DNA from: Escherichia phage IME08 | Length of the DNA: 64,000 nucleotides | Direction: 5' to 3' (one strand) | Sequence record: NC_014260.1 | Part shown: piece after piece, positions 1 to 64,000 of the stretch | How the letters are laid out: each line of letters begins with the position of its first letter | How positions within the stretch are numbered: the first letter of the stretch is position 1 | Position numbers and translations under genes: made by a program | Notes under the pieces: model-generated | Told to the model about the DNA's origin: nothing | The model's database searches: none | Seen by the model: the letters and a program-made list of their open reading frames with translations, nothing else

Positions 1-14
1 AATATTTCCTTAGA

Positions 15-2225
15 TTAAGCCGCTTCCACGGCTTTCATGAATTTAACGATTTGAGCTACAGAAGCCTCGGTAATGGATGTTCCACGACGATACATGTAGT
101 CCGAAACTAAATGGTAATCAGATTCAAACTGTACAGTCATTTTATCATTGTTGCTTGAAGCATTATTGGTTAACGTATTAAACGTATTGTTACAAATTCT
201 CTTGGTGATATTCAATTTATCATCAGTGATATATCCATGGAAATTCATATAACGGAATATATCATAGAAATTGCTCAGACGAGTATATGTTTCAGACACC
301 GGCTTATCACTGAAATATTTAGTCATAAAACCAAGCTCAGGGAACTTAGCAATGATTTCAAGATAATACCTTGCACGGGTATTACTGCCAATATAATCAT
401 CAATATCTACAGCATCTAATGCTTCGGCATAAGCTTCTAACGTGGTTTCCATCAAGCATTCGCACTGGCCTAACTTTTTAATCTTTTTGGCAATCTGAGG
501 GCGAATGATATGGAATTCGGTAGCACCAATCAAATTAGCCATACGGCACATAGTAGTGGTGTTGATGTCAAAGATACCATAAGCTTCGTCCATTCCCATG
601 ATATCAGAACGGCTGCCAAACAGAACATAACCGGTAATTTCTTCTGCTTCAGCTGCGGTCAAATACATGGTCTCTGTTTGCCAGCGCCCGTCTTTAATGA
701 ACCAACGATAAGCACTTGGCGTTTTAGGACGAGGTTCTGACGAACGAACCGTAACCGGAATCCATGGCTTAACAATTTTATTCAGTTCAGAGACTTTATA
801 AAAATGAATTGTGTCACCTTTAAAAAGTTCTTTAACCTTTTCAAGCTGCTGCATTTGCAACATTGAATTTGGGTCGACAAAAATAAGGTCTGTCCCGTAT
901 TTAGGAATATTGTGCTCTTTAACAATTTTCTTGGCTGAAGCACTGTTGTCCATTGCCAGGGCCCAAAGTCCTCGAACTAATGGCACACGGCCCTTTTCAT
1001 CATCATAAACAACATGGATTTCTTTCTTATTAATGCCTAATAAATTACTAAGTCCTGCTACCGAAGAAGTATTACCACTTGACTTAATTCGTTTCAAACG
1101 CGGGTCTATACAAACTTCATAAACAACGCCTAAATTAAGAAGGTCGTTTTGAAGTGTATAACGCTGGTATAATTTCTCGTATGTTAATTTTTCAGTTGTG
1201 AACTGTTTAGTAATGCCTCTTTTAGAAAGATAATCACGGGCACTATAACCAAGGTTAGAGAGGTCACGATAAACATGGCGCGGATTATCAGATTCAACCC
1301 ATTCCTTCGTATCATTTTTAAAGACTACCGCATCTAGTGCTTCAATACGGGTTGCAATATTTTCCATTGTACGTTTATCAAGAGACAGCACTTCACGAGA
1401 TGGAGCAATATCTAACGAACCCATAGGGAACTTAATATAAACTACATCATGGCGAGTACGCATCCATGTGCCTTTATTATAAGCTGAATCTAATGGATAG
1501 ACGATGCCACCATAAACTGCATAAAGACCTGAACGTTCGAAATCGCCATAACCTGTATCGGTTACCGGGTAGTAGTCTTCGAATTCAGGGAAATAATCAA
1601 CTTCAGCACCGTCAACATCGCCAAGTCCAATGAAAGGCCGCATGATATAACGAACTTCAGTTTCGAACTTACGGAAGTCTTCTTCGTCCACAGGAACTGT
1701 GATTTCGATACCTGTTTTATCACCTGGCTGCATAGGTTCGACGAAAGTAGGTTTAATCTGCGGCCCATCACCGTCCATATACGCTACATATCCACGAACT
1801 TCACCGTTATGCCATGACGTGATATTAAACGTTTCGGTATAACTGAACGGAGATTTTGAACCAAGACCAAAGCCACCGATAAAATCGTTAGAAGCTGTTT
1901 TGGATGATGCGAAATAAGAGTTATACAACCCCGTTTCGTTTTCATCACCACGAATTTGGAAATCACTCATGCCTGGCCCGAAATCACGGCATACGAAACG
2001 TGGGTCTAGTTTACCGGGAACCTGTACTTTCCAACGTTCTTTATTACCATTCAGAATATGGGCGTCAATCATATTAGTAATTAGTTCACGTACTACAGCA
2101 CGTACTTTATTACTATAAAGGTCTGATGACAGAATTTTAAAGACCTTAGGCGATGCCTGGATAGTAAAGCCTGTGGACTTAGCGCCATTACCAATGATTT
2201 GTTCTTTTTCGGTTTCAATAATCAT
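15..2225 (-). CDS. rIIA: rIIA membrane-associated protein with N-terminal GHKL-type ATPase region
   Basis: 736 aa; N-terminal 150 aa near-identical in pattern to T4 RIIA as recalled (RAVVRELITNMIDAH, FVCRDFGPGMS, GGFGLGSKSPFSYT); first gene in T4 coordinate order. Confidence 0.95.
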   Translation of the reverse strand: MIIETEKEQIIGNGAKSTGFTIQASPKVFKILSSDLYSNKVRAVVRELITNMIDAHILNGNKERWKVQVPGKLDPRFVCRDFGPGMSDFQIRGDENETGLYNSYFASSKTASNDFIGGFGLGSKSPFSYTETFNITSWHNGEVRGYVAYMDGDGPQIKPTFVEPMQPGDKTGIEITVPVDEEDFRKFETEVRYIMRPFIGLGDVDGAEVDYFPEFEDYYPVTDTGYGDFERSGLYAVYGGIVYPLDSAYNKGTWMRTRHDVVYIKFPMGSLDIAPSREVLSLDKRTMENIATRIEALDAVVFKNDTKEWVESDNPRHVYRDLSNLGYSARDYLSKRGITKQFTTEKLTYEKLYQRYTLQNDLLNLGVVYEVCIDPRLKRIKSSGNTSSVAGLSNLLGINKKEIHVVYDDEKGRVPLVRGLWALAMDNSASAKKIVKEHNIPKYGTDLIFVDPNSMLQMQQLEKVKELFKGDTIHFYKVSELNKIVKPWIPVTVRSSEPRPKTPSAYRWFIKDGRWQTETMYLTAAEAEEITGYVLFGSRSDIMGMDEAYGIFDINTTTMCRMANLIGATEFHIIRPQIAKKIKKLGQCECLMETTLEAYAEALDAVDIDDYIGSNTRARYYLEIIAKFPELGFMTKYFSDKPVSETYTRLSNFYDIFRYMNFHGYITDDKLNITKRICNNTFNTLTNNASSNNDKMTVQFESDYHLVSDYMYRRGTSITEASVAQIVKFMKAVEAA

Positions 2226-2232
2226 ATTTTTC

Positions 2233-2436
2233 TCAATTCAGGTTACGTTTAAAAATATCTGCCACTTCAAGGAGCTCGTCCTTAGTAGCGATGTCGTTGA
2301 GTATTTTATATCTGATTTCTTTAAAGCGTTCTTTAAAATCCTCAGCTGCATTGATATCAAAAAATCGCTGGATTAGCCGGAATTCTTTATGGACGGCTTT
2401 ATCGAACAAATCAATATTCACTTTAAAGTTTGTCAT
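2233..2436 (-). CDS. small protein immediately upstream of rIIA (rIIA.1 position)
   Basis: 67 aa ORF abutting the rIIA start, same strand; assigned by position only. Confidence 0.5.
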   Translation of the reverse strand: MTNFKVNIDLFDKAVHKEFRLIQRFFDINAAEDFKERFKEIRYKILNDIATKDELLEVADIFKRNLN

Positions 2437-2773
2437 TTTTAACTATCTCATGTTGAACATATTCTCTGGTAGAACCCAGTTCAGCCAGAATTCTTCTCAT
2501 AGAACCCATTGTACTTTTGTGCTCTCTGTGGCGATACATTATCTCTAAAACCTTTTCCTGGACAACAGGAGAGAGCGCCTGGTTATCTTTAATCTTTAAG
2601 GCAATAGATTTTACAGCCTTAAGGTATTCAAGTCCCTTACCGCTTGTAGTCACTACTCCTTCATCTTTACAGTTACGAATAGCCGTTTCCATAAAGGATA
2701 AAGCCAGGTTGTCAGTGTTCACTATACTGTTATCTTGCATAATCATATTCTCACCTCTAGATAATCCTATCAC
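2423..2773 (-). CDS. hypothetical protein
   Basis: 116 aa ORF between gene 39 and rIIA.1; no motif recognised; start may be an internal Met. Confidence 0.45.
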   Translation of the reverse strand: MIGLSRGENMIMQDNSIVNTDNLALSFMETAIRNCKDEGVVTTSGKGLEYLKAVKSIALKIKDNQALSPVVQEKVLEIMYRHREHKSTMGSMRRILAELGSTREYVQHEIVKNDKL

Positions 2774-2795
2774 GGTTTTGTTATGTTGTAAACCC

Positions 2796-2816
2796 CGAAA
2801 AGGGCCTTGCGGCCCT
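2796..2816 (-). terminator. stem-loop GGGCC-ttgc-GGCCC followed by U-run on minus-strand transcript
   Basis: perfect 5-bp GC stem, 4-nt loop, then TTTTC on the minus strand; downstream of gene 39. Confidence 0.5.
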
Positions 2817-3015
2817 TAATTATTCAATTTTGTAGACTTGTCCTCGAACTTGATAAAATTCGCCTTCCCAGGTTTCTACCATAATGGTCACGTACTCTGC
2901 GAACAAAGGTCTCTTCTCAGCCCAGAGATATCCAAATTCACCGGTGGCTAGCGTTATCCAGTACTTTCTCATAAAGTCTCCTAATTGTATGGCACTCATG
3001 TACCATACATATTTA

Positions 3016-4833
3016 TTACGACATCCAGGCCTTACGGAGTTGAGGGTCGTTTCCGAGGAGCATTTCGAACTGTTCTTTCCAATCTTCAGGCAATTGAACC
3101 ACATCAAATTTAGGGTCTTGAATCATTCGACGGTATTCAGCCTTCTCAAGAGAACCTAGTCCTTTGATATAACGAATGGAGTGTTTTGGTAGAGAGTCCT
3201 TAGCTTTGGTATAACTAGGAACATCATAGAACCATTCCTGTTCTTTACCCACCTGAGCAATAATTACTGGAGTTTTACAGAATCGTACTCGGCCTTGTTC
3301 GAACAATTCAGGCCATTGACTAAAGAAGGCTAGCAATGATGGATAAATCGAACCAGTACCATCCACATCGGCATCAGTCATGATAGCGATATTACGATAG
3401 TTAGTTTTCTCTGCAGGTTCGCCAATAACCAGTCCAGTGATTGCACAGATATCAAATAGTTCCTTGTTCTTCATGATATCTGTTGCTGTCATTCCCCAGG
3501 TATTCATAACCTTACCACGTAATGGATAACCACCTTGAAGGTCTTTATTACGAACTTCAATGAAAGGACCCATAGCGGAATCGCCTTCGGTTAAGAACAA
3601 AGTCGTATCAGCATCTTTGCCGTATAAGTTGGCTTTAATATGCTTATGGACCTTGGCTTTAGAAGCTTTCTTAGCGGCTTTAGTTTCAGCTGCCTTTTCA
3701 GCTGCTAATTTACGTGCTAAAGCAGCTTCAACGATAGGCATAATCAACCCTTCGTCTTTAAGAATATACTGTGAGATTTTCTTTGCATCAATTTGAATAT
3801 GATTACGAATTTCACCGAATGGTGACGTCAAACGTTCTTTAGTCTGGGAATCAAAACGCATATTACTCATATCGCGAATGAACATCAGCATAGTTAAGCA
3901 TTCTTTAACTCGTGCCTTACTTACTTCGATGCCTTTATATTTCTTCTTGATGCCTGGCAAGAGATGTTCGCAGATATCATCAAACACACATTCAACATGA
4001 TGACCACCATTCTTAGTATGAATATTGTTCACATAAGTTAGGTGACGGAATCCATCCGGAGATGTAGTAAATGCCATTGAGACATTATCGGTTTCTTGAA
4101 TTACTACATCTTTACCAAATTGATTAGCATACTTTTTAAAGTTACCATCTACTTTTTTACCATTAAAAGTAAATTGGATACTAGGATAAATTACAGCTAG
4201 AGTTTTAAGACGATCTAGAGTAATATCCAGATAAATTTGTGATAGAGAGTTCTCTTCAAAATGATTAAAGTCTGGAGTGAATATAACCGAAGTACCCTTA
4301 CCTTTAGATTTCTTAGTAGACCAACCTTTGTTTTCCATTCCATTGGAACAGTTAACTGTAATTTCATTCTCGCCATCAGAGGTGATGCCTGTGAACAAAA
4401 CAGAGAAGATATTAGTTAAACTACTACCGACACCATTCATGCCGCCTGTCTTACGCTCTGCGTCATCTCCAAAGTTACCGCCAGCCTTTGGAATAGTCCA
4501 TGCAGCTACAGGACCTGGAATCTGTTCACCATTTTGGTCGGTGACCATTGCTTGTGGAATACCACGACCATTATCAGAAACCGAAACCTGGTTATTCTTA
4601 ATTTGAACATCAATTTTATTTGCGAATTTAAAATTGGTACGAATAGCTTCATCGACAGAGTTATCAATGATTTCGTCAATTAATTTAACCAGTCCAGGAA
4701 CATAGTTCACCTGAGTAAAATTACCAAACAGGAATCGACCGTGGGCTTCATTAGCACTGGAGCCAATATACATCCCACTACGTTTTTTGATATGTTCAAT
4801 GTCGGACAGTACTTTAATTTCATTCTTAATCAT
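3016..4833 (-). CDS. 39: DNA topoisomerase II large subunit, continuous ATPase + Toprim ORF (T4 39 and 60 equivalents fused)
   Basis: 605 aa; GyrB-like ATPase motifs (SDNGRGIP, GGMNGVGSS) and C-terminal Toprim motif (IMTDADVDG) in one reading frame. Confidence 0.9.
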   Translation of the reverse strand: MIKNEIKVLSDIEHIKKRSGMYIGSSANEAHGRFLFGNFTQVNYVPGLVKLIDEIIDNSVDEAIRTNFKFANKIDVQIKNNQVSVSDNGRGIPQAMVTDQNGEQIPGPVAAWTIPKAGGNFGDDAERKTGGMNGVGSSLTNIFSVLFTGITSDGENEITVNCSNGMENKGWSTKKSKGKGTSVIFTPDFNHFEENSLSQIYLDITLDRLKTLAVIYPSIQFTFNGKKVDGNFKKYANQFGKDVVIQETDNVSMAFTTSPDGFRHLTYVNNIHTKNGGHHVECVFDDICEHLLPGIKKKYKGIEVSKARVKECLTMLMFIRDMSNMRFDSQTKERLTSPFGEIRNHIQIDAKKISQYILKDEGLIMPIVEAALARKLAAEKAAETKAAKKASKAKVHKHIKANLYGKDADTTLFLTEGDSAMGPFIEVRNKDLQGGYPLRGKVMNTWGMTATDIMKNKELFDICAITGLVIGEPAEKTNYRNIAIMTDADVDGTGSIYPSLLAFFSQWPELFEQGRVRFCKTPVIIAQVGKEQEWFYDVPSYTKAKDSLPKHSIRYIKGLGSLEKAEYRRMIQDPKFDVVQLPEDWKEQFEMLLGNDPQLRKAWMS

Positions 4834-4882
4834 GTTATTTCCTCATGTAGTAGGAGAATATTATCCCATTTCACTTAAAGCA

Positions 4883-4900
4883 TAAAAGGGCCGAAGCCCT
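4883..4900 (-). terminator. GGGC-UUCG-GCCC tetraloop hairpin plus U-run
   Basis: on minus strand reads GGGCttcgGCCCtttt; overlaps stop of the lipoprotein ORF. Confidence 0.5.
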
Positions 4901-5160
4901 TAATCAAATCGAATGGTCGACTTTTTAAAGAACAACCCAGAACAAACGGTTCCTTCAACCCTTTTACCTGTCGGACCCACAGCAATAAAGCCTGTACGTT
5001 GGAAATCATCTTCAGAGCAGCCAAATAGGTTGTATCCCGTGATTTGGATTTGTTCGTAGCCATTTGCATCCAATACACGGGTAGCATTATCAGCATCAGT
5101 ACAACCAACCAACGAAACGGCTAATACAAGAGCTGCAATAGAACGATTAATATATTTCAT
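4900..5160 (-). CDS. putative lipoprotein
   Basis: 86 aa; N-terminal signal peptide with lipobox LVGC. Confidence 0.6.
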   Translation of the reverse strand: MKYINRSIAALVLAVSLVGCTDADNATRVLDANGYEQIQITGYNLFGCSEDDFQRTGFIAVGPTGKRVEGTVCSGLFFKKSTIRFD

Positions 5161-5166
5161 AATTTC

Positions 5167-5343
5167 TCACTTAGTCAGCAGGTCGTAAAAACCGCCATTA
5201 ACATGTTTAGGAGCCGAGACTAACCGAACAGCCAGCCGATGGCAATCAGGACAAACATCATTATCTCTTTCAGAGATTTTCTTGATTTTTTCGTATTCTT
5301 TTGCACAGTCTTCAGATTGGCATTTGTAATCATAAAGTGGCAT
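5167..5343 (-). CDS. small zinc-ribbon protein (FmdB-like CxxC...CPxC)
   Basis: 58 aa ORF below the track cutoff, hand-translated: MPLYDYKCQSEDCAKEYE...CPDCHRL; AAGGA Shine-Dalgarno 5 nt upstream of ATG. Confidence 0.6.
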   Translation of the reverse strand: MPLYDYKCQSEDCAKEYEKIKKISERDNDVCPDCHRLAVRLVSAPKHVNGGFYDLLTK

Positions 5344-5344
5344 A

Positions 5345-5782
5345 TTATTCCTTAAAGTGCGCTTTCAGCATCTGGTAAACAGTCCAGGCTTCAGAATTAT
5401 TAGAGATAGTGATTTTAGTCAAAGGGAAATCACTCGGTTCAGATGGAGCTGCATCTTCAGATTGGTCTTCGTCTTCAGAGAAACCATCTTCAGCCCATTC
5501 GTCTTCACTGTCAACTACAACCATTTCTGTAAAGAATTTACGCTCGCTTGGATATAAAACCATATCAGTGTTATCACCATAGGCCAAGTCCACGTTCATT
5601 ACATAACCGGCCGCTAATCTAGCAGGGCAAAAACCTTCAGAATTGACAATAATATCTGCTATAGAAGAATTATCAAGACTCCTAATATTACTGGAATTCA
5701 GGTTACGGAATTCGGCTTCAGCCGCATCATCTTTAAAATAATACCATTTACCTTTTTCAAATTCAAGTTCTTGATTAAGCAT
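5345..5782 (-). CDS. hypothetical acidic protein
   Basis: start moved to internal ATG at 5782 with GGAAGGAGA SD, abutting the stop of the upstream gene (ATGCTTAA); strongly acidic stretch DSEDEWAEDGFSEDEDQSEDAAPSEPSD. Confidence 0.6.
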   Translation of the reverse strand: MLNQELEFEKGKWYYFKDDAAEAEFRNLNSSNIRSLDNSSIADIIVNSEGFCPARLAAGYVMNVDLAYGDNTDMVLYPSERKFFTEMVVVDSEDEWAEDGFSEDEDQSEDAAPSEPSDFPLTKITISNNSEAWTVYQMLKAHFKE

Positions 5783-5993
5783 TATAAGTCTCCTTCCAGA
5801 AGTCGGTGCCTTCAGCAGTGATTTCACGGAACACTGCATAGATAGGATTTTTATCGCCTTGGTTTTCGTATACATAAACCGACGATAAATGAGAAAACGT
5901 ATCAGAATGTTCCTTTTGAACCACGATTAAATCAGGGTTGAACAGAACATCTTCAAATTCTTCACGAGTCGAGTTCATAGTAACTTTAGCCAT
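5775..5993 (-). CDS. hypothetical protein
   Basis: 72 aa ORF with promoter-like element upstream. Confidence 0.5.
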   Translation of the reverse strand: MAKVTMNSTREEFEDVLFNPDLIVVQKEHSDTFSHLSSVYVYENQGDKNPIYAVFREITAEGTDFWKETYNA

Positions 5994-6015
5994 TTTATTT
6001 TCCTCTCATTTGTTG

Positions 6016-6053
6016 ATAGGGTAATAATATCACTACCCTACCATATTGTATAC
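6016..6053 (-). promoter_or_regulatory. sigma70-type early promoter (variant -35 GTATAC, -10 TATTAT) with conserved CTATCAAC block
   Basis: plus strand shows gttgatagg...ataata...gtatac 20-60 nt above the start of ORF 5775..5993. Confidence 0.45.
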
Positions 6054-6065
6054 TGTTTTTAAACT

Positions 6066-6632
6066 TTATGCAAAATGAATATCAGCATACTCAACGATAT
6101 AGCTCTCAGGGACAACCTTAAAGGTTCCAAGGAACACGATGTTATAGAGCTTAACGCCTTCTTCAACCCACTGGTCGGTGATGTAACCGGACATACTAGT
6201 GGTTTCATAAGTACCGAAAATTTCGTCATAGTATTCAAACGGCTTAGGGGAAACGAAAAAGACACCTTTACCCAATTCCCATTTAAAATCGACACCCACA
6301 TGAGACTGGTCAATAGTTTCAACGTCTTGAGCTACTACGCCACGGATATCATTGCTTTCACATACATACCCATCATGGGATTCAACTTCTTCAACTACAG
6401 GAGCGATGTACCCAGTGAATTCAGTTGATTCCAAGAATTTAGCACGCACATAAGCGAATTGGGTTTCAGTTTGACCATTTTTAGGAATGATGCGCACTTT
6501 TACTTCAGAATTTTCTTCACTGACACCTTCTTTAAGTTGGATGCTAACAACTTCAACTAAATGGCCTGCAGCTTTTGAACGAGACTTTTTGGATACACGA
6601 ACAATACCGCCGATATCGGAAATAGTAATCAT
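6066..6632 (-). CDS. hypothetical protein, paralog A
   Basis: 188 aa; C-terminal 32 aa (GYITDQWVEEGVKLYNIVFLGTFKVVPESYIV) closely matches the C-terminus of the adjacent 183-aa ORF. Confidence 0.6.
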   Translation of the reverse strand: MITISDIGGIVRVSKKSRSKAAGHLVEVVSIQLKEGVSEENSEVKVRIIPKNGQTETQFAYVRAKFLESTEFTGYIAPVVEEVESHDGYVCESNDIRGVVAQDVETIDQSHVGVDFKWELGKGVFFVSPKPFEYYDEIFGTYETTSMSGYITDQWVEEGVKLYNIVFLGTFKVVPESYIVEYADIHFA

Positions 6633-6674
6633 AATTTTTCTCTCTTGGTTAAAGGTTTATTCTCCATGAGAGCC

Positions 6675-6703
6675 ATTATAACATGGCTCTCGATAAAGTA
6701 AAC
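6675..6703 (-). promoter_or_regulatory. sigma70-type early promoter: -35 GTTTAC, 17-nt spacer, -10 TATAAT, embedded in a 9-bp inverted repeat
   Basis: minus strand reads GTTTACtttatcgagagccatgtTATAATggctctc; GAGAGCCAT / ATGGCTCTC are perfect inverted repeats (6668-6691). Confidence 0.6.
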
Positions 6704-7255
6704 TTAATTATAAATTTTAACCACCATAGAACGAGGTACTACACTAAAACTACCACAGTGAACAACGTTAAGAAGTTCAACACCATCTTCAACCCACTGG
6801 TCTGTTACCCAACCACATATAGGATTATCAAAAGGACGACGGATAGACACAGCAGCACACAGCAGGTCAGTAGGGTCTTGTTCGACTTCAACTTCTTGGA
6901 ACAGGATGAACTCTGCTTCATAAACCAAGATTTTCTCTATTTTGTTATTATCTAATCGACGGCCGTGGATGACGTAAGATTTGGCAAACCAGTCACTTTT
7001 GGTAAATTCTTCAACAATAAATTCGCCTTCGCCAAAAACCTCAGTCAGAGTTTTATGGCCGGAAATCAAGGCATTAGTTTTAATTTCAGGTTCAACCAGT
7101 TTGTAGGTTTTGCCGATTTTGATAGTCTGAGTAGTCATAGTAGGTTCCTTAATTTCCAGTGGTTTAACAGGGCATACATAAGTGCTTAAAACATCAAAAT
7201 CAATCAGTTTAGCTGCCGGATTCGGGGTATATTTAGGGTTATAATTAAATTTCAT
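6704..7255 (-). CDS. hypothetical protein, paralog B
   Basis: 183 aa; C-terminus GWVTDQWVEDGVELLNVVHCGSFSVVPRSMVV similar to paralog A. Confidence 0.6.
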   Translation of the reverse strand: MKFNYNPKYTPNPAAKLIDFDVLSTYVCPVKPLEIKEPTMTTQTIKIGKTYKLVEPEIKTNALISGHKTLTEVFGEGEFIVEEFTKSDWFAKSYVIHGRRLDNNKIEKILVYEAEFILFQEVEVEQDPTDLLCAAVSIRRPFDNPICGWVTDQWVEDGVELLNVVHCGSFSVVPRSMVVKIYN

Positions 7256-7761
7256 ATTGTTCTCAATTCAATAAAATCTACGAGTTCGGCATGAGATTTG
7301 CGGAACATTACTTGGCGACCGCCGATGACAACCTCATCTTCTGGTATTTCGTAAACAGCAAGATAGAATCCTTTAGAAGATAATTCAGCACGCTCTTCAC
7401 GAGTGAACCAGCGCATCATATCATACTCGCTGGCAAAAGCAAAATGGTAGAGGTTAACAAACCAACTAGGGATATAGTTATCTACATCTTTATAATCTTC
7501 ATGTTCGAATTTGGTTTTAATTACCGTATTAGAATTTCTAACCAACAACTTGTCTTGACTTGGTAGTGGAATGTTTGCATTATTGGTGTGGTGGTGTCTA
7601 AAATTAGGTCTGTCGAAACCCACTTCTAATAACCAACCTTCACTCCATTCGTCAAATGAGCCTCTATACGGGGTTAATTGGCGACATTGTTGACGAGTGA
7701 TTGCGATAACATCGCTGTTGTCTAAGATACTGAACGATGACTCCACTCGATAAATTTTCAT
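7252..7761 (-). CDS. hypothetical protein
   Basis: 169 aa ORF with its own early promoter upstream. Confidence 0.55.
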   Translation of the reverse strand: MKIYRVESSFSILDNSDVIAITRQQCRQLTPYRGSFDEWSEGWLLEVGFDRPNFRHHHTNNANIPLPSQDKLLVRNSNTVIKTKFEHEDYKDVDNYIPSWFVNLYHFAFASEYDMMRWFTREERAELSSKGFYLAVYEIPEDEVVIGGRQVMFRKSHAELVDFIELRTI

Positions 7762-7775
7762 TTTGTTCTCCTCAT

Positions 7776-7817
7776 GTTGATAGGGTAGATAATATCATGT
7801 CATGAGGAGAAGTAAAC
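7776..7817 (-). promoter_or_regulatory. sigma70-type early promoter (GTTTAC, 17 nt, TATTAT)
   Basis: plus strand gttgatagggtagataatatcat...gtaaac 15-55 nt above ORF start at 7761. Confidence 0.6.
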
Positions 7818-7821
7818 ACTT

Positions 7822-8496
7822 TTATCGATTTTTTATACTTAATGGGTCAGGATTCTCAGGGACATCTTCCAGGCTCAAGGCGTATCGTTGGGCATATTTA
7901 AGCATCAAGATATCCTTAGCACAGTCATGGATGGAGTCATGAGCAACAAAGCCATTCAATGTTCCGTTAGGCAGAGGACACATGCTCAATCCACGAGTCA
8001 GTGAATAGGCTTCAATGGCCGTACGGATATCGCGTTGGTTCCAGAATTTAACCGGTTCTAATTTACTGGTATCAATTTCATTCTCAGGAACACCTTCAGA
8101 ACGATAAGCATCACGAATTAGGTCGACTAAGATAGGAAAGTCAAAGGACATTCCACGGCACCACATCTGAGATTTCCATTGGTCTACTTCGTTTTTACGG
8201 CAGTATTCCAGGAAATTACCAAGGCCTATAGAAGTGGACACATCAATTTCGGATGGAGCCAGGTTTTTACGTGCTTCAGGCCCTTGCTCTTTCCACCACT
8301 GCAACGTGCTTTTAGAAAACAGTCGTTTATCACGTTGAGAAGCGAGGTCAAATTTAATGCGAAGGCCGCGTTGAGTAAGCTCTTCAAACGTTTCTACAAC
8401 CTCTGGATTAGGGTCGTAAGCAATTACGGCGAGGTCGATAACCGCTGCATTTTGGGTAGTGGCAAAGGTTTCAAAGTCAATAATTATATCTTTCAT
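7822..8496 (-). CDS. dexA: exonuclease A, DnaQ-like 3'-5' exonuclease
   Basis: 224 aa; N-terminal IIIDFETF exonuclease motif; position matches T4 dexA between the motB region and dda. Confidence 0.85.
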   Translation of the reverse strand: MKDIIIDFETFATTQNAAVIDLAVIAYDPNPEVVETFEELTQRGLRIKFDLASQRDKRLFSKSTLQWWKEQGPEARKNLAPSEIDVSTSIGLGNFLEYCRKNEVDQWKSQMWCRGMSFDFPILVDLIRDAYRSEGVPENEIDTSKLEPVKFWNQRDIRTAIEAYSLTRGLSMCPLPNGTLNGFVAHDSIHDCAKDILMLKYAQRYALSLEDVPENPDPLSIKNR

Positions 8497-8732
8497 TTAA
8501 CGTACCTCATAAGGTCGCGGATTTGGCCAACGGTGTAGTCTTCAATATAAACCGAAGAGATATTGTCGTCCATCAGTTTTTGTACAGCAATAAAATCACT
8601 TTCAATCTCTTTAAGAGAATGCAAGACCTTATGAGCCTTGCCACGGATAGTGGTATTGTCTTGGTTGACCTTAATAATATATTCAGTTTCAAATTTCAAC
8701 TTATAAAATTGGTCTTTAGTTACTTTAATCAT
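8493..8732 (-). CDS. hypothetical protein
   Basis: start moved to internal ATG at 8732 with GAGGA SD, just after the dda stop at 8740. Confidence 0.5.
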   Translation of the reverse strand: MIKVTKDQFYKLKFETEYIIKVNQDNTTIRGKAHKVLHSLKEIESDFIAVQKLMDDNISSVYIEDYTVGQIRDLMRYVK

Positions 8733-8739
8733 ATTTTCC

Positions 8740-10071
8740 TCAAACGTAATAAGCATCAGTACGAGCACGAGTAATACTAACATAAGCTAGCTGTGAAGCT
8801 AAACTCACATCAGCCATATGCATACACGGCGTATAGATGAAACTGTTCTGGACTGTGAGGCCCTGAGATTTATGAACAGTGCTCACCGGAAGAGCTCGAA
8901 CCTTAGTAAACATTCTCTTAGCTTTCCAAAAATCAGCCCACTTAGGTTTCTTACCTGTTCCACGCATGGCTTTGTATTCAGTAGCAACCTTAGCCAAGAA
9001 ATAATGGAACTTCTCGACTGAAGCCTCATCGATAACCTTTAAATGCTCTACATAGTACTCGTCGTCTTCATCAACGGATTCTACTTGCAGGTCCCAGTAA
9101 TTAATCATTTGTCGAGTGCCTACATCCTTAGCAGACAAGAACAATGAGGTGTGGTTCACATCCAGAATACGAACCATTTGGCCATTATTAAAAATGGTTT
9201 CAGAGAATTTCTTACCGTCGTATTCAAGTTCCTTCATAAAAGGCTCTTGCATTACTAGGATTTCACCTTTGATATAAGGTGCATCGGTTTCATAAAGCTT
9301 TTTACGAATAATGCTATTCAGCTTTTCAACCGATTTATTTGTATAAGCAAACATCCTATTTTCAAATAAGGCATCCGCGTCTTTTACGATGGAAAAATAA
9401 TTCATCATAAAATCTTTTAAAGCAGTTTGGGATTTAAAGCCATGGACACCATGTCCTTCGAATACACAATCTCTAAACCACCCGCCATTACGGATTTCAG
9501 TAGCAACCTCAATGATAGGAGCATTACTACGCATTACTTCGGTCAAATGCAATTGCTTGATTTTTGGATGAGTAAAGAACGGAGACAACTGTGGACTACC
9601 ATCACTTCCTGGTTCCACTGGCTGAAGCTGAGCTCTGTCGCCAATCCCTAATACAGTACACCATGGAGGCACGGAAGATTCGATAATCTTAAACAGCTTA
9701 CCGTCAATCATCGAGCCTTCATCAACAACTAACACATTACATTTGCTCAAGTCAGGAGCTTCGCGTTGTTCAAAGATATCCTGGTCTTCGTATGTAGTAG
9801 GGTTAATCTTTAGAATTCTGTGGATTGTTGATGCTTCTTGACCTGCGAGTTTAGACAACACCTTTTTGGCCGCATGGGTGGGTGCAGTCAAAATAACTCC
9901 GAGTTCACCATTCTTGACTAGATGGTCAAGAATAAATTTGGTAAGGGTTGTTTTACCCGTACCAGCAGGACCGTTCAATGTAATCCATTCACCCTTACGT
10001 CGTTTAATAGCTTCAATGATTTCTTTAAAAGCCGTCCTCTGGCCGATGTTCAAGTCTTCAAATGTAATCAT
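8740..10071 (-). CDS. dda: Dda 5'-3' DNA helicase (SF1)
   Basis: 443 aa; Walker A GPAGTGKTT; alignable along its length with recalled T4 Dda (AAPTHAAKK, VKALPASTFHKAQG, YVGVTRGR-like end). Confidence 0.95.
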   Translation of the reverse strand: MITFEDLNIGQRTAFKEIIEAIKRRKGEWITLNGPAGTGKTTLTKFILDHLVKNGELGVILTAPTHAAKKVLSKLAGQEASTIHRILKINPTTYEDQDIFEQREAPDLSKCNVLVVDEGSMIDGKLFKIIESSVPPWCTVLGIGDRAQLQPVEPGSDGSPQLSPFFTHPKIKQLHLTEVMRSNAPIIEVATEIRNGGWFRDCVFEGHGVHGFKSQTALKDFMMNYFSIVKDADALFENRMFAYTNKSVEKLNSIIRKKLYETDAPYIKGEILVMQEPFMKELEYDGKKFSETIFNNGQMVRILDVNHTSLFLSAKDVGTRQMINYWDLQVESVDEDDEYYVEHLKVIDEASVEKFHYFLAKVATEYKAMRGTGKKPKWADFWKAKRMFTKVRALPVSTVHKSQGLTVQNSFIYTPCMHMADVSLASQLAYVSITRARTDAYYV

Positions 10072-10367
10072 GCCAATTTTACTCGCTTAACATATAAAGT
10101 GTCTAAAACTAATTTAAGTTCTCGAGCCCGTTCTTCAGTAGGATATACGGTTTTTGTTTCCCGCTTATCAAACCACCATTTTCTAGGTGTGTACACTGTT
10201 TCAATGCGTCCTTTACTTAAATATCGTTTTGTAGTGTATGAATACCCAGCGCATTCTAAATCAGCAGCGGCTTTTGTGGAATATAAGGTCACCTTTCCGT
10301 CATATTCCAATGGAATTTCATACCCATCTTTGTCCTTGTGAACCAATACATATGCGTAATACATCAC
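10068..10367 (-). CDS. hypothetical protein (dda.1 position)
   Basis: 99 aa ORF overlapping the dda start by 4 nt. Confidence 0.55.
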   Translation of the reverse strand: MMYYAYVLVHKDKDGYEIPLEYDGKVTLYSTKAAADLECAGYSYTTKRYLSKGRIETVYTPRKWWFDKRETKTVYPTEERARELKLVLDTLYVKRVKLA

Positions 10368-10368
10368 G

Positions 10369-11103
10369 TTAACCTCTAATCAGTGAAAAAATTGAAGCAT
10401 TCAGCGGAAGACCTTTTTTCAACTTCAATTTGTCAATAAAAGAAAGGTGTTCTAAACGCTCCAGACCTTGAATAATTTTATCATACATATCGTAACGCGT
10501 TTCTGCTTCAGATAATTTAAACTTGACGCGCCAATCAGGCCCACCAATTAAAGATTTAAGACCCTTTTCCATCATACCAATCGAAGCGTTAGAACCGTGG
10601 ATACGAGCTTTAACCGCGATAACAGAAGGGGTCTTATCAGTAGCTCCTGATTTAATAAGGTCCTTAAGACGTTTTTCACGCTTTTTAAGACCTCTTTGGG
10701 TATCTTTAATATTTTTAACGATTTTACGAATTTTATAATAATTATCTGGGGTAACTTTAAAACTATTAGGCATTTTAGAACCACCTGAAATACGAACCGC
10801 CAAACGAGTCTGGGCCCGTTTAAGTTCGTCAAGAGATAAATCGGCACGTAAGCTGTTGTACTTAACTTTAACCGGGATTACATTACCCTCAATATAGCCG
10901 ATATCGTTGTTAAAACGTTCAAATGAAATCTTATCATTAACTGAATTCTCATCAAAGCGCTCGCCTGAATAAGCACACACTTTTTGTTCGAGAAGTCTAC
11001 GAACATACTTACTAGATAGGTTGAAGTCCTTACCACGTTTATAAGCAGAAGCTTTGGTGTGTTTGCGGCGGTTGTAAACCTTTAACTCAAATTCAGTAGT
11101 CAT
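10369..11103 (-). CDS. srd: putative anti-sigma factor Srd-like protein
   Basis: 244 aa, basic; size and position between dda and modA match T4 srd; no independent motif. Confidence 0.6.
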   Translation of the reverse strand: MTTEFELKVYNRRKHTKASAYKRGKDFNLSSKYVRRLLEQKVCAYSGERFDENSVNDKISFERFNNDIGYIEGNVIPVKVKYNSLRADLSLDELKRAQTRLAVRISGGSKMPNSFKVTPDNYYKIRKIVKNIKDTQRGLKKREKRLKDLIKSGATDKTPSVIAVKARIHGSNASIGMMEKGLKSLIGGPDWRVKFKLSEAETRYDMYDKIIQGLERLEHLSFIDKLKLKKGLPLNASIFSLIRG

Positions 11104-11130
11104 GATATTTTCTCATCTTACGGACGATTA

Positions 11131-11171
11131 GTTGATAGGTCTATAGTATCATGTTGCTTGGTAAAGTAAAC
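11131..11171 (-). promoter_or_regulatory. sigma70-type early promoter with full conserved block
   Basis: minus strand GTTTAC + 17 nt + TACTAT + AGACCTATCAAC; 28 nt above srd ATG. Confidence 0.7.
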
Positions 11172-11240
11172 ACTTTTTTGCTTTAAATTTTCGACGGTAT
11201 AATGAATCAAGGACTTTGCCTTTCAATTAAATCGGGCGGT

Positions 11241-11855
11241 TCAGTAAGAAAGAACGGAAAGATTCCAAATGGTGTAATTATTCCATTTAGGATTTCTCTC
11301 AATAGAGTCTACGCGCAGCGTAGTTCCCGCAGGGAACATCATCTCATCTTCATCATTGATTAATTGTAAGTTTGCTACACGGGTAGATTCAGGAAATGCG
11401 CCTGGGAACTCTTCAGGGGGCGCGGCACATAACATTTTAAAGATTTCTTCCTGATAATTGTACACAAATGGTGCATCATTAATACAAAAGATATTAAATG
11501 TGCCGTAGAAGTTATAAGATGCGAAATTCCTTGCCACGTTGAAGTCTTTAGAGAAGCTCATTACTCGGTCGAATTCAATTACGGCACCTACACACATCGT
11601 AGATTCAAGATATGCCATAGTCTTCTTAGAAATCCCACGATACAACTTATCAGGCACTACAGAAGTCAGGTTCTTACGAATAATTTTGTTCAGAGTTTCC
11701 TGGATAGTATCTGGTTTATTTTCCATACACTGCCAGAGGGTACTCTGTTCTAAATCAGAATACACCTCATCAATTTCTATCTGAGTATTCTCACGGAAAT
11801 CATCGCATTTAGCGTTGTTGATAAATTCTGCTAATTTATGGCTTGGGTATAACAT
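11241..11855 (-). CDS. modA: ADP-ribosyltransferase (ModA/ModB family)
   Basis: 204 aa; shares LYRGI...FS...ARNFA motifs with the adjacent paralog; position matches T4 modA. Confidence 0.7.
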   Translation of the reverse strand: MLYPSHKLAEFINNAKCDDFRENTQIEIDEVYSDLEQSTLWQCMENKPDTIQETLNKIIRKNLTSVVPDKLYRGISKKTMAYLESTMCVGAVIEFDRVMSFSKDFNVARNFASYNFYGTFNIFCINDAPFVYNYQEEIFKMLCAAPPEEFPGAFPESTRVANLQLINDEDEMMFPAGTTLRVDSIERNPKWNNYTIWNLSVLSY

Positions 11856-11862
11856 ATTATTC

Positions 11863-11910
11863 TCCTCAGTTGATAGAAAGATAGTACCACAAGCTTCCTT
11901 GCCTGTAAAC
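11863..11910 (-). promoter_or_regulatory. sigma70-type early promoter (GTTTAC, 18 nt, TACTAT)
   Basis: gttgatagaaagatagta...gtaaac directly above modA start. Confidence 0.5.
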
Positions 11911-12479
11911 TAAAAATCCAACATTTTTAAATGAATTGTTTTGTACTCGATTTCGTACGGGTCCCTTTTGATGGTTTCGATTTCAACAATCTCGAAACGT
12001 GATAGGCTGGAGACCATGAACTCACATTCAGTTTCAACCATATCATAGAGGTCGATACGGGTTTCATCTATTTCAAGCTCATCCACATTCCCTGCAAGAA
12101 CAAGGTCGATAGCATGATTGTAGTAGTCGAAAATGAACGGTGCATTCCTGAGACTTAAAATGGTTTTGGTTCCATACTCCCATGCCCCTGCGAACTGACG
12201 AGCCTGGGAGTATTGTGTACTAAAAGAAGTAACTCGACCAGGAGACCATTGACACCCTACTGAAAGGAGCTCTAATTGCTCAAGTTCTCTGGTGGTAATC
12301 CCACGATACAACTCTACTGGAACCGCTGAAGTAACATGCTTACGAACCAGTTTGTCGAGGTCGTAATGGAAGTTAGGGTCTTTTTTGGCATCTAGACATT
12401 TTTCTAAAAGATTCTGTTCGTGTTTTGAGAATTTGGAATTGATTCGGTCTTGATAAAGACATTTTTGTTCGATGTTCAT
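11910..12479 (-). CDS. modB: ADP-ribosyltransferase (ModA/ModB family)
   Basis: 189 aa; paralog of preceding ORF (ELYRGIT, SFSTQYSQARQFA). Confidence 0.7.
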   Translation of the reverse strand: MNIEQKCLYQDRINSKFSKHEQNLLEKCLDAKKDPNFHYDLDKLVRKHVTSAVPVELYRGITTRELEQLELLSVGCQWSPGRVTSFSTQYSQARQFAGAWEYGTKTILSLRNAPFIFDYYNHAIDLVLAGNVDELEIDETRIDLYDMVETECEFMVSSLSRFEIVEIETIKRDPYEIEYKTIHLKMLDF

Positions 12480-12504
12480 ATGACCTCCAGTGATTTAGAG
12501 GTCA

Positions 12505-12532
12505 TTATAACATGAAGGGAGGAGGTGTAAAC
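12505..12532 (-). promoter_or_regulatory. sigma70-type early promoter (GTTTAC, 16-17 nt, TATAAT)
   Basis: minus strand GTTTACacctcctcccttcatgtTATAATgacc above modB. Confidence 0.55.
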
Positions 12533-12786
12533 TACTTAAACACCCCAAGTGGGACGCCAAACACTGCAATGTCAGCAGCTTGACCCATTAGGGATTGGGT
12601 ATATGAAGTATAAGAGCTTTTTGATTCATAAGAGCTTTTTGTTTCTGGAGCCTTGGCCGTAATCTTAGGAGCTTTTGCCTGAATATTTTTTTGCTCGATT
12701 TCCTTACGAGCTTGTTTACGGTCGATATCCAACGCCGATGTAGGTATATTAGTTAGCCAATTCATCATTTTACCCAAGGAGCCCAT
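12532..12786 (-). CDS. hypothetical protein with Ser/Tyr-rich segment
   Basis: 84 aa; KSSYESKSSYTSYT low-complexity stretch. Confidence 0.45.
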   Translation of the reverse strand: MGSLGKMMNWLTNIPTSALDIDRKQARKEIEQKNIQAKAPKITAKAPETKSSYESKSSYTSYTQSLMGQAADIAVFGVPLGVFK

Positions 12787-12990
12787 GGAGGAGGGTCTAA
12801 GTAATAAGAAGCTAGGTCGCTAAGAGCATCTTTAGGCAACTTAAACCATGCTTCTGTATAATCATATCAAGCTCATTGACGAGGTCAACAGGCGGCTCCT
12901 GAGTTGTTTCAGGCTCAGGGTCCGGAATGACAAACATATCAAATAAGTCCATTAGTAACCACCGATAGGACCGTACTCGTACATACGAGC

Positions 12991-13443
12991 TCACACCTTA
13001 GCATCAAAAATAGCGTCTTCAGTCATGGTAAAGCGCAATCCAATATCAAAGTGTTTCCAAATCTGACGTTCGACTTCAGTAAGGTCTTCGGTGGTAGAAA
13101 TCAGATATGTGCGACCTTGGAGACGTTCAGTGGCCATTTTATCTCTATCTTTATAGAAAATATCCATGGTTCCTTCGGCATATGGGTCTGCCGGATAACG
13201 ATAACCCTTGATATGTAATGCTTCAGCCAGGCTAAAAGGACAGCCTTCAGCAACATCAACATTTTTATTATGATACGCCTTCATCAGAATATTTTCTGGC
13301 AGCTTAATATCTTTTAATCTTGTTTCTAACTGGGTTATAGAATTCATACCATTATCGACAAGGATAAGACACGCCGTAGCATCATAAGGACGCGTTTGTC
13401 CGGCAGAATCACGAACAAAGAATTCTAGTTCATAAACTTTCAT
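12991..13443 (-). CDS. hypothetical protein (mrh region)
   Basis: 150 aa ORF; positional assignment only. Confidence 0.5.
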
Positions 13444-13593
13444 TATGTTTTCCTCTTCTTAGTTTACCTACTAAAGGGCCATCCGGAATTTTATTTTCTT
13501 GGATGTATTTCTCGTTTTCTTCCATCATTTTACTACCAATTTTAAGAAGCAAATCCAATGCCTCTTTAGCACGTTCTTCAGCCTCTTTAATAG

Positions 13594-13794
13594 TCATGAT
13601 TTATCCCCATAGATATCACGCATAATTCTAAGAGCTTCGCGTTCTAATTTCTTTTCACGTTCTTCACGGATACCTTTAAGAATCCATTCTTCGGAGTCAC
13701 GTTTCATTTCTGCATTGGCTTGGTCTAACCACCCGTCATCAAGATAATCACTAGGACGGTCCAGCCAATCTTTAAGCCATGATAAAGGTTTCAT
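13594..13794 (-). CDS. hypothetical protein
   Basis: 66 aa ORF, stop/start abutting neighbour. Confidence 0.4.
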
Positions 13795-14129
13795 TAATCA
13801 CACGAGCTAGACGACGAGTCACAGCTTCCTGAGTCATAAGACGAATAAGAAGAATCACCAGTCCAAGAACTGACAGCAGCCGCAACCATAATAGGAGTGG
13901 TATCAATATGGCTTGTGCGACGAGCTTCTAAATGTTCTTTTAACTTTTTAGAATTCAAAGGAAGAGCGCCCGGGCCTACATTACCGGCTTTTTCAGGTTG
14001 ACGAATAACTTCTTCCATCATACCATCGCCTACATAAACATATTCCCTTAACTTAACGTATGATGGACTAATAGGAACCGGCCCTTCGCCAGGGGTAATC
14101 TTGAAAAAATTCTTAAGCCAACGAATCAT
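13794..14129 (-). CDS. hypothetical protein with Ser-rich C-terminus
   Basis: 111 aa; C-terminal DSSYSSYDSGSCDSSSSSCD. Confidence 0.45.
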   Translation of the reverse strand: MIRWLKNFFKITPGEGPVPISPSYVKLREYVYVGDGMMEEVIRQPEKAGNVGPGALPLNSKKLKEHLEARRTSHIDTTPIMVAAAVSSWTGDSSYSSYDSGSCDSSSSSCD

Positions 14130-14371
14130 AAGAAACCTCGTTTAAATTCAACCTTATCAATATCATCAGTCTCGTGACGGATTTCGGCATTAAATTCGAT
14201 AGAACCGTCTTCATGCATCATAAATGAATGGACAATAACTTCGGTATACCAAGGAGTATAAAAGTACTTTTTCAATACATGATTAGCGATAATTTCATCC
14301 AAAGTTTTATTTGGTTTAATCCAACGATTTAACATAGTGTTCTCCTCTATAAGATAATACCATCTTAACAC
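14126..14371 (-). CDS. hypothetical protein
   Basis: 81 aa ORF overlapping next start by 4 nt. Confidence 0.45.
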   Translation of the reverse strand: MLRWYYLIEENTMLNRWIKPNKTLDEIIANHVLKKYFYTPWYTEVIVHSFMMHEDGSIEFNAEIRHETDDIDKVEFKRGFL

Positions 14372-14400
14372 AACCTTCCTAAAAAGTAAACCCTTAAAAC

Positions 14401-14426
14401 CAAAAAAAGGAACCCGAAGGTTCCTT
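14401..14426 (-). terminator. GGAACC-UUCG-GGUUCC tetraloop hairpin + U7
   Basis: minus strand GGAACCttcgGGTTCCttttttt immediately after the soc stop. Confidence 0.7.
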
Positions 14427-14430
14427 ATAA

Positions 14431-14664
14431 TTAAACTACTGGGGTCGGCGTGAACATTGCTGCGTTCTTAGTTCGCCAATCGGCTGCATCAGTCACTACA
14501 GTAGTATAGGCTGCAACGGCCGAAGGGAAAGTCTGATAATGAGAGTCTGCAATACGGTGCTCGTTTGAATAAATCTCAAACGGGACCGAAACCTCAGTAC
14601 CTTTAACTTCTTTACCTTCACCAGCTGGATGTGTAAAGGTTTTGATATTAACGAAACCACCCAT
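14431..14664 (-). CDS. soc: small outer capsid protein
   Basis: 77 aa; VNIKTF...HYQTFPS...AAY match recalled T4 Soc. Confidence 0.9.
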   Translation of the reverse strand: MGGFVNIKTFTHPAGEGKEVKGTEVSVPFEIYSNEHRIADSHYQTFPSAVAAYTTVVTDAADWRTKNAAMFTPTPVV

Positions 14665-14695
14665 AATTAACTCCTTTGTTGTTTAATTACAGGTG

Positions 14696-14703
14696 TATTT
14701 ATA
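14696..14703 (-). promoter_or_regulatory. late promoter TATAAATA upstream of soc
   Basis: minus strand TATAAATAcacctgtaattaaacaacaaaggagttaattATG. Confidence 0.7.
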
Positions 14704-14705
14704 AC

Positions 14706-15227
14706 TTAATAACCTCGGTCTTGACGAGCAAAGTTCTCGGCATTTTTCAGATAATACAACTTAAAGATTTCTTCAGCAGTCAGTCCAAGGCCTTGGAACA
14801 TATTCAGAACGAAATGGAGAATATCAATCATTTCAAATTTAATTTCGAGCTGGTCTTCAGGAGAGAGTTCGTCAATACGACGGTTACGGAATTCACCATG
14901 TTGAGCTTTCCAAGGCTTCCACACACTAGATGCGGCTTTCTCGCCATTGCTCATGCCACCAAGAGAAGTCAACAGTTCACGGAATTCGTCATCAATATAA
15001 TCTTTCTGGTTGCGAAGCCAATCGACAACTTGACCTGCAGTAGCCAGTTCATCGGGGTTAGAGTTAAATTCAGATTTTTCAGTAGCCAAACGGACCTGTA
15101 ATGATTTCTGCATATCAAGCATAACCTGCAGAGGGTCTTTATCTTCATGAATCAGAGCATTAAAATAAGCTTCCTCAGCTTTATCAACACCAGAAATCAA
15201 ACCACTACATTCGTTAAAAAATGCCAT
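14706..15227 (-). CDS. 56: dCTP pyrophosphatase (MazG-like dCTPase)
   Basis: 173 aa; position after soc; all-alpha MazG-like sequence with the EExxE signature pattern; size matches T4 gp56. Confidence 0.85.
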   Translation of the reverse strand: MAFFNECSGLISGVDKAEEAYFNALIHEDKDPLQVMLDMQKSLQVRLATEKSEFNSNPDELATAGQVVDWLRNQKDYIDDEFRELLTSLGGMSNGEKAASSVWKPWKAQHGEFRNRRIDELSPEDQLEIKFEMIDILHFVLNMFQGLGLTAEEIFKLYYLKNAENFARQDRGY

Positions 15228-15231
15228 TATA

Positions 15232-15888
15232 TTATTTCCTATTAAAGTTTTCTATCATTCGTCGATAACAAATATCAGGATATCCATTATCAACAGCTAT
15301 TTTATTAAATTTGGTGCGTTTAGGTTTATTATTGTAAACCCATAATTCATAAAGCATATCGTAACTATTCCATATTTCTCCGCGCCTAGGATTTGGCAAA
15401 CCATATCGAGGGGAATCTTTACCACTAAATCTTCCTTTTCTAGCTTTACTCATATTGGCCTTAGCTTCATCAGATATAATTTTATCTTTATGAGCCAGGC
15501 GCATTTTGGCTTTAGTTTCTTCAGGAGTTTTCATCCCTCTAATCCAGGAAGGTTTACCAAACATCGGGTTATTTTTTCCTGAAAATGCTTTAGCGTTATT
15601 TTCTCTTAACGTGGCTATAGTTCTACTAGTTAATTTAACTCCTTTATTATATCTCATTAAATTAACAGCATAATGTAGACCTTTTACTTCGGGATATATT
15701 TTTGTTAAAAGCCTATGAGCTACAAAGTGTTCTCTTGGCAATAAAGCAACTAAATTGTTTTTATCATCAGAACCATTCATACATCTAGGTATAACATGGT
15801 GTTCTTCCGTATAATATGATAAAGACCGCTTAGAACCTCTTAATTTTCCTTTAGATATTAATTCCTGGTATATTTTTTCGTAATTCAT
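15232..15888 (-). CDS. HNH homing endonuclease with NUMOD-like repeats
   Basis: 218 aa; HNH motif EEHHVIPRCMNGSDDKNNLVALLPREHFVAHR; repeated NPMFGK/KDSPRYG modules; AT-rich ORF inserted between gene 56 and gene 61. Confidence 0.8.
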   Translation of the reverse strand: MNYEKIYQELISKGKLRGSKRSLSYYTEEHHVIPRCMNGSDDKNNLVALLPREHFVAHRLLTKIYPEVKGLHYAVNLMRYNKGVKLTSRTIATLRENNAKAFSGKNNPMFGKPSWIRGMKTPEETKAKMRLAHKDKIISDEAKANMSKARKGRFSGKDSPRYGLPNPRRGEIWNSYDMLYELWVYNNKPKRTKFNKIAVDNGYPDICYRRMIENFNRK

Positions 15889-15921
15889 GGGATAATTGTA
15901 TCATTAATTTGTAAAGCAAGT

Positions 15922-15929
15922 TATAAATA
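15922..15929 (+). promoter_or_regulatory. late-promoter-like TATAAATA on the plus strand
   Basis: TATAAATA 10 nt upstream of AGGAGG SD and the ATG at 15951. Confidence 0.45.
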
Positions 15930-15950
15930 TTAATTTAACAGGAGGATAAT

Positions 15951-16151
15951 ATGGGCAGTATTTTTTACCAAATCTGGAAATTGGCCGAAAAGAAAGACAA
16001 GAAAATGATGTTAGGTTTTCTTGCGCTAGACGTATTCCTTTGGAATCTTTTAGTAGTCCCTGTAGCCGCTAGCCAAGGGATAATTTTACCAGCGGTTACA
16101 ATGGAACACGTATTAAGCATAATTGGATTCTTTAGCGGAATTCCTGCCTAA
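15951..16151 (+). CDS. small hydrophobic protein, only plus-strand gene candidate
   Basis: 66 aa; consensus AGGAGG SD with 5-nt spacing; two hydrophobic segments; convergent with primase gene. Confidence 0.45.
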   Translation: MGSIFYQIWKLAEKKDKKMMLGFLALDVFLWNLLVVPVAASQGIILPAVTMEHVLSIIGFFSGIPA

Positions 16152-17176
16152 ATTTTAGAATATTTCGAAAGTCTCATTTTAGCCATTAGACCTTGGGCTA
16201 TATTAGCTTTCATATATGCCAGTACATCATTTATATCAGCTTTATCTTTCATAATCATATCATTTATATCTTTAGAAGGCCATGGAGCCTTGTCCCAGAA
16301 TAGAACCCTTTCGCCAGCATCAACTAATCGTTGCATACGCTTAATTGTGTCAGGATGGCGGGGTTCATTGTCCATTACCCAAGCTCGAGTTTCTTTACAC
16401 GGAACCATAGCCAAGTCCAATGACCCACCAGTAATTGCTATTGCATTAGGTACGAATAATGAATCAATAGGACCTTCCATTACCCACACCAACTGACGTT
16501 CGTCAACTGTATCCATTCCATATATTTTTGTAGCTTGGTCATGAGCTTTTATTGTAATATATTTTTGTGGAGCATCTTTACGTAAGGCTCGACCCTGAAA
16601 ACTTTCAATTTGTTTATTCTTATTGAAAATTGGAATAACCAAACGCGGTTCAGGCATTTCTTTAGAATAGGTCCCTGGATTCACAGAGTTAACTAATGCG
16701 GGCCATTCTTTAGTAAACCACAGCCGATTCCATTTGTTTTCAGGAATGCAACGTAGTGTCACATATTTGATAATAGGATGGTCCTTTGGCATTCTATCTA
16801 ATCGTTCACAGAAATTAAGCTTTTCGATAACAGGCATCTTAGCTTTAATTTTTTCAGATATCTCCACCTTAGGTGCAGCTTGTCTCCCGAACGATTGCTC
16901 TTTATGTTTCTCAAGAATATATTCACGATATAAATCAGGCTCATATTCGTATAGATACTTCTTAATTCCTGCTGAATAATCACAGTTAAAACAGTGCAGC
17001 ATTACAGAGCCGTCATTGGCCGGATAGGCCCAAAAACGCGCTTTGTTCTCATCTTTTAGGGAGTCGCCACATACACGACAACGGCAATTTAATTTAAAAT
17101 CACTACCAGTTACTTGTCTGAATTTAGGTTGGTAATTCAAGGCACGTACAGCAAATTCTCTATCGACATATGACAT
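16148..17176 (-). CDS. 61: DNA primase
   Basis: 342 aa; N-terminal zinc ribbon CRCRVC...CFNC; same length as T4 gp61. Confidence 0.9.
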   Translation of the reverse strand: MSYVDREFAVRALNYQPKFRQVTGSDFKLNCRCRVCGDSLKDENKARFWAYPANDGSVMLHCFNCDYSAGIKKYLYEYEPDLYREYILEKHKEQSFGRQAAPKVEISEKIKAKMPVIEKLNFCERLDRMPKDHPIIKYVTLRCIPENKWNRLWFTKEWPALVNSVNPGTYSKEMPEPRLVIPIFNKNKQIESFQGRALRKDAPQKYITIKAHDQATKIYGMDTVDERQLVWVMEGPIDSLFVPNAIAITGGSLDLAMVPCKETRAWVMDNEPRHPDTIKRMQRLVDAGERVLFWDKAPWPSKDINDMIMKDKADINDVLAYMKANIAQGLMAKMRLSKYSKI

Positions 17177-17214
17177 TATTTTTCCTTGGGCTCTAAATTA
17201 ATAGAGCCATTATA

Positions 17215-17376
17215 TCATTCGTTTTCGGATTTTTCTTTACGCTTTTTAGATGGGATTTGTTCAGGCCCTTTGTTGACGACCGCGCCTGAGGTAGTTCCGG
17301 AGGCAATAGCAGTAGGATTACCGCCTGCATCGCCTGCGACCATATCTTCGTTCATAACTTCTTTAAAAGATTTCAT
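17215..17376 (-). CDS. small Gly/Ala-rich basic-tailed protein
   Basis: 53 aa hand-translated ORF (MKSFKEVMNEDMVAGDAGGNPTAIASG...KKRKEKSENE); AGGAG SD; TATAAATA late-type motif at 17390-17397. Confidence 0.4.
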   Translation of the reverse strand: MKSFKEVMNEDMVAGDAGGNPTAIASGTTSGAVVNKGPEQIPSKKRKEKSENE

Positions 17377-17392
17377 AGGCTCCTGGCCTTAT

Positions 17393-17584
17393 TTATATTA
17401 CGAAAATAGCTTTATCACCATTTGCATCAGTGACTTCATAGGTATCTTCGTGGTAAAGTGGAATAATCCAAGTCGCACCATCACCAGCAATAATATGGAT
17501 AGCTTCTTGGTCTTTTGATACGATTTCATATTCTTCGAATAATTCGAATACAGAAATCTTAGAGCCCGTACACATTGCACTCAT
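17393..17584 (-). CDS. hypothetical acidic small protein
   Basis: 63 aa ORF; preferred over the overlapping alternative frame 17398..17580. Confidence 0.35.
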   Translation of the reverse strand: MSAMCTGSKISVFELFEEYEIVSKDQEAIHIIAGDGATWIIPLYHEDTYEVTDANGDKAIFVI

Positions 17585-17780
17585 ATTGTTCCCTTCTTTT
17601 AATCAGTTGGCGATGAGCCTTTTTAAGTTTGCGAATCTGGCGCTTAGTTGGCCGTGCCACATAAGCTTGAGTAGTTACTCGTCCAAAAACACCATACTTA
17701 GGTGAAGGAGAATCTATAAAGACTTCCCACTGACAAGAGTAATTATACACGGCTTTAGAGAATTGAGTTAAGACAAACAT
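17559..17780 (-). CDS. hypothetical protein with basic PTKRQIR tail
   Basis: 73 aa; RPTKRQIRKLKKAHRQ motif shared with ORF 18568..18807. Confidence 0.45.
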   Translation of the reverse strand: MFVLTQFSKAVYNYSCQWEVFIDSPSPKYGVFGRVTTQAYVARPTKRQIRKLKKAHRQLIKRREQYECNVYGL

Positions 17781-17781
17781 A

Positions 17782-18222
17782 TTAACCTCGATTCATAAAA
17801 GCATTAAAAATCTGGTCATCGATTGAATAAACCGGAGCTTCCAGAATTTTCAACAGACTATTTTTGATGTACTTACTAGGGATATCCATAGTAATGCCGT
17901 CATTCAATTCATTGTCCGGGAGGATATCTTTAAATTCAAACCCATCAAACTCGACCCTATCAGGAATACCTTCAGCGAAAAAATAAACCAATTGGTGCAT
18001 TGCATTGCACGAAAATAATTTAGACTTGACCGCAATAAGTTCTTGCCAATGGTTTAATTCTCTGTTAAGAAGTTTATGAGCCATTGTAATTCTATCATCA
18101 CTATCAACAAGAAAATAACCTAGGTATTGGTGGTCGTCGCTCCAATACATCCTGTATGCTTGCGCATTTGGATTTTTACAACGAAGTTTTTTGATAACTA
18201 AATTTCTGTTAATCTTATTCAC
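17782..18222 (-). CDS. hypothetical protein
   Basis: 146 aa ORF in gene 61.x region. Confidence 0.5.
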   Translation of the reverse strand: MNKINRNLVIKKLRCKNPNAQAYRMYWSDDHQYLGYFLVDSDDRITMAHKLLNRELNHWQELIAVKSKLFSCNAMHQLVYFFAEGIPDRVEFDGFEFKDILPDNELNDGITMDIPSKYIKNSLLKILEAPVYSIDDQIFNAFMNRG

Positions 18223-18508
18223 CTGTCACCTCTTTAACGATATTTTTGTTATCGAAATTGGCATCACAATACAAAACATAGTTATATTGCATAACACCAC
18301 CTGAAGCCAATTGGTCTGACACTTCTTTAACCATATCAGGGCGGTCGCGTTTAGTGATATTCATGATATCGGCATAAATCTGATGTTCGACCGATTCTTG
18401 GTCTGCAGTCATAGACCATTCACAAAGGTCTTTATCCAATCCAGCCGTAACTGGAGCCGTACCACATGATGCTACTGTAAGGATTGCTGCGATTAATAAC
18501 TTTTTCAT
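18215..18508 (-). CDS. sp: spackle periplasmic protein
   Basis: start set at internal ATG (MKKLLIAAILTVASCG signal peptide) with GAGGAG SD; mature region DKDLCEWSMTADQ...GGVMQYNYVLYCD matches recalled T4 Sp; the longer track ORF would include the promoter. Confidence 0.8.
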   Translation of the reverse strand: MKKLLIAAILTVASCGTAPVTAGLDKDLCEWSMTADQESVEHQIYADIMNITKRDRPDMVKEVSDQLASGGVMQYNYVLYCDANFDNKNIVKEVTGE

Positions 18509-18524
18509 TTTTAACTCCTCGTTA

Positions 18525-18566
18525 GTTGATAGGTCTATAGTATCACTACCATAGACCGTTGTAAAC
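18525..18566 (-). promoter_or_regulatory. sigma70-type early promoter with full conserved block
   Basis: gttgataggtctatagtatca...gtaaac above sp. Confidence 0.7.
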
Positions 18567-18567
18567 A

Positions 18568-18807
18568 CTATTTCAGCGAATCTTCCAAATAAATTTTACG
18601 GAATTTACGTTTTGTCTGACGAATCTGACGCTTAGTAGGCTTCACAGGAAAATCGAAGAACTCTACGTATTCTTGTTCATAATCGTTGTGACCGACTGAA
18701 AGAACCAGTTCCCAGTTGCTTACAGTACGTTGGATAAACATATTATGCTTACCGAAAGATTTATTCCAAAAAGAACTAGGAGTTGGTTTCATTAATACAA
18801 TATTCAT
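18568..18807 (-). CDS. hypothetical protein with basic PTKRQIR tail
   Basis: 79 aa; KPTKRQIRQTKRKFRK. Confidence 0.45.
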   Translation of the reverse strand: MNIVLMKPTPSSFWNKSFGKHNMFIQRTVSNWELVLSVGHNDYEQEYVEFFDFPVKPTKRQIRQTKRKFRKIYLEDSLK

Positions 18808-18948
18808 TTATTCCTCGCCTTCATGTTTATGGGCAATTTCTTCGAATTCGCTGTCACAGTCTAAACAGGTTGCGTTATCCCAAGCATCAAATACCGCTTG
18901 GTCTTCAAAAACAGAACAACCACATACTACACATTCAAATTCTTCCAT
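18808..18948 (-). CDS. small zinc-ribbon protein
   Basis: 46 aa hand-translated ORF MEEFECVVCGCSVF...CLDCDSEF; GAGGA SD; stop overlaps next start. Confidence 0.5.
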   Translation of the reverse strand: MEEFECVVCGCSVFEDQAVFDAWDNATCLDCDSEFEEIAHKHEGEE

Positions 18949-19143
18949 TTAGATTTCCTCAATACGGGCATCATGTTCATAAACTTCTACGTCGTCGACA
19001 TACGCCTTAACCAAAATACTATTGACTTCAGCGAATTGGGTGGTCACCCACCCAATATCGTTTTCACGCACTGAAGCTTCTTTGGTAGCGGTATCACCGT
19101 TGGCGAAATGGCCAACAAATTTTACTTTAATTGATTCGGACAT
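18949..19143 (-). CDS. dmd: Dmd-like antitoxin (discriminator of mRNA degradation)
   Basis: 64 aa; W.TTQ.AEVN..LVKA..DD pattern matches my recollection of T4 Dmd; recollection not verified. Confidence 0.55.
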   Translation of the reverse strand: MSESIKVKFVGHFANGDTATKEASVRENDIGWVTTQFAEVNSILVKAYVDDVEVYEHDARIEEI

Positions 19144-19473
19144 TTAGATTTCCTCACAGAAGGCCCATTCAGCATGGTAAACCGTGGCGCCTTTAGTATC
19201 ATTTAAACAAACCACATCTACCGGAGCAATTACACGATAAAGACGGGGTTCTCCTCCCACTGAACGAGCTGCACGTCCAGCATAAATCTTAGCCAAACCG
19301 ATATCTTCAGTAAAGAACACACGATTCAGGTTTTTCTTACGACCGGTTTCAGACAGAACTCCTGTTTCCTCAGGAGGGCAAAGCATATTACCGATATTAG
19401 CAACACTACAACTTCCGTGATAATACACTTTATATTCTGCTTTACAGTCGATGGTTTTCATTTTGTTCTCCAA
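19144..19473 (-). CDS. hypothetical protein
   Basis: 109 aa ORF with its own early promoter. Confidence 0.55.
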   Translation of the reverse strand: MENKMKTIDCKAEYKVYYHGSCSVANIGNMLCPPEETGVLSETGRKKNLNRVFFTEDIGLAKIYAGRAARSVGGEPRLYRVIAPVDVVCLNDTKGATVYHAEWAFCEEI

Positions 19474-19514
19474 GTTGATAGGTCTATAGTATCACGCCTA
19501 CAGGAGATGTAAAC
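19474..19514 (-). promoter_or_regulatory. sigma70-type early promoter with full conserved block
   Basis: gttgataggtctatagtatca + 17 nt + gtaaac. Confidence 0.7.
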
Positions 19515-19521
19515 CCTTAAA

Positions 19522-19546
19522 AACAAAAAAGGAGCCGAAGCTCCTT
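19522..19546 (-). terminator. GGAGC-UUCG-GCUCC tetraloop hairpin + U-run
   Basis: minus strand GGAGCttcgGCTCCttttttgttttt right after the gene 41 stop. Confidence 0.65.
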
Positions 19547-20984
19547 AAAATTTGATAGATGCTGCTAAATCGTCCAAATCACTTCTATTAACACGCGTCT
19601 GTCGATTGACCTCGGCTTGACGATTCATTTCACCTGTAGCCTCACGAACAGTGTTCACTGGGCCTGGGTTGGAATCGTCTTCAACTTCGTACCAACGTTG
19701 ATTTCCTTTCTTAACACCAATCTTAAATTTGTTGTAGTAGCTCTTATCACCATAACGAGATTTAAGCTGCTTAACCATCTGCATACCCATTTGGGCAAAC
19801 TCTTCTGTCTCGACCACACCTAACATGAAGTCTGCAGTATGTGCAATACCAAAGGATTCGGCAATATCAGCCATATCGATTTCGGCTGCAACGTTCGCAC
19901 CACGAGTAGTCTGGGCTGCAGTCCACAACAATAATTTCTTCTCTACTGCCAGTCCACGTAGTTCTTCGGCTACCATCTTAATCAATCCGTAACTGTTTTC
20001 AGAGAAAACTTTCGTACGAGACGATGCACAGATGGCCAAGTAGTCGACGATAACGACCTGTGGGACAAAGTTTTGTTTGAGCTTATATTCGTTTAATAAT
20101 GCACGGAATGTATCGGCATTAGCACCACCAGTAGGGTACTGTTTAATCTTTAAACGTCCTAAGGTAGCAGTCGAACGCCATTTATCCATCTTAGCTTTAT
20201 ATTCAGGCCAAGAGACATGACCATCATCGATATCGTCTAGTGATACATCCAGAAGGTTGGCATCGATACGCTTAGCACATACTTCCTCTGCCATCTCCAT
20301 GGAGATATAAAGAACATCGTAACCGGATTGAAGGTAATCAGCAGCCAATGAACACAGACCAAGAGACTTACCTACGTTTGTTCCTGCCAACAGTACGTTT
20401 TCAGTACCAAACTCAGCACCACCCTTGGTAATCTTATTCAGAATATTAAGACGGAACGGAACCTTACGCGCTTTATCGGAATAACTTTTGAATCGTTCTT
20501 CATAGTCATCCATCCAGTCATGACCTAATTCAGAATCGAAACAAATCGATAATGCATCACGCATGATATCTGGAATAGCACCAATACCTGGAAGTTTTCT
20601 ATTTTGTTGCTCAACCGGAAGGTCGGCATTAGTTTGGATTTCAATGATTTTTGAAGTTGCATTATACATCGCTGCTTTCTGAACGTATTTCTCCGTCTCT
20701 TTAACCAACCATTCTTGGTCTTCGGGTCTGGCATTCAGCGAACTTAAAAGCTCTTTAGCTCCTTGATGTTCGACTTCTGAAAGCGTGCTGTTATCTAATG
20801 CAATGCTCAATGCGTTCTTAGAAGGCACTGCATTATATTCATTGACGTGTTTTTTAATTTCTTTGAAAAGGGTCTTTGCAGGACCCTGGTCAAAATAAGA
20901 ATCATTCATATAAGGCCAGACCTTAGTGAAATAATCACTATTGCCTAGCAGTTGAGCCAAAATAGTTTCTACCACTTCCACCAC
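19545..20984 (-). CDS. 41: replicative DNA helicase (DnaB family)
   Basis: 479 aa; Walker A AGTNVGKS, RecA-like core; T4 gp41 size. Confidence 0.95.
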   Translation of the reverse strand: MVEVVETILAQLLGNSDYFTKVWPYMNDSYFDQGPAKTLFKEIKKHVNEYNAVPSKNALSIALDNSTLSEVEHQGAKELLSSLNARPEDQEWLVKETEKYVQKAAMYNATSKIIEIQTNADLPVEQQNRKLPGIGAIPDIMRDALSICFDSELGHDWMDDYEERFKSYSDKARKVPFRLNILNKITKGGAEFGTENVLLAGTNVGKSLGLCSLAADYLQSGYDVLYISMEMAEEVCAKRIDANLLDVSLDDIDDGHVSWPEYKAKMDKWRSTATLGRLKIKQYPTGGANADTFRALLNEYKLKQNFVPQVVIVDYLAICASSRTKVFSENSYGLIKMVAEELRGLAVEKKLLLWTAAQTTRGANVAAEIDMADIAESFGIAHTADFMLGVVETEEFAQMGMQMVKQLKSRYGDKSYYNKFKIGVKKGNQRWYEVEDDSNPGPVNTVREATGEMNRQAEVNRQTRVNRSDLDDLAASIKF

Positions 20985-21304
20985 CTCTTAGATTTAATTT
21001 TATCCAGTTCTTCTTGTATTTGCATTGTAACACATTTTTCTACATGAAGCGCTAGCTCTTCTTTTCGGTCTTCGGAAGGTGTTCCGAAATCAACCGACAC
21101 TTTTCCATCTTTCTCAATAACAATATTCATCACATAAACGATGTGAGCAGTGCCATCGGGTAAAGTAAGCATAATTTCCTGCTTAACAGAACCCATTGAC
21201 TTACGGATTATATCTAATGATTTCTCATAATAACGAGGGTCACTAGGACCCTCTTCGGTATCTTTAACAAAATTATCTAAATCAGATAAATCAGTCATGG
21301 TCAC
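20969..21304 (-). CDS. 40: gene 40-like head assembly protein
   Basis: 111 aa between uvsX and 41; positional assignment. Confidence 0.55.
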   Translation of the reverse strand: MTMTDLSDLDNFVKDTEEGPSDPRYYEKSLDIIRKSMGSVKQEIMLTLPDGTAHIVYVMNIVIEKDGKVSVDFGTPSEDRKEELALHVEKCVTMQIQEELDKIKSKRWWKW

Positions 21305-22472
21305 TCACAAAATTCATATTTTCTAAATCGTTTTCGATGTCAGCAGCGCTTTGGGTATTTCCACCTAATTTAACAGCAACGTTCTTAGAGACACGAGAGT
21401 TAATAAGGTCGTTCACTGCATCGTCAACTTCTTTAATAGAATTAATTGCACCGAGCTTATACTTATTCTCGATTGCTTCACGGAACGGGGCATGTTTAAA
21501 CAGCGGTCCCCAGAACTCAACACAATCGGTAGCTTTAGCACGCCATGCTTTTTCTTCTTGAACCATTTCGCCTGTGGTTTCGTCAAGGAATGCACGATTA
21601 TACCAACCAGCTTTAGGTTTCACGACAAAGCCGATATCAGTAGCCATTTCAAGCAATCCACTGAATGGGTCGATACCGCCTTCAAAGTTAACGGTGATAG
21701 GGAACGTTGATTTCTCTTTAACCGTACGAGATTTCTCAGCCTTCAGTGTAAAGTCATAACCTGTGAGCTCGGTACCATCTTTAACCTGACGTTTAGAGAT
21801 AAAGAACACGGTAGAAGCAGAGTACAGAATACCAGTACCACCACCCATAATCTCTTTAGGGTACATTCCACCAATTTCCATAGCCGTGTGGTTAATTGCT
21901 ACACAAGGGATGTCCTTGATGGTCAGATAAGGTGTTACGATACGGAACAGAGATTTCAGTGACTTAGCACGAGTCATATCACCTACAACTTTCTCGTTCA
22001 AAGCATCTTCAGTTTCTTTCTTAGAAGCGGTGTTACCAATGGAGTCGATAAAGATGATAACCTTTTCGCCACGAGTAATTTCTTCTAACTGGTTGGTCAT
22101 ATCAACCTTAAGCTGTTCGACTGATTGGATTGGTGTATGAACCACACGTTCCAGGTCAACACCCATCGAACGGAAATAAGATTCTGAAGCACCAAACTCA
22201 GAGTCATAGAACAAACAAATTGCGTCTGGATATTTCTTCATATATGCCGCAACCATGGTAAGTCCAAACAATGTTTTAAAGTGTTTAGATGGAGCAGCAA
22301 AGATTGTCAAACCTGATTGTAAGCCTGCATTCAACGCACCACCTAATGCAATATTCAACATAGGGATACGAGTAGGAACTTCGTCACGACCATTAAACAA
22401 TTTAGATTTGGTCAGGTCGGCAGTCATTTTAGAAGTAGAAGCTTTAATCAAACGGGATTTTAAATCGGACAT
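21291..22472 (-). CDS. uvsX: UvsX RecA-like recombinase
   Basis: 393 aa; first 15 aa MSDLKSRLIKASTSK identical to recalled T4 UvsX, homology throughout. Confidence 0.95.
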   Translation of the reverse strand: MSDLKSRLIKASTSKMTADLTKSKLFNGRDEVPTRIPMLNIALGGALNAGLQSGLTIFAAPSKHFKTLFGLTMVAAYMKKYPDAICLFYDSEFGASESYFRSMGVDLERVVHTPIQSVEQLKVDMTNQLEEITRGEKVIIFIDSIGNTASKKETEDALNEKVVGDMTRAKSLKSLFRIVTPYLTIKDIPCVAINHTAMEIGGMYPKEIMGGGTGILYSASTVFFISKRQVKDGTELTGYDFTLKAEKSRTVKEKSTFPITVNFEGGIDPFSGLLEMATDIGFVVKPKAGWYNRAFLDETTGEMVQEEKAWRAKATDCVEFWGPLFKHAPFREAIENKYKLGAINSIKEVDDAVNDLINSRVSKNVAVKLGGNTQSAADIENDLENMNFVSDHD

Positions 22473-22549
22473 TATATTTTTCCATAGGCACCATTATATT
22501 TTACTCACGTTTTAAGATAGGGTAATTATATCACTTCACATTTACAGCG

Positions 22550-22681
22550 TTATTTTATTCCTCGGTTGATAGCCTTATCGACTATCTTCCGGACTTCTCG
22601 TTTCTCGAGCCAGCATAATAATAACAAGGCTCCGAAAGAGAATAATAACAAAATTATAAAAAGCAATAAAGGACCTAGCAT
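22550..22681 (-). CDS. small single-pass membrane peptide
   Basis: 43 aa hand-translated (MLGPLLLFIILLLFSFGALLLLCWLEKRE...); GAGGA SD 6 nt upstream; ATG overlaps stop of the 297-aa ORF. Confidence 0.45.
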   Translation of the reverse strand: MLGPLLLFIILLLFSFGALLLLCWLEKREVRKIVDKAINRGIK

Positions 22682-23568
22682 ACTACGTCCTCATAACTTG
22701 GCATTTCGTGCTCAGAATGGATATGGGCACCGAAATAAATGAATTCAGCTAGACCAGGATGGAATACTAAACCAGGATTCTCATGATAAATGATATGAGG
22801 TCTTGATTTCAGAATCTGGTAATATTCAACCTTACTCGGTTTGAATTTAATAATCTCTACATCAGGACGATAGTCTTCGCGCTTAAATGAATCATTCGGG
22901 TCGGTGATATAAAGACGAGCACCTTCAGCTGCAGCTTGGTCTACAACTCTTTCGAATTGATAGCATTTATCTGAGATACGGAACGGATGGAAAATACCAT
23001 CAATTTTAATAGGCGCTAGACCTTCAGAGTAACGCTCAATTACTGCAGGATTAATTACCTTTTGGTCTACAAAAATCTTATCAGAGGATGCACCTCGTGA
23101 CACCAGGACGTCTTTCTGGCATTGATTCAGGACTGTAGTATAAATCGAACGTTCAACTGAAGACACGTCGATATCAATGAACTCATCAATATAATAACGA
23201 GGAACTTCAGGGTCCATTGTAATGTTAAAGTTGAATTGTACAGTCTGAGCACCATCATAACCTGTGATATCGGTTACTAATCCTGAGCAGTCATAGTATT
23301 CGATTAACGAATCAACGACGAACTCATTTTCAGACCAAAAATGTTTACGAGTTTCATAAGCATTTTCTTTATACCAAAGCGGCACAAAATTCAGTTCAGG
23401 AAATAATTCAATGCATTCTTTGATATCGCTCGAATTTCTAGGATAAGCCAGATAATCACCTGGGCGAGCACGGTTTAAATGGAGTTGAAAATTACCGTCC
23501 TTAAGGACGGCATATTCACCTGTTTCGTAACTACGCATACTGAAAATAGGAACGATAAACAGACTCAT
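22675..23568 (-). CDS. unknown protein occupying the beta-glucosyltransferase slot; candidate DNA-modifying transferase
   Basis: 297 aa between uvsX and gene 42 where T4 has beta-gt; no resemblance to recalled T4 beta-gt; function inferred from synteny only. Confidence 0.6.
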   Translation of the reverse strand: MSLFIVPIFSMRSYETGEYAVLKDGNFQLHLNRARPGDYLAYPRNSSDIKECIELFPELNFVPLWYKENAYETRKHFWSENEFVVDSLIEYYDCSGLVTDITGYDGAQTVQFNFNITMDPEVPRYYIDEFIDIDVSSVERSIYTTVLNQCQKDVLVSRGASSDKIFVDQKVINPAVIERYSEGLAPIKIDGIFHPFRISDKCYQFERVVDQAAAEGARLYITDPNDSFKREDYRPDVEIIKFKPSKVEYYQILKSRPHIIYHENPGLVFHPGLAEFIYFGAHIHSEHEMPSYEDVVC

Positions 23569-24263
23569 TTCAGGAATCCTCGAACGTAGTCAAAATCGCG
23601 TTCAAATACGTGTGCACTAACCATAGTATGGGAATATGTACCCAGACCAACACCACACTGTTCGGCAATAAAGGCCATCAGTTTACCTTGCAGATAGAAA
23701 TCCAGCTGCATAACGATAGCACAGTTCTGTGAACGCATATGAGTGTGTGCATACAGACGTCCATCACGAATATAATATGTTACCGAATCGGTGCATGGAT
23801 ATTCTAGGGACTCGTCAGAATCAAGGAGTGCTTGGTCTTGTTCTTGGAGAATTTGGAATACTACACGTCGTGAGTTTTCTTTTTCTTTAAGCTCTTTAAG
23901 TAAAGCTGGAAGTTGTGCGACAATGCGAGGGCCATAAAAGGTATTGAAATTCGCAGGCAATACGTCACTTTTCGGCTTATCAATGAACTTAGCAACATTA
24001 GGGTATTCCTTAAATGCTTCGGCGGCATCAGTACCACCGGAAATCATAAACTTCCAGAAAGATTCGGCATAATCATAGTTGATACGATTAATACGAGGGT
24101 CTGTGAATTTATAGGTGCTTGCATCCAGTACTTCTACCGAAGCAGAACCAATTTCATAACAACGGCCGATACGAGAATCAACTGCAAACTGTGGAGCTTC
24201 CAGGATTTCTTCGTTCATTTGCTTAAACGCGTTTTCAAAACTAACAGCGGTAATGTGTTTCAT
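23565..24263 (-). CDS. 42: dCMP hydroxymethylase-like (thymidylate synthase fold)
   Basis: 232 aa; catalytic-Cys region PCTDSVTYYIRDGRLYAHTHMRSQNCAIVMQLDFY parallels T4 gp42 MCTNTVQYLIRDKK..NMRSNDVVFGF. Confidence 0.75.
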   Translation of the reverse strand: MKHITAVSFENAFKQMNEEILEAPQFAVDSRIGRCYEIGSASVEVLDASTYKFTDPRINRINYDYAESFWKFMISGGTDAAEAFKEYPNVAKFIDKPKSDVLPANFNTFYGPRIVAQLPALLKELKEKENSRRVVFQILQEQDQALLDSDESLEYPCTDSVTYYIRDGRLYAHTHMRSQNCAIVMQLDFYLQGKLMAFIAEQCGVGLGTYSHTMVSAHVFERDFDYVRGFLK

Positions 24264-24796
24264 TTATTCACCTTATTTTCAATATATTCATTCAGACGTT
24301 TTAATTCTACCATATCGACGTTAAGCAAGTTATTATGGCCGTCGTGATTTAAGATTTTAAACACGTTTTCAAAACATGTTTCATATTGCCTGATAGTTAG
24401 GTTGAACTCATCTTTGGTTAATTTAATAAGGTCGTCTTCAAAGTCTTTATCCAGTGGATTACGGGTTAAAATAACCTCAATAATATTGAATTCAGATTTA
24501 AACCCTTTCCAATCTTCCAGTTCTACATAAGGGTCCATTTCACCACGAAGGAATCCAGAGTAAACAATATTACTAGGATATCCACGGTCTAAGATGTAGA
24601 CAAAATTAGGGTCTAAAAACTTATACAACGTCTCGACTAAAGCCTTGTCATTATCGGTCCCTAATGAAATGCATTTGCCATTAATCTTTTTAGGGAAATC
24701 AATAAGACGATATTTCTTATCAGATAAAAGTGATTCAATTAAAGTAGACTTCCCGGAATTATCCGGGCCGTCGATAACAATTATTTTTGGTTTCAC
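24260..24796 (-). CDS. P-loop kinase (dNMP/thymidylate-kinase-like or polynucleotide-kinase-like)
   Basis: 178 aa; Walker A IVIDGPDNSGKST at N-terminus. Confidence 0.7.
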   Translation of the reverse strand: MKPKIIVIDGPDNSGKSTLIESLLSDKKYRLIDFPKKINGKCISLGTDNDKALVETLYKFLDPNFVYILDRGYPSNIVYSGFLRGEMDPYVELEDWKGFKSEFNIIEVILTRNPLDKDFEDDLIKLTKDEFNLTIRQYETCFENVFKILNHDGHNNLLNVDMVELKRLNEYIENKVNK

Positions 24797-25191
24797 GGAT
24801 GATATGCCTTATAGGTTTCAAGAGTTCCTTCACGAACCATTTCTTTAAAGTGGTCAGGACGGATTGCTCGGTCATCGATGATAAAAGTATAACTCGGCTT
24901 ATGTGTAAGCAGATTATGATATTTCAATCCAATCTTTTCAAGGTTCTTAACCAATGCAGGAACTACTTCAACCAAGATTCGACCAGGGCCGCATGAAGTC
25001 ATACCACGAGCAGTGAACAATGTAATCTCGTACCCTTCATCATAAAGCTTATTAATCATAGACACCATTTCGGTGTCCGGTTTAAAGTTTTCGTAATCAC
25101 GGTCATGGTTCCAAATCGTGATTGTGTTATCGATGTCAAAACATAAATGAGGCTTATTTTCTACTCGATGTGACATTAAATTTTCTTCCAT
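24793..25191 (-). CDS. HAD-superfamily phosphatase
   Basis: 132 aa; motif I CFDIDNTIT (DxDxT) near N-terminus. Confidence 0.7.
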   Translation of the reverse strand: MEENLMSHRVENKPHLCFDIDNTITIWNHDRDYENFKPDTEMVSMINKLYDEGYEITLFTARGMTSCGPGRILVEVVPALVKNLEKIGLKYHNLLTHKPSYTFIIDDRAIRPDHFKEMVREGTLETYKAYHP

Positions 25192-26849
25192 TGTTTGTGG
25201 AGTTCAGTAGAACCTGTAGGTTTATATTTTACACCAGTTTCTTGGTCAAGCAAAACCCACTTATCAGGACAACGAGTGATAATTTGAGCCGTGATAGGGT
25301 CGCGAACTTCATCAACGAATTCACCTGTGATAAGCTTACGCTTACGAGGATGCCGCTTCAGCAGCACACTCAGTTGATATAAACCATTGTAATAAGCACC
25401 CAGAGCTTTCAGAGGGTTATTTTTAAAGTAACCTGCCAATGCCATCCAGATAACAGCAATCCAGAGCTTGTGCTTAAATGTACACATTGGAATATCATCT
25501 AATGGCATAACCTTTTCAATATCAACGAATACACGAGTTCCGTTACGAGTTAAGCCACCCCATAGAGGGTCGGAGTTAAATTTGTCATAACCATCGATAG
25601 AATAAAGCACCTTAGCTTCGTCATAAATCGCAGGGCCTTTAGAACTATTACCAAAATAACCACGTGGGTCGATGATTTTAATATCACCTTCGTCCGACAA
25701 CATAATATTACTGTAGTGCGGGTCACCATGAATAAGTTGGTACGGTTCTTTATGTTCAGACAGAATTTCTAAGGCGTGACGAAGAAGTTTTTCTGGGTCA
25801 CCTACCTTAAAGTCATTGACATGGGTAATGCCCTGTGGAGCAAAGCCTTCAATCAATCCAGCAATAGAAGCATTACGAATAAGGACCTTGTCCAATACTT
25901 CTTTCTTAACATCAGAATACCATTGCTCATCAGATGGATTATCGATAGTCCCACCGAATGAACGCAATGCACTAATGACCTTATAAACCATGAGGACTTT
26001 AGTTTCTTTAGACATAAACCGGTAGGCATCTGCCATAGTACGACCAAAGATACGTTCCATTTTAATGAATTCACCTGGAGCAAAGTCTACAATGCTCGGA
26101 ACGAATTCAGAATCAATAGAATTGTACCAATTGATTTCTTTAGATTGGATTTCTTTACCTAATTCGTTGGTAGGTACTTTAATAGCCAGATTCTCAGTGA
26201 ACTCTAATTTATTAAATTCACGGTTAATTTCAGAATCTTCATGAGCCTTAGCCAGTTTCAGTTTGTCACCGACATCAACTACAAAGTCCAGCTTACGTTC
26301 AGTCAAATGGACCATTGAATCCAGATTGTCAGCAAGGTCTTCGCCGTAATTAGAACCGTTAAAACCTGTCCAATTGGCTACTTGATACAAACCAACTACA
26401 CCGCCACCGGTACCAATTTCACGCAGGTACGGTTCTTCAAATGTAAAACGACAGTCGGTCCCATAGGTATAACAGTAGTCGTTATCCCACTCAACTTTAT
26501 GGCCCTCAGGAATGATGTCACACCAGTTAAACAGGACATTGTGCCCGATGATATCTTCAGCAATGCAATCGATAGCATGAGCTGAGCCATTGGCAACATC
26601 TACGTTACGAATAGTGAATTTAGGCTTATCGCTGGTAATCATGTTAATGGATTTAATATAACCCTTAACGAGGTCATTAAATTTGCTATGAATTACCAAA
26701 ATGATTTCATCTGATTGGTTACTATACAAATCATACAAATGTTTTAGTACTGTATGTTGTTTGTAGTTAACCAATACCTTCGGGATTTCGTTAGTAATTG
26801 GATACAACCGTGAGCCAAGACCCGCGCCTAAAATAACAACCTTTTTCAT
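25176..26849 (-). CDS. bifunctional nucleotidyltransferase / APH-choline-kinase-like kinase
   Basis: N-terminal ILGAGLGSRL sugar-phosphate nucleotidyltransferase signature; C-terminal LIHGDPHYSNIM...IIDPRGY kinase motifs; start set at MKKVVILGAG with GAGGAA SD. Confidence 0.8.
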   Translation of the reverse strand: MKKVVILGAGLGSRLYPITNEIPKVLVNYKQHTVLKHLYDLYSNQSDEIILVIHSKFNDLVKGYIKSINMITSDKPKFTIRNVDVANGSAHAIDCIAEDIIGHNVLFNWCDIIPEGHKVEWDNDYCYTYGTDCRFTFEEPYLREIGTGGGVVGLYQVANWTGFNGSNYGEDLADNLDSMVHLTERKLDFVVDVGDKLKLAKAHEDSEINREFNKLEFTENLAIKVPTNELGKEIQSKEINWYNSIDSEFVPSIVDFAPGEFIKMERIFGRTMADAYRFMSKETKVLMVYKVISALRSFGGTIDNPSDEQWYSDVKKEVLDKVLIRNASIAGLIEGFAPQGITHVNDFKVGDPEKLLRHALEILSEHKEPYQLIHGDPHYSNIMLSDEGDIKIIDPRGYFGNSSKGPAIYDEAKVLYSIDGYDKFNSDPLWGGLTRNGTRVFVDIEKVMPLDDIPMCTFKHKLWIAVIWMALAGYFKNNPLKALGAYYNGLYQLSVLLKRHPRKRKLITGEFVDEVRDPITAQIITRCPDKWVLLDQETGVKYKPTGSTELHKQWKKI

Positions 26850-26909
26850 TATCTGTTCCTCAAGTGAATGTAGGTACATTATACACTATTTTTAATAAAT
26901 TGATATTGC

Positions 26910-27410
26910 TTAAATCTTATCTTTACCGATTTCAATGCACTGTTCTATTGCTGCTGGCACTTTGGTCTTGAGCTTATTGATTTGTTTCTTATAATCACGG
27001 GCCTTATCGAAGCTCTCGGTTTCGAGCATTTCGTAATAACGAGCCTCGTGGATGGAAATCTGTAGATTGATATGGTTTACGCACATCGCATACAGTTTCT
27101 GCTTTTTGTACAAATCATCTTGGCGCTTCATTTCTGCCTGGTGTTTGGCTAGTACCGCTTCACGCTTAGACTCTTGTTCACGTTGGAATTCAATTTCTCG
27201 TTGAGCATATTTTGCACAGTTATTACCGCATTGATTATTAGCTCGGGTATACACAAGTCCAGAACCTGCACGGAATTTCATTTCGCCATCGAATTGTTTC
27301 TGTTCAGCTGCGATACGAGCTTTACCGACTTCATCAGCCGAAACTGCATCACCATATTGGACCGCGCAACCTGATAGGAGCATACTCATTGCGATAATTA
27401 ACTTTTTCAT
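26910..27410 (-). CDS. putative lipoprotein
   Basis: 166 aa; signal peptide with lipobox LSGC; coiled-coil-like charged body. Confidence 0.6.
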   Translation of the reverse strand: MKKLIIAMSMLLSGCAVQYGDAVSADEVGKARIAAEQKQFDGEMKFRAGSGLVYTRANNQCGNNCAKYAQREIEFQREQESKREAVLAKHQAEMKRQDDLYKKQKLYAMCVNHINLQISIHEARYYEMLETESFDKARDYKKQINKLKTKVPAAIEQCIEIGKDKI

Positions 27411-27419
27411 TGGATTCCC

Positions 27420-27656
27420 TTACTGTTTAACAATGATGATTTGTGCATTTGATTTACGTTCAGCGACGATAGCCCAGATTAAAGCCACTACCCAACCAAT
27501 CATCGTCCAACCTAACAGGAGATTAAGGAAGAAAATTCCTACATTACTACGAGTGCCTCGCAGAAGAGCCAAAATCCATGGTAAAAAGTAACCGATGAAC
27601 ATAATAGCCAGAGAACCAAATCCTAAAACACCAGCACTAACGATTAAAGCTTCCAT
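27420..27656 (-). CDS. imm: immunity to superinfection membrane protein
   Basis: internal start MEALIVSAGVLGFGSLAIMFIGYFLPWILALLRG matches recalled T4 Imm; two TM segments. Confidence 0.8.
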   Translation of the reverse strand: MEALIVSAGVLGFGSLAIMFIGYFLPWILALLRGTRSNVGIFFLNLLLGWTMIGWVVALIWAIVAERKSNAQIIIVKQ

Positions 27657-27674
27657 TATAATTTCCTCTAAGTA

Positions 27675-27717
27675 GTTGATAGGAAGGATACTACCACGTT
27701 CCATGTGGTATGTAAAC
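27675..27717 (-). promoter_or_regulatory. sigma70-type early promoter (GTTTAC, 18 nt, TAGTAT)
   Basis: gttgatagg...gtaaac between gene 43 stop and imm start. Confidence 0.5.
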
Positions 27718-27719
27718 AC

Positions 27720-30491
27720 TTAAAAGTCGAACATGTCAAATAATGTTGCTTTTTTCTCGTAGTCGATTTTAGCAGACTCGGTAAAACCAGTCAGAGGCTT
27801 GATAAAGGTCTTTTGGAACAGTACGTTGTAGTCCATCCAACGGAGGACTTGGTCACGAATCTGAACCGGAAGTTCAATACCTGACGGCCATGCCATACAG
27901 GCTTCACCAAACGGGTTGCCTTCTTTAAGTGGCAGTACGTATACCTTTTCACCATCAACGATACGAGGCATAGTCAAATCACCAGCAGAAGCACGCATGT
28001 AAGCTAAGCAACCTTTGATGTGGTACGGGCATTTAGAACCAGGGAATCCACCTTCATTATATTTCTCGATGTTGTTAGCACTGGATACTGCTGCAATGCT
28101 TACATAGTCCAGTTCGTTAAATTCCTTATTAAACTGTTTGAAATATTCTTGCAAAGATGCCTCGCCTTCCTGAAGCATACGACGGATACATTCTTTCAGA
28201 GCTTTCTGAACCGCTTTAGGTGTACTTGATTTCTGAGTTTCGAGACCCATGATTTTCAAGTGTGGTTCGGCATAACGAGTACCTTCCATGTCCCAAACGT
28301 TCAGTGCATAACGTTTCTTGCCTGTCCAGAATCCACCAAGACCTTTAGAACCAAGAGGAGGACCTGCGATAGCTTCTCGGTCCATGAACATCAAGTGCTG
28401 TTTGTTGTTCATGTACTCACACATCTCACGGAAGCCTGCATCAATAGCCGGTTCCATACGTTCACGTGCAAATTTATCTAAGAAGTCGACCCAGTGGTTA
28501 GTGTCACGGAATTTATCTTCGCCTACTTTATTGATGATTGCATCTGCCTTAACATAAATGGAGTCAGTATCACCATAGAGCACGAACTTCTGATTTTCAG
28601 TCTTACACACGCTATTCAGATATTCGTTAACCTTACGTTCAATCCATTGGAGGGCCATTTGACCAAACAGTGTGATTGCAGTTGCGTTCCTGAGGTCGTA
28701 GTAACGGAACCATACGTTACCAAGTGCACCATAAAGGGAGTTGATAAGCAACTTACGGTTAATCTGAGCAGTCATACCTGCAACTTCGGTACGTTCAGCT
28801 CTGAACAACATTTCTCTTAAAGAAGGTGCTGACAGTGTTTTAATCTTGGCTTTGATTTCGTCAGAGAAGTCAAAACGATAATCGATATCCAGTGGACTAT
28901 CAACTGACAGATTAGGATTTTCTAATGCTTCTTTAATTAACTCGCCATTACGTTGAGCTGCAAGCATATAACCTTTATGTTCTTTACGCTGTAAGAACAC
29001 CTTCGTGATTTCTGTAGGAATCACACCATCACGGTCTTTATAGTACATCATGCCGTTAGGAGAGCAACTGTAGACGTCGCTAGGACGCGGAGCTGTTCCG
29101 GCAATATATTCATGTATCGGTGCGTTAGCGAATGTGCCTGCGATGGTCTCTGGGCTTATATTCACTTGTCGAATGATACTCGGGTACAGAGATGTAAGGT
29201 CGAAACTCATTACATATTTGTAAGCGTTAGGAATCGGTTCCTTAACGAAAGCACCAGGATAAGGTTGGACCACGTGTGAACGAGCCTGTGGAATGACCCT
29301 GCCTTGTTCTTTAAGGCTATTAAAGATAATAGCATCCCAAGTCTTAATTGGACTGAACACCGACTGAATCTGCATCTTAGCATAATAACCCATGTCCAAA
29401 CTCAGAAGAATGAACTGGCGTTTCATATCAATCTGCACTACACGATATACGTCGATAATGTTATAGGAAATATATCGTTGGTGGTTCGTCTCACGCAACT
29501 TGGAGATTGGGCCATCATATTTCAACTTACCTACTTTCAATTCATATTCAGAAACATAATCCAGAGAATAAGAAGGCTGGTTGGTAAAGCTGAATTTTTT
29601 ATACAGGTCGATATAATCCAGAACAGAGATACCGAACAATGTAATAATTTCACGAGCACCGTACATGTTCTCGATAACTTTAACACGAGTCTTACGATGT
29701 GGGCTTAATCGCTTAGCAGTGTTCTCACCAAACAGATTTTTCAGACGGTTATAAACGTATGGTACGTCAAACGACTCAACGTTCCACCCAGTCAAAATCA
29801 CAGGAGTTTTCTGTTGCCAGAAATTCAAATACTCAAGCATCATTTCTTCTTCGGAATTAAACGGAAGATAAACGATTTTGTCAATGATTTCTTGTGGAAC
29901 TTCGTCACCACCTTCGTCTTGGAGTTTCTCAGCGATTTTAATCGACCACTCTTTGACTCTACCGTAAGGTGAAACTAAAAGGTCGAATACATAGAATTTA
30001 TCGTCAATCGAGTCGTAGTGGGTAATAGCATCGATAGGGTGTTTAGCCTGAGCTGGTTCAGGGAATCCATCAGGAGATGTTACCTCGATGTCGAAGTTAG
30101 CAATACGAATCTTAGAAGAATCATATTTGATTTCTTTACGATAGGTATCGGACAAATAGGCTAATTTGTAGTCGTCCATACCCAGGGCTTCGAGACCCAT
30201 ATCGTCCATACGTTTCATCCATTGGGATGCATCACGCATAGAGTCGAATTCTTTCTTAACACAACCCTTACCATAGATATCAATATATTTTACGGCTTGC
30301 TCTGGATTGGCATGCATAAACATTGTAGGCTTGTAAGGAACTTCACGACTACGTTCTTTACCATTTTTATCGATGTAACGTTCGAGAATATTATCACCGA
30401 TTTGTTCGACTGTCAAATAGAATTCTTGCATTTCATTTCCTTTATAGACGAGTGATTGTCTTTTGTTTGTTGATGAATCATTATACTCCAA
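27720..30491 (-). CDS. 43: DNA polymerase (family B) with 3'-5' exonuclease
   Basis: 923 aa; YGDTDS polymerase motif, FDIE exonuclease motif. Confidence 0.95.
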   Translation of the reverse strand: MEYNDSSTNKRQSLVYKGNEMQEFYLTVEQIGDNILERYIDKNGKERSREVPYKPTMFMHANPEQAVKYIDIYGKGCVKKEFDSMRDASQWMKRMDDMGLEALGMDDYKLAYLSDTYRKEIKYDSSKIRIANFDIEVTSPDGFPEPAQAKHPIDAITHYDSIDDKFYVFDLLVSPYGRVKEWSIKIAEKLQDEGGDEVPQEIIDKIVYLPFNSEEEMMLEYLNFWQQKTPVILTGWNVESFDVPYVYNRLKNLFGENTAKRLSPHRKTRVKVIENMYGAREIITLFGISVLDYIDLYKKFSFTNQPSYSLDYVSEYELKVGKLKYDGPISKLRETNHQRYISYNIIDVYRVVQIDMKRQFILLSLDMGYYAKMQIQSVFSPIKTWDAIIFNSLKEQGRVIPQARSHVVQPYPGAFVKEPIPNAYKYVMSFDLTSLYPSIIRQVNISPETIAGTFANAPIHEYIAGTAPRPSDVYSCSPNGMMYYKDRDGVIPTEITKVFLQRKEHKGYMLAAQRNGELIKEALENPNLSVDSPLDIDYRFDFSDEIKAKIKTLSAPSLREMLFRAERTEVAGMTAQINRKLLINSLYGALGNVWFRYYDLRNATAITLFGQMALQWIERKVNEYLNSVCKTENQKFVLYGDTDSIYVKADAIINKVGEDKFRDTNHWVDFLDKFARERMEPAIDAGFREMCEYMNNKQHLMFMDREAIAGPPLGSKGLGGFWTGKKRYALNVWDMEGTRYAEPHLKIMGLETQKSSTPKAVQKALKECIRRMLQEGEASLQEYFKQFNKEFNELDYVSIAAVSSANNIEKYNEGGFPGSKCPYHIKGCLAYMRASAGDLTMPRIVDGEKVYVLPLKEGNPFGEACMAWPSGIELPVQIRDQVLRWMDYNVLFQKTFIKPLTGFTESAKIDYEKKATLFDMFDF

Positions 30492-30512
30492 AAGGGACCG
30501 AAGTCCCTTTGC

Positions 30513-30728
30513 TTAAATTTCTATTGTAAAACGTTTAGTGGTTGGATTGCCATATTCGTCTTTAGTTCTAATCATAGCCTGGAAGACTTGCTGTCCTGGA
30601 TGTAATAACTTATGGAGGTCCTTTTGAAATTCTATTTGGAGCTCTTCGGAAAGGTCAAAAACAGTTTGAGTTGGGGAAAGTCCGTATACCTCTTTAAGAC
30701 GTTCACACGTTTCAATTTCAAGAATCAT
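30513..30728 (-). CDS. hypothetical small protein between regA and 43
   Basis: 71 aa from internal ATG immediately after the regA stop; longer track ORF overlaps regA out of frame. Confidence 0.4.
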   Translation of the reverse strand: MILEIETCERLKEVYGLSPTQTVFDLSEELQIEFQKDLHKLLHPGQQVFQAMIRTKDEYGNPTTKRFTIEI

Positions 30729-30729
30729 A

Positions 30730-31092
30730 TTAATTACCAATGGTGTACTTAGACAGTAGTTCCCAATCATTTTTCTGTTTAAAGGAAATGACACGGAAGT
30801 TATTGGTGATTTCGAACAGTTCAGATTCATCTACAATATCAATCAGTCCCCAATCCTTAAGAAGCTGAGCTATGGAATCACGACGCTGATAATCTTCACC
30901 GTCGATATCGACTTGTCGACCATCCATACGCAACATCTCTTTAAAGTGGACAATATAATATCGACCTTGCTTTTGCAAAATGTGACAGGATTGATATAGT
31001 TTCTTTTCTTTATTATTAGCGATACCCATACGAGTTAGGGTCTCTTTCACTTTTAGGAAGTCTTCAGGTTGTTTCAGAGTAATTTCAATCAT
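30730..31092 (-). CDS. regA: RegA translational repressor
   Basis: 120 aa; MIEITLKQPEDFLKVKETLTRMGIANNK... nearly identical to recalled T4 RegA. Confidence 0.95.
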   Translation of the reverse strand: MIEITLKQPEDFLKVKETLTRMGIANNKEKKLYQSCHILQKQGRYYIVHFKEMLRMDGRQVDIDGEDYQRRDSIAQLLKDWGLIDIVDESELFEITNNFRVISFKQKNDWELLSKYTIGN

Positions 31093-31098
31093 TTTAAT

Positions 31099-31671
31099 TT
31101 ACCATTCCAATGCTTTCTTTTTCAAGTCTTTTTGTTCTTTAACATTTTTGGTTACGGATTTCAGGAACTCGTCCGTAACCAACCCTTTCATCTTCTTAAG
31201 CACCGCCGGAAGATGGCCTTTAATTTTATAAGTCTCGAGATAACGATAAGCGTCATCATTATTAATTGAATGGTATTTCATCAATAAACGAGTAATAAAA
31301 ACTACACTAACTTCATCATCATGGGCCTTAGCCCATTTACCAAATCTCTTACCCTTAGGAACGGCATGTAAAAGATAGTTGAAATGACTTTGGTCATCAA
31401 GTTTCAAACAGTTAACCATTGCAGCCGGCATAATGCAATCCACATGTTGGCTCAAACTATTATCGAGCCAAAATTGATTGTAGTTTTCAGACTGAGCCAA
31501 GTTACGTTGGTTCTTACCATATGTGATATCGTTCATAATGGCAAACAATTCATTTTCAGCCTTTTCTTTAAATGAATCGGCCAAGGCTTGGATAGCAGCA
31601 TCGTTACGTTGTTTCCAAGCAACTTCATGTTCGTTCAGTTCAACGTCATCATCAAAAAGACTTATAGCCAT
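31099..31671 (-). CDS. 62: clamp loader small subunit
   Basis: 190 aa; LNEHEVAW, FNYLLHAVPKGKRFGKWAK, LKEVTKNVKEQK match recalled T4 gp62. Confidence 0.9.
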   Translation of the reverse strand: MAISLFDDDVELNEHEVAWKQRNDAAIQALADSFKEKAENELFAIMNDITYGKNQRNLAQSENYNQFWLDNSLSQHVDCIMPAAMVNCLKLDDQSHFNYLLHAVPKGKRFGKWAKAHDDEVSVVFITRLLMKYHSINNDDAYRYLETYKIKGHLPAVLKKMKGLVTDEFLKSVTKNVKEQKDLKKKALEW

Positions 31672-32621
31672 TGGAGCTCCAGAGCAAGTTGGATGAACAG
31701 ATAAGTCATGTGAATTTCCGGGTTGGCCGCAATACCGTGGTATTGGTTATTTTCACCGACAATTTCATACATTCTAACAATGCTTGGTCCAGGCAATTTA
31801 CCATAGAGTTCGTTAGCCAGTGTCATAATAAAGTTGGAATAGTCATTGACATGGCGTGGAGCTAATGCACGGAGTTCTTTAAAGTTTTTATCTTTAAGCG
31901 CAGCCACTACTTCATCGATAGGCGAATTGGTATTCATTACAATACTCAAAATGCCTGTATCGATTTTACCACTGGATGAGTAACGGTCCAGTTGGTTAAC
32001 TGTTTTACGGAAGTCAGGAAAGTTTTGCTTAACTAAGGCAGCAATAACTTTAAGGTCTTCGACTTCGACATTTTCGTTTTTACAGATTGCTACAGCACGA
32101 TGAATCATTTCTTTCATCATGGATGTTTGGTCTGCCGGAGTGGCTTCACCAAATTTAATAACACGACAACGGGATTGAAGTGGACCGATAATACCATCAA
32201 TATTGTTTGCTGTAATAATTACAGAACAGTTTGAGGAATAGGCTTCTAAGAACGAACGAAGGTGACGTTGAGCTTCAGCAACACCGGCACGGTCGAATTC
32301 GTCGATAACAATTACCTTACGCTTACCTTCGATAGATTTAGAAGATGCAAAACGAGTAAGTTCATTACGAACGAAATCAATACGGCAGTCAGAACCGTTA
32401 ACAAACAGCATGTCTGAATTTGTATCAGCACACAATGCTTTAGCTACGGTAGTTTTGCCCGTGCCTGGTGAAGCAGAGACTAGGATAATGTTAGGGATTA
32501 GGCCCTTATTAACAATGGCTTGGAGAGTTTCTTTATCATGTGCAGGCAGAATACATTCAGATAAAGTACCCGGACGATATTTCTGTTCCCACATGAATTC
32601 ATTATTATTTACTGTAAGCAT
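31662..32621 (-). CDS. 44: clamp loader AAA+ ATPase subunit
   Basis: 319 aa; EQKYRP...ECILP N-terminus and Walker A SPGTGKTT. Confidence 0.95.
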   Translation of the reverse strand: MLTVNNNEFMWEQKYRPGTLSECILPAHDKETLQAIVNKGLIPNIILVSASPGTGKTTVAKALCADTNSDMLFVNGSDCRIDFVRNELTRFASSKSIEGKRKVIVIDEFDRAGVAEAQRHLRSFLEAYSSNCSVIITANNIDGIIGPLQSRCRVIKFGEATPADQTSMMKEMIHRAVAICKNENVEVEDLKVIAALVKQNFPDFRKTVNQLDRYSSSGKIDTGILSIVMNTNSPIDEVVAALKDKNFKELRALAPRHVNDYSNFIMTLANELYGKLPGPSIVRMYEIVGENNQYHGIAANPEIHMTYLFIQLALELQWL

Positions 32622-32659
32622 ATTAATTTCCTCAGGTTTGTTTTTACATTATACTCCAA

Positions 32660-32676
32660 GGGAGGAGATTCCTCCC
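32660..32676 (-). promoter_or_regulatory. intercistronic stem-loop GGGAGGA-n3-UCCUCCC between genes 45 and 44
   Basis: perfect 7-bp inverted repeat with 3-nt loop; contains SD-like GGAGG; no following U-run so not a classic terminator. Confidence 0.4.
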
Positions 32677-32682
32677 TATGCT

Positions 32683-33381
32683 TTAGAACGAGTGGCTTGA
32701 GCCTGCTTCCATAGCTAATACGTAAGAAGCTTGTGAACCTTCAAACTTAGCAGCGAAACGAGCATCTTGACCTTCACCGCGTGCCCATAGCAATACATGA
32801 TAATCAGCCGGCATCATTTTCATATTAGTTTTGTTAATAATGAATTTGAATTCAGGGCCATCATGGTCTGCAACCACTAAGGAATACAACGGTCGAGTCA
32901 ATTCTTTATCGTCAACTTGTTTATAACCGTTGATAACGATTTTACCATTGTCTACAGTGATAGCAAATGTATCAATACTCAGTCCAGAGGACACACGCAT
33001 CAACTGTTGATAATCTTCGGCTTTAAGGTCAAAAATAACTTCAGCCACCGGGAACGGAATAGCTTTGCTTGGGAATGCAATTGTGCTTGGGTCGGCAATA
33101 GGCCACTTAATAGTTGAACGTTGGTCTTTAATAATTAAAGTGGTTTGGTCTTCACTTACTGAAACTTCAGCACTATCGGATACCAATGACAGGATACTTA
33201 AGAAGCCATTCAAATCATAGATTGCGGCTTCGATATCAAAGGTGTCATTTACAGTAGCTTCACCATAACTGGCACCCGTTACTGAACGGGTTAGAATAGT
33301 GTTACCAGGTTTAAGCATGATACCTGGGTTAATACCGGAGAAGTTTTTCAGAATGTTCAGAGTTTCTTTAGAGAATTTCAT
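32683..33381 (-). CDS. 45: sliding clamp
   Basis: 232 aa; alignable with recalled T4 gp45 (ILSLV.D.AE.S.SED, ITV..GKIVINGF). Confidence 0.95.
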   Translation of the reverse strand: MKFSKETLNILKNFSGINPGIMLKPGNTILTRSVTGASYGEATVNDTFDIEAAIYDLNGFLSILSLVSDSAEVSVSEDQTTLIIKDQRSTIKWPIADPSTIAFPSKAIPFPVAEVIFDLKAEDYQQLMRVSSGLSIDTFAITVDNGKIVINGYKQVDDKELTRPLYSLVVADHDGPEFKFIINKTNMKMMPADYHVLLWARGEGQDARFAAKFEGSQASYVLAMEAGSSHSF

Positions 33382-33409
33382 AATGTTTCCTTATCAAGTC
33401 AAAAATTAA

Positions 33410-33865
33410 TTAAGCAATAACGATCATTTGTTTACGAATGGATTCAGGCAGAGATTCAATATACTCTGGGATTTGGGAAGCAACAATAGCACCGGCTTCA
33501 AGCAATTGTTCGTCAAAATCTACGCAATAATCATCTTCGAGACGTTCAGAACCATCACGGTCGATAACCAGTTTAGCACCTGCGGCCAGTGAATCATTAT
33601 AGTGGCGACGCATAATTTCTACCCACTTATCGGATACGTCGTTATCAATGATACCGTAGAGCATGAACTTAGTTTCTTGTGGAAGAGACTGCAGACGACG
33701 TGCAGAGTCGGTATCAATGTTCAGTACCCATGATTTACGGATACGGTTTTGATTATGTGGGTTGGAATCAGTACGGATAGTTTTAACTTGGATATCTTTA
33801 ACAGTAATAGCGTTAGCAAACATAATATTTTCTCTCATTTGGTTGGTAGATGTATTATAAATCAA
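33410..33865 (-). CDS. hypothetical protein (rpbA position)
   Basis: 151 aa ORF after gene 45; positional assignment only. Confidence 0.5.
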   Translation of the reverse strand: MIYNTSTNQMRENIMFANAITVKDIQVKTIRTDSNPHNQNRIRKSWVLNIDTDSARRLQSLPQETKFMLYGIIDNDVSDKWVEIMRRHYNDSLAAGAKLVIDRDGSERLEDDYCVDFDEQLLEAGAIVASQIPEYIESLPESIRKQMIVIA

Positions 33866-33885
33866 TATTTTAAAGCACTTAACGT

Positions 33886-34077
33886 TTAATCAAAGTATTC
33901 ATAAACGAACCAGGCAGGGTTCCTGTTCGACATGATTCTATCATACTCTGACTTAAAAGCATTTCGGAGATAATCTTCAGTAACAAGATGTTCGTCTCCA
34001 GAGAAGTTGTTAACTAAAACATAACGCCTTAGTTCAGGAACGGCCAACAGATGTTGGCCTGTTATAAAATCACTCAT
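33886..34077 (-). CDS. hypothetical protein
   Basis: 63 aa ORF abutting gene 46 start. Confidence 0.4.
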   Translation of the reverse strand: MSDFITGQHLLAVPELRRYVLVNNFSGDEHLVTEDYLRNAFKSEYDRIMSNRNPAWFVYEYFD

Positions 34078-35756
34078 TCCATCACCGTGAATCGTCCAAC
34101 TTTCTTCATTTGAAGATGTTGGCCATAAGCTTGTGGGTCATGGTCTCGGTGAGAGATAATAAACACGTTCGTATCCTCAAGGCTATTCAAGATGGTTGCA
34201 ATGGTCTTAACGCCTTCAGCGTCAGTAGCACTGTCAAATACCTCATCAAGAATTAACGTGCTGATATTAACACCAGATACCTTTGAAGCAATATCACGCC
34301 ATGTAAAAAGTAGTGCGATATCAATACGTGCTTTCTCACCCTGTGAAAATGAAGCATAACTAAAGTCTTCACGTCCACGTGATTTAATCGTCTCATTGAA
34401 CTCTTCATCTAGTGTAAAGACGTAGTCGGCTTCCATAATCTTCAAATAAGAATTTATCTGCTTATTAAAGATAGGAATGTATTTCTTAATAATGGAGCCT
34501 TTAATACCCGTGTCCTTCAACATTTCTGTCAGAATTCCACGATGATATTTTTCCATTACCAAGGACGATTTGGTAGAGACGATTTTATCAAGCTCTGCTT
34601 GAAGCGCGGCAATCTCTTCGGCATTACTTACGAACTCAGCAGCTGCTTGGTCGATTAATACTTTAACTTTTTTAGCTTTCTCTACAGCAGTAATGGCTTG
34701 TTGCTTATGAGTAGCTATCTGAGATTTAATAGCCAGCGCTTTATTACGTTGTTCGGTTACTTGGTCCTTAATGAGCTTGAGTTCTTGGTACTGCTCATTA
34801 ATCTTATCCAAAGATTTTTGAAGTTCAAAGTTCTTATCCTTAATTTTAGTAAGGATATTTCCATGCTCTTCCAATCCTTGCATACATGTAGGACAACTAC
34901 CACCGGTTTCGTATAATTTCACAACCTTAGTAAAGGTTGCCATATCATTCTTGATTGCAAATCCTTTATTGCTCAGGTCACTCATAGAGTTGCTAGGGTC
35001 ATCATCGACGATGACATTGAGTAATTCATCAGTCAGTTTTTCTATATTGCCCTTCGCAGTCCTGGCTTCTTTAACCAGCTCATCGTACATTAACTGTAGA
35101 CGTGCTGCGTTCTCGCCGGATAATTTACGCTGACGTTCTTCGTTGTCATTATAAATTTTAATTTGCTGGGTAATAGAATCCTGTTTAACGTCGATTACCT
35201 GGATTTGGCTATTAGTCTCACGAATCAAAGATTTGTTCAACTTGTCCATATCCGCTAATACAGAAACCTCTAACAGGTCTTCCACAAGCTTTCGGCGCGC
35301 AGGGGTCGACAAACCCATGAAAGGGGTATACCCTGCTGTACCAAGTACGACAATCTGTTTGAAACTGGCATATGACATTCCGATAAGCTGTTCAAATTCT
35401 GCTTGGAAGTCTTTACTGCTGGCAGATTCATCAAGACGTTCACCGCCACAAGTGATTTCAAAAATATTGGGTTTTTGCCCGCGCTTGATATAGTATTCTT
35501 TGCCATCATATTCCATCCACAGTTCGACCAAAAGGTCTTTCTTATTACTTGAGTTAATCAACTGCCCTTTCTTAACATCACGAAAAGGCTTACCAAACAG
35601 AGCAAATGTAACGGCTTCAAGGAACGTAGATTTACCAGCGCCATTTTTACCGGTGACTAAGGTCTTTTGGACCTTGTCAAGTTGGATTGTAATAGGTTGC
35701 TGGCCTACCGACATAATATTTTTATACGTTACTTTCTTTAACTTAAACGTTTTCAT
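34074..35756 (-). CDS. 46: recombination endonuclease subunit (SbcC/Rad50-like)
   Basis: 560 aa; N-terminal Walker A GKNGAGKST, long coiled-coil, C-terminal signature/Walker B LILDEVFD. Confidence 0.95.
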   Translation of the reverse strand: MKTFKLKKVTYKNIMSVGQQPITIQLDKVQKTLVTGKNGAGKSTFLEAVTFALFGKPFRDVKKGQLINSSNKKDLLVELWMEYDGKEYYIKRGQKPNIFEITCGGERLDESASSKDFQAEFEQLIGMSYASFKQIVVLGTAGYTPFMGLSTPARRKLVEDLLEVSVLADMDKLNKSLIRETNSQIQVIDVKQDSITQQIKIYNDNEERQRKLSGENAARLQLMYDELVKEARTAKGNIEKLTDELLNVIVDDDPSNSMSDLSNKGFAIKNDMATFTKVVKLYETGGSCPTCMQGLEEHGNILTKIKDKNFELQKSLDKINEQYQELKLIKDQVTEQRNKALAIKSQIATHKQQAITAVEKAKKVKVLIDQAAAEFVSNAEEIAALQAELDKIVSTKSSLVMEKYHRGILTEMLKDTGIKGSIIKKYIPIFNKQINSYLKIMEADYVFTLDEEFNETIKSRGREDFSYASFSQGEKARIDIALLFTWRDIASKVSGVNISTLILDEVFDSATDAEGVKTIATILNSLEDTNVFIISHRDHDPQAYGQHLQMKKVGRFTVME

Positions 35757-35977
35757 GTATTGTTCTCACGAATTGTTTGTTCAGCATATTCTAGCATTTC
35801 TTCGGAAGAAGCAAACACGTCGTCAAGTTCCATGGCCCATGAAACACCTTCAGAATATTCAGAAGTGATATACATAGTTCCGGTATACCAAGAACCATCC
35901 ACGTCCCATTCTACATTACCGAACCAGCCATCGCCAATATGAAAATCATGTTTATACATTTTCATCATTATAAGCAT
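35753..35977 (-). CDS. hypothetical protein
   Basis: 74 aa ORF, overlapping start/stop with neighbours. Confidence 0.45.
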   Translation of the reverse strand: MLIMMKMYKHDFHIGDGWFGNVEWDVDGSWYTGTMYITSEYSEGVSWAMELDDVFASSEEMLEYAEQTIRENNT

Positions 35978-36215
35978 CCTTGATGCATGATTCAGCCATA
36001 TGAATTAATGTTTCTGGAGTATCATCTACCATTACATTAAAGCTAAATTCCACAGCCCAATCAGTGAAAACATAAACCTTTACGACATCTTCGCTTTCAC
36101 CGTCAGTACAGCCTTCGAACCAGAATTTAATGATTGAAGGATTGCCATCGTCGTCAATAACCATACAATCATGTTTAAAGCATAATCCTGATTTTTTGAA
36201 TTCATCTAAAGTCAT
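35952..36215 (-). CDS. hypothetical protein
   Basis: 87 aa ORF. Confidence 0.45.
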   Translation of the reverse strand: MTLDEFKKSGLCFKHDCMVIDDDGNPSIIKFWFEGCTDGESEDVVKVYVFTDWAVEFSFNVMVDDTPETLIHMAESCIKDAYNDENV

Positions 36216-37234
36216 CGTGTAACCTCATTATAAAGTTGTGCAGCCATAGTCTTAAGGGCTTTAACATCGTCTTCAGTGTGGCCATCAGGAAGGGCGTCGA
36301 TATAATCATACATCATATCCAAGAGGGACTTAACTTCATCTTCCTCTTCAGAATCATCGATATCAACACTGTTATCTACCTTAGACACGATACGTAAAGA
36401 ATGGACGACCTTTTCAAGCTCTGATTCGAACTTAGTAAGGCCATCATCGATTTTATCGACTATAACACGAACTGCAATATTTGTAAAATCTTTGTAATCG
36501 ATAGTCGCGTTAGGATAATGAATCTTACGGTGCCAACAGGTTTCATTGATGACGAAATCCATTGTATGGGTTTCTGTATCGAAAATCCAGAAGCCGCGAG
36601 GGTCGTTTTCATCACCTGCAGTCAGGGTCCATGGCGTACCAATATACTTAACGTTTGCTGCATCAGAAATAGTGTGGAAGTGGCCTGACCAAACTTGCTT
36701 ATACCTCTTAAGGAAATCAGGTTCTAAACCATGAGATTTCATTCCTTTATAGAAATAGAAACCATTTAATTCCCAGTGACCTATACAGAAATCTGCTGTA
36801 GTATTTTTGATATGGTCCATGATATCAGTAGTGTTTTCTTCACACATCCATGGAATCAAATCAATTTCGGTACCATCAAAGTTAACCGTAGTAGGTTTCT
36901 CAATAACCTTGATATGGTCGTATTTACCCAGAACTTCAGAAGCAGCGTTCGGAGTCAAGGTATTTTTGTAGTGTGCATCATGGTTGCCGACGACAGTATA
37001 CATGGTAATGCCGTTGGTTTTAAGCAAATCTGAAATATGTCTAGCAAATTCCATACACTTATGAGTAATTGCTTTACGAACATCAAAAATATCACCATAC
37101 TGAATCCAGACAGTGATACCATTTGCTTTAGAATAATTGATGGCATCTTTGATGCCTGCCAATTGGATGTTTTGCACCCAAGGGTCGTCGTTCTTCACTC
37201 CAAGGTGCCAGTCACCCGTATTAAGAATTTTCAT
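36212..37234 (-). CDS. 47: recombination endonuclease subunit (Mre11/SbcD-like phosphoesterase)
   Basis: start set at MKILNTGDWHLG (phosphoesterase motif I); GNHD motif present. Confidence 0.9.
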   Translation of the reverse strand: MKILNTGDWHLGVKNDDPWVQNIQLAGIKDAINYSKANGITVWIQYGDIFDVRKAITHKCMEFARHISDLLKTNGITMYTVVGNHDAHYKNTLTPNAASEVLGKYDHIKVIEKPTTVNFDGTEIDLIPWMCEENTTDIMDHIKNTTADFCIGHWELNGFYFYKGMKSHGLEPDFLKRYKQVWSGHFHTISDAANVKYIGTPWTLTAGDENDPRGFWIFDTETHTMDFVINETCWHRKIHYPNATIDYKDFTNIAVRVIVDKIDDGLTKFESELEKVVHSLRIVSKVDNSVDIDDSEEEDEVKSLLDMMYDYIDALPDGHTEDDVKALKTMAAQLYNEVTR

Positions 37235-37838
37235 TACGTATTCGTTCCCACATTTTGGAGGCTGCTTTAGAAGCAGAGCCAGGAAGTTTACCTTTGACCC
37301 ACCCATCAGGAATATTAGATGGGTTAATCAGTTTATGTTCTATTCCGTTATTATACCACTTCCTGCCCTTATTATGACTAGATGCTTTATAATTAGGTGA
37401 ACGACCTTCTACATATCCTTCGGGGACTGTAGGTGCAAAGGTTTGTTCTAATGTAACAGGATTATAGGAATGAATATACCCTTTAGCATTATGAGAGCCG
37501 TAAAGAGGGTGTTGCTCTTTAGGTAGCGAAAGCCCAAAGAATCCTTTAGGAGCTGCGACAGCCCTATTAAAGAATAGAGGATTTTGGGCTGCATCGGTTC
37601 TTAACTGGTACATTCTTTCAGCTTCTAAAGCCTCTTCTCTTGTAGGGTGTTCACTTACAATACATGAGTCAAATAATTCTGGATGCTCTAAAAGCTCATT
37701 TTTATAGATTTCTTTATATGCTTTAGAAAGGACACTCCCGTGATATCCTTTTAAATGCTTCTCTAAAGTGGTAGACCCTATATAAAACGGTGGAAGCTTA
37801 GTCCCGGAATATATTGTCAGGTATGTGATGTATTTCAT
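37221..37838 (-). CDS. GIY-YIG homing endonuclease (Seg-like)
   Basis: 205 aa; N-terminal YLTIYSG...FYIGST GIY-YIG motif; C-terminal NUMOD-like GRKWYNNG. Confidence 0.7.
   Translation of the reverse strand: MKYITYLTIYSGTKLPPFYIGSTTLEKHLKGYHGSVLSKAYKEIYKNELLEHPELFDSCIVSEHPTREEALEAERMYQLRTDAAQNPLFFNRAVAAPKGFFGLSLPKEQHPLYGSHNAKGYIHSYNPVTLEQTFAPTVPEGYVEGRSPNYKASSHNKGRKWYNNGIEHKLINPSNIPDGWVKGKLPGSASKAASKMWERIRNENS
37221..37838 (-). mobile_element. seg-like homing endonuclease gene where T4 carries alpha-gt
   Basis: located between gene 47 and gene 55. Confidence 0.55.
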
Positions 37839-37865
37839 AGATTTATTTTATCATCCATTCAGAAA

Positions 37866-37890
37866 GCAAAAAAGGAGCCTAAGCTCCTTT
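37866..37890 (-). terminator. GGAGC-UUAG-GCUCC hairpin + U6
   Basis: minus strand GGAGCttagGCTCCttttttgc. Confidence 0.6.
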
Positions 37891-38110
37891 ACCAACTAAT
37901 ACACCATACAGAGGTTCGTGATTAGACCTGAACTTGATAGGCTTATATGTAATAGTACCTTCATTTTCTGCTTTAATACGAGCGGCTTCAAATTTAAGCA
38001 ACATCTCATTTTTGTCAGATTTAATCTTATCAAAATCCATCGAATTCGTCATTCATACAACCTCTTAAACTTTTTCGTATTCGTCTTTCATTAGCCACCT
38101 GTCCATGTTA

Positions 38111-38311
38111 TCATCGTTGCCACCATTTCTTAAGTTGGTGTGAATCCACCCAAACCTTGGCTACAGGCTCAATCCGAAAAATTTCATCGGAATATTGACC
38201 CATCATTTTGTATTCGGTTTCGGACTGCTTAATACAGATATTACCGTATGAGCGAAGTCTAAAGGCGGCTCCAATAAGAAGCCGTTTAAAGGGTTTATTT
38301 ACTAGAGCCAT
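38111..38311 (-). CDS. hypothetical protein
   Basis: 66 aa ORF. Confidence 0.35.
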   Translation of the reverse strand: MALVNKPFKRLLIGAAFRLRSYGNICIKQSETEYKMMGQYSDEIFRIEPVAKVWVDSHQLKKWWQR

Positions 38312-38606
38312 TGACGATTTCCCAAATTTGTTTGCGGGTAGATTCCCACATCAATTGAACAAGTTCATCAGTAACAGGTTGACGGTAAATACCACGTAAT
38401 TTAATTAAAGCGTACTTATATGCTTCAAAGTTGTTTTCAAGTACAGCGCCTTGGGCATGGAGATTTAAACGACGGATTTCACGAGCATTCTTCTTAAGAA
38501 TCTTAGCCGCTTGAGAATTAGCTTCTTTAATATTGTGCTCTTCTAAACGTTGCTGGGCTTCTTCAATTTGCTCATCAGTCAATTGAGAAATGTCATGGCT
38601 TTGCAT
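38295..38606 (-). CDS. hypothetical protein
   Basis: 103 aa ORF. Confidence 0.4.
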   Translation of the reverse strand: MQSHDISQLTDEQIEEAQQRLEEHNIKEANSQAAKILKKNAREIRRLNLHAQGAVLENNFEAYKYALIKLRGIYRQPVTDELVQLMWESTRKQIWEIVNGSSK

Positions 38607-38607
38607 A

Positions 38608-38838
38608 TTAATCCTTTGGAGTCAATTCAATAGTGAAGTAGAAATTAGCGTTCTCAACATGATAACGATAATCTACGTTATTGTCAGGAGAAGTGAATTC
38701 AATATTCCTGACGTTAAGTGGGTCAATATCAATAGGAAGGCCTTTAACATCCCGTAATATCAATTTAATAAAATAAGGGAGTGCTTCGAAGTCTTCCATT
38801 CCATCTAAAAGTGGAGTGATATTAATCTGATGTTCCAT
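38608..38838 (-). CDS. hypothetical protein
   Basis: internal Met start chosen to limit overlap with gene 55. Confidence 0.4.
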
Positions 38839-39379
38839 ATAAAAAATCCAGTTCACCGACTTTAGGTTCGGCACTCTTATCAGACCCTGGTGCTTTAGTT
38901 AAAGAGGTTTCATACTGAGTCATTTTGTCGTAGATATCTTGGATAAAGGTTTCATCTGCGATACCTACCATGTCGTCATCATTACTGTCATAGACGTTAT
39001 GGACGAAGTAGCTATATTTCTTTGCCATTTCTTTACGTTCTTTTTTGATACGCTGAACGAAGGCATTAAAACAAGCCATAGTGATATATGCATGTGGGTT
39101 GTCGTATTTTGTTTCGTCGAAGTTGTGAAGACCTTTAATCGAAGCTTCGATTCCATCAGCAATCATTTCTTGCTTCCAAGATTGGGTATATCCTGAGAAG
39201 TTGAAACGTTTACTTAGTCCTTCAGCAATGAGCATAATAGCCAAGCCAATAACGTCGTTCTGGCGAACTATTTTATTAGGATCAGTATTTTCTCTGAGCT
39301 CTGTTTTCCATTGGGTAATAGCTTTCAGAAGCTCCTTATTATTTACATAGTTATTTTTAGTCAGTTTAATTTCGGTCAT
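38822..39379 (-). CDS. 55: late-transcription sigma factor
   Basis: 185 aa; same length as T4 gp55; position after gene 47. Confidence 0.85.
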
Positions 39380-39445
39380 TGTTACCTCAGATAACTCAAA
39401 TCATAGGTCTATTATATCATGGTATTTGAAGACCCTTTTAAAGCA

Positions 39446-39709
39446 TCAACGGAGTAAGCAATAAGCCTGAAATACTGTTTCAAGGATTTTTTTGAACTCT
39501 TCAAAGGAAGGAGCTCCTTCAAACCCTTGGCTTTGAATGTAAAGACAGAATTGTTGGTAAAGGACCAAATATTCTGATTGGTTATATTTGGAAATATGGG
39601 ACTTCCATACTTCAGAAGTCTCTCCACAAATAAACTCAACATTCATATAACTATCTATTAAGAAAATCCCTAGTCCTTCGTAGGCGAGGGTAGTGGATAC
39701 AGGGGTCAT
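39446..39709 (-). CDS. hypothetical protein
   Basis: 87 aa ORF; preferred over overlapping 39412..39642 frame. Confidence 0.4.
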   Translation of the reverse strand: MTPVSTTLAYEGLGIFLIDSYMNVEFICGETSEVWKSHISKYNQSEYLVLYQQFCLYIQSQGFEGAPSFEEFKKILETVFQAYCLLR

Positions 39710-39972
39710 TGTAGGAATCGAGCTCCTTCCAGTGCGTCATCAAGATTATCAAACTCATCGACGTAATCAACACCGCCAACTTCATCCTTCGCATAAAGCC
39801 AGTACTGTTTAAATTCGTATTCGATGATAAAGTGGTCACCCTCAATCTGGAGAGTCCCATCACCATTAAATTGAACTGCATAACCTGTAAAGCGGACATC
39901 ATTCAAGAGTTCTTCTTTCATAGCAATCATTTCCAAGTTTTTATCGTAATTAGAGAGTTTTATTTTAATCAT
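39706..39972 (-). CDS. hypothetical protein
   Basis: 88 aa ORF with 4-nt stop/start overlaps on both sides. Confidence 0.45.
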   Translation of the reverse strand: MIKIKLSNYDKNLEMIAMKEELLNDVRFTGYAVQFNGDGTLQIEGDHFIIEYEFKQYWLYAKDEVGGVDYVDEFDNLDDALEGARFLQ

Positions 39973-40213
39973 TCAAATAATCCTCAAATTCATTTAATGT
40001 CATGCCTTCATCCCAAGCTATTTTTGGGTCAGGCATTTTCATATAAGTGGTTTTAGAGCTTATAGGAAATATCCTGAAATCACGATGACTTCCACTTAGC
40101 ATCTTAGCCGCTTTTATAATAGTTTCAATATTATTCATCATGGGTGTACGTTGGAACCCGGCTAAAGCTTTAAGGACTATTATAACCGATACACCCTCAG
40201 GCAAATTATTCAT
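39965..40213 (-). CDS. hypothetical protein
   Basis: 82 aa ORF. Confidence 0.45.
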   Translation of the reverse strand: MNNLPEGVSVIIVLKALAGFQRTPMMNNIETIIKAAKMLSGSHRDFRIFPISSKTTYMKMPDPKIAWDEGMTLNEFEDYLND

Positions 40214-40596
40214 TTAGCTGCCTTAACAATTTTCAGGTCGACGAATTTTTTCTTACGTTGGTTTTTCATACGACGGATAGTTTTATCCGTGATTTCACCA
40301 GGGCACCAAGCTTTGGATTCAACACCAAAGGCAGCGACATCGAATTCATCAAGGATATATTGGACCAGGATTTCACGAATACCATTCTTACCAATTTTCT
40401 GGTCTTTGGAGTGCATGATTGGTAACAGTTCGGCAACCCATTGGTCAAGAACCTGAGGAGTTACAAAACCTGTTTTCATCAGTTCGTTTACTTTATCGAA
40501 AGCGAAAGAGTTCAGTACGTTTTTAATTGCTTGTGACATAATAATTTCCTCAGTTTTAAAGTTATAATCCGTAGGACCATTATACTCTGGTCCCAA
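40210..40596 (-). CDS. hypothetical protein
   Basis: 128 aa ORF. Confidence 0.5.
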   Translation of the reverse strand: MGPEYNGPTDYNFKTEEIIMSQAIKNVLNSFAFDKVNELMKTGFVTPQVLDQWVAELLPIMHSKDQKIGKNGIREILVQYILDEFDVAAFGVESKAWCPGEITDKTIRRMKNQRKKKFVDLKIVKAAK

Positions 40597-40607
40597 GAGT
40601 TTGTAAA

Positions 40608-40808
40608 CTATTTTTGTGCTTTAGCGCCTTTCCAACCTTCGAACATCATTGCTGCGGAAATTAACAAAGCGCCTGAACAAGCTGAATATTTGTGGTTCCA
40701 AAACCAGTTCAGAAAAACTTCGTCATCAATACCTTGGGCTATCATATTTTCAAAGAACTGACGACGGGCTTCAGAAATTTGCTGTGATAATTTAGATTCA
40801 GGATTCAT
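40608..40808 (-). CDS. hypothetical protein
   Basis: 66 aa ORF. Confidence 0.4.
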   Translation of the reverse strand: MNPESKLSQQISEARRQFFENMIAQGIDDEVFLNWFWNHKYSACSGALLISAAMMFEGWKGAKAQK

Positions 40809-40947
40809 TTAAATTTTCCAATTGCCATTTTCATCAATGAATTTAACCCAGTCATTTACTGACCACTTGGTTGTATCGCCTTTTGGAGCAACATTTAAAG
40901 TATACAACCCTTGCTTAAAAAGCATTCGTTTGATATTCATAGTTTCC

Positions 40948-41241
40948 TCAGCTGTAACGATAACATTCGTTTGATTTACGTTTTGCAACTTGATGAGAAG
41001 TATTGTAATCAGGTTCATCATCGTTGTAAACATCTTTTTTCAGCTTTCTCACTTCTTTACGAAGTTGGCGGTTCATTTCATTCTTAACTTCTGAGTCAAC
41101 GCCTCTCATACGTTTCCACTTGTCGGAACGGAAGATATTTTCTTCAACCAAATCCTGACTTACGCCGACCGGTGCTTTACGACGCCCGGAATAATAAAAA
41201 TCTTTTACAGACAATTCTTTACGACGGATAGTTTTACCCAT
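40948..41241 (-). CDS. hypothetical basic protein
   Basis: 97 aa, Lys/Arg-rich. Confidence 0.4.
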   Translation of the reverse strand: MGKTIRRKELSVKDFYYSGRRKAPVGVSQDLVEENIFRSDKWKRMRGVDSEVKNEMNRQLRKEVRKLKKDVYNDDEPDYNTSHQVAKRKSNECYRYS

Positions 41242-41243
41242 AG

Positions 41244-41498
41244 TTACCTCAGCAGTTTGTATCCAATAAGATTTTTAATGTATTGGACATCTTTGACATC
41301 CAAATCTAACTTAATATCTTTCAGGCGTTCAGCCAGAGTAAGAAATGTTACACGTTTCCAATTCTTAACAGGACAGCAATAAGTTTTAGGGCCGTTGGCG
41401 ATTTCAATATTCTTATCAGTGACGGTGAGAAAAATCAGGCGCTCATCATCCAGATTAAGGGTAATGATATTTTTCATTGAATGTAATTTCAGGCTCAT
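41244..41498 (-). CDS. hypothetical protein
   Basis: 84 aa ORF. Confidence 0.4.
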   Translation of the reverse strand: MSLKLHSMKNIITLNLDDERLIFLTVTDKNIEIANGPKTYCCPVKNWKRVTFLTLAERLKDIKLDLDVKDVQYIKNLIGYKLLR

Positions 41499-41677
41499 AA
41501 TTTAATTTCCTTAGCTATCGAACAAAACAAACTACGGTCACATACCATCAATGGAATATTTCTATGGTCTAGTACACGATACCATACGTCTGAATCGCTA
41601 GCAGCAATTACACGAACCGCACGCCCATTTACCAAATAATACTGGTCGGCTTTAATTTCTTTATCTTGGATAGTCAT
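41495..41677 (-). CDS. hypothetical protein
   Basis: 60 aa ORF with early promoter upstream. Confidence 0.4.
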   Translation of the reverse strand: MTIQDKEIKADQYYLVNGRAVRVIAASDSDVWYRVLDHRNIPLMVCDRSLFCSIAKEIKL

Positions 41678-41696
41678 AATGTTCTCCTCATGTGTT

Positions 41697-41735
41697 GATA
41701 GGATAGACTATAACATGTGAGGAGAGGAAGTAAAC
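41697..41735 (-). promoter_or_regulatory. sigma70-type early promoter (GTTTAC, 17 nt, TATAGT)
   Basis: gttgataggatagactata...gtaaac. Confidence 0.5.
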
Positions 41736-41736
41736 A

Positions 41737-42054
41737 CTAATCTTCAATTAAATCTCGGTCATAACCAAGTTCAATCAAAAGTGACTTAAAGGCAGGAATA
41801 TTTTCTATTTTCTTATTATCGACAAATATGACAGGATAGCGTATCGCTAAGCTCTTGAAGCCTGCACGTTTGGCCAATGATACTATAAGAGGCTTGTCAT
41901 ATACTGCGCCTGACGGCGTCTGATTAATCACAGGATAGAAAGTATGTGGGATAGAAAGGGAATTTAGGAGCGATAGAACAGCAATGCACCCTGGACAGCG
42001 CATGACTGTCTCAGGGATACCATAAATCTCAATTTTAGTTAACTTTTGGTCCAC
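41737..42054 (-). CDS. glutaredoxin-like protein (CPGC active site), possibly NrdH
   Basis: 105 aa; CxxC motif RCPGCIAV early in sequence. Confidence 0.5.
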   Translation of the reverse strand: MDQKLTKIEIYGIPETVMRCPGCIAVLSLLNSLSIPHTFYPVINQTPSGAVYDKPLIVSLAKRAGFKSLAIRYPVIFVDNKKIENIPAFKSLLIELGYDRDLIED

Positions 42055-42331
42055 AGGAAATAACTCCTTGGTAGTCCCAGGTTTTTAGAACTTCGTCTTC
42101 ATTAGTTCCGTATGGAACGTAAACCTGTACAAGGAACCCGGTATCATCAAAAGAGAAGTAGACAGTAGGTTTAATACCATGAATCTCTGACAGAGCATAG
42201 ATGTCCTTGAGGTCGTCTTCCTTACCTTTAAAGAATTCCGGGTTCAGGTCACAGTCATGGAAGTACCAATCATCACCGAATTTGTCCCAGGCGGTCCAAT
42301 TGGTAGCTACATACTCTTCAAAACGTTTCAT
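42035..42331 (-). CDS. hypothetical protein
   Basis: 98 aa ORF. Confidence 0.45.
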   Translation of the reverse strand: MKRFEEYVATNWTAWDKFGDDWYFHDCDLNPEFFKGKEDDLKDIYALSEIHGIKPTVYFSFDDTGFLVQVYVPYGTNEDEVLKTWDYQGVISCGPKVN

Positions 42332-42543
42332 TCTTTCACCTTCATCATTTTAGAAATAACACCGTGAACAGCCTGGATTCGTTTTTCGAACTCAGACCCT
42401 TCAAGACCTTTTTCAGTACTCAGGGCACCGATAATAACAAACAGTAATCCAAACGGGATGACCAGGATTAAAAGGCATACGATAAACAGGGCAAATGTAA
42501 TATTGGCCAGGATATCGGAAACAGCATTACGAAATTTGTTCAT
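42328..42543 (-). CDS. small membrane protein
   Basis: ATG at 42543 (MNKFRNAVSD...), hydrophobic core; the track's longer form starts at GTG. Confidence 0.45.
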   Translation of the reverse strand: MNKFRNAVSDILANITFALFIVCLLILVIPFGLLFVIIGALSTEKGLEGSEFEKRIQAVHGVISKMMKVKE

Positions 42544-42668
42544 TAAAGAACCCACATGTTAGTTACAACAAATAACCATTGAGCAGGATACTCAACACCC
42601 ATAATACGCACCGCATCGTTCAGAGATTCGGTTAAAGCATAAAATGTGTAGCCATAAAAATTAATCAT
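42543..42668 (-). CDS. small hypothetical protein
   Basis: 41 aa hand-translated; ATGA overlap with gene 49 stop and TAATG overlap with next gene. Confidence 0.35.
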   Translation of the reverse strand: MINFYGYTFYALTESLNDAVRIMGVEYPAQWLFVVTNMWVL

Positions 42669-43138
42669 TTAAGCGATTTCCTCAGTTGTTTTTTAAACGA
42701 ATCGACCATTTGTTTCTTAGTAGCAGATTCATTATAAGTCATTCCATGTGAAAGCATTTCAGCAATCATTTCTTCCTTACCCAACCTGCTGAACTCTTTG
42801 GTTTTATCGGGAACGAAATTAGGATGAATATTGTTTTCAGTATAATCAGCTTTCAGATAGACCAGCAAATTCTCTAACCATTCGAGGTAGTCAACGTTTT
42901 GACCTTTAAGACCAGAACGGTTGAACTTATGCTTCATTTGTCCTTCTGCAGCATTGCACAGGTTACATAGTAAACCACGAACCTTACCGGCTTTTGGCCC
43001 GTTTAACTCGTGGTCGTGGTCAAGGTGGTTACTTTGAACATCAGGGTTTAATTCACGTTTACAAATCAAACACTTACCACATTGTGCATCATAAAGTTTT
43101 TGTTTTTCTTCTTTGTATAATTTGCCGGTCAACAACAT
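42665..43138 (-). CDS. 49: endonuclease VII (Holliday junction resolvase)
   Basis: 157 aa; MLLTGKLYKEEKQK...HLDHDHELNGPKAGKVRGLLCNLCNAAEG nearly identical to recalled T4 gp49. Confidence 0.95.
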   Translation of the reverse strand: MLLTGKLYKEEKQKLYDAQCGKCLICKRELNPDVQSNHLDHDHELNGPKAGKVRGLLCNLCNAAEGQMKHKFNRSGLKGQNVDYLEWLENLLVYLKADYTENNIHPNFVPDKTKEFSRLGKEEMIAEMLSHGMTYNESATKKQMVDSFKKQLRKSLK

Positions 43139-43443
43139 AATAAACCCTTACCATTATTAGATAAGGGTATTTATTAATATCCTAATAGTTTAGCAGTGCA
43201 ACTTAGCACTAACAACAATCCGAATAAAACAACTCCTACCCAAAATACCGTAATAAGAGCATCCATATCAGACCCCATAGAACGAACGATGCAAACGTTT
43301 GAATTGACGAATCATCTTTTTAGTAGGACGGGTGTATAATCCTACACAGGTGGCCATAAACTGGTCGGTAGGACTTCCTTTGATAAGAAGTTTCCAGACC
43401 TTACCACCATTCAACTTTTCGGTATAGACTAATTTAGTTTTCA

Positions 43444-43659
43444 TCAGAACGCCTCGTCGGAAAAGCGAAGTTGAGCTTCAAGCCAATGAATATAATCGGC
43501 TGCAGCTTTAATCAAATCGGATTCTAAGTCAGGTAAAGAACCCGAATCCGACAATTCGTAAAGCGAATGTTCAATCAGACGGCCTTTATGACGGCCAACT
43601 TCAATTTTGGTACCCATATCCAAACTCCATATCGATGAAATCATTGTTTGAAGGTTCAT
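43444..43659 (-). CDS. hypothetical protein
   Basis: 71 aa ORF. Confidence 0.4.
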   Translation of the reverse strand: MNLQTMISSIWSLDMGTKIEVGRHKGRLIEHSLYELSDSGSLPDLESDLIKAAADYIHWLEAQLRFSDEAF

Positions 43660-43733
43660 TATACTCTATTTCGGAATCGTTGTAAACCGGTTCCTCTGGC
43701 TCGGTAGTTTTCCACCGAGCGACATACCATGGC

Positions 43734-44042
43734 TTAACGGTCACACCACCAACTACTTACTTCAAAATCAGGTTCACCGTGTTCCCAGTACCAAGGGCCG
43801 ACTGGATGCCAATCGCCATGTTCATCTTCTTCAAATTCTTCAGATTCAAGCCCAACATATTGCCATTGGACTTCATAAGCGGTGCCACCTATTACAACGG
43901 TGTTCTCGCCATATGGGTGAGCTACAGCAAAGTCTATACCTTCTGCTTTAGCCAACCAAACCATATATTCGTATAGTTTATATTCCAGGTCATCTTCGGT
44001 GCCATCACCTAGAAAAATGGTTTGTTCGTTTAATTCAATCAT
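43734..44042 (-). CDS. hypothetical acidic protein
   Basis: 102 aa, Trp/Glu-rich. Confidence 0.45.
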   Translation of the reverse strand: MIELNEQTIFLGDGTEDDLEYKLYEYMVWLAKAEGIDFAVAHPYGENTVVIGGTAYEVQWQYVGLESEEFEEDEHGDWHPVGPWYWEHGEPDFEVSSWWCDR

Positions 44043-44215
44043 AATTCCACCATAAATTCAAATAGCTGGTCACGTACACAAGTATCAGTCCAGCCCCATT
44101 CGTTGGCTTCTTCTTTTAACCAATCCGGGAGATTTGCCAATACGGTTTCTTTACTAGGCGCAGGAGTATCAAACTCACTTGCGCAGGTTCCATAAGCTAT
44201 ATCAAATTCAGTCAT
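44039..44215 (-). CDS. hypothetical protein
   Basis: internal ATG at 44215 chosen; ATGA overlap with upstream small ORF. Confidence 0.4.
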   Translation of the reverse strand: MTEFDIAYGTCASEFDTPAPSKETVLANLPDWLKEEANEWGWTDTCVRDQLFEFMVEL

Positions 44216-44379
44216 TTGAAGTTCCAGAATGAAGCACCAACCAGAAATAAAGGCCAACAAATCATAGACGTCAGCCACCAACAAAAGTCACCTGCACCGA
44301 AATCATCTAATTTAGCTAGGGTCTTAGCATAACCAATACCGATGATAAGATACAAAATACCCAACAATAATTCAATCAT
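44212..44379 (-). CDS. small membrane protein
   Basis: 55 aa hand-translated (MIELLLGILYLIIGIGYAKTLAKL...); ATGA overlap with nrdC stop. Confidence 0.4.
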   Translation of the reverse strand: MIELLLGILYLIIGIGYAKTLAKLDDFGAGDFCWWLTSMICWPLFLVGASFWNFK

Positions 44380-44639
44380 TTGAAATACGCTCGCAGTTGG
44401 TCAAAGCCGCCAATAGAAGTTCCGTCTGGAGCAAATACCTGAGGCATAGTCAAACCTACCTGAGATTCACGTCCAAGAGCAGCCAGGAGTTCAGCAATCT
44501 TCTCATCATCAAATACGCCTTTTTCCGGCATCACGTTAATGAATTCGTAAGGTTGTTTCTTAACATCAAGCAGACGTTTGGCGTTATCACAGAAAACACA
44601 ACGGTGGATATTTGAATCGTAACCATAAACTTTAAACAT
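44376..44639 (-). CDS. nrdC: thioredoxin/glutaredoxin NrdC
   Basis: 87 aa; MFKVYGYDSNIHRCVFCDNAKRLL... nearly identical to recalled T4 NrdC; CxxC present. Confidence 0.9.
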   Translation of the reverse strand: MFKVYGYDSNIHRCVFCDNAKRLLDVKKQPYEFINVMPEKGVFDDEKIAELLAALGRESQVGLTMPQVFAPDGTSIGGFDQLRAYFK

Positions 44640-44640
44640 T

Positions 44641-44880
44641 TTAAATTCCTAATATTTGTTTGAATGCTTCAGAACGGTCAAGTTCTGTTCCATATTTTTC
44701 CATGTGCTCATATTTTAAATCATACACATCAGATAGTACATTATTATATGAGCGAGTTAAAGCAGATTTCAATACTGAATAACTGTCCGGGAATTTACCA
44801 TGCTCTTTATAATAAGCTACGGTGAGTTCGCGGACTGCCTTATCGGCAGCCTCTACATATTCTTTACGCTTTGCCATTTT
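44641..44880 (-). CDS. hypothetical protein
   Basis: internal Met start [13 protein letters not shown]... chosen to remove the 128-nt overlap. Confidence 0.45.
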
Positions 44881-45175
44881 CGTCTCGCTCAAATTTGTGT
44901 TTACAATGGCGGCATTTGTAACGAAGATTACTAGTCTGCCAATGGACCAATTGGACCTGTTCTGTACCACACTCAGGACAGTTAGGAACATCCTTAGAAG
45001 CTTGTTCTCGTCGTGCGACCATAGCCATTACAGCATCCCAATTAACGGCATCACCATAATCATCACAACCATGAATTTTACCAACCAATTCAACTTCAAC
45101 ATCCGCGGCTTTAATAAATTTCAATAAACCGGTATTAGATGCTGAAGCAATATCTTCAGCTAAACGTTGTTTCAT
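44864..45175 (-). CDS. zinc-ribbon protein
   Basis: 103 aa; CPECGTEQ...CRHCKHKF. Confidence 0.5.
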
Positions 45176-46182
45176 TTCAGCAGCTCCAGAGCTTGTTCAA
45201 GACGGTCTAAACGATTGGTAGACTCTTCCCAAAGTTTCTTGGCGGCGGTATATTGGCCGGTCAGTTTTTTGTTAATAGCAAGGGCATCTTTATACGCTTT
45301 TTCTAAGGCCACGATTTCCGGTAACTTGGATTTAGTAATTGGTGTAGGGGCCATGATAGGGCTGTTCAAGTCGTTAATCAAATCTTCTAATGTAGCAGGC
45401 TCTTTATCAGTATTCACAATTTCCTCACATTTTTCTTGGTAAATTTCAGCGTCAGTTTTTGGAACGGTACATTTGATTTCACGGACTGTTACTAAAACTT
45501 CATATCCTTTCCAGCCTAAGTGATGTTTAACTTCTTGGGTCTCATATTTCTCTACGGTATCCATCAGAGCTAAAGCTTGTTCGATAGTATTCAAGGTATC
45601 GTAAGCAATATCTTGATACTTTACAACTTCCGCATCATCTTTAGGTTTCCTATTAGGTGACCAAATAACAGAAATAATAGCTTTTCCTTTATAACTATTT
45701 GTTTTAATCATGCAATTGGCCATCGGGTGAATAGTACGACAATCACCGGAAACTATAGTTTTAGAGGCCGCTTTGAGAATTAATGCAGAGTTAGCTTTGA
45801 ATTCGGTAACCCAACGTTGTGGAAATAAACTACTAGGGTCCATACCTTTAATTTTGATATAACTTTTTATGGTATCACCAAACCATTTGTAGCTAACAGC
45901 ATGGCTAGAACCCGGATGTTTCTCTTTGCCAAACTCTGAAAGGATGTCCTTATTGACCAGTCGCGAAAGCAGTCGAGAACCTTTAAATGTTTTAATGATA
46001 TCATGAATGCACAAACGGCCTGCAATCTTTTCGATTTCAGCTTTGAAACAGCGCGATAATGCATCATCAATTTGGTCGACCCATTTATTGATATTAGAAA
46101 CTATTACCACATATGGGGTTAATGGAGGGGTGTTGGCAGTGATATACGTAGTAAAGGCATTGATGTATTCAGTACGAGTCAT
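45172..46182 (-). CDS. hypothetical protein (nrdC.x region)
   Basis: 336 aa ORF with early promoter upstream. Confidence 0.6.
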   Translation of the reverse strand: MTRTEYINAFTTYITANTPPLTPYVVIVSNINKWVDQIDDALSRCFKAEIEKIAGRLCIHDIIKTFKGSRLLSRLVNKDILSEFGKEKHPGSSHAVSYKWFGDTIKSYIKIKGMDPSSLFPQRWVTEFKANSALILKAASKTIVSGDCRTIHPMANCMIKTNSYKGKAIISVIWSPNRKPKDDAEVVKYQDIAYDTLNTIEQALALMDTVEKYETQEVKHHLGWKGYEVLVTVREIKCTVPKTDAEIYQEKCEEIVNTDKEPATLEDLINDLNSPIMAPTPITKSKLPEIVALEKAYKDALAINKKLTGQYTAAKKLWEESTNRLDRLEQALELLK

Positions 46183-46197
46183 GATATTCTCCTCAAG

Positions 46198-46238
46198 TTG
46201 ATAGAAAGATTATACTCCATCCATCCTTGGATGTAAAC
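46198..46238 (-). promoter_or_regulatory. sigma70-type early promoter (GTTTAC, 18 nt, TATAAT)
   Basis: gttgatagaaagattata...gtaaac. Confidence 0.55.
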
Positions 46239-46239
46239 A

Positions 46240-47133
46240 TTATTTTAGAGCTAATACTGCGGCGCGGAGCTTGTCACGCTGGAGTTCCATGTTCTTGATG
46301 CGAATCAATACGTCTTGAATACTCTTTTTCTCATCTTCGATCTGACCATTTAAACGGTGGATTGATTCCTGGAGGTGGTCCTCATGATACTTCTCGATAG
46401 GTTTCATCGTAGGGTTAGTAACCACCATAGAATTCTCAGGCTTGATTTTCCACTGATACTGTTTGGAATTGAATGGACTAGGCACAGCCGTGGTTTTGAA
46501 TTTGTCATAGGCTGCATACTGGCCTACGCTGTCACATGATACTGCAGAGATACGTCGTTCCATTTGTGGGTCCTTTTGTTGGGATTGATAAGGGGCATAA
46601 GACAAAAGATATTCACGAGTTAGTTTAATATTAAAATAAACTGCATCAGCCCGACCAGAACAATCAGCGTATTCATCGGTTGTAACCTTATATGATTCTA
46701 CTGCCTTAATACGAGTCATTGCTTCTCTGAATAAGGTTTCAAATGCTCCACGAAGGGCCTTATTACCTTTTGAGGTAGGACGGAAACGAACTTGAATACC
46801 GTCAGCCAAAATATTAATGACTAGGTTACGAGCCGTAAAATTAATATTCTTGATATTGATATGAACCGTAGAAATACGTCCTGCGGTAGCCAAGAGGTCT
46901 TTGATATTAGCTCGTAATGTTGCACCGAACAGGTGGGCTGGGCAAAGGCAATAATCGTTCAAAGAACTAATATAAGTCCCTTTACGGCCTACGCCGTAAG
47001 TATAATTACCATTACAAATATGGCCAAAGTCGGCCAGACGGTCAATAGCGATACGACGTGTGGTATCAAAATCATATCGGGAATATTCTTTACGTGTTTT
47101 AATGTTCATATTAAAGTCCAAATAATTTTTCAT
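46240..47133 (-). CDS. hypothetical protein
   Basis: 297 aa ORF. Confidence 0.6.
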   Translation of the reverse strand: MKNYLDFNMNIKTRKEYSRYDFDTTRRIAIDRLADFGHICNGNYTYGVGRKGTYISSLNDYCLCPAHLFGATLRANIKDLLATAGRISTVHINIKNINFTARNLVINILADGIQVRFRPTSKGNKALRGAFETLFREAMTRIKAVESYKVTTDEYADCSGRADAVYFNIKLTREYLLSYAPYQSQQKDPQMERRISAVSCDSVGQYAAYDKFKTTAVPSPFNSKQYQWKIKPENSMVVTNPTMKPIEKYHEDHLQESIHRLNGQIEDEKKSIQDVLIRIKNMELQRDKLRAAVLALK

Positions 47134-47317
47134 AGAGTTTAGCGATAGGCCAGGTTATAATAAAAACTATCCCAAACATAGCAAGAACTGGCCAGATAAA
47201 GGTGGCAAACACTGCTTCACCACCCGAGTTAATTTCCATATGATTGCGGCCAATAAGGACGGTAATGAATCCTATCACAAGGTATCCAAAAATAAAACTG
47301 ATAATTAAAGTAGCCAT
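47111..47317 (-). CDS. small two-TM membrane protein
   Basis: 68 aa, two hydrophobic helices. Confidence 0.5.
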   Translation of the reverse strand: MATLIISFIFGYLVIGFITVLIGRNHMEINSGGEAVFATFIWPVLAMFGIVFIITWPIAKLYEKLFGL

Positions 47318-47318
47318 A

Positions 47319-48161
47319 TTAATCCTTAAGAAGATTTAGGATATCGATATATTTTTGACGTTCAGCCTTAGCTTTAGCGTTCAGACCGGAGAGTCGGAAA
47401 ATCTCATCATCTTGTTGTTGAATTGTAACATTCAAGCAAGTAAGCAAATTACTAAAATACTCAATCTGGGCTTGATGCTTCTCATTGCTGCGCACCGGCA
47501 CAGGTTCCGGTTTAGGAGCTTCTGAATGACTCTTAACTTCATTACCTGGCTTAACAAGTTTAATACGCCAGCCTGTACTGGTATTAACATTATCAAAGGT
47601 AAGAATACCGCTACGTTCGAGTTCGGACAAAGCCAGTCGAAGATGGAATTTCCAATTGTCATATTGACAACCACTAAAAGTTGAAGTAAGATACTCGTTT
47701 TCGTTACCTGGTTGGTTGACAATATTAAAGATAATCCAATCGCCTGAACCATTAGTCTTAAATGGCATTTGCTTATCTTTACCTAAAGCCAGACGAGCAC
47801 CCAGTGCTAGTAAACGACGTTGGTTAGTACGAAGGTCTTTAACAACTTCATCAAATGACATCGCCGGGATTAAACGACCATAGAGGTCATAGCCTTTGTT
47901 ATAATTTCTAAGAATAATTCTGGCGTTAGCACGAGTCAACATACCGGCCCTGTGAAGAGATTTCATGACTCGGTCTTCTAACGTAAACAAACCTTTAGTC
48001 TTGTCAAAGATTTTAGTGAATTCATCTACAGAAATACAAACTTCAAACTTTTCCCACATCATGGCCAAAACCTTTTCAACCACTTCTTTATTCAGTGGAA
48101 TACGACCAAATTTAATAACCTTTTTAACTTCAGAACGAATTTGATTAATTGCCTGTGACAT
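47319..48161 (-). CDS. hypothetical protein
   Basis: 280 aa ORF. Confidence 0.6.
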   Translation of the reverse strand: MSQAINQIRSEVKKVIKFGRIPLNKEVVEKVLAMMWEKFEVCISVDEFTKIFDKTKGLFTLEDRVMKSLHRAGMLTRANARIILRNYNKGYDLYGRLIPAMSFDEVVKDLRTNQRRLLALGARLALGKDKQMPFKTNGSGDWIIFNIVNQPGNENEYLTSTFSGCQYDNWKFHLRLALSELERSGILTFDNVNTSTGWRIKLVKPGNEVKSHSEAPKPEPVPVRSNEKHQAQIEYFSNLLTCLNVTIQQQDDEIFRLSGLNAKAKAERQKYIDILNLLKD

Positions 48162-48224
48162 AATAATTTCCTCAGTAAGTAATTAAGAACCTAGAACCAT
48201 TATACCATCCTTGGTATAAAGCGT

Positions 48225-48749
48225 TTATGCGAGAACCGTCTTTAAACGCTCTTCAAATTTCTGAAGCAGAGCTTGGCGTTCAGCTCGTTGTGATTTGTAC
48301 TGCTCGATACGACCTGAAGTGAGGGCGTACTGTTCGTTTACTGATTCCCGCATGAATTCAGGAATCTCTTTACAAGCTTTTATTTCGTCAAACTTATCAA
48401 TAACCGCTTGTTCCTCGGCAATCAGATTATCGAAATAAGCGATATCAGATTTAACGTTTGCCAGGTCAGATTCAGTAGGCATTAAACGTTTGTTACGTTC
48501 AGCTTGATAAGCTTGATTGGTTTCACGACTCCAGTGAAGAGTACGTTTTTTGTTAGTGTTTTTATAGAGCTCTACAATACCAACTGAATCGATGACTGCA
48601 ATCCAGTTCCAACGGCTTTTGTAAATCTCTCCTCCAGATACGGTAATCTCATTACCACAAGCAACGTCGTTAAAGAACTTGCTTTGTTTTTCAGATTTGA
48701 AATTACCGTTGTTGAAATTAATCAGTGAAAAAATATCTTTAGCGTTCAT
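48225..48749 (-). CDS. hypothetical protein
   Basis: 174 aa ORF with early promoter. Confidence 0.55.
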   Translation of the reverse strand: MNAKDIFSLINFNNGNFKSEKQSKFFNDVACGNEITVSGGEIYKSRWNWIAVIDSVGIVELYKNTNKKRTLHWSRETNQAYQAERNKRLMPTESDLANVKSDIAYFDNLIAEEQAVIDKFDEIKACKEIPEFMRESVNEQYALTSGRIEQYKSQRAERQALLQKFEERLKTVLA

Positions 48750-48763
48750 GATAACCTCCAGTA

Positions 48764-48804
48764 GTTGATAGGTCTATAGTATCATTTCTACCGGAGATGT
48801 AAAC
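48764..48804 (-). promoter_or_regulatory. sigma70-type early promoter with full conserved block
   Basis: gttgataggtctatagtatca + 17 nt + gtaaac. Confidence 0.7.
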
Positions 48805-48806
48805 AA

Positions 48807-49148
48807 CTAATAGAAACTTTTTTCACCTGCTTGTCCACTAAACCACGCTGATTGGGTGTTCTCTTTCCGTTGATGTTCAATACGAATGCGATATTCATTC
48901 CTGATGGCGCAGAGTTCACCTCGGAAGTCGCCTGTCAACTTTACCTGCTTGTGGTCTAGATTTATTAAGGCCTGGGTCTTCGCGGCCAGGAGCAGTCTCT
49001 TGTAGTCTCCTTCTTCACAATCAGTTTTATAAACTCTATTAGTATATCCATCGATAAGTTCTTTATCATAGTCCTCGACAGACTGTTTCATGGCTTTGGA
49101 AAAAGTCTGACCTGCGTTATAAAGATTGTAACTAAATTGTTCGAACAT
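48807..49148 (-). CDS. hypothetical protein
   Basis: 113 aa ORF. Confidence 0.5.
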   Translation of the reverse strand: MFEQFSYNLYNAGQTFSKAMKQSVEDYDKELIDGYTNRVYKTDCEEGDYKRLLLAAKTQALINLDHKQVKLTGDFRGELCAIRNEYRIRIEHQRKENTQSAWFSGQAGEKSFY

Positions 49149-49158
49149 AATTTCACCT

Positions 49159-50139
49159 TTATTTCAGAAGTGTAACTTCAGCGATTTCGTTCCAGTCATT
49201 TTTATCGGTGGCAATGAAGTCCGCCAGATAAAGAGCTGTACGTAATGATACGTTACGAAGACGAGATACATTAGCCTTCATCCATGCTAAAGCTTGATAA
49301 GTCTCAGCATCAGTCAGACCTCGATTTTGCATCATATCAGTAGACAGGATAACGTCTTCAACACGAACCATAATCTCTTCGTTCGAGTGAACTCCGAGGT
49401 CTAAGTAAACTGAACGAGATACTAAAGCCTGGAGGTGCGGAGCAAGTTTAGTTCCACGCTCTAATTCACGGTCAATATCTACGTTGGTGATGAACACGAT
49501 GGTGCCTTCGTATTCGAATTCTTTATCGATGTTTTTATCATCGAGGTAAGAACTTGAAGTGCTCCAGCACACCTTACGTTTTTCACCAGTATCCAATGCT
49601 GCTTTTAACAGGTTCAGGATATCCATATCAGAGAATACATCAACATCATCGATAAGAAGAACACTATTAGGGCCGCGGTTATTCCAAAGCTGCTCGTAAA
49701 GACCGATTCCACTAATCTTTCCGTTGATTGATTTATATTCGATAGTTTCATTTTCGTGGGCATTTTGTAATGCTTTATCCAAAGAATACGTTTTACCAAT
49801 ACCTGCGGCACCAGAGATGATAAGGGAACGAATTTTACCATCGATGATTCCGTTGGTCATCATGTTCATTACTTTAAAACGTTTGTTGATGCGATGTTTC
49901 ATTTCTTCGGCGGATTCAGTAACCATTGCAGGAGCTTCAGCACCTTCCATTTCAACGTCACATTTGAACACCCATACACCACGTTCAACACCATCAATCT
50001 GTACGAATACCTTACCATCACCGAGATGAGCTTCGGATTCATGAATTTTATTAGGGAACCAGGTTTTACCTGAACTCATGAACGTACCAGAGATTTCATT
50101 ACCGCGATAGATACCTTTGTTGATTTTGATAGTTAACAT
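49159..50139 (-). CDS. P-loop NTPase (AAA-like)
   Basis: Walker A GAAGIGKT, Walker B LLIDDVD; start moved to ATG 50139 (GGAGA SD) because the track start lies above the promoter. Confidence 0.65.
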   Translation of the reverse strand: MLTIKINKGIYRGNEISGTFMSSGKTWFPNKIHESEAHLGDGKVFVQIDGVERGVWVFKCDVEMEGAEAPAMVTESAEEMKHRINKRFKVMNMMTNGIIDGKIRSLIISGAAGIGKTYSLDKALQNAHENETIEYKSINGKISGIGLYEQLWNNRGPNSVLLIDDVDVFSDMDILNLLKAALDTGEKRKVCWSTSSSYLDDKNIDKEFEYEGTIVFITNVDIDRELERGTKLAPHLQALVSRSVYLDLGVHSNEEIMVRVEDVILSTDMMQNRGLTDAETYQALAWMKANVSRLRNVSLRTALYLADFIATDKNDWNEIAEVTLLK

Positions 50140-50166
50140 TATATTCTCCGTTTCACTCAGTAGATT

Positions 50167-50205
50167 TGATAGGTCCATAATAACATGCTCTACGAGGGTG
50201 TAAAC
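50167..50205 (-). promoter_or_regulatory. sigma70-type early promoter (GTTTAC, 17 nt, TATTAT)
   Basis: tttgataggtccataata...gtaaac. Confidence 0.6.
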
Positions 50206-50221
50206 TCTTTTTTGCACTAAA

Positions 50222-50246
50222 CCCAAAAAAGGCCCGAAGGCCTTTT
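50222..50246 (-). terminator. GGCC-UUCG-GGCC tetraloop hairpin + U6
   Basis: minus strand GGCCttcgGGCCttttttgggttt after stop of ORF 50248..51258. Confidence 0.6.
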
Positions 50247-50247
50247 A

Positions 50248-51258
50248 TCATTTATAATACGAGTTATGGTTTTCTAGGTAAACCTCTTCAACGAACTTGT
50301 CCCAGAACTTCATGTCTACCTTCTCAGGCATACCATTCTTAGCGGCCCAGATAGCATTAGTTTCGACTTCATCAACGATGGCTTCAAGTTCAGCCTGTAC
50401 ATCTTTAAAAGCATGAAGCCCTTGTTTGATTTCAAGGATAAACGGTGCTGTACGTAAAGGATATTGGAGGTCGCCTGTTTGATAGATTTCCTTCAACTGA
50501 TATCCAGCACGATAAGCATGGCTCAGAGCTTTCCAGTCAATACCTTCGTTAGCTTCAGCTTTACGAGCACGTTCGCCATATTCCGAATCGAGCTTATTCA
50601 GAGATTGCTTGAGCTCGATTAATGACAGAGTGGTTTGGTATTTACGTCCGAGAACAGTATAGAACGTTTGAGGACCTGTTTTCTCATGGTTGTAGAATAC
50701 CCATTCACAGAACTCGTTTTCAGGGAGTCGATGTTTGATATCTTCTACCTTAGTGCGACGTTGCTTAGTAGAACCATCTTCTTGATAATCGACCCACTGT
50801 TCGGGAATCTGGTTAACAATAGCCAGTACACCACGCAGAGCAGCCAGTCGAGAACCTTTAACGCCATATTTAGAAGCTTGCTTACGGACATACCCTAAAT
50901 AGGCTTTCATGTTGGTTGTATAGAACCGTGAACGATTATCTTGGATAAATTTCCATACATCAGGTAAATCAGATTTAACCACCAGTTCAGCTGGAGTGTG
51001 GAGCATATCCAGAGCAACGGTTTCGCCATCAGCCGCTAGTTTAAAGAAATATTTCAGGCTGTAAAGCTCATGGTCAACATCATCTTTAGTGTTTTTGGAA
51101 GCAGTGTTATTCGTGTTCAGGTTGGTATGGTTCATAGCCGTACCTAACAGAATATCACGCGGATGTGGAACAAAGATTTCTTTAAAATCGACATCAGATT
51201 CCGGAGTACTTGTTCCATAAAGGTGGCTACCGAAGTAGCCTTTCATAACTGTTCTCAT
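50248..51258 (-). CDS. putative nucleotidyltransferase-fold protein
   Basis: 336 aa; N-terminal GSHLYGTSTPESDVD resembles the pol-beta-superfamily G[GS]x(9-13)DxD motif. Confidence 0.5.
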   Translation of the reverse strand: MRTVMKGYFGSHLYGTSTPESDVDFKEIFVPHPRDILLGTAMNHTNLNTNNTASKNTKDDVDHELYSLKYFFKLAADGETVALDMLHTPAELVVKSDLPDVWKFIQDNRSRFYTTNMKAYLGYVRKQASKYGVKGSRLAALRGVLAIVNQIPEQWVDYQEDGSTKQRRTKVEDIKHRLPENEFCEWVFYNHEKTGPQTFYTVLGRKYQTTLSLIELKQSLNKLDSEYGERARKAEANEGIDWKALSHAYRAGYQLKEIYQTGDLQYPLRTAPFILEIKQGLHAFKDVQAELEAIVDEVETNAIWAAKNGMPEKVDMKFWDKFVEEVYLENHNSYYK

Positions 51259-51707
51259 TCTTTGTTCTCGAAGTGGATTACAGGGCAGACCTTAGATTTA
51301 CGAGCTTTGATATATTGGATGACAACGTTTTCTTTAGTTTCTCGGCCTTCACGCTCAGCTTGAATACGCTGCCATTCCTTTTCTTCTCTACGTGCGTCAT
51401 ACCACGAGTGTAAATTCATCGCACCGAATGCCAAACCAATGGATAGCGCAATAATAAGAGATATTGCAACCAACCCTAAAACAAACCCGAGGCTCAACAG
51501 AACAGGGGTACTTAATACAAAGAAATGCTCTAATACACCAGCACCTGCTACAGTTAATCCAAAAAGCGTACTACCTGCAACAACAGCACAAGCAAAACAA
51601 GCCCAAACCATTTTCCAGAAGTAAGCACATAAAGAGTGCGGTCGAGAATGACGGTCATAAAAACGGTCGTGTAATTTAACGTGCCAAGAGTTTGTATTGA
51701 TAATCAT
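51255..51707 (-). CDS. membrane protein
   Basis: 150 aa; two long hydrophobic helices. Confidence 0.5.
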   Translation of the reverse strand: MIINTNSWHVKLHDRFYDRHSRPHSLCAYFWKMVWACFACAVVAGSTLFGLTVAGAGVLEHFFVLSTPVLLSLGFVLGLVAISLIIALSIGLAFGAMNLHSWYDARREEKEWQRIQAEREGRETKENVVIQYIKARKSKVCPVIHFENKE

Positions 51708-51717
51708 AATATTTTCC

Positions 51718-52278
51718 TTAAGAGTTCATAGTTGGGATAACAGAGTTCAGATAAGAGACTAAAGCTTTGAGCTCGTCCTTAGTAAATACCACTTCATTTT
51801 CACCGTCGTGTCTTTGGGTCAAGGATAGCAAATCACGGCCCTGATGTTGATACACGGATAATTCAGTATCGTAATCCATTTCTTCTTCATCACCTTCAAA
51901 GGTTTCACTAGAACGAATTACCGCATCTTGGCCAGGGACTTTCCATTCAACTTCCGGATGGCATTCTTCCTGGAACAGTTTAAAAATACATTTAAAGAAA
52001 TTAGCAGAATCACTAATGCTTAGACATTCCCCATCCGTTTCCAAATTAAACCCGTTGTCATGGTTATAAATCTGGGCCCACATATCATCGTTAATATTAA
52101 ATACACCTCTAAAACTACCATTAAGATATTGGTGTTTGTCCAAAACCTTTAAATCGTAAAGTGGTTTGATATCTTGGATAGTCAGTACGATTTTATCGTC
52201 TTCTTGTGAAAGCACAATTGCATTATCAACTACTTCAGCGGTCAGGTCACCAAACAACCCAGATGTTTCAATAATCAT
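51718..52278 (-). CDS. hypothetical protein
   Basis: 186 aa ORF. Confidence 0.55.
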   Translation of the reverse strand: MIIETSGLFGDLTAEVVDNAIVLSQEDDKIVLTIQDIKPLYDLKVLDKHQYLNGSFRGVFNINDDMWAQIYNHDNGFNLETDGECLSISDSANFFKCIFKLFQEECHPEVEWKVPGQDAVIRSSETFEGDEEEMDYDTELSVYQHQGRDLLSLTQRHDGENEVVFTKDELKALVSYLNSVIPTMNS

Positions 52279-52288
52279 TTCCCGTTCC

Positions 52289-52471
52289 TCATTTCACATT
52301 TTGTTTAATAAAATTTAACAACTCTTTAAGAGCTTCATCTTCTTCTTTAGAAAGCCTGCTGCATTCACTAGCTGGGTAATTACGACAAAACGCGGTTTCA
52401 AATCTGGTCACTGCTCCAGCATATGACTCGATAAGCTCTTCAAGTTTTAAATGCTTTTCTTCAGTTTTCAT
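52289..52471 (-). CDS. hypothetical protein
   Basis: 60 aa ORF. Confidence 0.35.
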   Translation of the reverse strand: MKTEEKHLKLEELIESYAGAVTRFETAFCRNYPASECSRLSKEEDEALKELLNFIKQNVK

Positions 52472-52474
52472 AAA

Positions 52475-52747
52475 TCACCGGTTGTGTTTTAAAATACTAT
52501 AAAGCTCTTCGACCTGGCTTGCGTTCAGACAAATCATATCATTTTCTTGTTGGAGCGTAATTCCACCTTTTTCTTCCCAATCTTTAACAAAGATGTCATC
52601 GTCAGACTCTTCAACATCGGCCAAAAGGACGATAATACCGTCTTCAGAATTACCACTCGGGTCATATAACATTACAGTTTCCTCGCTAACCATGAAAAGA
52701 ATAAACCAATTAAAATGGGCCCTACAGCCATTGTTAGCCAAGCCCAA
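52475..52747 (-). CDS. hypothetical protein
   Basis: 90 aa ORF. Confidence 0.4.
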   Translation of the reverse strand: MGLANNGCRAHFNWFILFMVSEETVMLYDPSGNSEDGIIVLLADVEESDDDIFVKDWEEKGGITLQQENDMICLNASQVEELYSILKHNR

Positions 52748-52791
52748 GGCTCAAGATAGTAAATCATCTCATGCTCCTATGCCATCAGCCA

Positions 52792-52974
52792 TTATGCTTT
52801 CAATTCTTCTAAATAATCAACCAAAGCCTGTTTTGATTTAGCCAAATCTCGTTTACACCGTTCTATTCCGGAATATGAATAACCTTCACACATCTCAACC
52901 GCAAGGTCGTTAGAATCTCTTTCAATTTCAATAGCCAATTTAAGAATTTTTGCACACTGTTCAGTAGTTAACAT
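52792..52974 (-). CDS. hypothetical protein
   Basis: 60 aa ORF. Confidence 0.35.
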   Translation of the reverse strand: MLTTEQCAKILKLAIEIERDSNDLAVEMCEGYSYSGIERCKRDLAKSKQALVDYLEELKA

Positions 52975-52978
52975 AATA

Positions 52979-53215
52979 TCACCAGTATTTGTTAATGGTA
53001 GAAATTAATTCTTGGGCCTGGGCTGTATTCAATTTACATCCACAACCCTTTAATGTGTCTTTAAGGAGCCACGGTTCCTTGAGCTCATCCTTTTCCAGAC
53101 GAATTCTGTATCCTCGATAATCGGCAAATATACTTCGGTCGTCGAATATCTTAATCTCAAGGATACGACCGTTGATTTCATATTCTAATGAAACCGTAGT
53201 ACTTGTAAGTTTCAT
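52979..53215 (-). CDS. hypothetical protein
   Basis: 78 aa ORF. Confidence 0.4.
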   Translation of the reverse strand: MKLTSTTVSLEYEINGRILEIKIFDDRSIFADYRGYRIRLEKDELKEPWLLKDTLKGCGCKLNTAQAQELISTINKYW

Positions 53216-53228
53216 ACTGTTTTCCTCA

Positions 53229-53459
53229 TTAAATTTTTTCGAATAATGCTAAAGCTTTTTCGATAGCTACAGATTTGGTACCAATAACCATTTTAGGCTG
53301 AGATTGGAACTTAGTAGCTTCGTAAACTTCTAAACCGGTTACTTTACCATTTTGTTCGATAATAGCAAAGGTGGCGTTTTCAAAATCTTCAGCTTTAACT
53401 TTAAGTGCTTTAGAAGCTTTAGCGATATCGATAACTTTCAGGTTGGTGATGGTTTTCAT
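53229..53459 (-). CDS. hypothetical protein
   Basis: 76 aa ORF with early promoter upstream. Confidence 0.45.
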   Translation of the reverse strand: MKTITNLKVIDIAKASKALKVKAEDFENATFAIIEQNGKVTGLEVYEATKFQSQPKMVIGTKSVAIEKALALFEKI

Positions 53460-53475
53460 TTTGTTCTCCTCATTA

Positions 53476-53516
53476 GTTGATAGGTCTATAGTATCATGTT
53501 CCTAGAGGATGTAAAC
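53476..53516 (-). promoter_or_regulatory. sigma70-type early promoter with full conserved block
   Basis: gttgataggtctatagtatca + 17 nt + gtaaac. Confidence 0.7.
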
Positions 53517-53522
53517 ACCTAA

Positions 53523-53553
53523 ACGAAAAAAGGTCCCACCGAAGTGAGACCTT
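53523..53553 (-). terminator. GGUCUCAC-UUCG-GUGGGACC tetraloop hairpin + U6
   Basis: minus strand GGTCTCACttcgGTGGGACCttttttcg after the rI.-1 stop. Confidence 0.6.
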
Positions 53554-53556
53554 TGA

Positions 53557-53940
53557 TTATTCTAACGTCAGCAAATACTTAGTCTGGTAAAAGACGCCAG
53601 TGATATCGTCCAAAGTCGACTGGATGGCCTTGGGAAGGGTGTCATAGATTTTATCAGTTGCTTTAAGAAGCTCATCAAGGAAATCTACAGGGTCCTTAGG
53701 CAAGTCTGAAGCAGACGGTAATGATGCTTTATATTCTTTGCCACTGAATCCAAGATATTGCTCACTAAATTGGTCCAGAGGTCCTTGAACTTCTACATAA
53801 TAGAAGTCATACGCTTTGTGTCTTGCATAGCTTTTGGTTTCTAAATGGGCTGACTTAAAATAGGCTAAAGAAACCAGTAGCCAACCAATATAAGAATCCA
53901 CTTCAGACCCTCGACCGGGTACGAAATCATTGAATTTCAT
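53557..53940 (-). CDS. hypothetical protein (rI.-1 position)
   Basis: 127 aa ORF immediately after rI. Confidence 0.5.
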   Translation of the reverse strand: MKFNDFVPGRGSEVDSYIGWLLVSLAYFKSAHLETKSYARHKAYDFYYVEVQGPLDQFSEQYLGFSGKEYKASLPSASDLPKDPVDFLDELLKATDKIYDTLPKAIQSTLDDITGVFYQTKYLLTLE

Positions 53941-54220
53941 CTTCTACCTTCATTAGTTTTGCATAACGCTCTCCGATGGCACGACCTTCAATTGAGCATG
54001 CTTCTATAGTCCGACAACTTGAATTCTTCCAGGAAGCCGTAACATAGGCCCAATAGTCTTCGGAGGCCTTTACGCTTGGTCTACTCATTTGCGCATAAAC
54101 AGGCATCGCACTACTAGCAAACGCGTCCATCAATTTATCGTTGGTATCATTTGCTAGTGAAACTGAAGGGCCTAAACATCCCGCCATAAGGATACAAGCC
54201 GCTGTACGGAAAATATCCAT
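53927..54220 (-). CDS. rI: lysis-inhibition regulator RI-like periplasmic protein
   Basis: 97 aa; N-terminal signal-anchor; C..EAC...GERYAKLM parallels recalled T4 RI C..FEC...AQSYARIM. Confidence 0.65.
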   Translation of the reverse strand: MDIFRTAACILMAGCLGPSVSLANDTNDKLMDAFASSAMPVYAQMSRPSVKASEDYWAYVTASWKNSSCRTIEACSIEGRAIGERYAKLMKVEDEIQ

Positions 54221-54312
54221 ACAAATGTCCTTTGTTGTTTTATACTATTTGCCTTTCGGCCTTAACCGATAGCGATTACCAAAAGCTAAAGCTCTACGGT
54301 TAGTATTATTAT

Positions 54313-54591
54313 TTATAGCTTTTTAAGCTTACGACAATAAGAATAGAACACGTCGTTAAAATTATATTCAACCCAATTCCTCTGTATAGGCGAGGTAATG
54401 GAAAGCATATAATGCGCTTTAATTAAATCCATCCCATTTTTATTAGGACACTCTTTATTATTAGCATTATACGTCGCTGCTACAACCTCTATCTCTCTTT
54501 TGTAAGCCACATCATCCATGATAGGCGAAAGAACAATATAAGAAATAGCCACAGCGAACGCTAGAATTAAAATCTTTGAATTTAGGTCCAT
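54313..54591 (-). CDS. membrane protein
   Basis: 92 aa; N-terminal TM helix. Confidence 0.5.
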   Translation of the reverse strand: MDLNSKILILAFAVAISYIVLSPIMDDVAYKREIEVVAATYNANNKECPNKNGMDLIKAHYMLSITSPIQRNWVEYNFNDVFYSYCRKLKKL

Positions 54592-54598
54592 AGTACCC

Positions 54599-55171
54599 TC
54601 AACTCGTTATTTCTATCCAGTGCTTCCTGCACAATGACACGTAAGAATCGTTGCCACCTATAGAAACTTGGGCTCCGTCCTTAATTGCGATACCATCTTG
54701 GATACGAGCCGTCATAGTAGCTTTACGGCCGCAATGGCACACACCTTTATACTCAACGAGTTTATCTGCCGTAGCGAGTAATTCAGCAGAGCCAGGAAAC
54801 AGTTTACCCTGAAAATCAGTTCTTAGTCCATAGCACATAACTGGAACATTATAATTGTCTACTATCTTGGCCAGTTGTTTTATCTGTACAGGTTCTAAGA
54901 ATTGCGCTTCATCCACAAACACACAGTGGATATCTTTTTGAGATTCAGCCCAACGATAGAACTCGTATAGGTCCATATCCGGAGTCACTGCATTAGCCTC
55001 TTGGCTAATCCCTATACGAGATGAAATGCTATGGCTTGATTCTCTATTGTCTATCGCAGGCTTTAAAAGGAGTACGCCCATACCGCGTTCTTTGTAGTTA
55101 TGAGCGGCCGTTAGCAATGAAGCAGTCTTCCCAGAATTCATTGCAGCATAGTGAAAATAAAGTTGAGCCAT
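54599..55171 (-). CDS. tk: thymidine kinase
   Basis: 190 aa; Walker A MNSGKT; C-terminal zinc-binding CHCGRKAT...C..H. Confidence 0.9.
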   Translation of the reverse strand: MAQLYFHYAAMNSGKTASLLTAAHNYKERGMGVLLLKPAIDNRESSHSISSRIGISQEANAVTPDMDLYEFYRWAESQKDIHCVFVDEAQFLEPVQIKQLAKIVDNYNVPVMCYGLRTDFQGKLFPGSAELLATADKLVEYKGVCHCGRKATMTARIQDGIAIKDGAQVSIGGNDSYVSLCRKHWIEITS

Positions 55172-55180
55172 ATTACCTTC

Positions 55181-55387
55181 TTAAAGACTATTTACATAAG
55201 CTATTAATTCATTTTCTTTCTCATCAAATCGATTGGCAAATTCTTCCTGATGTTCGGCATCTATTGGACCGTATTCATCATAAAAGGCGTTTGCTTCCGT
55301 ATGCTCATCCAAAAGCTCATGGATAAGCTCAAATAATTTATCTTTCTGTTCTTTACTCAGACTCATAACCATTGCACCTTTAAGCAA
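55181..55387 (-). CDS. hypothetical acidic protein
   Basis: 68 aa ORF. Confidence 0.4.
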   Translation of the reverse strand: MLKGAMVMSLSKEQKDKLFELIHELLDEHTEANAFYDEYGPIDAEHQEEFANRFDEKENELIAYVNSL

Positions 55388-55575
55388 TATTCTTCTACAT
55401 GCTGTTTACGTTTATTTTTATCTATAAAAGTATATTCAACATATTCACCTATATACCATTTATCGGTGTTGTGTTGACTTTTTATAGGGCATTTAGTTAC
55501 TCGAGTTTCGGTCCAGCGTCGAATAATTTCCGCTTTGTTTTTAGGGTCAAACGGATGTGGGTAATGGGCTTTCAT
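55363..55575 (-). CDS. hypothetical protein
   Basis: 70 aa ORF. Confidence 0.4.
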   Translation of the reverse strand: MKAHYPHPFDPKNKAEIIRRWTETRVTKCPIKSQHNTDKWYIGEYVEYTFIDKNKRKQHVEEYCLKVQWL

Positions 55576-56014
55576 AATCTACCACCACTAAATTGATATC
55601 AGGAGTAAACAAATTAATCAATTGATAAACCTTGTCCCAATCACCACCAGCAATACCACAACCAATGCGAGGAATATAAATTCTTGGTTTAAACAAAAGA
55701 CCTTTTGCGGTACGGTTTAATTCTATCATACAGTTTACTAAAGCACCATAATCAAGATTAGGGCCTGGCTCGTATTGCGTATAAAGATTATAGCAAATTT
55801 GCCCATTATTACCTGTGGCTTGAGTAAATGTGCCAAGTTTTTCTACACCGCCTAAATAAGTGGTTTTATCGATAGCGAGAATAGGCGGATAAGCCTTAGC
55901 CAATTGTCCGGCTACACCTGAACCCATTGTATGGAAACAATTGCACCCGTGTGCAACATTATTACCTTGAAGAAACAGGGCGACGATATCGCCCTTAATA
56001 TAATCAATAATCAT
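55547..56014 (-). CDS. macro-domain protein (ADP-ribose binding/hydrolase fold)
   Basis: 155 aa; GNNVAHGCNCFHTMGSGVAGQLAKAYP and IGCGIAGGDW resemble macrodomain signatures. Confidence 0.65.
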   Translation of the reverse strand: MIIDYIKGDIVALFLQGNNVAHGCNCFHTMGSGVAGQLAKAYPPILAIDKTTYLGGVEKLGTFTQATGNNGQICYNLYTQYEPGPNLDYGALVNCMIELNRTAKGLLFKPRIYIPRIGCGIAGGDWDKVYQLINLFTPDINLVVVDYESPLPTSV

Positions 56015-56367
56015 TTAGAATTTAATCCTCGGTTGTACGAGTCAACGAGTCTGTCTACCATAGACGCGCACATTTCTTTGTACTTTTTATCAGATGGAAC
56101 ACATTCAGTAACGTTTAGACGTTGCTCGTACCTTTTAGAAAGAGTTTTCTCTTTCATTCTGCGATGCTCTACGTCGTTCTGTCCATCTTTAAAAGCCGCT
56201 GTGATTTTTGAACTGAATTCGATAACGCATTCAGTATTACTTGGATGACAATAATCTTTTGCTGTGCGGGTAGCATACTCAACAATTGAATTATTGCTAT
56301 CATCAACTTGTGACGCTAATACTCCCGGAGCTATCAACATAAGCGCTATAGTCATCTGCTTAATCAT
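56011..56367 (-). CDS. secreted/periplasmic protein
   Basis: 118 aa; signal peptide MIKQMTIALMLIAPGVLAS. Confidence 0.5.
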   Translation of the reverse strand: MIKQMTIALMLIAPGVLASQVDDSNNSIVEYATRTAKDYCHPSNTECVIEFSSKITAAFKDGQNDVEHRRMKEKTLSKRYEQRLNVTECVPSDKKYKEMCASMVDRLVDSYNRGLNSK

Positions 56368-56907
56368 TTAGTATACCGCCTCAAACATCTTTTTAGATTT
56401 TAGGTAATTGGCCTTTTCTAGAACTTCAGAAGCATACTTACTGCCTGCTTTGACGTTCCAGCCCGCATTATAAGAAGCAATCGCTTTTCTCAGGTCACCT
56501 TTGTGAACATCAATCCAATAAGACAGCTCAATGTAGGCCCAAGAGGCACTGTTCTGTCGTTTTTGGACCATGCGAATTATTTCTTTGTCTGACATCTTCC
56601 AACCTACCTGTTGAACACGACTTCTTAACGTAGGCAAGTAATTTTGGAACATGCCATAAGCATGGTGCTTATCTTTATTTAAACCCTGATTAATTCCGGC
56701 AGATGATTCCTGCCATAGTAATCCGGCCATGATATATCCTAATCCTTTTTGATTAGGGTTTTCTTTGAACTTTCCCGACTTTTGGTATTGTTCACCGAAA
56801 GCATACGCATAATGTAAATTATCGAGTTGTTCATTACTGAAAGTAGGCTCTACGCTATGGGCAGACATACTAACTGTCAATAGTAAAGTGGCTAATACTT
56901 TTTTCAT
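56368..56907 (-). CDS. periplasmic lytic transglycosylase-like protein (SLT domain)
   Basis: 179 aa; signal peptide; GLLWQESS and AYGMFQ resemble SLT catalytic Glu-Ser and GLMQ motifs. Confidence 0.6.
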   Translation of the reverse strand: MKKVLATLLLTVSMSAHSVEPTFSNEQLDNLHYAYAFGEQYQKSGKFKENPNQKGLGYIMAGLLWQESSAGINQGLNKDKHHAYGMFQNYLPTLRSRVQQVGWKMSDKEIIRMVQKRQNSASWAYIELSYWIDVHKGDLRKAIASYNAGWNVKAGSKYASEVLEKANYLKSKKMFEAVY

Positions 56908-56919
56908 GAGACCTCATTA

Positions 56920-57378
56920 TTAAAGATAGATTACTTTCGTGCTGGTTTTACCTTCTAAACGTTTAGAGTTAACAAATGCCATACGACATTTAAGGGAATA
57001 TCCTTTATCAGGATGTTTACGGTCTACGGTCATACCTAGCCATAAGGTTTTATCGGTAATTTCGAGACGCAATGGACGATACACTTTACCAGGGACAATT
57101 TCGGATTCTACATCAGGCAGAGGTTCCTGGATTAAGAATTCATGGATTTCTTTAACATGGTTATGGAGTTGCTTGAATAAAGCAAAAACGTATTTTTCGT
57201 CGATTTCACGTTGGATAGCACGGTCCAACAAATGATTAGAGTACTTAATAAAGAAGGCTGGGACTCCGCTCTTAACGGCGGCTTTTTTGATGGACGCATT
57301 CAGTTCGCGGAATTCGGTTTCGAACTGACGACGTAATTTGTTGCGGCGGATGAATACTTCTGAATTAATTTCTGACAT
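56920..57378 (-). CDS. regB: RegB endoribonuclease
   Basis: 152 aa; EVFIRRNKLRR...HLLDRAIQREIDE...YRPLRLEITD match recalled T4 RegB. Confidence 0.85.
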   Translation of the reverse strand: MSEINSEVFIRRNKLRRQFETEFRELNASIKKAAVKSGVPAFFIKYSNHLLDRAIQREIDEKYVFALFKQLHNHVKEIHEFLIQEPLPDVESEIVPGKVYRPLRLEITDKTLWLGMTVDRKHPDKGYSLKCRMAFVNSKRLEGKTSTKVIYL

Positions 57379-57394
57379 TTTGTAATCTCCTGTA

Positions 57395-57435
57395 GTTGAT
57401 AGGTTTATAGTATCATGTCTACAGGAGATGTAAAC
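57395..57435 (-). promoter_or_regulatory. sigma70-type early promoter with conserved block (1 mismatch)
   Basis: gttgataggtttatagtatca + 17 nt + gtaaac above regB. Confidence 0.7.
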
Positions 57436-57439
57436 AGCT

Positions 57440-57649
57440 TTATTCTTGGAATGGGGTAAGTTTTCCAGCAGCTGAACAAATTTCTACCAGTACAGGGTAA
57501 AACTCTTTCACTTGTTCAAGGCGTTGGGCTGCATACTGTACTTCGCCTTCTTCGAGACAAGCCATTTGGTCGTCAAGCAAGTATTTGTGGTAGCCTGTAC
57601 AGGCTTCACCGATGATACGCTGGAAATCTTGTAAACTTTCAATTTTCAT
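57440..57649 (-). CDS. hypothetical protein
   Basis: internal Met start at 57649 abutting upstream stop. Confidence 0.4.
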   Translation of the reverse strand: MKIESLQDFQRIIGEACTGYHKYLLDDQMACLEEGEVQYAAQRLEQVKEFYPVLVEICSAAGKLTPFQE

Positions 57650-57927
57650 CAGTATTTTTCCTCGGGTTGGAAAACGGAACGACATGCCCACATGCTTGCT
57701 TCTTTCAAGCGTTCGATTGCCGTACGAATCTGGGCTAGGCGTTCATGGGTGAGGTTGAATTCTTCATCACTCATTTTATCAACACCGGAGCATGTAAAGG
57801 CTTCAACATATTCTTCTTCCAAGGCTTTAAAGATTAACCCTAATCGAACTTCGGCATCTTTAATCGCATTCACTTTACCAATTTTATCGTCGGTATGTGG
57901 CTTATAACCCTTAATATCTTCAATCAT
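57649..57927 (-). CDS. hypothetical protein
   Basis: 92 aa ORF. Confidence 0.4.
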   Translation of the reverse strand: MIEDIKGYKPHTDDKIGKVNAIKDAEVRLGLIFKALEEEYVEAFTCSGVDKMSDEEFNLTHERLAQIRTAIERLKEASMWACRSVFQPEEKY

Positions 57928-58142
57928 TTCACTTCCTCATCAGATGCAATATCGTATTCAACTAAATGAATCCCGTCATATCCGCCACGAACAGAGATAT
58001 ATGTGCTAGGATAAACGGTTTCTTTACCATTCCATTGTCCACCATCCCAACATTCCAAAAAGCCTTGTTCGCCCTGTTCGTGGAACCAGTCAACAAACAT
58101 CTTCAGAGCTTCATCAGAGCCTTCAATTGTCAATTTAGACAT
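57924..58142 (-). CDS. hypothetical acidic protein
   Basis: 72 aa ORF. Confidence 0.4.
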   Translation of the reverse strand: MSKLTIEGSDEALKMFVDWFHEQGEQGFLECWDGGQWNGKETVYPSTYISVRGGYDGIHLVEYDIASDEEVK

Positions 58143-58431
58143 ATTTCTTCCAGTCAGAAATCATATGAATCTCTTGGTCATAAGTTAAGAGACTGCGAGT
58201 AATAATACCCTTACAAGGCCCTGAGATGAACTCGAGGGTGAAGTAAGGAACTTGTTTCATTAATCGGATGCTTGGGGCGTGGCATCTAAAACGAGAGCCC
58301 TTAAAGGGCCCTGTCATGAATACATATTCTAATGGGTAAAAATAAGCATATTCAAAATTCATGGTAAGGTCCTCTCTTCGAACCTTACGTGAGAAATAAC
58401 AGAACTCAAAAAGTTCTTCATCAGTCATCAT
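58135..58431 (-). CDS. hypothetical protein
   Basis: 98 aa ORF. Confidence 0.4.
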   Translation of the reverse strand: MMTDEELFEFCYFSRKVRREDLTMNFEYAYFYPLEYVFMTGPFKGSRFRCHAPSIRLMKQVPYFTLEFISGPCKGIITRSLLTYDQEIHMISDWKKYV

Positions 58432-58973
58432 TGCATTCCTATCACAAAAAACAGAGGACGTGTGGTTTGATTGGTTTCTTCACATGATGCACGGCAGCAA
58501 TGTTGCACCACCTTTATGTGGGCATCATAAATCTTATCCATATCGGGTGTTTTAACAGGCTCATCAATTATATACAGAACCCGTGAAAGTGATAATCCGC
58601 GGAATTTGCATGCAGTATTACCAATAAAACTACGAACAGAATCAATGTACAAACGGTACTTAATACTTTCTGTATGGTTATTAAAATATTCCTTTCGAAT
58701 AGCTGATGCGGAGACATTAGCATAAGCGCTATTTTGCGATAGAACAATAACAGTACCGCCATCAGCTAACCATTCCGTAGCAAAAATGGATACTGCTTTA
58801 GTTTTACCGGATTGGCGCCCACCATCAAGTTTTAAGGTGCAGCATTCTTTAAACAGGGTTTGTGAATCAGGTACATAAAACCCACTATTACAAATGTGTT
58901 CTACTCTAGCATCAGAATGGTTTGCAAAAGCATTCATCAGGGATAGATAACTACCGGTTAAAAACGTTTTCAT
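58428..58973 (-). CDS. putative P-loop protein
   Basis: 181 aa; Walker-A-like GGRQSGKT and possible Walker B YIIDEP. Confidence 0.5.
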   Translation of the reverse strand: MKTFLTGSYLSLMNAFANHSDARVEHICNSGFYVPDSQTLFKECCTLKLDGGRQSGKTKAVSIFATEWLADGGTVIVLSQNSAYANVSASAIRKEYFNNHTESIKYRLYIDSVRSFIGNTACKFRGLSLSRVLYIIDEPVKTPDMDKIYDAHIKVVQHCCRASCEETNQTTRPLFFVIGMQ

Positions 58974-59137
58974 AATTGTCTCTTTTTAAGTGGTGGGGCC
59001 ATTCCTTGGCACATAATTCGTCCATGTATCCGTATGTAAACCCTTTACCGCACTTGGGCTCGACCTTATTACAGGTAGGGAAAGGTCCATCACTCAGAGG
59101 ACGCGACGTTCATGAGGAGAGGGCCGGCTTGCCTTTA

Positions 59138-59437
59138 TTAGAAAGAACCAGAACCTTTAATTGTGTTCTGGCGACCTTTATTTTCTAATTCAGAGTGGTC
59201 GATTTCATATGCTTGTGCTACGCCAAAGGCCTTTTTAACTTTAGCTAAAGAACCTTTAGATGTAACAATATTAAAGGTATTGCCTTTGGTAAAATCAACC
59301 AAATCGACTTGTACACCCTGTTTACCGAGGCTTGCTACAATAGCATCAACATATTCTTGGTCTAAATTGCCTTGAACTCCAATTTGAAATGCTTTAGGAG
59401 CTTTGGCTTCTGTAATAAATTCTTGATAAGTTTTCAT
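59138..59437 (-). CDS. capsid internal protein with N-terminal capsid-targeting sequence
   Basis: 99 aa; begins MKTYQEFITEAK, the conserved targeting peptide of T4 internal proteins. Confidence 0.65.
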   Translation of the reverse strand: MKTYQEFITEAKAPKAFQIGVQGNLDQEYVDAIVASLGKQGVQVDLVDFTKGNTFNIVTSKGSLAKVKKAFGVAQAYEIDHSELENKGRQNTIKGSGSF

Positions 59438-59479
59438 ATTATTCCTTAAGTTGATAGAAGTATTCTATCACGGATTTAA

Positions 59480-59896
59480 TTAAGCGTAAATAGCCTTGCC
59501 ATAATGTTTGTACCAGGTAGGACGCTGTGCAATTTTTTCGTCCAAACGGGCCTGAGATATAGCAATAGAAGCTTCGTGGGGAACATAATCGCCACGGAAT
59601 TCCTGAGGAATATCACTAATGTCCTGGACTGTAGTATCCTTGATATTAAAGCCACGTTTTAAACATTCGGCTATAAGCTCGATTTGACGCTTACGTAAAA
59701 ATTCAAGCTTATCATAAAAGAAAGTAACATGGCCTGTACCAAGGATAAAAGTAGAGCTAATTTTAAAATCACGAACACGTTTACCATTAGCAACATGCTT
59801 ACGAACTGCACCGAAAACACGTGGTAATTCGCGATATTCAGCCATTAAGTGTTGGTCGGCCAATTCAGATACTAAGGTAAGGTTAATACGAGTCAT
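59480..59896 (-). CDS. denV: endonuclease V (pyrimidine dimer DNA glycosylase)
   Basis: start at [31 protein letters not shown]...; essentially identical to recalled T4 DenV. Confidence 0.95.
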
Positions 59897-59956
59897 TTTA
59901 GTGTTCTCCATGTTTGTGTGAGAACACTATATCACAGCTATTGTAAAAGTAAACTG

Positions 59957-60259
59957 TTATTTACCTTTAATTGCTTTAGCTGCTTCGGTAGCCGCTTGCT
60001 GAAGGTCATCCATAGACATACCAAACTTAGAAGCAAAGTTATCAATTTTCTTTTCGACAGAATTCAAAGGCTTGGCCTGTTTACCTTCATTAGCGCCCGG
60101 GAGAGCGAGAATACGCTCTTTGTCAATATAAAGGCTTACAAGTTTCTTACGGTCTTTATCTGGCAAATCATGAAATGAATGGGCCTTTTTATTTACAGCG
60201 GCTTCTAATTTACCTGCGGTTACGCGGGCTTCAGTGATAAATTCATTATAAGTTTTCAT
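59957..60259 (-). CDS. capsid internal protein with capsid-targeting sequence
   Basis: 100 aa; begins [12 protein letters not shown]. Confidence 0.65.
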
Positions 60260-60740
60260 ATGCTTTCCAAGTACCTGTTTTAAATGTTGAAATCACGCGC
60301 TTAGCACGATTAGGAGTTTGTTTATACCAACGGGATTGAGCCAGGTTAACTGCCGCATCGTCCCAACGTTTCTGTTGGAGCATACGTAAAGAGTTAGTGA
60401 ACCCAGCTACACCTGCTTCACCCATCTGGAAGACCATGTTAATTAAAGCACAACGACGAACTTCGTCCAGTACATCATAAACAGGTTTCAATTTAGGATT
60501 ACGCAGAATAGCTCTACGAGCATTTTCAACCGATCGGTTAAAGAGTTGTTCAGCTTCAGCCATAGTAATACGACCGTTGCAAACCCGGCCCATAAGCTTA
60601 TCAAGTTCGGCACGAGCAACATCTTTTGAAGGGTTTTTGGTAATCAACTGGCCAATCCCAATAGTCCAATAACCTTCGGTGTCTTTATAAAGATTTAAAT
60701 CAAGACCTTCGTCTTGACGTAACATATCAAAAATATCCAT
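60246..60740 (-). CDS. e: lysozyme (endolysin)
   Basis: 164 aa; [32 protein letters not shown]... near-identical to T4 lysozyme including catalytic E11/D20/T26 context. Confidence 0.95.
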
Positions 60741-60770
60741 AATACCTCCTGAGTATAGGAGGTATTTATA

Positions 60771-61220
60771 TCAAAAGAGCGAATCTAAAACCTTAAACAT
60801 CGACTTACCCATGACATATTCCCATTGTGGACGTTTAATCAAGGCAAACGCATCGAATTCAGGAATCGTGCGACCGTCAGGGAACGTATGGTAAGCCGTA
60901 CATTTGCAATTCTTGAACTGCTCGTGTTCCACAGGCACCGTATATAAGAACAGATGTAGATTCTTATTGCTTGAATATTTGAACTCACCTAGGTCTTTCA
61001 GGAACGCAGGATCGTATGCTGTGAATCCAATCTCTTCTTCGGTTTCACGCATTGCCGCTTGAATAGGCTCTTCGCCTGGTTCGACATGACCTTTAGGAAT
61101 GTCCCATTTATGACGCATATTCTCTGGATTACGAGAGCCTGTTACACGCCCCATGACCAGTTCTTTATCAACAGTCATGAACAAAATACCTGCCGATAAT
61201 TCCTTAGCTTTCTTACTCAT
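60771..61220 (-). CDS. nudE: Nudix hydrolase
   Basis: Nudix box GHVEPGEEPIQAAMRETEEEIGF; start placed at MSKKAKELSAG. Confidence 0.75.
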   Translation of the reverse strand: MSKKAKELSAGILFMTVDKELVMGRVTGSRNPENMRHKWDIPKGHVEPGEEPIQAAMRETEEEIGFTAYDPAFLKDLGEFKYSSNKNLHLFLYTVPVEHEQFKNCKCTAYHTFPDGRTIPEFDAFALIKRPQWEYVMGKSMFKVLDSLF

Positions 61221-61449
61221 TGTCTCGGTCCCATGATTGTTTAAAGATATCTCGTATAATAATTTCAACACACGTTTCTGTTGACGGACTTTCACTATCA
61301 GATATTTGGACCATATAATCAGAAATAGGTCGGAACATATCCAAGTCGCTTTCTAAATCTTCTTTGATTTTTTCTTCTGACGTTCCGGTATCATAGGAAT
61401 ACAGATAAGAATCACATGACTCAGATTTAATATAAATTGCAATACTCAT
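61213..61449 (-). CDS. hypothetical acidic protein
   Basis: 78 aa ORF. Confidence 0.4.
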   Translation of the reverse strand: MSIAIYIKSESCDSYLYSYDTGTSEEKIKEDLESDLDMFRPISDYMVQISDSESPSTETCVEIIIRDIFKQSWDRDNE

Positions 61450-62033
61450 TTACGGCATTCCTCAATAAAAGAGTTTAATGTATTTTTCTTGGAGATATCA
61501 TCATATACCTTTTTAACTTTAGAAATACGAAAAGGTACTTCGATAACCGAGGTCCATAAAAATGACGCAATAAGACCCGAGATAGCCGCAGACATCGCTG
61601 AAGCGAATACACAAATAGGCAGGTCATTATCTGTTGTCAGGAAAAACCAAAGGAGTGGAAAAAATAATATTCCCATCCAAACATAGAACCTAGAACTCAC
61701 TAATTTGTCATATTCGTCACTCCATGCGCGAAAGCCGTATTTTTTACTATAACAAATCAACGGGTCCGGAGTCTGCTCTTTATGTGGTTCAGGTTGCCAA
61801 CCGTTTACGATATAACCCATTTTATATTCCTCAATTAAAAGCTGTTTCATTTCAGCAGTACAACCTGACCAATCTATTGTACTGGCTGAAATTCCTTCAT
61901 CACCGTCATCGAGATTTCGCCAGGACTTTTTAATAATCATATTCTCACCGCTTGGGATAATAATTCCGGCATTTTCCGACCGACGGATGAAGTTTACATC
62001 AATGCCCATACACCCGGGTTCATAAAGGGCCAT
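61446..62033 (-). CDS. membrane protein
   Basis: 195 aa; C-terminal hydrophobic helices. Confidence 0.5.
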   Translation of the reverse strand: MALYEPGCMGIDVNFIRRSENAGIIIPSGENMIIKKSWRNLDDGDEGISASTIDWSGCTAEMKQLLIEEYKMGYIVNGWQPEPHKEQTPDPLICYSKKYGFRAWSDEYDKLVSSRFYVWMGILFFPLLWFFLTTDNDLPICVFASAMSAAISGLIASFLWTSVIEVPFRISKVKKVYDDISKKNTLNSFIEECRK

Positions 62034-62719
62034 TACCAGCCCTCCATAGGGAATTCCAGATAAACTTGAGCATTAACACGGATTTCATTAGTAATCTTTT
62101 TAACACGGTCGGTATTACGAGAGACACGACCAAACCAGCGCCAACCGTTACTTACTGCACGAGAACCTGTATGCCATGTCTGCCAATCAAATTGGAGCAA
62201 CGTGCGGTCAGGAGCATCCCACTTGGTTAATTCATTGGACTCAATTTTTTCCAGAACTTCTTTATGCCACTGGCGATAGATAAGTTCGCCTTCAGGAATC
62301 TGGCTAAATTGCGCAGTTCCGGTTGCAAAATGGGTAGGACACACATCAGCGTTAACAAGACCAAGAATATGTTCAGAATGGTAACGAGGATTATCATAAT
62401 CAGGCTGCCCTGCGGTAATAAAGTGTTGGCCAACCGGAATATCCGGACGTGGTACATCATCATGGTGATAACCTGGGATAGCAGGGTACCAGCCAGGCAT
62501 CAGCATATGAACACGAGAATCAAATACAACCCGGTCAGTGTTCCAATCATCCGGTAGGTTCATGATGAAGCTGCGAGTAATAGGGCCACCATTATCAAAA
62601 GCGAAGGCCAACGAGCTGTTGAAGAACATAGGTTCGTTTTTGATTTTATCATTAGAAATTTTACCAGCGAAACCACCTACTGCACGAGCTTTAGAATTAA
62701 AAGTTTTTGGACCGTTCAT
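62033..62719 (-). CDS. hypothetical protein
   Basis: 228 aa ORF, His/Trp-rich. Confidence 0.55.
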   Translation of the reverse strand: MNGPKTFNSKARAVGGFAGKISNDKIKNEPMFFNSSLAFAFDNGGPITRSFIMNLPDDWNTDRVVFDSRVHMLMPGWYPAIPGYHHDDVPRPDIPVGQHFITAGQPDYDNPRYHSEHILGLVNADVCPTHFATGTAQFSQIPEGELIYRQWHKEVLEKIESNELTKWDAPDRTLLQFDWQTWHTGSRAVSNGWRWFGRVSRNTDRVKKITNEIRVNAQVYLEFPMEGW

Positions 62720-62733
62720 AATATTTTCCTCAC

Positions 62734-62946
62734 TTACTTTTTGTTGAAAAAGTACATTTTACCTTTAGGGGATAAGGATACACGAAGTGCGTTACCGATA
62801 CCAACTGAACATTTAACCAGGTCAGCAGATTTCAATTCACCGAATGCTTGACGAAGGTCACCGTCACGAGTGTTAACCATCAGGCATTTAGCACCAGCTG
62901 CACGAACTTCGTTTAACATGTTGATTGCTTGGTTAGAAAGTTTCAT
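62734..62946 (-). CDS. hypothetical protein
   Basis: start at ATG 62946 with GGAGA SD, below the promoter; the track's longer form would contain the promoter. Confidence 0.45.
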   Translation of the reverse strand: MKLSNQAINMLNEVRAAGAKCLMVNTRDGDLRQAFGELKSADLVKCSVGIGNALRVSLSPKGKMYFFNKK

Positions 62947-62971
62947 TTTATTCTCCATTTCACTCTGTTGT

Positions 62972-63012
62972 TTTGATAGGTCTATAGTATCATGCCTATA
63001 GACCTTGTAAAC
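62972..63012 (-). promoter_or_regulatory. sigma70-type early promoter with conserved block
   Basis: tttgataggtctatagtatca + 17 nt + gtaaac. Confidence 0.65.
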
Positions 63013-63024
63013 AATTTTATGCAA

Positions 63025-63984
63025 TTATTTTTCGAAAGGACGAATTAAATGATGGTTATCTTGGAATCGTTTGATGTAGTCGTTTTCACCTAAAGTCTTG
63101 TACATATTAACCACAGCTTGGTAGTTTTCCCAGGCGTACTCACGGAACCAACCTGAAGTGATTGAGGTACACACTTTCTCAAGAGCCATATAGAAACTTA
63201 ATGATGGTGAAATATTGAAGTCATTAGGAACCTGTGAACGTTCTAGTGCCAGGACACAAGTTTCTTCATATACACCAGCCAGTTTAATAGCTTCAGGCAA
63301 AGCCTCGAACTTCTCACGAGAGGTCATGACTTCAGAACCTTCCTTCATATAAAAGGTATATGCCGGGCGCCCTGCCAATGCCACGGCTTCATGGATAGAG
63401 TCGTGGTCTAGCGTATAAATGGTATCGTTAAAGAACGATGATTTGTTTACATCCAATTTAGGGTGGGAATAGCTCAACGTTTCTTTTTGACGCTGCAGCA
63501 TAATTTCCTGGAGTTCTTCATTCAGGGTGATACCTTTATTACGAAGGTATTTGATGTGGGACATAGTTTTCAAGAAGAAAGGATTATTCTTCAGGAAACG
63601 ATGAGAGGTTTTGATAGCCAGACAGATATCAGGCGTAGCCCAATAGAAACCTGTAAGACGGTCCTTTTTAATACGATTTTCAGCATATTTCAGGAGACGA
63701 TAACTTGAGGTGAAATCTTCGTCTTGGAGCTCACCAGTGATTTCACGTACGTTAGTCAGAGCACGGACGATATAAGCTTCGAAATAGGTTTCTTTACCAT
63801 TATGCATACATTTGAAAGCCTGAACATCAGGATTGTCAACGTGTACATGGGCGCCGAACATCCGAGCTTTAAAGTGGTTCCATGAGCCTTGGTCGGCAAT
63901 GAAATCCCAATCAGAATTTTCGATATACTTATTTTCAATCAGACCAGCGTGGTGCAGTGCGCGAGAACCAATAACTAGCATCAT
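63025..63984 (-). CDS. hypothetical protein
   Basis: 319 aa ORF reaching the window end region. Confidence 0.55.
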   Translation of the reverse strand: MMLVIGSRALHHAGLIENKYIENSDWDFIADQGSWNHFKARMFGAHVHVDNPDVQAFKCMHNGKETYFEAYIVRALTNVREITGELQDEDFTSSYRLLKYAENRIKKDRLTGFYWATPDICLAIKTSHRFLKNNPFFLKTMSHIKYLRNKGITLNEELQEIMLQRQKETLSYSHPKLDVNKSSFFNDTIYTLDHDSIHEAVALAGRPAYTFYMKEGSEVMTSREKFEALPEAIKLAGVYEETCVLALERSQVPNDFNISPSLSFYMALEKVCTSITSGWFREYAWENYQAVVNMYKTLGENDYIKRFQDNHHLIRPFEK

Positions 63985-64000
63985 AATATTTTCCTCAGTA

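Follow-up and report, generated by a model that had tools for sequence, protein, structure and literature searches.

The topoisomerase gene and its product

The minus strand of the window, which is the whole 64-kb stretch of DNA that was analysed, carries at 3016..4833 a single open reading frame (ORF) of 605 codons plus a stop, which starts with ATG and shows no internal stop in either the ORF list or the translation. This frame is a complete coding sequence for the large subunit of DNA topoisomerase II, the orthologue of gene 39 and the equivalent of T4 gp39 and gp60 together, as indicated by the ORF itself, by a full-length match to PHROG 543 ('DNA topoisomerase II large subunit', E=3.7e-281) and by the solved structure 8ylu_C. 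One continuous 605-aa frame with exactly this position had been predicted from the sequence and was recovered here; the strand was absent from that prediction and is supplied by the present analysis. The plus-strand reading of the interval was rejected because its translation contains many stops throughout, whereas the minus-strand translation is clean. Under a chance model set to the composition of the window (39.3% GC, with a stop probability of 0.061 per codon), 605 consecutive stop-free codons have a probability of ~3e-17. Of the other two sense frames of the interval, one contains 31 stops and the other 89.

The ATPase and Toprim regions lie within this one frame, as originally predicted, and are delimited by the Pfam domains HATPase_c, DNA_gyraseB, Toprim and TOPRIM_C. 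The GHKL ATPase domain occupies aa 47-189 (4267..4695, minus strand; HATPase_c E=2.1e-10, above the gathering score) and includes the N-box EIIDNSVDE at residue 54, the G1 motif DNGRGIP at 87 and the G2 motif GGMNGVG at 130. It is followed by the transducer, corresponding to the second domain of GyrB, at aa 250-385 (3679..4086, minus strand; DNA_gyraseB E=1.8e-14, again above the gathering score), with its QTK loop at residue 330, and by an uninterrupted Toprim domain at aa 411-519 (3277..3603, minus strand) that contains EGDSA at 416, PLRGK at 437 and DADVDG (the DxDxD motif) at 487. The Toprim-associated C-terminal region at aa 521-583 (3085..3273, minus strand) shares 77% of its residues with the corresponding part of T4 gp60. 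These last two domains score below their Pfam gathering cut-offs (18.2 bits against 23.1 for Toprim, and 22.8 bits against 29 for TOPRIM_C), which is usual for phage gp39, and both were accepted on the strength of the catalytic motifs and of the matches in PDB and PHROG. Of the features that characterize a type IIA B-type subunit, the GHKL motifs, the QTK lysine of the transducer and the Toprim EGDSA and DxDxD motifs are all present, and the interval encodes a complete subunit of this type with its GHKL ATPase, transducer, Toprim and C-terminal tail.

The best match among solved structures is T6 gp39 (PDB 8ylu_C, 1078 bits), against residues 1-604 of which residues 1-605 align in one stretch with a single 1-residue indel. 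The alignment runs unbroken through the Toprim domain, and no hidden frameshift or stop is found. The next structural matches are an artificial fusion of T4 gp39 and gp60 (8yo3_C), and then eukaryotic Topo II and ParE/GyrB. T6 and T2 gp39 (PDB 8ylu and related structures) likewise hold GHKL, transducer, Toprim and tail in one polypeptide of 605 aa (PMC11461880). The window protein is colinear end to end with the 605-aa T6 protein at ~78% protein identity and ~73% DNA identity, with one residue inserted at position 301; T6 is a Tequatrovirus, while the window phage is a JS98-like Dhakavirus. Within Dhakavirus, the region 2200-5400 is identical at the DNA level to AnYang by 97.7%, to C6 by 97.4% and to JS98 by 90.9%; the annotations of all three list the gene as topoisomerase II large subunit. 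The gp39 proteins of AnYang (YP_010100399.1), C6 and JS98 (ABX11029.1) are orthologues encoded at the same genome position, are all 605 aa long and differ from the window protein by a few amino-acid substitutions only.

By homology to the T6 enzyme, two of the 605-aa subunits would assemble with two gp52 A-type subunits into an A2B2 type IIA enzyme. The GHKL domains would bind and hydrolyse ATP, close the N-gate and clamp the T-segment, as in T6 (PMC11461880), and the acidic Toprim residues E416 and D487/D489/D491 probably hold the Mg2+ for cleavage of the G-segment by the gp52 tyrosine. The enzymes of T6 and T4 have a demonstrated ATP-dependent strand-passage activity (PMC11461880). A tblastn search with T4 gp52 gave no match within the 64-kb window; the T4 gene order puts gp52 beyond rIIB, outside the window. 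Domain order and motifs are also shared with bacterial GyrB/ParE and with the N-terminal half of eukaryotic Topo II (E=1e-38 to 4e-57). E. coli GyrB, however, is much longer than the phage protein and carries an extra insertion domain in its Toprim. The phage enzyme relaxes rather than supercoils DNA and is without the GyrA-box/CTD partner features (PMC11461880).

Comparison with genes 39 and 60 of T4

In T4, gene 39 (3778..5328) and gene 60 (2458..2802 joined to 2853..2990) are both on the minus strand, and the two segments of gene 60 are separated by the 50-nt bypass at 2803..2852. Between the two genes lies a mobA pseudogene on the same strand, with annotated mobA at 3654..3767 and 60.1 at 2971..3351. 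The Toprim domain of T4 is divided between the two products: its first half, with EGDSA and PLRGK, is in gp39 together with the ATPase and the transducer, and its second half, with DxDxD, is in gp60 together with the tail. The window protein is colinear with both products: its residues 1-474 align with T4 gp39 1-473 at 76.6% identity with one 1-aa indel, and its residues 478-605 align with gp60 32-160 at 77.3% identity. Between aa 474, where the gp39 alignment stops, and aa 478, where the gp60 alignment begins, lies a linker of three residues, E475-K476-T477 (3403..3411, minus strand), at the position of the T4 39/60 split. The length of this linker is shared with T6, which has ENL in place of EKT. 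Since the T4 break falls between EGDSA/PLRGK and DxDxD, and the Pfam Toprim match (411-519) spans the junction at 474/478, the split is located inside the Toprim domain. The original prediction was therefore right about the 39/60 split and the bypass in T4, but not in its division into an ATPase encoded by gene 39 and a Toprim encoded by gene 60, because both the motifs and the published description (PMC11461880) place the break within Toprim.

Over the homologous parts, T4 gp39 plus gp60 and the window protein are the same enzyme with the same catalytic residues, at 77% identity. T4 differs by an insert of ~1.1 kb within Toprim, which is absent from the window gene, and the T4-only extras comprise a 43-aa C-terminal extension (CTE) of gp39, the mobA pseudogene, a unique 31-aa N-terminus of gp60 and the 50-nt gap after Gly46. 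The unique N-terminus of gp60 carries the nascent-peptide signal KKYKLQNNVRRSIKSSS, to which the window protein has no counterpart. Codon comparison places the take-off Gly46 and the post-landing Leu47 of T4 gene 60 at G492-T493 of the window protein (GGT ACT; 3355..3360, minus strand). T4 reads GAT GGA TAG, then the 50-nt gap, then TTA GGT TCT at this position, whereas the window gene reads GAT GGT ACT GGT TCG (D-G-T-G-S) with no gap.

Searches for remnants of the cassette or of the bypass were uniformly negative in the gene. The C-terminal extension of T4 gp39, the N-terminal extension (NTE) of gp60 and gp60.1 gave no significant tblastn match in or near the gene, and the T4 cassette (2803-3777) compared with the whole window by blastn returned, apart from chance matches, no more than the coding homology expected at 3359..3402. 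The GGA-stop take-off site is absent from every frame of the gene, as is the hairpin core CCTTCGGG from its sequence. In RNA folding, the 96 nt at the bypass-equivalent site did not fold better than shuffles (z -0.42), whereas the T4 bypass region formed its take-off hairpin in the same test (z -2.48). No endonuclease-encoding insert was found within the topoisomerase gene. The prediction that neither a split nor a mobile insertion is present agrees with these negative cassette, take-off site and hairpin searches, and motif search, tblastn and RNA folding together revealed no remnant of the bypass hairpin or of a mobA-like insertion in the gene. The gene has no insert of ~1.1 kb and no coding gap with a take-off GGA, a stop and a stem-loop; instead, a single ORF runs through the MobA insertion zone (aa ~466-491) and contains no CTE- or NTE-derived residues.

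Prevalence and origin of the unsplit gene

Uninterrupted Topo2L genes have been named 'parental', in distinction from those that carry the MobA element, which is 1097-1106 nt long, is inserted at aa 466-473 and ends after D490/G491 (Manning & Atkins, bioRxiv 10.1101/2022.08.31.505936). The Topo II of T2 and T6 consists of two subunits, and T4 possesses the sole three-subunit type IIA enzyme (PMC11461880); the correspondence of T6 gp39 to T4 gp39 plus gp60 was already known in 1985 (Huang et al. 1985, as cited in PMC11461880). The prevalence of the unsplit arrangement was estimated with an 81-aa peptide across the junction and the bypass site, which is short, so that the T4 pieces, ~1 kb apart, stay unjoined in the search. 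The peptide was contiguous, that is, found in one place with at least 80% coverage, in 1669 of the 1741 matching phage records (96%), while in the split phages T4T, Salmonella S16, Acinetobacter fHyAci03 and Aeromonas Aes516 only 51-54% of it was covered. The T4 cassette DNA was present to at least 80% in 41 of 50,697 records, and diverged versions of the cassette occur in Salmonella, Proteus and Acinetobacter phages. The unsplit state is thus the known parental form, common to T2, T6 and ~96% of the sequenced phages with the gene, and the split gene of T4 with its 50-nt bypass is a rare exception.

We estimate a probability of about 97% that 3016..4833 on the minus strand is the gene 39, in intact form, of a T4-type phage of the JS98-like kind (Dhakavirus), and that this gene encodes the B-type Topo II subunit and is parental in the sense of never having been invaded by MobA. 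None of the results speaks against this reading. The apparent continuity could be produced by an assembly or sequencing error, or the frame could belong to a pseudogene that is open by chance; no observation spoke for this, and it is exceedingly improbable, given the ~3e-17 chance of 605 open codons, the full-length identity of 77-78% with the proteins of T4 and T6, broken by one 1-aa indel, the retention of every catalytic motif and the identical protein length in three independent genomes. A bacterial gyrB or parE acquired from the host, in place of the phage's own gene 39, deserves just as little credence, although the orthologue is named 'parE' or 'DNA gyrase subunit B' in some database records. 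The T6 and T4 phage enzymes match with 1078 and 1037 bits, respectively, against only 136-154 bits for bacterial ParE/GyrB, and the gene lies in the conserved T4-type order rIIA - rIIA.1 - 39 - 39.1 - 39.2 - goF, so that at the level of sequence comparison a bacterial origin is refuted.

Slightly more weight can be given to a secondary re-fusion, in which the gene was at one time split by a MobA element that has since been lost by excision, but this too is very unlikely. Such genes exist (bioRxiv 10.1101/2022.08.31.505936, section 7), the 'hit-and-run' genes of Aeromonas clade 7 being re-fused genes that retain CTE/NTE scars (bioRxiv 10.1101/2022.08.31.505936), and a clean excision without scars is possible in principle. 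A re-fused gene would be expected to appear as a full-length ORF in which insertions homologous to the CTE and the NTE mark the MobA site, yet only the three residues EKT, of the same length as in T6, are found there; the T4 CTE and NTE peptides match nothing in the gene, and JS98 and AnYang share the same structure. As the window gene carries no CTE/NTE scars, it is better described as parental than as re-fused. A parental gene that was never invaded by MobA would need neither reassembly of the subunit from pieces nor ribosomal bypassing for its expression.

The gene is real, ordinary and already known, in a phage that is nearly identical to published genomes, and it has little significance beyond correct annotation. 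It represents the textbook parental state against which the MobA insertion and the 50-nt bypass of T4 are defined, and offers a further uninterrupted gene for comparison or, possibly, a recipient in homing. Regarding the latter, the Dhakavirus gene could be a naive target of MobA homing that would be invaded on co-infection with a MobA-proficient T4-type phage, because its Toprim segment with the MobA nick site (~3358-3402, NYRNIAIMTDADVDG) is uninterrupted and lacks the protection of a bypass insert. We regard this suggestion as doubtful; DNA identity with the T6 target and with T4 homR is only ~72%, and susceptibility to MobA is therefore uncertain. If true, such targeting would extend the cassette to Dhakavirus, a genus in which no instance was seen here, and even then it would be of modest interest.

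For these full-length genes, labels taken over from T4, such as 'gp39 N-terminal region', are also shown to be wrong, and database naming is inconsistent. The full-length gp39 of JS98 (EF469154.1, 3025..4842) is labelled 'N-terminal region', as is that of EcWhh-1, and this label on an unsplit gene is an annotation error derived from T4. Other database names of the full-length orthologue are '60plus39' (in RB51), 'parE', 'DNA gyrase subunit B' and 'hypothetical protein'.

Genome setting and neighbouring elements

Coordinates compared with those of the relatives indicate that the window opens where the genome of a JS98-like Dhakavirus conventionally starts. In this genome, two small ORFs stand between rIIA.1 and gene 39, and a goF-like gene follows 39.2. 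The stretch between rIIA.1 and gene 39 (2437..3015, minus strand) measures ~580 bp, against only ~54 nt in T4 and T6, and is unannotated in JS98. One of the small ORFs lies at 2423..2773 (minus strand; PHROG 5382) and probably starts at an internal Met. For the other, the start used in AnYang gives an ORF of 2820..3107, ~90 nt of which lie within the 3' end of gene 39. We rejected this longer version; its PHROG match covers the last 50 aa only, so that an internal Met is the most likely start of the gene, which then comprises 2820..2972 (minus strand; PHROG 4369, 50 aa), with no overlap. An insertion inside gene 39 of phage 04086 (OR842557.1; a 98.2% identical Dhakavirus), suggested by a two-piece match, was also rejected: the gene has the coordinates and length of that of AnYang, and the ~190 bp by which this phage exceeds the window therefore lie in the 39.1/39.2 region, upstream of the gene; the interval concerned in phage 04086 is ~4135..4832. 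An Rfam scan of the whole 64-kb window, an early-gene region, at gathering thresholds returned no family of structured RNA, tRNAs by the Rfam models included.

Several candidate expression signals precede the gene on the minus strand. A putative Shine-Dalgarno sequence, GAGG (4841..4844), is located 7 nt before the ATG in the upstream sequence '...CATGAGGAAATAAC ATG'. Further upstream, a middle-promoter-like site with a MotA-type box (TATGCTTTA, 12 nt, TAATAT; 4858..4884) was recognized by consensus match and ends 24 nt before the ATG; its pattern has only four matches on both strands of the 64-kb window. A terminator-like GC-rich hairpin followed by a T-run (AAGGGCTTCGGCCCTT; 4886..4901), likewise a consensus match, lies between 39.1 and 39, in a region where the terminator scan counted no more hairpins than expected from shuffles. 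T4 has a similar arrangement of a hairpin plus a promoter upstream of gene 39, and, on the consensus match, a MotA-dependent middle promoter directly in front of the window gene probably drives its expression.

The genome does carry a mob-type endonuclease, elsewhere than in the topoisomerase gene. A free-standing HNH homing-endonuclease gene at 15232..15888 (minus strand; 218 aa, PHROG 655, E=2e-54) sits between a homologue of the dCTPase gene (gene 56) and the soc and primase genes, and its product is 50% identical to a T4 mobA fragment over 32 aa. The only mobA-like match in the window, obtained with the mobA peptide at 15748..15843, was considered as a remnant from the topoisomerase gene and rejected, as it belongs to this separate HNH gene. 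The presence of the HNH gene is variable among phages: the region 14500-16300 is covered to at least 80% in only 8 phage records, and the gene is missing from the close relatives C6, WG01 and KIT01, in which the region is covered to 62% in two pieces. In VR5, the orthologue of the HNH gene is labelled mobE.

Follow-up and report, generated by a model that had tools for sequence, protein, structure and literature searches.

Intergenic hairpins in the window

The window, a stretch of 64,000 nucleotides, represents the first ~64 kb of a phage of the genus Dhakavirus that is related to T4 and resembles JS98. Nearly all genes in the window are carried on the minus strand. Six intergenic sites in this window read CTTCGG on the minus strand within a short stem, and in all six the closing pair of the UUCG loop is C-G (Table 1). 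Together with one hairpin carrying a UUAG loop and another carrying a GCAA loop, they have minus-strand stems of 6-11 bp with at least four G-C pairs, and they start about 0-4 nt after a stop codon, be it that of soc, gene 41, nrdC.11, rI.-1 or a small ORF. The two kinds of signal may even share bases. The first two stem bases at 19529 come from the gene 41 stop codon TAA, the hairpin at 4886 overlaps the stop codon of an 86-aa ORF (4900..5160) with gene 39 downstream, and at 37871 the stop codon TAG of a 57-aa ORF (37879..38052) falls inside the UUAG loop. The hairpin at 2800 directly abuts the stop codon of a small ORF downstream of gene 39, and that at 30491 has gene 43 on one side and, on the other, a small ORF (30513..30830) located downstream of regA. 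These hairpins are annotated nowhere in public records of the genome.

Table 1. Hairpins, associated ORFs and promoter-like elements in the window, with the orthologous hairpins of T4 (hairpin RNA is given as read from the minus strand; MFE in kcal/mol)
Feature	Position	Strand	Structure and context	RNA (stem-loop-stem, tail)	MFE; z
UUCG hairpin before gene 39	4886..4901	-	6-bp stem, U4, then AUGCUUUA	AAGGGC-UUCG-GCCCUU, UUAUGCUUUA	-9.3; -1.6
UUCG hairpin after soc	14407..14426	-	8-bp stem, then U7; 4 nt past soc stop	AAGGAACC-UUCG-GGUUCCUU, UUUUUGGUUU	-11.4; -3.0
UUCG hairpin after gene 41	19529..19546	-	7-bp stem, then U6GU5	AAGGAGC-UUCG-GCUCCUU, UUUUGUUUUU	-10.5; -3.3
Sixth UUCG hairpin, before gene 43	30491..30510	-	8-bp stem	tail UUUUGGAG / UUUUGGAGUAUAAU	-11.5
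UUCG hairpin after nrdC.11	50227..50246	-	8-bp stem, then U6GGGUUU; 1 nt past stop	AAAAGGCC-UUCG-GGCCUUUU, UUGGGUUUAG	-11.1
UUCG hairpin after rI.-1	53529..53554	-	11-bp stem with two G-U pairs, then U6CGUUU; 2 nt past rI.-1 stop	AAAGGUCUCAC-UUCG-GUGGGACCUUU, UUUCGUUUAG	-16.1; -4.8
UUAG-loop terminator-like hairpin	37871..37890	-	8-bp stem, then U6		
GCAA (GNRA)-loop terminator-like hairpin	2800..2817	-	7-bp stem	tail UUUUCGGGGUUUAC	-13.0
soc ORF	14431..14664				
nrdC.11 ORF	50248..51258				
rI.-1 ORF	53557..53940				
MotA-box-like TGCTTTA, 12 nt, TAATAT	4858..4882	-	middle-promoter-like, gene 39		
Early-promoter-like GTTTAC-N18-TAAGAT	14362..14391	-	15 nt past soc hairpin; consensus match, putative function		
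Early-promoter-like GTTTAC-N17-TACTAT	19486..19514	-	14 nt past gene 41 hairpin		
Early-promoter-like GTTTAC-N17-TATTAT	50177..50205	-	21 nt past nrdC.11 hairpin		
Early-promoter-like GTTTAC-N17-TACTAT	53488..53516	-	12 nt past rI.-1 hairpin		
T4 orthologous hairpins (T4 positions)	5392; 15316; 29963; 55426; 58808		39.1/39; soc; regA/43; nrdC.11; rI.-1, respectively		

Five of the UUCG hairpins (4886, 14407, 19529, 50227 and 53529) had been listed in a first-pass annotation as C-G-closed loops, and all of them exist on the minus strand as C(UUCG)G hairpins after a stop codon, the plus strand reading A-run, stem, CGAA, stem at each. The positions assigned to them there miss the stem starts by a few bases and fall within the A-runs. 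The accompanying claim that a U-run follows each loop holds at four of these sites, since six or seven U stand directly 3' of the stem at 14407, 19529, 50227 and 53529 (as also at 37871), but at 4886 the tract has just four U, the same as at 30491 and 2800. The hairpin at 14407 looks like a canonical intrinsic terminator in its overall shape, and so do the other three with runs of 6-7 U. Stem and loop sizes at all eight hairpins fall in the range expected of intrinsic terminators (~5-14 bp and 3-8 nt, respectively).

Recovery by unbiased scans and chance expectation

Requiring six or more pairs, four or more of them G-C, and a T-rich tail, an unbiased scan returned from the intergenic minus strand the five UUCG hairpins listed before and the UUAG hairpin 37890..37871. 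This reproduces the earlier count of five UUCG loops among six terminator-like hairpins, in which the non-UUCG member was probably 37871..37890; the UUCG hairpin 30510..30491 had been overlooked. In 300 dinucleotide-preserving shuffles, C(UUCG)G terminator-like sites occurred at a mean of 0.087 with a maximum of 1, against 5 observed. CTTCGG is also strongly biased with respect to strand: stems of five or more pairs enclose 8 of its 12 occurrences on the transcribed strand and 1 of 30 on the other (Fisher p = 3e-5). The generic terminator scan as a whole revealed no enrichment, with 19, 8 and 18 sites found where ~13 per 20 kb would be expected; given that these totals do not exceed those of the shuffles, the loose terminator definition captures mostly noise, and the strict subset alone stands out. 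The window as a whole gave no Rfam match at the gathering threshold.

A few CUUCGG stems lie within genes. The one at 51215-51240 was rejected as a candidate because its codons specify Tyr-Phe-Gly in nrdC.11 and the stem is broken by synonymous variants in relatives. Two further stems, at 24142 and, as the sole case on the plus strand, at 59983, are intragenic and lack a U-tract.

Folding energy

The predicted hairpins (-9.3 to -16.1 kcal/mol) are both the MFE and the centroid structures of their sequences. Folding energy had been proposed as a check of these sites and proved to be non-discriminating. In a sliding 32-nt MFE scan of both strands the UUCG hairpins were not the most stable local structures, and since many coding and promoter-embedded hairpins match or beat them, stability alone fails to pick them out. 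Loop substitution was likewise rejected as a discriminator: with the same stems, ViennaRNA credits UUCG with a gain of just 0.4 kcal/mol over the median of all 256 tetraloops, at rank 62. The unusual stability of UUCG loops is an experimental result. With so small a nearest-neighbor gain, any claim of extra stability at these sites rests on published thermodynamics; nearest-neighbor energies miss why UUCG is preferred, and an energy threshold alone would not isolate such sites.

Conservation and covariation among related phages

At the same junctions in related phages UUCG hairpins are kept, with stems that differ but are fully compensated. An alignment of 37 distinct sequences has 99.6% of its cells paired, with changes on both sides in 6 of 7 pairs, and its covariation score is 1.006, whereas shuffles give 0.27 and slid registers no more than 0.39; none of 500 shuffles reached the observed value. 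The alignment was centered on CTTCGG, hence the invariance of the loop in it is by construction.

The individual junctions differ in how much they vary. A UUCG hairpin with covarying stems is present in 18/18 soc loci examined and a UUCG loop in 11/11 rI.-1 loci, T4 being included in both cases. UUCG is found at 16 related loci after gene 41, with five different stems, and five different stems also occur among relatives at the nrdC.11 junction. The position of the hairpin before gene 39 is kept in most relatives with loops of UUCG, UUAG, CUAGU, UACG or GCAA, and the hairpin before gene 43 has a UUCG, UACG or GAAA loop, with a conserved GGAGTATAAT invariably close on its 3' side. In relatives of the 37871 hairpin the loop is UUAG or CUAGU and the stop codon always remains within it. 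The U-run at the four U6-7 sites is retained in relatives despite their differing stems.

Taken together, the orientation with respect to transcription, the start at stop codons, the compensatory changes in relatives and the orthologous hairpins of T4 mark these hairpins as RNA-level elements under selection. The arrangement of T4, a UUCG terminator with a promoter after it, is kept with covarying stems even where the identity of the flanking proteins falls to ~70%.

Promoters downstream of the hairpins

A promoter element, either early or MotA-box-like, starts 3-22 nt past every hairpin. The distance from hairpin to GTTTAC-N17-TAnnnT is 12-21 nt at four sites, and GTTTAC begins at +7 after the GCAA hairpin at 2800. 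The MotA-box-like site of gene 39, judged by the consensus and spacing given in PMC2988021, begins 3 nt past the hairpin at 4886, and this arrangement is kept in relatives. A second role of the 30491 hairpin as the MotA box of a gene 43 middle promoter was considered and set aside: GCTTC/ACTTC in the loop resembles the GCTT core, but its spacing to TATAAT is 13 nt, versus 15 nt in T4.

The first-pass annotation had interpreted the hairpins after soc, gene 41 and rI.-1 as operon boundaries. These upstream gene labels are borne out (14407-14426, 19529-19546 and 53529-53554, respectively) and early promoters follow the hairpins; with a promoter element within 3-22 nt of each hairpin, the boundary reading fits.

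Proposed function and alternative explanations

We consider it very probable that the UUCG hairpins serve as Rho-independent terminators of early and middle transcription units of this T4-like phage. In the proposed mechanism, host RNA polymerase would read the minus strand and a short hairpin, rich in G+C and 6-11 bp long, would form in the nascent RNA, nucleated and capped by the C(UUCG)G tetraloop. The U-run would then leave a weak rU:dA hybrid, causing the polymerase to pause and release the transcript, and the hairpin at the 3' end of the freed mRNA would be expected to slow 3' exonucleases. Beyond the hairpin a new promoter, early (GTTTAC-N17-TAnnnT) or of the middle type with a MotA box, would start the next unit, so that hairpin and promoter jointly insulate adjacent transcription units. 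Termination, its efficiency and any stabilizing effect are what we infer from sequence. The sites at 14407, 19529, 50227 and 53529, with their U6-7 tracts, are confidently predicted to be terminators, and those at 4886 and 30491, with U4, are probably weak or partial terminators or may be mainly RNA-stability elements. The U-tracts of the T4 orthologs of the latter two are poorer still, which makes a hairpin without termination plausible at 4886 and 30491.

These short or interrupted U-tracts, here and in T4, also favor an explanation in which the hairpins act mainly as mRNA 3'-end or processing barriers, shielding upstream messages from 3' exonucleases or marking sites of processing, while most polymerases read through. 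PMC8948821 names transcript stabilization among the varied functions reported for T4 CUUCGG hairpins, and delayed-early expression in T4 needs transcription running on from upstream units (PMC2988021). A pure stability element would have no need for the U6-7 placed right after the stem at four sites, however, and this U-run is kept in relatives even with different stems; we regard this explanation as unlikely; stability and termination are moreover not mutually exclusive roles. A literature search for T4 Term-seq data or transcript 3'-end maps found nothing relevant. It is far less credible still that the hairpins are chance palindromes or by-products of coding sequence. The intragenic stem of nrdC.11 is such a by-product, but the six intergenic hairpins occur at ~60-fold above the shuffle expectation and are conserved with covariation outside coding sequence, where this explanation is refuted; we give it practically no weight.

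Another explanation places selection at the DNA level, with the hairpin-promoter units acting as recombination cassettes like the PeSL elements of RB49 and phi1, the shuffling of small genes as the primary selected role and termination as a by-product. PeSL elements, which combine an early promoter with a stem-loop, occur in T4-type phages, and PeSL-like elements have been described in JS98 (PMC2839356). Circumstantial observations agree with this. Gene content varies next to the hairpins: IME341 has an extra promoter-plus-ORFan cassette after the nrdC.11 terminator, and phages differ in whether a homing-endonuclease-like gene follows the 37871 hairpin. In one relative (L080) a deletion junction falls within the hairpin, and the stem GGAACC/GGUUCC found here after soc is found after nrdC.11 in another relative (L074). 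Nevertheless, the loop on the transcribed strand always reads UUCG rather than CGAA, a strand preference that a DNA palindrome would not need. The U-tract is confined to the 3' side, just ~5 of the ~17 early promoters in the window bear such a hairpin, and stems of five base pairs may converge by chance. We find this explanation highly improbable. A further reading, that the UUCG hairpin and promoter units are mobile regulatory cassettes of Dhakavirus in addition to terminating transcription, is speculative and in our view unlikely. If true, recombination at near-identical junctions (U-tract, GTTTAC...TACTATAGACCTATCAAC) would add or remove small genes and gene conversion would swap stems between loci, which would account both for non-homologous sites sharing a stem and for the indel breakpoints seen at hairpins.

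Returning to termination, the hairpins are mainly of use for annotation, as they would mark the limits of transcription units in the Dhakavirus genome. The observation is confirmed as real but ordinary, in that the class is already known from T4 and no new mechanism is involved.

Comparison with known systems

CUUCGG hairpins are abundant in intergenic regions of T4 (Tuerk et al., 1988, PNAS 85:1364, as cited in PMC8948821 and PMC2811024), and the likeness to them suggested by the first-pass annotation is borne out by CUUCGG hairpins at 5 of 6 orthologous T4 junctions. Both sets share the C(UUCG)G loop, short G+C-rich stems, an intergenic position and the transcribed strand, whereas the stem sequences here differ from those of T4 by compensated changes. 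Gene 41 is followed by the hairpin here and in several relatives (gp41 69-100% identical) but not in T4; T4 and T4-type relatives have no UUCG hairpin there, and an early promoter takes its place at the stop codon. The a-gt.2-like junction has a UUAG loop here, against UUCG in T4.

The intrinsic terminators of E. coli likewise consist of a G+C-rich hairpin that passes immediately into a U-tract and lies downstream of a stop codon, and the same host RNA polymerase would read both kinds of site. Compared with these, the stems described here are short, with 4-5 G-C pairs extended by A-U pairs between the flanking A-run and U-run. UNCG or another stable tetraloop forms the loop in nearly all cases, and a promoter follows within ~20 nt.

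In a reporter assay, transcription was terminated by stem-loops located beside early promoters in T4-type phages (PMC2839356). The PeSL of RB49 and phi1 (Arbiol et al., 2010, PMC2839356) also join an intergenic terminating stem-loop to a strong sigma70-like early promoter and adjoin variable small genes, and the units described here unite a stem-loop with a sigma70-like early promoter in a conserved intergenic segment of ~100 bp. PeSL-like stems inside promoters also occur in the window, at other promoters. The PeSL stem-loop usually lies in or overlaps the promoter (from -35 to -10 or across -10) and is often of the form GGGG...CCCC, whereas the UUCG hairpin here precedes the -35 element and has a U-tract on its 3' side.

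Genomic setting and anatomy of the hairpins

By megablast the window belongs to the genus Dhakavirus (JS98-like T4 relatives); the regions compared are 93-96% identical to phages AnYang, C6, QL01 and IME341. Its gene order (rIIA, 39, dda, modA, soc, 61, 41, uvsX, 43, regA, 45, 46/47, nrdC, tk, regB) is colinear with the start of these genomes and of T4. Given that the minus strand carries 120 of the 128 ORFs in a greedy ORF map of the window, transcription proceeds towards lower coordinates, and it is the reverse complement of the printed sequence that corresponds to the RNA.

At the five positions where the first-pass annotation had reported C(UUCG)G hairpins followed by U-runs, the order on the plus strand is A-run, stem, CGAA and stem, which gives stem, UUCG, stem and U-run in the minus-strand RNA. 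The loops and the C-G closing pair held at 5/5 sites, with the U-run reduced to U4 at hairpin 4886 (hairpins are named by their lower stem coordinate). When both strands were scanned under strict criteria (a minimum of 6 pairs, 4 or more of them G-C, and a T-rich tail), the intergenic hits on the transcribed strand were exactly these five hairpins and one with a UUAG loop, which reproduces the earlier count of five in six. The upstream genes had been correctly labeled as soc, 41 and rI.-1, and the first A-U stem pairs often come from the stop codon.

Hairpins and promoter elements in the window, with flanking genes in the direction of transcription
Feature	Position	Strand	Description	Upstream	Downstream
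GCAA-loop hairpin	2800-2817	-	terminator-like; shorter U-tract		
UUCG hairpin	4886-4901	-	6 bp stem; U4	86-aa ORF (stop codon)	gene 39
UUCG hairpin	14407-14426	-	8 bp stem; U6-7	soc (stop codon)	small unnamed ORF 14126..14371
UUCG hairpin	19529-19546	-	7 bp stem; U6-7	gene 41 helicase (stop codon)	small unnamed ORF 19144..19461
UUCG hairpin	30491-30510	-	sixth, absent from first-pass annotation; terminator-like; shorter U-tract (U4)	small ORF downstream of regA	gene 43
UUAG-loop hairpin	37871-37890	-	passed strict scan		
UUCG hairpin	50227-50246	-	8 bp stem; U6-7	nrdC.11 (stop codon)	nrdC.10
UUCG hairpin	53529-53554	-	11 bp stem; U6-7	rI.-1 (stop codon); rI just upstream of rI.-1	small unnamed ORF 53229..53459
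Early-promoter-like site	2764-2792	-	after 2800		
Early-promoter-like site	14362-14391	-	after 14407		
Early-promoter-like site	19486-19514	-	after 19529		
Early-promoter-like site	50177-50205	-	after 50227		
Early-promoter-like site	53488-53516	-	after 53529		
MotA-box-like site	4858-4882	-	after 4886		
MotA-box-like site	37845-37868	-	after 37871		
Early-promoter site, PeSL-like	18532-18557	-			
Early-promoter site, PeSL-like	62978-63005	-			
Early-promoter site, PeSL-like	6014-6043	-			
Early-promoter site, PeSL-like	6668-6691	-			
Early-promoter site, PeSL-like	40568-40598	-			

Chance, strand specificity and conservation

The hairpins are non-random: the mean number of UUCG hairpins per window (5 or more pairs, U-rich tail) was 0.087 across 300 dinucleotide-preserving shuffles (maximum 1), versus 5 in the window itself. 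They are also strand-specific. The whole window has 30 plus-strand and 12 minus-strand copies of the hexamer CTTCGG (about 10 expected per strand), and these lie inside stems of at least 5 pairs in 8/12 minus-strand versus 1/30 plus-strand cases (Fisher p = 3e-5), which argues for an RNA-level element rather than a DNA palindrome. In the coding sense the plus-strand excess is one of CCGAAG, for which a codon effect probably accounts. An intragenic CUUCGG stem at 51215-51240 was rejected as a coding coincidence, given that it encodes Tyr-Phe-Gly of nrdC.11 and that synonymous variants in relatives destroy it. The most stable local hairpin of the window, a GGGUGG...CCACCC palindrome on both strands (19032-19060, -18.2 kcal/mol), lies within a dmd-like ORF.

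Loci for relatives of gp41, Soc, rI.-1, NrdC.11, gp39 and gp43 were taken from viral contigs, together with the first 70 kb of T4. A UUCG hairpin is found at the soc junction in 18/18 loci (stems including GGAACC, GGAAUCC, GGACUCC and GGGAACC), after rI.-1 in 11/11, after gene 41 in sixteen loci with five different stems, and after nrdC.11 in 11/34, most of the remaining nrdC.11 loci having no hairpin at the stop codon and further sequence or a promoter directly next. At the gene 41 junction, T4-type phages have an early promoter at the stop codon instead; CUUCGG hairpins occur in T4 at 5/6 orthologous junctions (5392, 15316, 29963, 55426 and 58808). In a loop-centred alignment of 37 distinct hairpins, where loop invariance but not stem pairing follows from construction, 99.6% of cells are paired, both-sided changes affect 6/7 pairs, and the covariation score is 1.006 versus 0.27 in shuffles and at most 0.39 in slid register. 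Upstream of genes 39 and 43 the hairpin stays in place, but the loop is sometimes UACG, UUAG, CUAGU, GCAA or GAAA; what selection favours is therefore a stable hairpin with a cap, UUCG being the preferred one.

The UUAG loop of hairpin 37871 contains the stop codon TAG of a 57-aa ORF, and the loops of relatives, UUAG or CUAGU, likewise include a stop codon. The same GGAGC/GCUCC stem carries a UUCG loop in T4, where it lies after a-gt.2.

Promoters next to the hairpins

Every terminator-like hairpin is followed 3-22 nt downstream by a promoter element. Early promoters of the form GTTTAC-N17/18-TAnnnT follow 2800, 14407, 19529, 50227 and 53529, while 4886 and 37871 are followed by a MotA-box-like TGCTTTA or TGCTTTC that precedes a -10 hexamer by 11-12 nt, in agreement with the published middle-promoter consensus and spacing (PMC2988021). 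At these last two sites the U-tract passes into the MotA box at its A/T-rich beginning, a layout kept in relatives. Only about 5 of the window's roughly 17 intergenic early promoters have such a hairpin, so that some but not all unit boundaries are marked in this way. These promoters fit GTTTAC-N16-18-TAnnnT, about half extending into ...TGATACTATAGACCTATCAAC, and several carry 9-13 bp inverted repeats across the spacer, -10 and start site, resembling the promoter-early stem-loop (PeSL) cassettes of phages RB49/phi1.

Hairpin 30491 includes an ACTTC that precedes a conserved GGAGTATAAT by 13 nt (in T4, GCTTC by 15 nt), and might overlap a MotA-box-like element of a gene 43 middle promoter; two related loci (L155, L156) have a separate ACTTTA box between hairpin and -10. 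A small hairpin, AGAC-AAUCACUC-GUCU (30446-30461, minus strand), immediately precedes the Shine-Dalgarno sequence of gene 43. Its ACUCG motif is also present in relatives, and it resembles the translational operator of T4 gp43, which has the 8-nt loop AAUAACUC.

Probable termination and comparison with known systems

Ordinary intrinsic termination by host RNA polymerase is the best explanation, and the earlier reading of the five UUCG hairpins as intrinsic terminators is supported. The tetraloop would nucleate a short RNA hairpin, the 3' U-tract would destabilise the RNA-DNA hybrid, and the hairpin would stay on the released mRNA as a 3' cap. The anatomy of the hairpins, their non-randomness and strand specificity, their covariation and their orthology are demonstrated by the analysis; from sequence we infer both termination and mRNA stabilisation, confidently reading the four U6-7 sites as terminators. 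At the U4 sites 4886 and 30491 termination may be leaky, or the hairpins may serve mainly for stability. In local RNA all five originally reported hairpins are both the minimum-energy and the centroid structure (-9.3 to -16.1 kcal/mol). The extra stability claimed for UUCG was not discriminated by folding energy, as ViennaRNA puts UUCG only 0.4 kcal/mol ahead of the median tetraloop on these stems, so that the label "extra-stable" rests on published thermodynamics.

T4-type phages are well known for this feature, which is present here at largely orthologous positions; Tuerk et al. (1988; cited in PMC8948821 and PMC2811024) described an abundance of CUUCGG hairpins between T4 genes. The PeSLs of RB49/phi1 are units of stem-loop and early promoter that terminate transcription and flank variable genes, and PeSL-like sequences have been noted in JS98 (PMC2839356). 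Some circumstantial signs fit PeSL-type shuffling at the hairpins. Between its nrdC.11 terminator and the promoter of nrdC.10, IME341 (locus L002, 6100-6800) has an extra early promoter plus ORFan that the window lacks at 50130-50256. In one relative, L080, the junction of a deletion falls within the UUCG hairpin. A variable homing-endonuclease-like gene (phrog_10820; 37221-37838, minus strand) directly follows hairpin 37871 and its middle promoter; most of the close relatives examined (e.g., L110, L111) lack it here, and among them only L108 and L109 have it. Unlike typical PeSLs, the hairpins in the window sit upstream of the -35 element and have a U-tract.

Follow-up and report, generated by a model that had tools for sequence, protein, structure and literature searches.

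The 23 T4-type promoter-like sites found in the window (the whole 64-kb stretch of DNA analysed here) are very probably strong early promoters for the unmodified host sigma-70 polymerase, the block that many of them share beyond the -10 hexamer being a start-region consensus held in common with T4. This assignment is based on sequence, and the promoters are called early by homology to T4. The window comes from a Dhakavirus, a JS98-like, T4-related coliphage, and covers the initial 64 kb of its genome, beginning at rIIA. Its identity with Dhakavirus genomes is 91-96%, and its gene order from rIIA is collinear with those of JS98 and T4. The near-identical 21-mer that marks many of the sites is real, yet it is essentially a rediscovery of the T4 start-site consensus.

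All 23 sites lie on the minus strand and conform to GTTTAC-N17/18-(TGn)TAnnnT with a ribosome-binding site and ATG downstream, and all the open reading frames that they serve are on the same strand. The layout of a site, read on the minus strand, is GTTTAC, spacer, (TGn)TAnnnT, (AGAC)CTATCAAC, SD and ATG. The -35 element is GTTTAC in 21 of the 23, the extended -10 TGn is present in 19 (a generic promoter scan likewise marks TG there), and the spacer is 17 nt in 12 sites and 18 nt in 11, or 16/17 in the sigma-70 frame. The 20 nt upstream of the -35 are modestly A-rich across the 23 sites, with 69% A+T and 38% A against strand-wide values of 61% and 31%. The sites adjoin, on the same strand, orthologues of the T4 early genes cef, motB, motB.2, srd, modA, modB, mrh.2, sp, imm, 55.x, nrdC.x, regB and denV. 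Promoter anatomy and position before the served reading frames thus support the proposal of the sequence-only reading that the sites are early promoters, here assigned to the T-even, sigma-70 type, and motif search and logos bear out its claim that conservation continues beyond the -10 through the predicted start site. Its family of about 16 is real, but the family is larger than the block, which 15 of the 23 sites carry as CTATCAAC at about -2 to +6 and which the other eight lack. Of the 15 copies, two have CTATCAAA and the other 13 match CTATCAAC exactly, with a shift of 1 nt in three. The 21-mer GTTGATAGGTCTATAGTATCA, said to occur at no fewer than seven sites, does so, with five exact and two one-mismatch copies in the window, all on the plus strand, against 0 expected. 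The 17 nt claimed between the 21-mer and GTAAAC is instead the hexamer-to-hexamer distance, the true gap being 14 nt in six of seven sites and 15 nt in one. The shorter GTTGATAG, expected 2.2 times, has 17 copies in the window, of which 14 lie on the plus strand. The copy at 22565 has neither a -35 nor a -10 and was dropped from the family, and the minus-strand matches at 18101, 28897 and 56331 are at chance level.

The exact 21-mer is carried by five predicted early promoters, all on the minus strand like every site that follows: those of a 76-aa ORFan (53457..53516), nrdC.8 (48747..48804), an orf34-like gene resembling RB69 orf040c (19459..19514), sp (spackle; 18506..18566) and srd (11101..11171). 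The ORFan (53229-53459) is missing from JS98, and its translation initiation region, GGAGAACAAAA, fits the strong RegB-site consensus. That of the orf34-like gene fits the RegB-site consensus as well, and a terminator lies directly upstream of its promoter. The nrdC.8 promoter has a spacer-SD stem with two G.U pairs (fold z = -3.5), the sp promoter has a hairpin GGTCTATGGTA / TACTATAGACC around the -10 (z = -3.7), and the srd leader CGTCCGTAAGATG is common to T4, whereas its core from -10 to +8 is unlike T4. The block variant CCTATCAAA precedes the JS98 orf121-like gene (62944..63012), where it forms a one-mismatch 21-mer and the arms AGGTCTATAG / CTATAGACCT make a hairpin over the -10 (z = -4.8), and nrdC.10 (50137..50205). 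The form TCTATCAAC is found at the internal-protein gene starting MKTYQEFI (59435..59491, with ATTTAC as -35), nrdC.4 (46180..46238) and modA (11853..11910). The block is shifted by 1 nt at 55.6 (41675..41735; spacer-SD stem, z = -5.4), at imm (27654..27717), which gave no strong hairpin on folding, and at motB.2 (7759..7817), where an 11-bp spacer-SD stem TTCTCCTCATG / CATGAGGAGAA reaches z = -5.4. It is also present at regB (57376..57435), whose spacer pairs with the SD through an 11-bp stem ATCTCCTGTAG / CTACAGGAGAT (z = -6.4), and at cef (5991..6053), which has GTATAC as -35 and a hairpin TGGTAGGGTA / TACCCTATCA around the -10 (z = -4.4).

The eight T4-type sites lacking the block, again on the minus strand, are the predicted early promoters of denV (59894..59954), 55.2 (40537..40608; hairpin GGGACC / GGTCC around the -10), mrh.2 (14333..14391), modB (12477..12532; spacer ACCTCC complementary to SD GGAGGT) and motB (6630..6703; hairpin GAGAGCC / GGCTCTC around the -10, z = -5.1), two promoter-like sites at 43615..43687 and 2744..2793, and a promoter-like site for 55.4 within the 55.5 coding region (40938..41031), which is kept in T4 and RB69. 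Since these eight do without it, the block is dispensable for promoter function. Separate terminators stand upstream of three window promoters; two of these are terminator-like hairpins with a T-run on the minus strand, at 53529..53554 directly upstream of the promoter ending at 53516 and at 50227..50246 directly upstream of the nrdC.10 promoter ending at 50205.

The comparison with relatives shows that the block is not special to this phage. It is present in JS98, and T4 carries CTATCAAC in 10 of 40 GTTTAC sites, every one of them with TACTAT. The consensus of the T4 sites compared reads ...TACTAT-ACAA/TACC/AGAC-CTATCAACTA. The T4 denV promoter is identical to the window regB promoter at 47 of 50 bases and also has 40 of 42 identical positions in comparison with window promoters. 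Because T4 and JS98 share the block and the T4 denV match is so close, it is largely accounted for by the T-even early promoter consensus, the outcome under which the sequence-only reading would have given up its claim. Start-region logos agree for the window, JS98 and T4, are weaker for RB69 and show nothing for RB49, and each Dhakavirus genome has 17-20 matches to a 65-nt consensus, against 6-11 for a second group of genomes and 1-4 for T4-like ones. When distant regB promoters are compared, CTA alone is conserved in the block. These results agree with published descriptions of "additional regions of consensus" in T4 early promoters (PMC2988021) and of C being preferred from -3 to -1 in RB69, RB49 and 44RR (PMC1524935).

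The block would then consist of the discriminator, the start site and the first transcribed bases. In the T4 record, position 133295 of promoter Pe133295 is the seventh base past its -10 hexamer, and by analogy with this numbering +1 would be the A of CT-A-TCAAC, so that transcripts would begin AUCAAC. A short core, C/T-T-A from -2 to +1, is kept even in distant relatives, and most likely it places the start 7 nt past the -10, at an efficient pair of pyrimidine (-1) and A (+1). The longer near-identity, that is, the 21-mer, always with TACTAT, probably marks one paralogous promoter subfamily. Recombination or gene conversion between cassettes of promoter and ribosome-binding site, the T-even counterpart of the published promoter-early stem-loop (PeSL) elements, probably keeps this subfamily homogeneous in each genome. 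In line with such concerted evolution, orthologous promoters bear the variant of their own genome (nrdC.8 has TGG...ACAAC in T4 and TGA...AGACC in the window), and at srd the leader is conserved but the core has been replaced.

Promoter function may not be the only constraint on these sequences. About half of the window promoters lie within a sense-strand hairpin that encloses the -10, the -35/-10 spacer forming one strand of the stem and the start region or ribosome-binding site the other. It is quite possible, although not the likelier outcome, that, on top of promoter function, the block and the embedded stem work through the RNA of read-through transcripts. The whole hairpin would be present only in RNA begun further upstream; such RNA would hold the spacer as the 5' arm and fold over the -10 region, and in one class of hairpin it would mask the GGAG SD, restricting translation and exposure to RegB, a nuclease specific for GGAG, to transcripts from the promoter itself. 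In favor of this proposal, spacers fit their own downstream region better than others, the observed complementarity being reached by 0 of 20000 permutations for the window, for T4 and for JS98, and by 9 of 20000 for RB69. Spacer/downstream duplexes of -10 kcal/mol or lower occur in 10 of 22 promoters against 3.9 expected, and fold z-scores are -3.5 to -6.4 in 10 of the 16 promoters folded. Orthologous promoters retain the hairpin with unrelated stem sequences (regB has at least six solutions), and the sp stem shows a compensatory change, GGTCT/AGACC versus GGACT/AGTCC. The strong RegB-site consensus GGAGRAYARAA is matched exactly four times, on each occasion in a translation initiation region that directly follows one of these promoters, and there is precedent in T4 e, soc, 49 and I-TevI, whose late promoters lie within such hairpins (PMC3014915). 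Stem mismatches, 10 G.U versus one A.C (p = 0.012), point to the sense strand, although the count is small and includes paralogues, and single-stranded DNA tolerates G.T as well. The TGATA and TATCA arms form a small apical helix of the larger hairpin in predicted folds, and TATCA would be kept partly for pairing with UG(A/G)UA, but this inner UGAUA/UAUCA helix is weak. The proposal is also weakened by the translation side. The SD is masked in only about 7 of 23 hairpins, the other class leaving it free; in these roughly seven promoters the probability that the SD is unpaired is 0.00 on read-through RNA versus 0.4-0.6 on the promoter's own transcript, but in the foreign-spacer control the mean predicted SD accessibility on read-through RNA, 0.33, was no lower than the 0.25 obtained with swapped spacers. 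Some promoters, such as T4 sp and the window srd promoter ending at 11171, are free of hairpins. No T-run or U-tract follows the embedded stems, which are therefore not canonical terminators, and an Rfam scan of the whole window gave no match at the gathering score.

It may be suggested, tentatively and with some doubt, that early promoter, hairpin and GGAG site form one unit in T-even phages which ties expression to the point at which a transcript starts. RNA from the promoter itself would have an open, RegB-sensitive GGAG, and its immediate translation would be followed by inactivation. Read-through or middle-mode RNA, which carries the 5' arm, would fold over the -10 and start region, one class also covering the GGAG, and would be neither translated nor cut. 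No statement of such a unit for early promoters was found in the literature searched, older T4 papers being outside its scope. If true, it would give a structural reason for the attack of RegB on early but not on most middle and late transcripts.

A different explanation, which seems rather unlikely, is that the shared sequence is a functionless patch of homology, a remnant of mobile promoter cassettes that recently duplicated or recombined, in the manner of the shuffling described for PeSL, the promoter-early stem-loop cassettes of RB49 and phi1 (PMC2839356, PMC4122927). Consistent with this, the variants of the block at orthologous promoters are genome-specific, the T4 block always comes together with TACTAT, the 76-aa ORFan is flanked by a direct repeat, TAATGAGGA(G/A)AACA, located in the SD region, and, compared with JS98 or T4, the promoters of denV and srd have had their cores exchanged. 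However, the spacers next to identical 21-mers are wholly different (promoters ending at 11171 and 18566), which indicates position-specific conservation rather than recent copying of whole cassettes, and the block is retained between genera despite strong divergence of their coding DNA. Of 19 indels relative to JS98, only 4 begin or end within a promoter cassette, which gives weak support to shuffling by cassettes in this phage; by edges the figure is 4 of 38, no clear enrichment over an expectation estimated at roughly 6.5%.

The inverted repeat TGATA-N9-TATCA had also been read as a possible protein-binding site, and the repeat itself stands, with nine copies in the window against 0.13 expected, all within these promoters. 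With the block it could form an operator over the -10 and +1 and bind a protein of the phage or the host, for example an early-promoter shut-off factor, or the block could determine stimulation by the phage enzyme Alt. The block is kept between T4- and JS98-type phages, shut-off strategies for early promoters are unknown according to a review, and T4 promoters with identical -35, TGn and -10 respond differently to Alt (PMC2988021). Such an operator is nevertheless highly improbable, because the extended -10 TGn and the TA of the -10 hexamer explain the left arm completely, TGGTA in 7 of the 10 T4 promoters with the block destroys the DNA palindrome while the block stays, so that the half-sites are not independently conserved across relatives, one third to one half of early promoters have no block, CTA alone survives in more distant orthologous promoters, and no candidate protein was found.

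As it stands, the result is of limited importance, namely a clean early-region promoter map of a Dhakavirus and a T4 early-promoter consensus, including its start-site block, that is common to T4- and JS98-type phages, fades in RB69 and is absent from RB49. The hairpins appear to be kept by compensatory change across lineages and partly mask RegB-type ribosome-binding sites, which opens to direct test how RegB distinguishes early transcripts from later ones.

The closest known system is the T4 early promoter (Pe), whose consensus was reportedly set out by Liebig and Ruger in 1989 and by Miller and colleagues in 2003. The window sites resemble it in the GTTTAC -35, TGn, the TAnnnT -10, strand, gene neighborhoods and CTATCAACTA, and perhaps in the A-rich upstream region. 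The dominant variant is TGA-TACTAT-AGACC in the window and JS98 but TGG-TACTAT-ACAAC in T4, and the block is commoner in the window, with its predicted promoters (15/23), than in T4 (10/40). T7 A1 and lambda PL are very strong promoters for the host polymerase whose transcripts start A-U-C after a C-rich discriminator end. The window promoters would share this feature, but T7 A1 and lambda PL lack an extended shared block and do not form a repeated cassette family. The embedded hairpins fit the PeSL concept of a promoter with a stable stem-loop followed by SD and ATG; the likeness extends to an AT-rich stretch, a stem-loop between or over the -35 and -10, and repetition many times in early plastic regions; a few indels and promoter replacements also end in the cassette. 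The differences are that the window stems are heterogeneous and A/T-rich instead of the Gn-loop-Cn of the RB49 type, that the -35 is GTTTAC and not TTGACA, the RB49-type near-consensus TTGACA/TATAAT being absent, and that most window indels relative to JS98 lie away from cassettes. T-even analogues of PeSL have been described at internal-protein loci (Arbiol 2010, PMC2839356; Comeau 2014, PMC4122927; Repoila 1994, cited there), and the T-even elements are regarded as analogues, not homologues, of the RB49 PeSL (Arbiol 2010, PMC2839356). A stem-loop upstream of the promoter in PST/T4 (PMC4122927) matches the window terminators at 53529-53554 and 50227-50246. At e, soc, 49 and I-TevI of T4, the ribosome-binding site is sequestered by a hairpin whose 5' arm precedes the start site and whose 3' arm covers the SD, which is free only on transcripts from the internal promoter (PMC3014915). 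That internal promoter is late, TATAAATA, whereas the window promoters are of the early sigma-70 type, and many window hairpins, which are predicted from folds, leave the SD untouched, but the same geometry fits about 7 of the 23 window promoters and many in T4.

The early-promoter reading of the window is borne out, and the promoter family is real and highly non-random. The 21-mer GTTGATAGGTCTATAGTATCA is found in five exact and two one-mismatch copies in the window, on the plus strand only, where none is expected by chance, and the 8-mer GTTGATAG has 17 copies where 2.2 are expected, and 14 of these copies lie on the plus strand. All sizeable ORFs lie on the minus strand, and read on that strand each site has the layout GTTTAC, 17–18 nt, (TGn)TAnnnT, 4–5 nt, CTATCAAC, Shine-Dalgarno (SD) sequence and ATG. 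The 17 nt given by the sequence-only reading holds as the spacing between the hexamers but not as the gap from the 21-mer to GTAAAC, which is 14 nt. Searching for the promoter frame with a ribosome-binding site and an ORF behind it identifies 23 sites, with GTTTAC in 21 and TGn in 19. The conserved block after the -10 hexamer (about -2 to +6) is present in 15 of these (13 exact, three of which are offset by one base, and two with CTATCAAA) and absent from eight, which agrees with the earlier estimate of about 16 family sites. A generic sigma-70 scan of the window returns 69 sites against 56 by chance, barely above chance and of no use for the census; it serves only to confirm the TG of the family promoters and the terminators lying upstream. 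An orphan block copy (GCTATCAAC, with GTTGATAG) upstream of uvsX at 22565-22573 has no recognisable -35 or -10 and may be a decayed promoter or a chance occurrence. Within the 55.5 coding region, a GTTTAC/TACAAT promoter-like site (40938-41031, minus strand) stands 61 nt before 55.4 and is probably a real internal promoter, since it keeps the same place in T4 and RB69.

The window is 91–96% identical to JS98-type coliphages (genus Dhakavirus) and collinear with JS98 and T4 from rIIA on, so that the genes behind the promoters can be named: cef, motB, motB.2, srd, modA, modB, mrh.2, sp, imm, 55.2, 55.4, 55.6, nrdC.4, nrdC.8, nrdC.10, regB, an internal-protein gene and denV, together with several ORFans. 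The named genes are orthologues of T4 early genes. Promoters are designated here by the coordinate of their upstream end on the minus strand; dexA was discarded as the gene behind promoter 7817, where motB.2 is served and the sequence upstream of dexA is coding. A 99-aa ORF (59138-59437, minus strand), whose JS98 orthologue is annotated as an internal head protein, starts with MKTYQEFI, the kind of leader that typically directs T-even internal proteins to the capsid.

The conservation of the block beyond the hexamers is genuine, as claimed earlier, but the block is no special element, for T4 early promoters have it. The same scan applied to 150 kb of the T4 genome finds 40 GTTTAC-N17/18-TAnnnT sites, and in ten of these CTATCAAC stands equally far from the -10, always together with TACTAT. 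The T4 promoter upstream of denV, GTTTACATCTCCTGTAGGTATGATACTATAGACCTATCAACTACAGGAGAAC, matches the regB promoter of the window at 47 of 50 positions and promoter 19514, before an orf34-like gene, at 40 of 42. After the -10, the window and JS98 have the positional consensus AGACCTATCAACTA and T4 has AAAACTATCAACTA; this consensus is weaker in RB69 and absent in RB49. A 65-nt consensus finds 17–20 places per Dhakavirus genome, 6–11 in a second coliphage group and 1–4 in T4-like genomes. A full-text literature search for CTATCAAC returned nothing relevant. Published descriptions of T4 early promoters include 'additional regions of consensus' besides UP, -35, TGn and -10 (PMC2988021), and C is favoured at -3 to -1 in RB69, RB49 and 44RR (PMC1524935). 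On the evidence of the T4 sequence itself, the block is largely the start-site consensus already present in T-even early promoters rather than a new element, which by the sequence-only reading's own standard largely refutes the idea of something special.

One early promoter bears the name Pe133295 in the T4 record, and base 133295 is the seventh after its -10 hexamer. By this spacing rule, homology would place +1 at the A of CT-A-TCAAC, and the block would run from the end of the discriminator across the start site to the sixth transcribed base. A literature search for T4 start-site datasets found no usable one. NAD capping has a published start-context preference, which the context CCT-A-TC presumably does not fit.

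Conservation of the block falls into two parts. In the regB promoters of distant orthologues (RegB 59–99% identical), for example CCTATCAAC, CCTACAAAT, CTTATATCA, TCTACACCA and TCTATCAGT, C/T-T-A at -2 to +1 is the sole invariant element, a pattern that fits selection for an optimally spaced start with a pyrimidine at -1 and A at +1. The long identity is confined to a single subfamily, TG(A/G)-TACTAT-N4-CTATCAAC, and each genome has its own variant of it. Promoters of the nrdC.8 orthologues read TGG...ACAAC in T4 and TGA...AGACC in the window, the srd promoters of T4 and the window have the leader CGTCCGTAAGATG in common and differ in the core from -10 to +8, and the denV promoter common to JS98 and T4 is replaced in the window. 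These genome-specific variants point to concerted evolution of the subfamily via exchange between promoter cassettes. Copies of the identical 21-mer have unrelated spacers all the same, so that conservation is position-specific and goes beyond recent duplication. The denV promoter of JS98 and T4 reads ATCTCCTGTAG...CTACAGGAGA; denV of the window has another, and the JS98/T4-type sequence stands before regB.

The inverted repeat TGATA-N9-TATCA, proposed earlier as a possible protein-binding site, does exist, with nine copies in the window against 0.13 expected, all within family promoters. Its left arm consists of TGn and the TA that opens the -10, and seven of the ten T4 block promoters have TGGTA, so that the DNA dyad is not conserved although the block is. 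The protein-site idea, which is unlikely, finds no positive support. Resemblances of TATCAAC to a DnaA box and to the IHF core (WATCAA) were dismissed by eye because of unsuitable flanks.

Of greatest interest beyond this is a lineage-wide hairpin around the -10, which is maintained by compensatory change and linked to RegB-type ribosome-binding sites. In the window, the -35/-10 spacer complements the downstream region of the same promoter, with mean duplex energies of about -9.7 to -9.9 kcal/mol for cognate and -7.1 to -7.2 kcal/mol for non-cognate pairs; the observed value is reached in none of 20000 permutations. The same pairing is found in T4 (-11.4 vs -6.9) and JS98, and in RB69 the permutations give 9 of 20000, while RB49 has no signal by the same test. 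Fold z-scores are -3.5 to -6.4 in 10 of the 16 promoters folded. In class I hairpins the arms flank or include the -10 (promoters 6053 of cef, 6703 of motB, 18566 of sp, 40608 of 55.2 and 63012 of an orf121-like gene). In class II hairpins, the stretch following the -35 serves as the 5' arm and the SD region as the 3' arm (7817 of motB.2, 12532 of modB, 19514, 41735 of 55.6, 48804 of nrdC.8, 53516 of a 76-aa ORFan and 57435 of regB), and UGAUA/UAUCA, the arms of the inverted repeat, form a small apical helix in the predicted fold. Some promoters examined, such as that of T4 sp and window promoter 11171 of srd, have no hairpin.

Among the mismatches within the stems, ten are G.U and one is A.C (p = 0.012), which points to the sense strand as the one that folds; as the 5' arm lies upstream of +1, the hairpin can arise only in RNA initiated farther upstream. 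Orthologous promoters retain the hairpin with unrelated stem sequences. There are at least six different stem solutions among regB promoters, the motB stems are GAGAGCC/GGCTCTC and GGGACC/GGTCCC (IMG/VR motB loci, not anchored at the start codon, were left out), and the sp orthologues provide a clean compensatory pair, GGTCT/AGACC vs GGACT/AGTCC. The regB promoters of other T4-like phages (loci L081-L085 and L089-L090) have double nested hairpins, with an inner stem around the -10 and an outer TCTCC/TTCCTT that pairs with the GGAGA ribosome-binding site, and thus combine both classes in a single promoter.

In the predicted folds, class II fully masks the SD and class I leaves it free. The class II geometry is like that of T4 e, soc, 49 and I-TevI, where a late promoter within the hairpin frees the ribosome-binding site (PMC3014915). 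Predicted SD accessibility is 0.33 on read-through RNA and 0.52 on the promoter's own transcript, but it is 0.25 when foreign spacers are swapped in as a control, which speaks against SD masking as a general function of the hairpins. The embedded stems are not canonical terminators either, because they have no U-tract. Separate GC-rich hairpins with UUCG-type loops and subsequent T-runs, which look like intrinsic terminators, lie directly upstream of promoters 53516, 50205 (nrdC.10) and 19514, at 53529-53554, 50227-50246 and 19531-19544. An Rfam search of the window gave no family match. All four exact matches to GGAGRAYARAA, the strong RegB/S1 cleavage consensus, are SD regions just behind family promoters (7761-7771, 19461-19471, 53459-53469 and 62946-62956, minus strand); with one mismatch allowed there is no overall enrichment (11 vs 10.9), so that what stands out is solely where the exact matches lie.

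The window lends modest support to shuffling mediated by the cassettes. Four of the 19 indels relative to JS98 have an end in a cassette, and enrichment of indel edges at cassettes is not convincing. Comparison with JS98 shows the 76-aa ORFan (53229-53459, minus strand; no Pfam match) to be an insertion placed exactly between a family promoter and the gene that follows. In the SD region it is flanked by the 15-nt direct repeat TAATGAGGA(G/A)AACA, a pattern that recombination between conserved initiation regions would be expected to leave. Another insertion, a 69-aa ORFan (57440-57649, minus strand; no Pfam match), lies after the vs.4 stop codon and ahead of the regB promoter's -35. Window 59900-60266 differs from JS98 59072-60261 by a replacement or deletion with its edge at the denV promoter. 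Two further segments are missing from JS98. The first, of 682 nt, has a 218-aa ORF between genes 56 and 61 (15232-15888, minus strand) whose matches to NUMOD3, above the cut-off, and HNH, just below it, make it a probable free-standing homing endonuclease. The second, of 607 nt and adjoining gene 47, has a 205-aa ORF (37221-37838, minus strand) that may be a second homing endonuclease and has a weak, sub-threshold GIY-YIG match.

The family elements are T4-type early promoters, and in combining an AT-rich stretch, a promoter, a stem-loop, an SD and an ATG they are analogues of the promoter-early stem-loop (PeSL) cassettes known from RB49/phi1 and subsequently from T4/PST and KVP40/nt-1 (PMC2839356, PMC4122927). 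In form, the hairpin around the -10 is covered by the published PeSL concept. The window elements are not homologues of the RB49-type PeSL, because they have neither TTGACA nor Gn-Cn stems. The three upstream hairpins match the terminator-then-promoter order of the T4/PST PeSLs, and Arbiol et al. described the elements at the T-even internal-protein loci as analogues that are based on T4 early promoters and whose stems are weaker and AT-rich.

Follow-up and report, generated by a model that had tools for sequence, protein, structure and literature searches.

A conserved MotA-type middle promoter predicted antisense to the ADP-ribosyltransferase gene modA in T4-like phages

The gap between modA and srd of Escherichia phage IME08 (NC_014260.1) carries on its plus strand a sequence that is best read as a MotA/AsiA-dependent promoter of the T4 middle class, from which a non-coding RNA antisense to modA would be made and the mod genes shut off. 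We put the probability of this explanation as a whole at about 0.55. That the site is a functional MotA-type promoter is very probable, its activity in vivo and its MotA dependence being predicted from sequence, and the specific role in antisense shut-off is put forward at slightly under even odds. What is new, at the level of sequence comparison, is a deeply conserved site of a known promoter class in an orphan antisense orientation. The analysis covered a 64,000-nt stretch of the phage genome (hereafter the window), together with related loci from other T4-like phages.

The phage IME08 locus (10900–11500) is 98.5% identical to its best match, phage IME540, and 94.7% identical to phage JS98 of the genus Dhakavirus. 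All genes for tens of kb around the site lie on the minus strand, the nearest plus-strand genes being tens of kb off (Table 1). As the 137-nt modA–srd gap is flanked by minus-strand genes, a plus-strand motif within it is antisense to modA. The preliminary description had reported a MotA-like box followed after 12 nt by TATAAT in this gap, and direct reading of the plus strand around the promoter, ttttTTGCTTTAaattttcgacggTATAATgaatcaagg, confirmed its coordinates as well as its sequence; a longer stretch of the gap reads tttttTGCTTTAaattttcgacggTATAATgaatcaagg. The octamer TTGCTTTA spans 11178–11185, so that position 11179 is the T of the core TGCTTTA. Together with its lead, tttttTGCTTTA at 11174–11185 fits the MotA-box consensus (a/t)(a/t)(a/t)TGCTT(t/c)A (PMC2988021, PMC1524935), and the TATAAT that follows fits a −10 element of the form TAnnnT placed 11–13 bp 3′ of the box. 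A usable −35 element is absent: the hexamers 16–18 nt upstream are TTTTGC, TTTTTG and TTTTTT, which match TTGACA at 2–3 of six positions at most, and a sigma-70 promoter scan of the region did not report the antisense promoter. In its box, A/T lead, 12-nt spacer, TATAAT and lack of a −35 the site resembles the T4 middle promoters PuvsX, PrIIB2 and PuvsY. Unlike these, it faces away from every gene on its own strand and has no coding sequence downstream, and it is therefore not a promoter for gene expression. The stop codon of modA lies 37 nt past the −10.

Table 1. Features of the dda–modB region of phage IME08 (window coordinates)
Feature	Position	Strand	Basis or remark
dda	8740–10071	−	ORF list
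dda.1	10068–10367	−	ORF list
srd (stimulates RNase E; annotated as anti-sigma factor)	10369–11103	−	PHROG 1400 'Srd', E=4e-92
T4-type srd early promoter: GTTTAC (11171–11166), 17 nt, TACTAT (11148–11143)	11143–11171	−	minus-strand sequence
A/T-rich lead (ttttt) and MotA box TGCTTTA (11179–11185), centre at about −30	11174–11185	+	sequence, consensus match
12-nt spacer	11186–11197	+	sequence varies between genera except for the last two bases (GG)
Sigma-70 −10 hexamer TATAAT	11198–11203	+	sequence; invariant in 33/33 distinct elements
Conserved discriminator and start block GAATCAAGG	11204–11212	+	conservation among 33 distinct elements
Predicted transcription start (A)	11210	+	7th nt past the −10, as in T4 PuvsY
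Predicted non-coding antisense transcript across modA	11210–11855, may reach into modB	+	inferred from promoter
modA (RNA polymerase ADP-ribosyltransferase)	11241–11855	−	PHROG 832 'RNA polymerase ADP-ribosylase', E=1e-44
modB (second ADP-ribosyltransferase; upstream of modA, same direction)	11910–12479	−	PHROG 832, E=2e-37

The exact motif TGCTTTA-N12-TATAAT occurs once in the window. None of 100 dinucleotide-preserving shuffles contained any match, and an estimate from base composition gives ∼0.01 expected occurrences per window; the probability of roughly 10 percent that the preliminary description had allowed for a chance match was thus too high. Looser forms of the motif are enriched and fall in their majority on the gene strand. 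TGCTTTA-N11-13-TANNNT was found seven times against 0.86 expected, with five of the seven on the minus (gene) strand; TGCTTNN-N11-13-TATAAT three times against 0.30, the two besides the modA site being on the minus strand; and another looser form 14 times against 3.3. This enrichment on the gene strand is as predicted by a working MotA system. Among the strict minus-strand matches, at least that at 42731–42756 resembles T4 PnrdD, an experimentally mapped promoter. The sole other plus-strand match to TGCTTTA-N11-13-TANNNT in the window (TGCTTTAGCCAACCAAACCATATATT, 43944–43969) has a weaker −10 and lacks the extended block described below, and is probably due to chance.

We scanned the assembled T4 genome with the strict pattern TGCTTNN-N11-13-TATAAT and compared the result with the ∼58 identified middle promoters of Hinton 2010 (Table 1 of PMC2988021). 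The pattern has 14 matches, 11 on the minus strand and three on the plus strand. Each of the 11 coincides with a middle promoter identified by experiment. None of the plus-strand matches, with starts at ∼11,897, ∼76,000 and ∼150,458, is in that list. The start at ∼11,897 belongs to the homologue of the modA antisense promoter, and the listed promoters closest to it are Pdda.1 at 11,138 and P56/69 at 16,813; its absence from the list means either that it was never tested owing to its orientation or that it was tested and found silent. In RB69, the orthologous site, on the plus strand of the srd–modA gap with TGCTTTA-13-TATAAT, is contained as 'Pm:12081' in Additional file 4 of Nolan et al. 2006 (PMC1524935), and we checked it against the RB69 sequence. 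There it is one line of an HMM table, with a score of 7.9, and it was neither discussed nor tested nor recognised as conserved or antisense. Differential RNA-seq of T4 (bioRxiv NAD-cap study) is described as yielding 150 start sites on the phage genome, of which 22 are antisense. T4 differential RNA-seq data for 0, 4, 10 and 20 min are deposited as GEO GSE255091. In a full-text literature search, no antisense promoter or RNA was found described for modA. The T4 match near 150 kb (TGCTTTTCCACGGTTTTTCTTATAAT, plus strand, NC_000866 ∼150,426–150,451) lies inside rnh in antisense orientation and is without the extended block.

Conservation of the unit was assessed in ∼175 kb of Srd-anchored loci from IMG/VR and GenBank, using the strict pattern NGCTTNN-N11-13-TATAAT. 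With Krischvirus-like loci set aside, every locus that has an ADP-ribosyltransferase gene (41 loci, 33 distinct sequences) contained the unit exactly once, on the antisense strand and just 3′ of that gene, the distance from the end of the −10 to the stop codon being 3–46 nt throughout. These loci came from Dhakavirus, Tequatrovirus, Mosigvirus, Gaprivervirus, Jiaodavirus, Karamvirus, Gelderlandvirus, Kanagawavirus, Marfavirus and a few other lineages, about ten genera when those of T4 and RB69 are included. Elsewhere in the same ∼175 kb, both strands together, there were only two strict matches. Among the 33 distinct elements, no variation is seen in GCTT or at any of the six −10 positions. 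The spacer is 12 or 13 nt long in 41/41 elements and nearly random in sequence (∼0–0.7 bits), apart from the last two bases before the −10, which are G in 27/33 and 29/33. Downstream of the −10, the G immediately following and the T at the fourth position are invariant, A is found at the seventh position in 27/33 and G at the ninth in 31/33; the flanks of the unit have diverged and are of low information content. Judged from these alignments, such a profile, invariant blocks around a variable spacer of fixed length, is that of a promoter. The surrounding proteins differ considerably: T4 and phage IME08, whose units correspond (aaaaaTGCTTTAaaactttcatggTATAATgaatctaagtcc on the plus strand of the T4 srd–modA gap), share 49% identity in Srd and 39% in ModA, and in T4, RB69 and the ∼8 further genera Srd and ModA are 30–50% identical to those of phage IME08. 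A search for loci anchored on the ADP-ribosyltransferase gene gave an alignment too diverse to yield an independent sample, and tblastn returned ModA/B homologues in enterobacterial T4-like phages only, with no srd-independent sample beyond the Marfa type.

The unit stands back-to-back with the early promoter of srd on the minus strand of the gap, which has the GTTTAC of the early-promoter consensus (PMC1524935). The MotA box is 7 bp from the early −35 in phage IME08 and 14 nt from GTTTAC in T4, and the A-rich UP-element zone of the early promoter overlaps the MotA box and spacer. Many T4-like genomes have at other places, such as near 161 kb, unannotated sites that match the segment 11128–11181 with ∼85% identity; we interpret these as other early promoters, a reading of the sequences that fits a long extended early-promoter consensus.

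Comparison between genera indicates that the unit is linked to the ADP-ribosyltransferase gene and not to the srd early promoter. Karamvirus and Gelderlandvirus have the early promoter on the modA side of the unit, which thus falls in the srd 5′ UTR, and in the Jiaodavirus gap no early promoter was recognised by eye. In Marfa-type phages a dmd-like gene stands between the ADP-ribosyltransferase gene and srd, and the unit follows the stop codon of the ADP-ribosyltransferase gene at a distance of 28 nt. In two Srd loci an ADP-ribosyltransferase gene is missing upstream, and so is the unit. The dmd-like insertion was seen in Klebsiella phage Marfa (locus L025, 1186–1253) and in two further loci (L043 and L044); its RBS is abutted by the MotA box in the same way as the RBS of srd is in Karamvirus and Gelderlandvirus, and this placement suggests recombination at or beside the unit.

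The same comparison points to co-occurrence of the unit with motA. As the window stops short of the corresponding region of phage IME08, the presence of MotA and AsiA was taken from JS98, which has annotated motA and asiA genes. MotA homologues are also present in Marfa, Karamvirus, Gaprivervirus and Klebsiella phages, and MotA was found in Morganella phage MP1 too. In Krischvirus (ECD7 and three IMG/VR contigs), the modB–srd order is kept with a 61-nt gap that does not contain the unit, and the syntenic 18.7-kb t–52–rIIB region of ECD7 gave no MotA or AsiA homologue (best E 0.2–0.4) in a search whose JS98 control was positive. RB49 has been reported to be without motA and middle promoters (PMC1524935). 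Overall, the reading as a T4-type middle promoter offered in the preliminary description is supported by the shuffles and by a unit at the same position in T4, RB69 and ∼8 more genera.

No intrinsic terminator (hairpin and T-run) was found on the antisense strand within 1.2–1.6 kb in 12 lineages, the candidate at 11945–11962 being a weak one of five pairs; both strands of 10300–12700 matched no Rfam family at E<=1, and there is no conserved ORF downstream of the promoter. A 53-codon plus-strand ORF (11202–11363) was rejected as a small protein because it begins inside the −10 and so would not be transcribed from the promoter; its counterparts in T4 and RB69 are only 9 and 13 codons long, and neither Pfam nor PHROG gave a match to it. 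A discrete small RNA was likewise rejected, as a terminator of its own was not found. With no ORF, Rfam family or terminator, and with all genes on the opposite strand, the simplest mechanism is a MotA-timed non-coding antisense transcript.

We propose the following sequence of events. Right after infection, unmodified sigma-70 polymerase would pass over the site because it has no −35, and early promoters would drive modB, modA and srd. As AsiA and MotA build up, MotA would bind the TGCTTTA box, and the remodelled polymerase would use the TATAAT and start near A 11210. The RNA would be non-coding, without its own terminator, and would run antisense across modA and perhaps modB. Convergent transcription and pairing of this RNA with the 3′ part of the mod mRNA would then turn off the toxic early ADP-ribosyltransferases at the early-to-middle switch, the collisions being with early transcription from promoter-like sites at 11909–11881 and 12531–12504. 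Polymerase on the antisense promoter would also cover the UP-element zone of the srd early promoter. We infer both the extent of the transcript and, as its purpose, the down-regulation of modA and modB. ModA is made early and has a high toxicity for Escherichia coli (PMC2988021; PMC9697503), which provides a rationale for a timed shut-off. Deletion of modA leaves the shut-off of early transcription unaltered (PMC2988021). That result has no direct bearing on the control of modA itself and shows that regulation of mod is not known to be critical. The arrangement is comparable to that of lambda OOP RNA, whose promoter lies just past the 3′ end of cII and points back, and which lowers the sense mRNA through cleavage of the duplex. 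As in lambda, the promoter is on the opposite strand just past the 3′ end of its presumed target (37 nt here and 3–46 nt in other genera). However, OOP is a 77-nt RNA with its own terminator and a constitutive promoter, whereas the modA antisense site has no terminator and would be timed by the phage activator on which it is predicted to depend. Against the antisense model, an RNA without an intrinsic terminator lacks a defined length, and the conserved block past the −10, like the similarity to the oriF promoter considered below, is not explained by it.

Among the other explanations, a chance match in A/T-rich intergenic DNA is scarcely credible. Short A/T-rich motifs are frequent there, and each strand of the window should have ∼0.4 matches to the looser pattern, but the absence of the exact motif from all shuffles and, more strongly, the maintenance of the unit across ∼10 genera exclude this alternative, which the preliminary description had left standing; we count it as already refuted by conservation. 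It is also very improbable that the site is no promoter at all and merely mimics one, the functional signal being on the sense strand as an UP element of srd or as a 3′-UTR or processing signal of the mod mRNA. The reverse complement, TAAAGCAAAAAA, does sit at the place expected for an A-rich UP element of the early srd promoter, and the conserved block past the −10 falls within the mod 3′ UTR. Yet the register to the early promoter shifts (7 versus 14 nt), and this promoter is on the other side in two genera and was not recognised in a third; together, the register and the changing position of the early promoter rule out a by-product of the srd UP element. Moreover, two invariant blocks with a variable gap of fixed length are a promoter signature and not an RNA motif, the unit is missing precisely where MotA is, with the mod–srd order nevertheless retained, and on the T4 minus strand the strict pattern predicted promoters in 11/11 cases. 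A less remote, though still unlikely, possibility is a real promoter that acts by occupancy or collision and not through its RNA, blocking the srd early promoter and mod read-through into srd–dda.1–dda, so that the unit would be an insulator and switch between the early and middle programmes. This would agree with a MotA box 7–14 bp from the srd early −35 and within the UP-element zone in phage IME08 and T4, with the Karamvirus and Gelderlandvirus arrangement, in which the promoters are read as facing each other with nearly coincident starts and binding should therefore be mutually exclusive, and with the lack of a terminator or conserved RNA feature, which fits a role for the act of transcription. 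In Marfa-type phages, however, the next gene is dmd and not srd, and with the early promoter of Jiaodavirus not recognised by eye the common denominator is the ADP-ribosyltransferase gene and not the srd promoter. Occupancy overlaps with the preferred reading of an antisense promoter that shuts off mod, and the two are inseparable by sequence alone.

A different function is raised by the likeness of the site to an origin promoter. The T4 homologue of the modA element, tggTATAATgaatctAAGTCCtTCCAtTA, is identical at 27/29 positions from −14 to +15, and at every position from −14 to +6, to tggTATAATgaatctAAGTCCaTCCAaTA of T4 PuvsY, the promoter of oriF, whose start site has been mapped experimentally (PMC2988021). 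The modA element and PuvsY have in common an extended block, GGTATAATG..TC.A.G, which in T4 is found in PuvsY, PnrdC.7, more loosely P34i (oriG), and the plus-strand orphans at ∼11,897 and ∼76,000. PuvsY orthologues in other genera have a block and leader of this kind, and a leader like it (A[AG]G[TG][TC]C..TCCAT..AAT) is met with in several genera. The block was rejected as a general middle-promoter feature, most of the 58 listed T4 promoters having A/T after the −10, and so was concerted evolution of PuvsY and the modA element within genomes, which T4 and, in part, RB69 show and JS98 does not. The only other extended-block site of the window, CGCTTTAtaccaaggatggTATAATggttctaggttc at 48198–48223 on the minus strand, is the homologue of T4 PnrdC.7. 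If the product of the modA antisense promoter were a replication primer, it would be a non-coding transcript like those of oriF and oriG that forms a persistent R-loop and starts leading-strand synthesis. We regard this as improbable. The mechanism requires only a middle promoter and an unwinding element (PMC3016281); oriF and oriG promoters are MotA-dependent and give transcripts with a non-coding role, and oriG, according to the T4 record, is likewise a MotA promoter placed antisense inside a gene. By its sequence the modA site would be such a MotA-dependent middle promoter, its T4 homologue and PuvsY agree in −10, discriminator and first 15 transcribed bases, the region downstream has no ORF or terminator, and the first 50–80 bp that follow the T4 homologue rank within the 4–8% least stable T4 windows, at least as unstable as oriF. 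This instability is, however, not conserved. In phage IME08 no A+T-rich unwinding element follows the promoter (GC 0.42 in +1 to +50): 75% of genome windows are less stable than +1 to +50 and 66% of locus windows less stable than +1 to +60, which places it at the 66th–75th percentile, and RB69, at the 55th, does not have such an element either. In contrast to oriF and oriG, no origin has been mapped, annotated or reported at ∼11.9 kb in T4, and for an origin one would not expect so close a link to the 3′ end of the ADP-ribosyltransferase gene. For phage IME08, the origin reading is not supported. Identity with T4 oriA, the origin closest to the site, was rejected, as oriA, at 16,763 on the minus strand and primed by a gene 56 transcript, is 4.9 kb away and has the opposite direction.

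The second T4 orphan lies on the plus strand of NC_000866 at ∼75,968–76,000 (25968–26000 of locus L133), in the gap between genes 3 and 2, both of them late genes, and points antisense into gene 2. Its sequence, TGCTTTA-13-TATAATgggtctAAGTCCCTTCCATTCAAT, has the extended block and leader of the modA element, and it is kept on the plus strand in RB69 (locus L151, ∼966–1000; Pm:79256 of Nolan) and in JS98 (locus L152, ∼2383–2415). There may be at least two orphans that read antisense from just past a stop codon, one behind modA and one in the gene 3–2 gap. That they belong to a small new family of 'PuvsY-like' MotA promoters with a shared box, −10, discriminator and ∼20-nt leader, the orphans being oriF-type R-loop origins or serving another dedicated non-coding leader function and not simple antisense regulation, is a speculation that we think doubtful. 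If it were true, T4-like phages would hold more MotA-driven origin-like elements than the two known.

The transcription of T4 is among the best-mapped programmes, yet the curated list of middle promoters does not contain the site, even though the whole T4 genome has only 14 perfect matches, the T4 homologue among them, and the site is kept across ∼10 genera. If the modA antisense promoter fires, it would offer a simple explanation for the restriction of ModA and ModB expression to the first minutes of infection, and it would be a case of a lytic phage that uses an activator to time an antisense promoter. The antisense model predicts neither the oriF likeness nor a second conserved orphan behind gene 2, and these raise the question of whether T4-like phages contain further MotA-driven non-coding elements, possibly origins.

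Several other signals were seen on the gene strand of the locus. The 54-nt modB–modA gap of phage IME08 (11856–11909) contains an early-promoter-like TTTACA-17-TACTAT on the minus strand that overlaps a stem-loop, and upstream of modB (12504–12531, minus strand) there is a near-consensus TTTACA-16-TATAAT with TG. T4 modB and modA overlap without a gap, so the operon structure differs from that of phage IME08. In the 5′ leader of srd, positions 11115–11125 read TCTTACGGACG on the plus strand and CGTCCGTAAGA on the minus strand. Across T4, RB69, Dhakavirus, Gaprivervirus and Jiaodavirus this motif hardly varies, and in Jiaodavirus it falls within the antisense-promoter spacer. It may be an RNA-processing or translational signal for srd.
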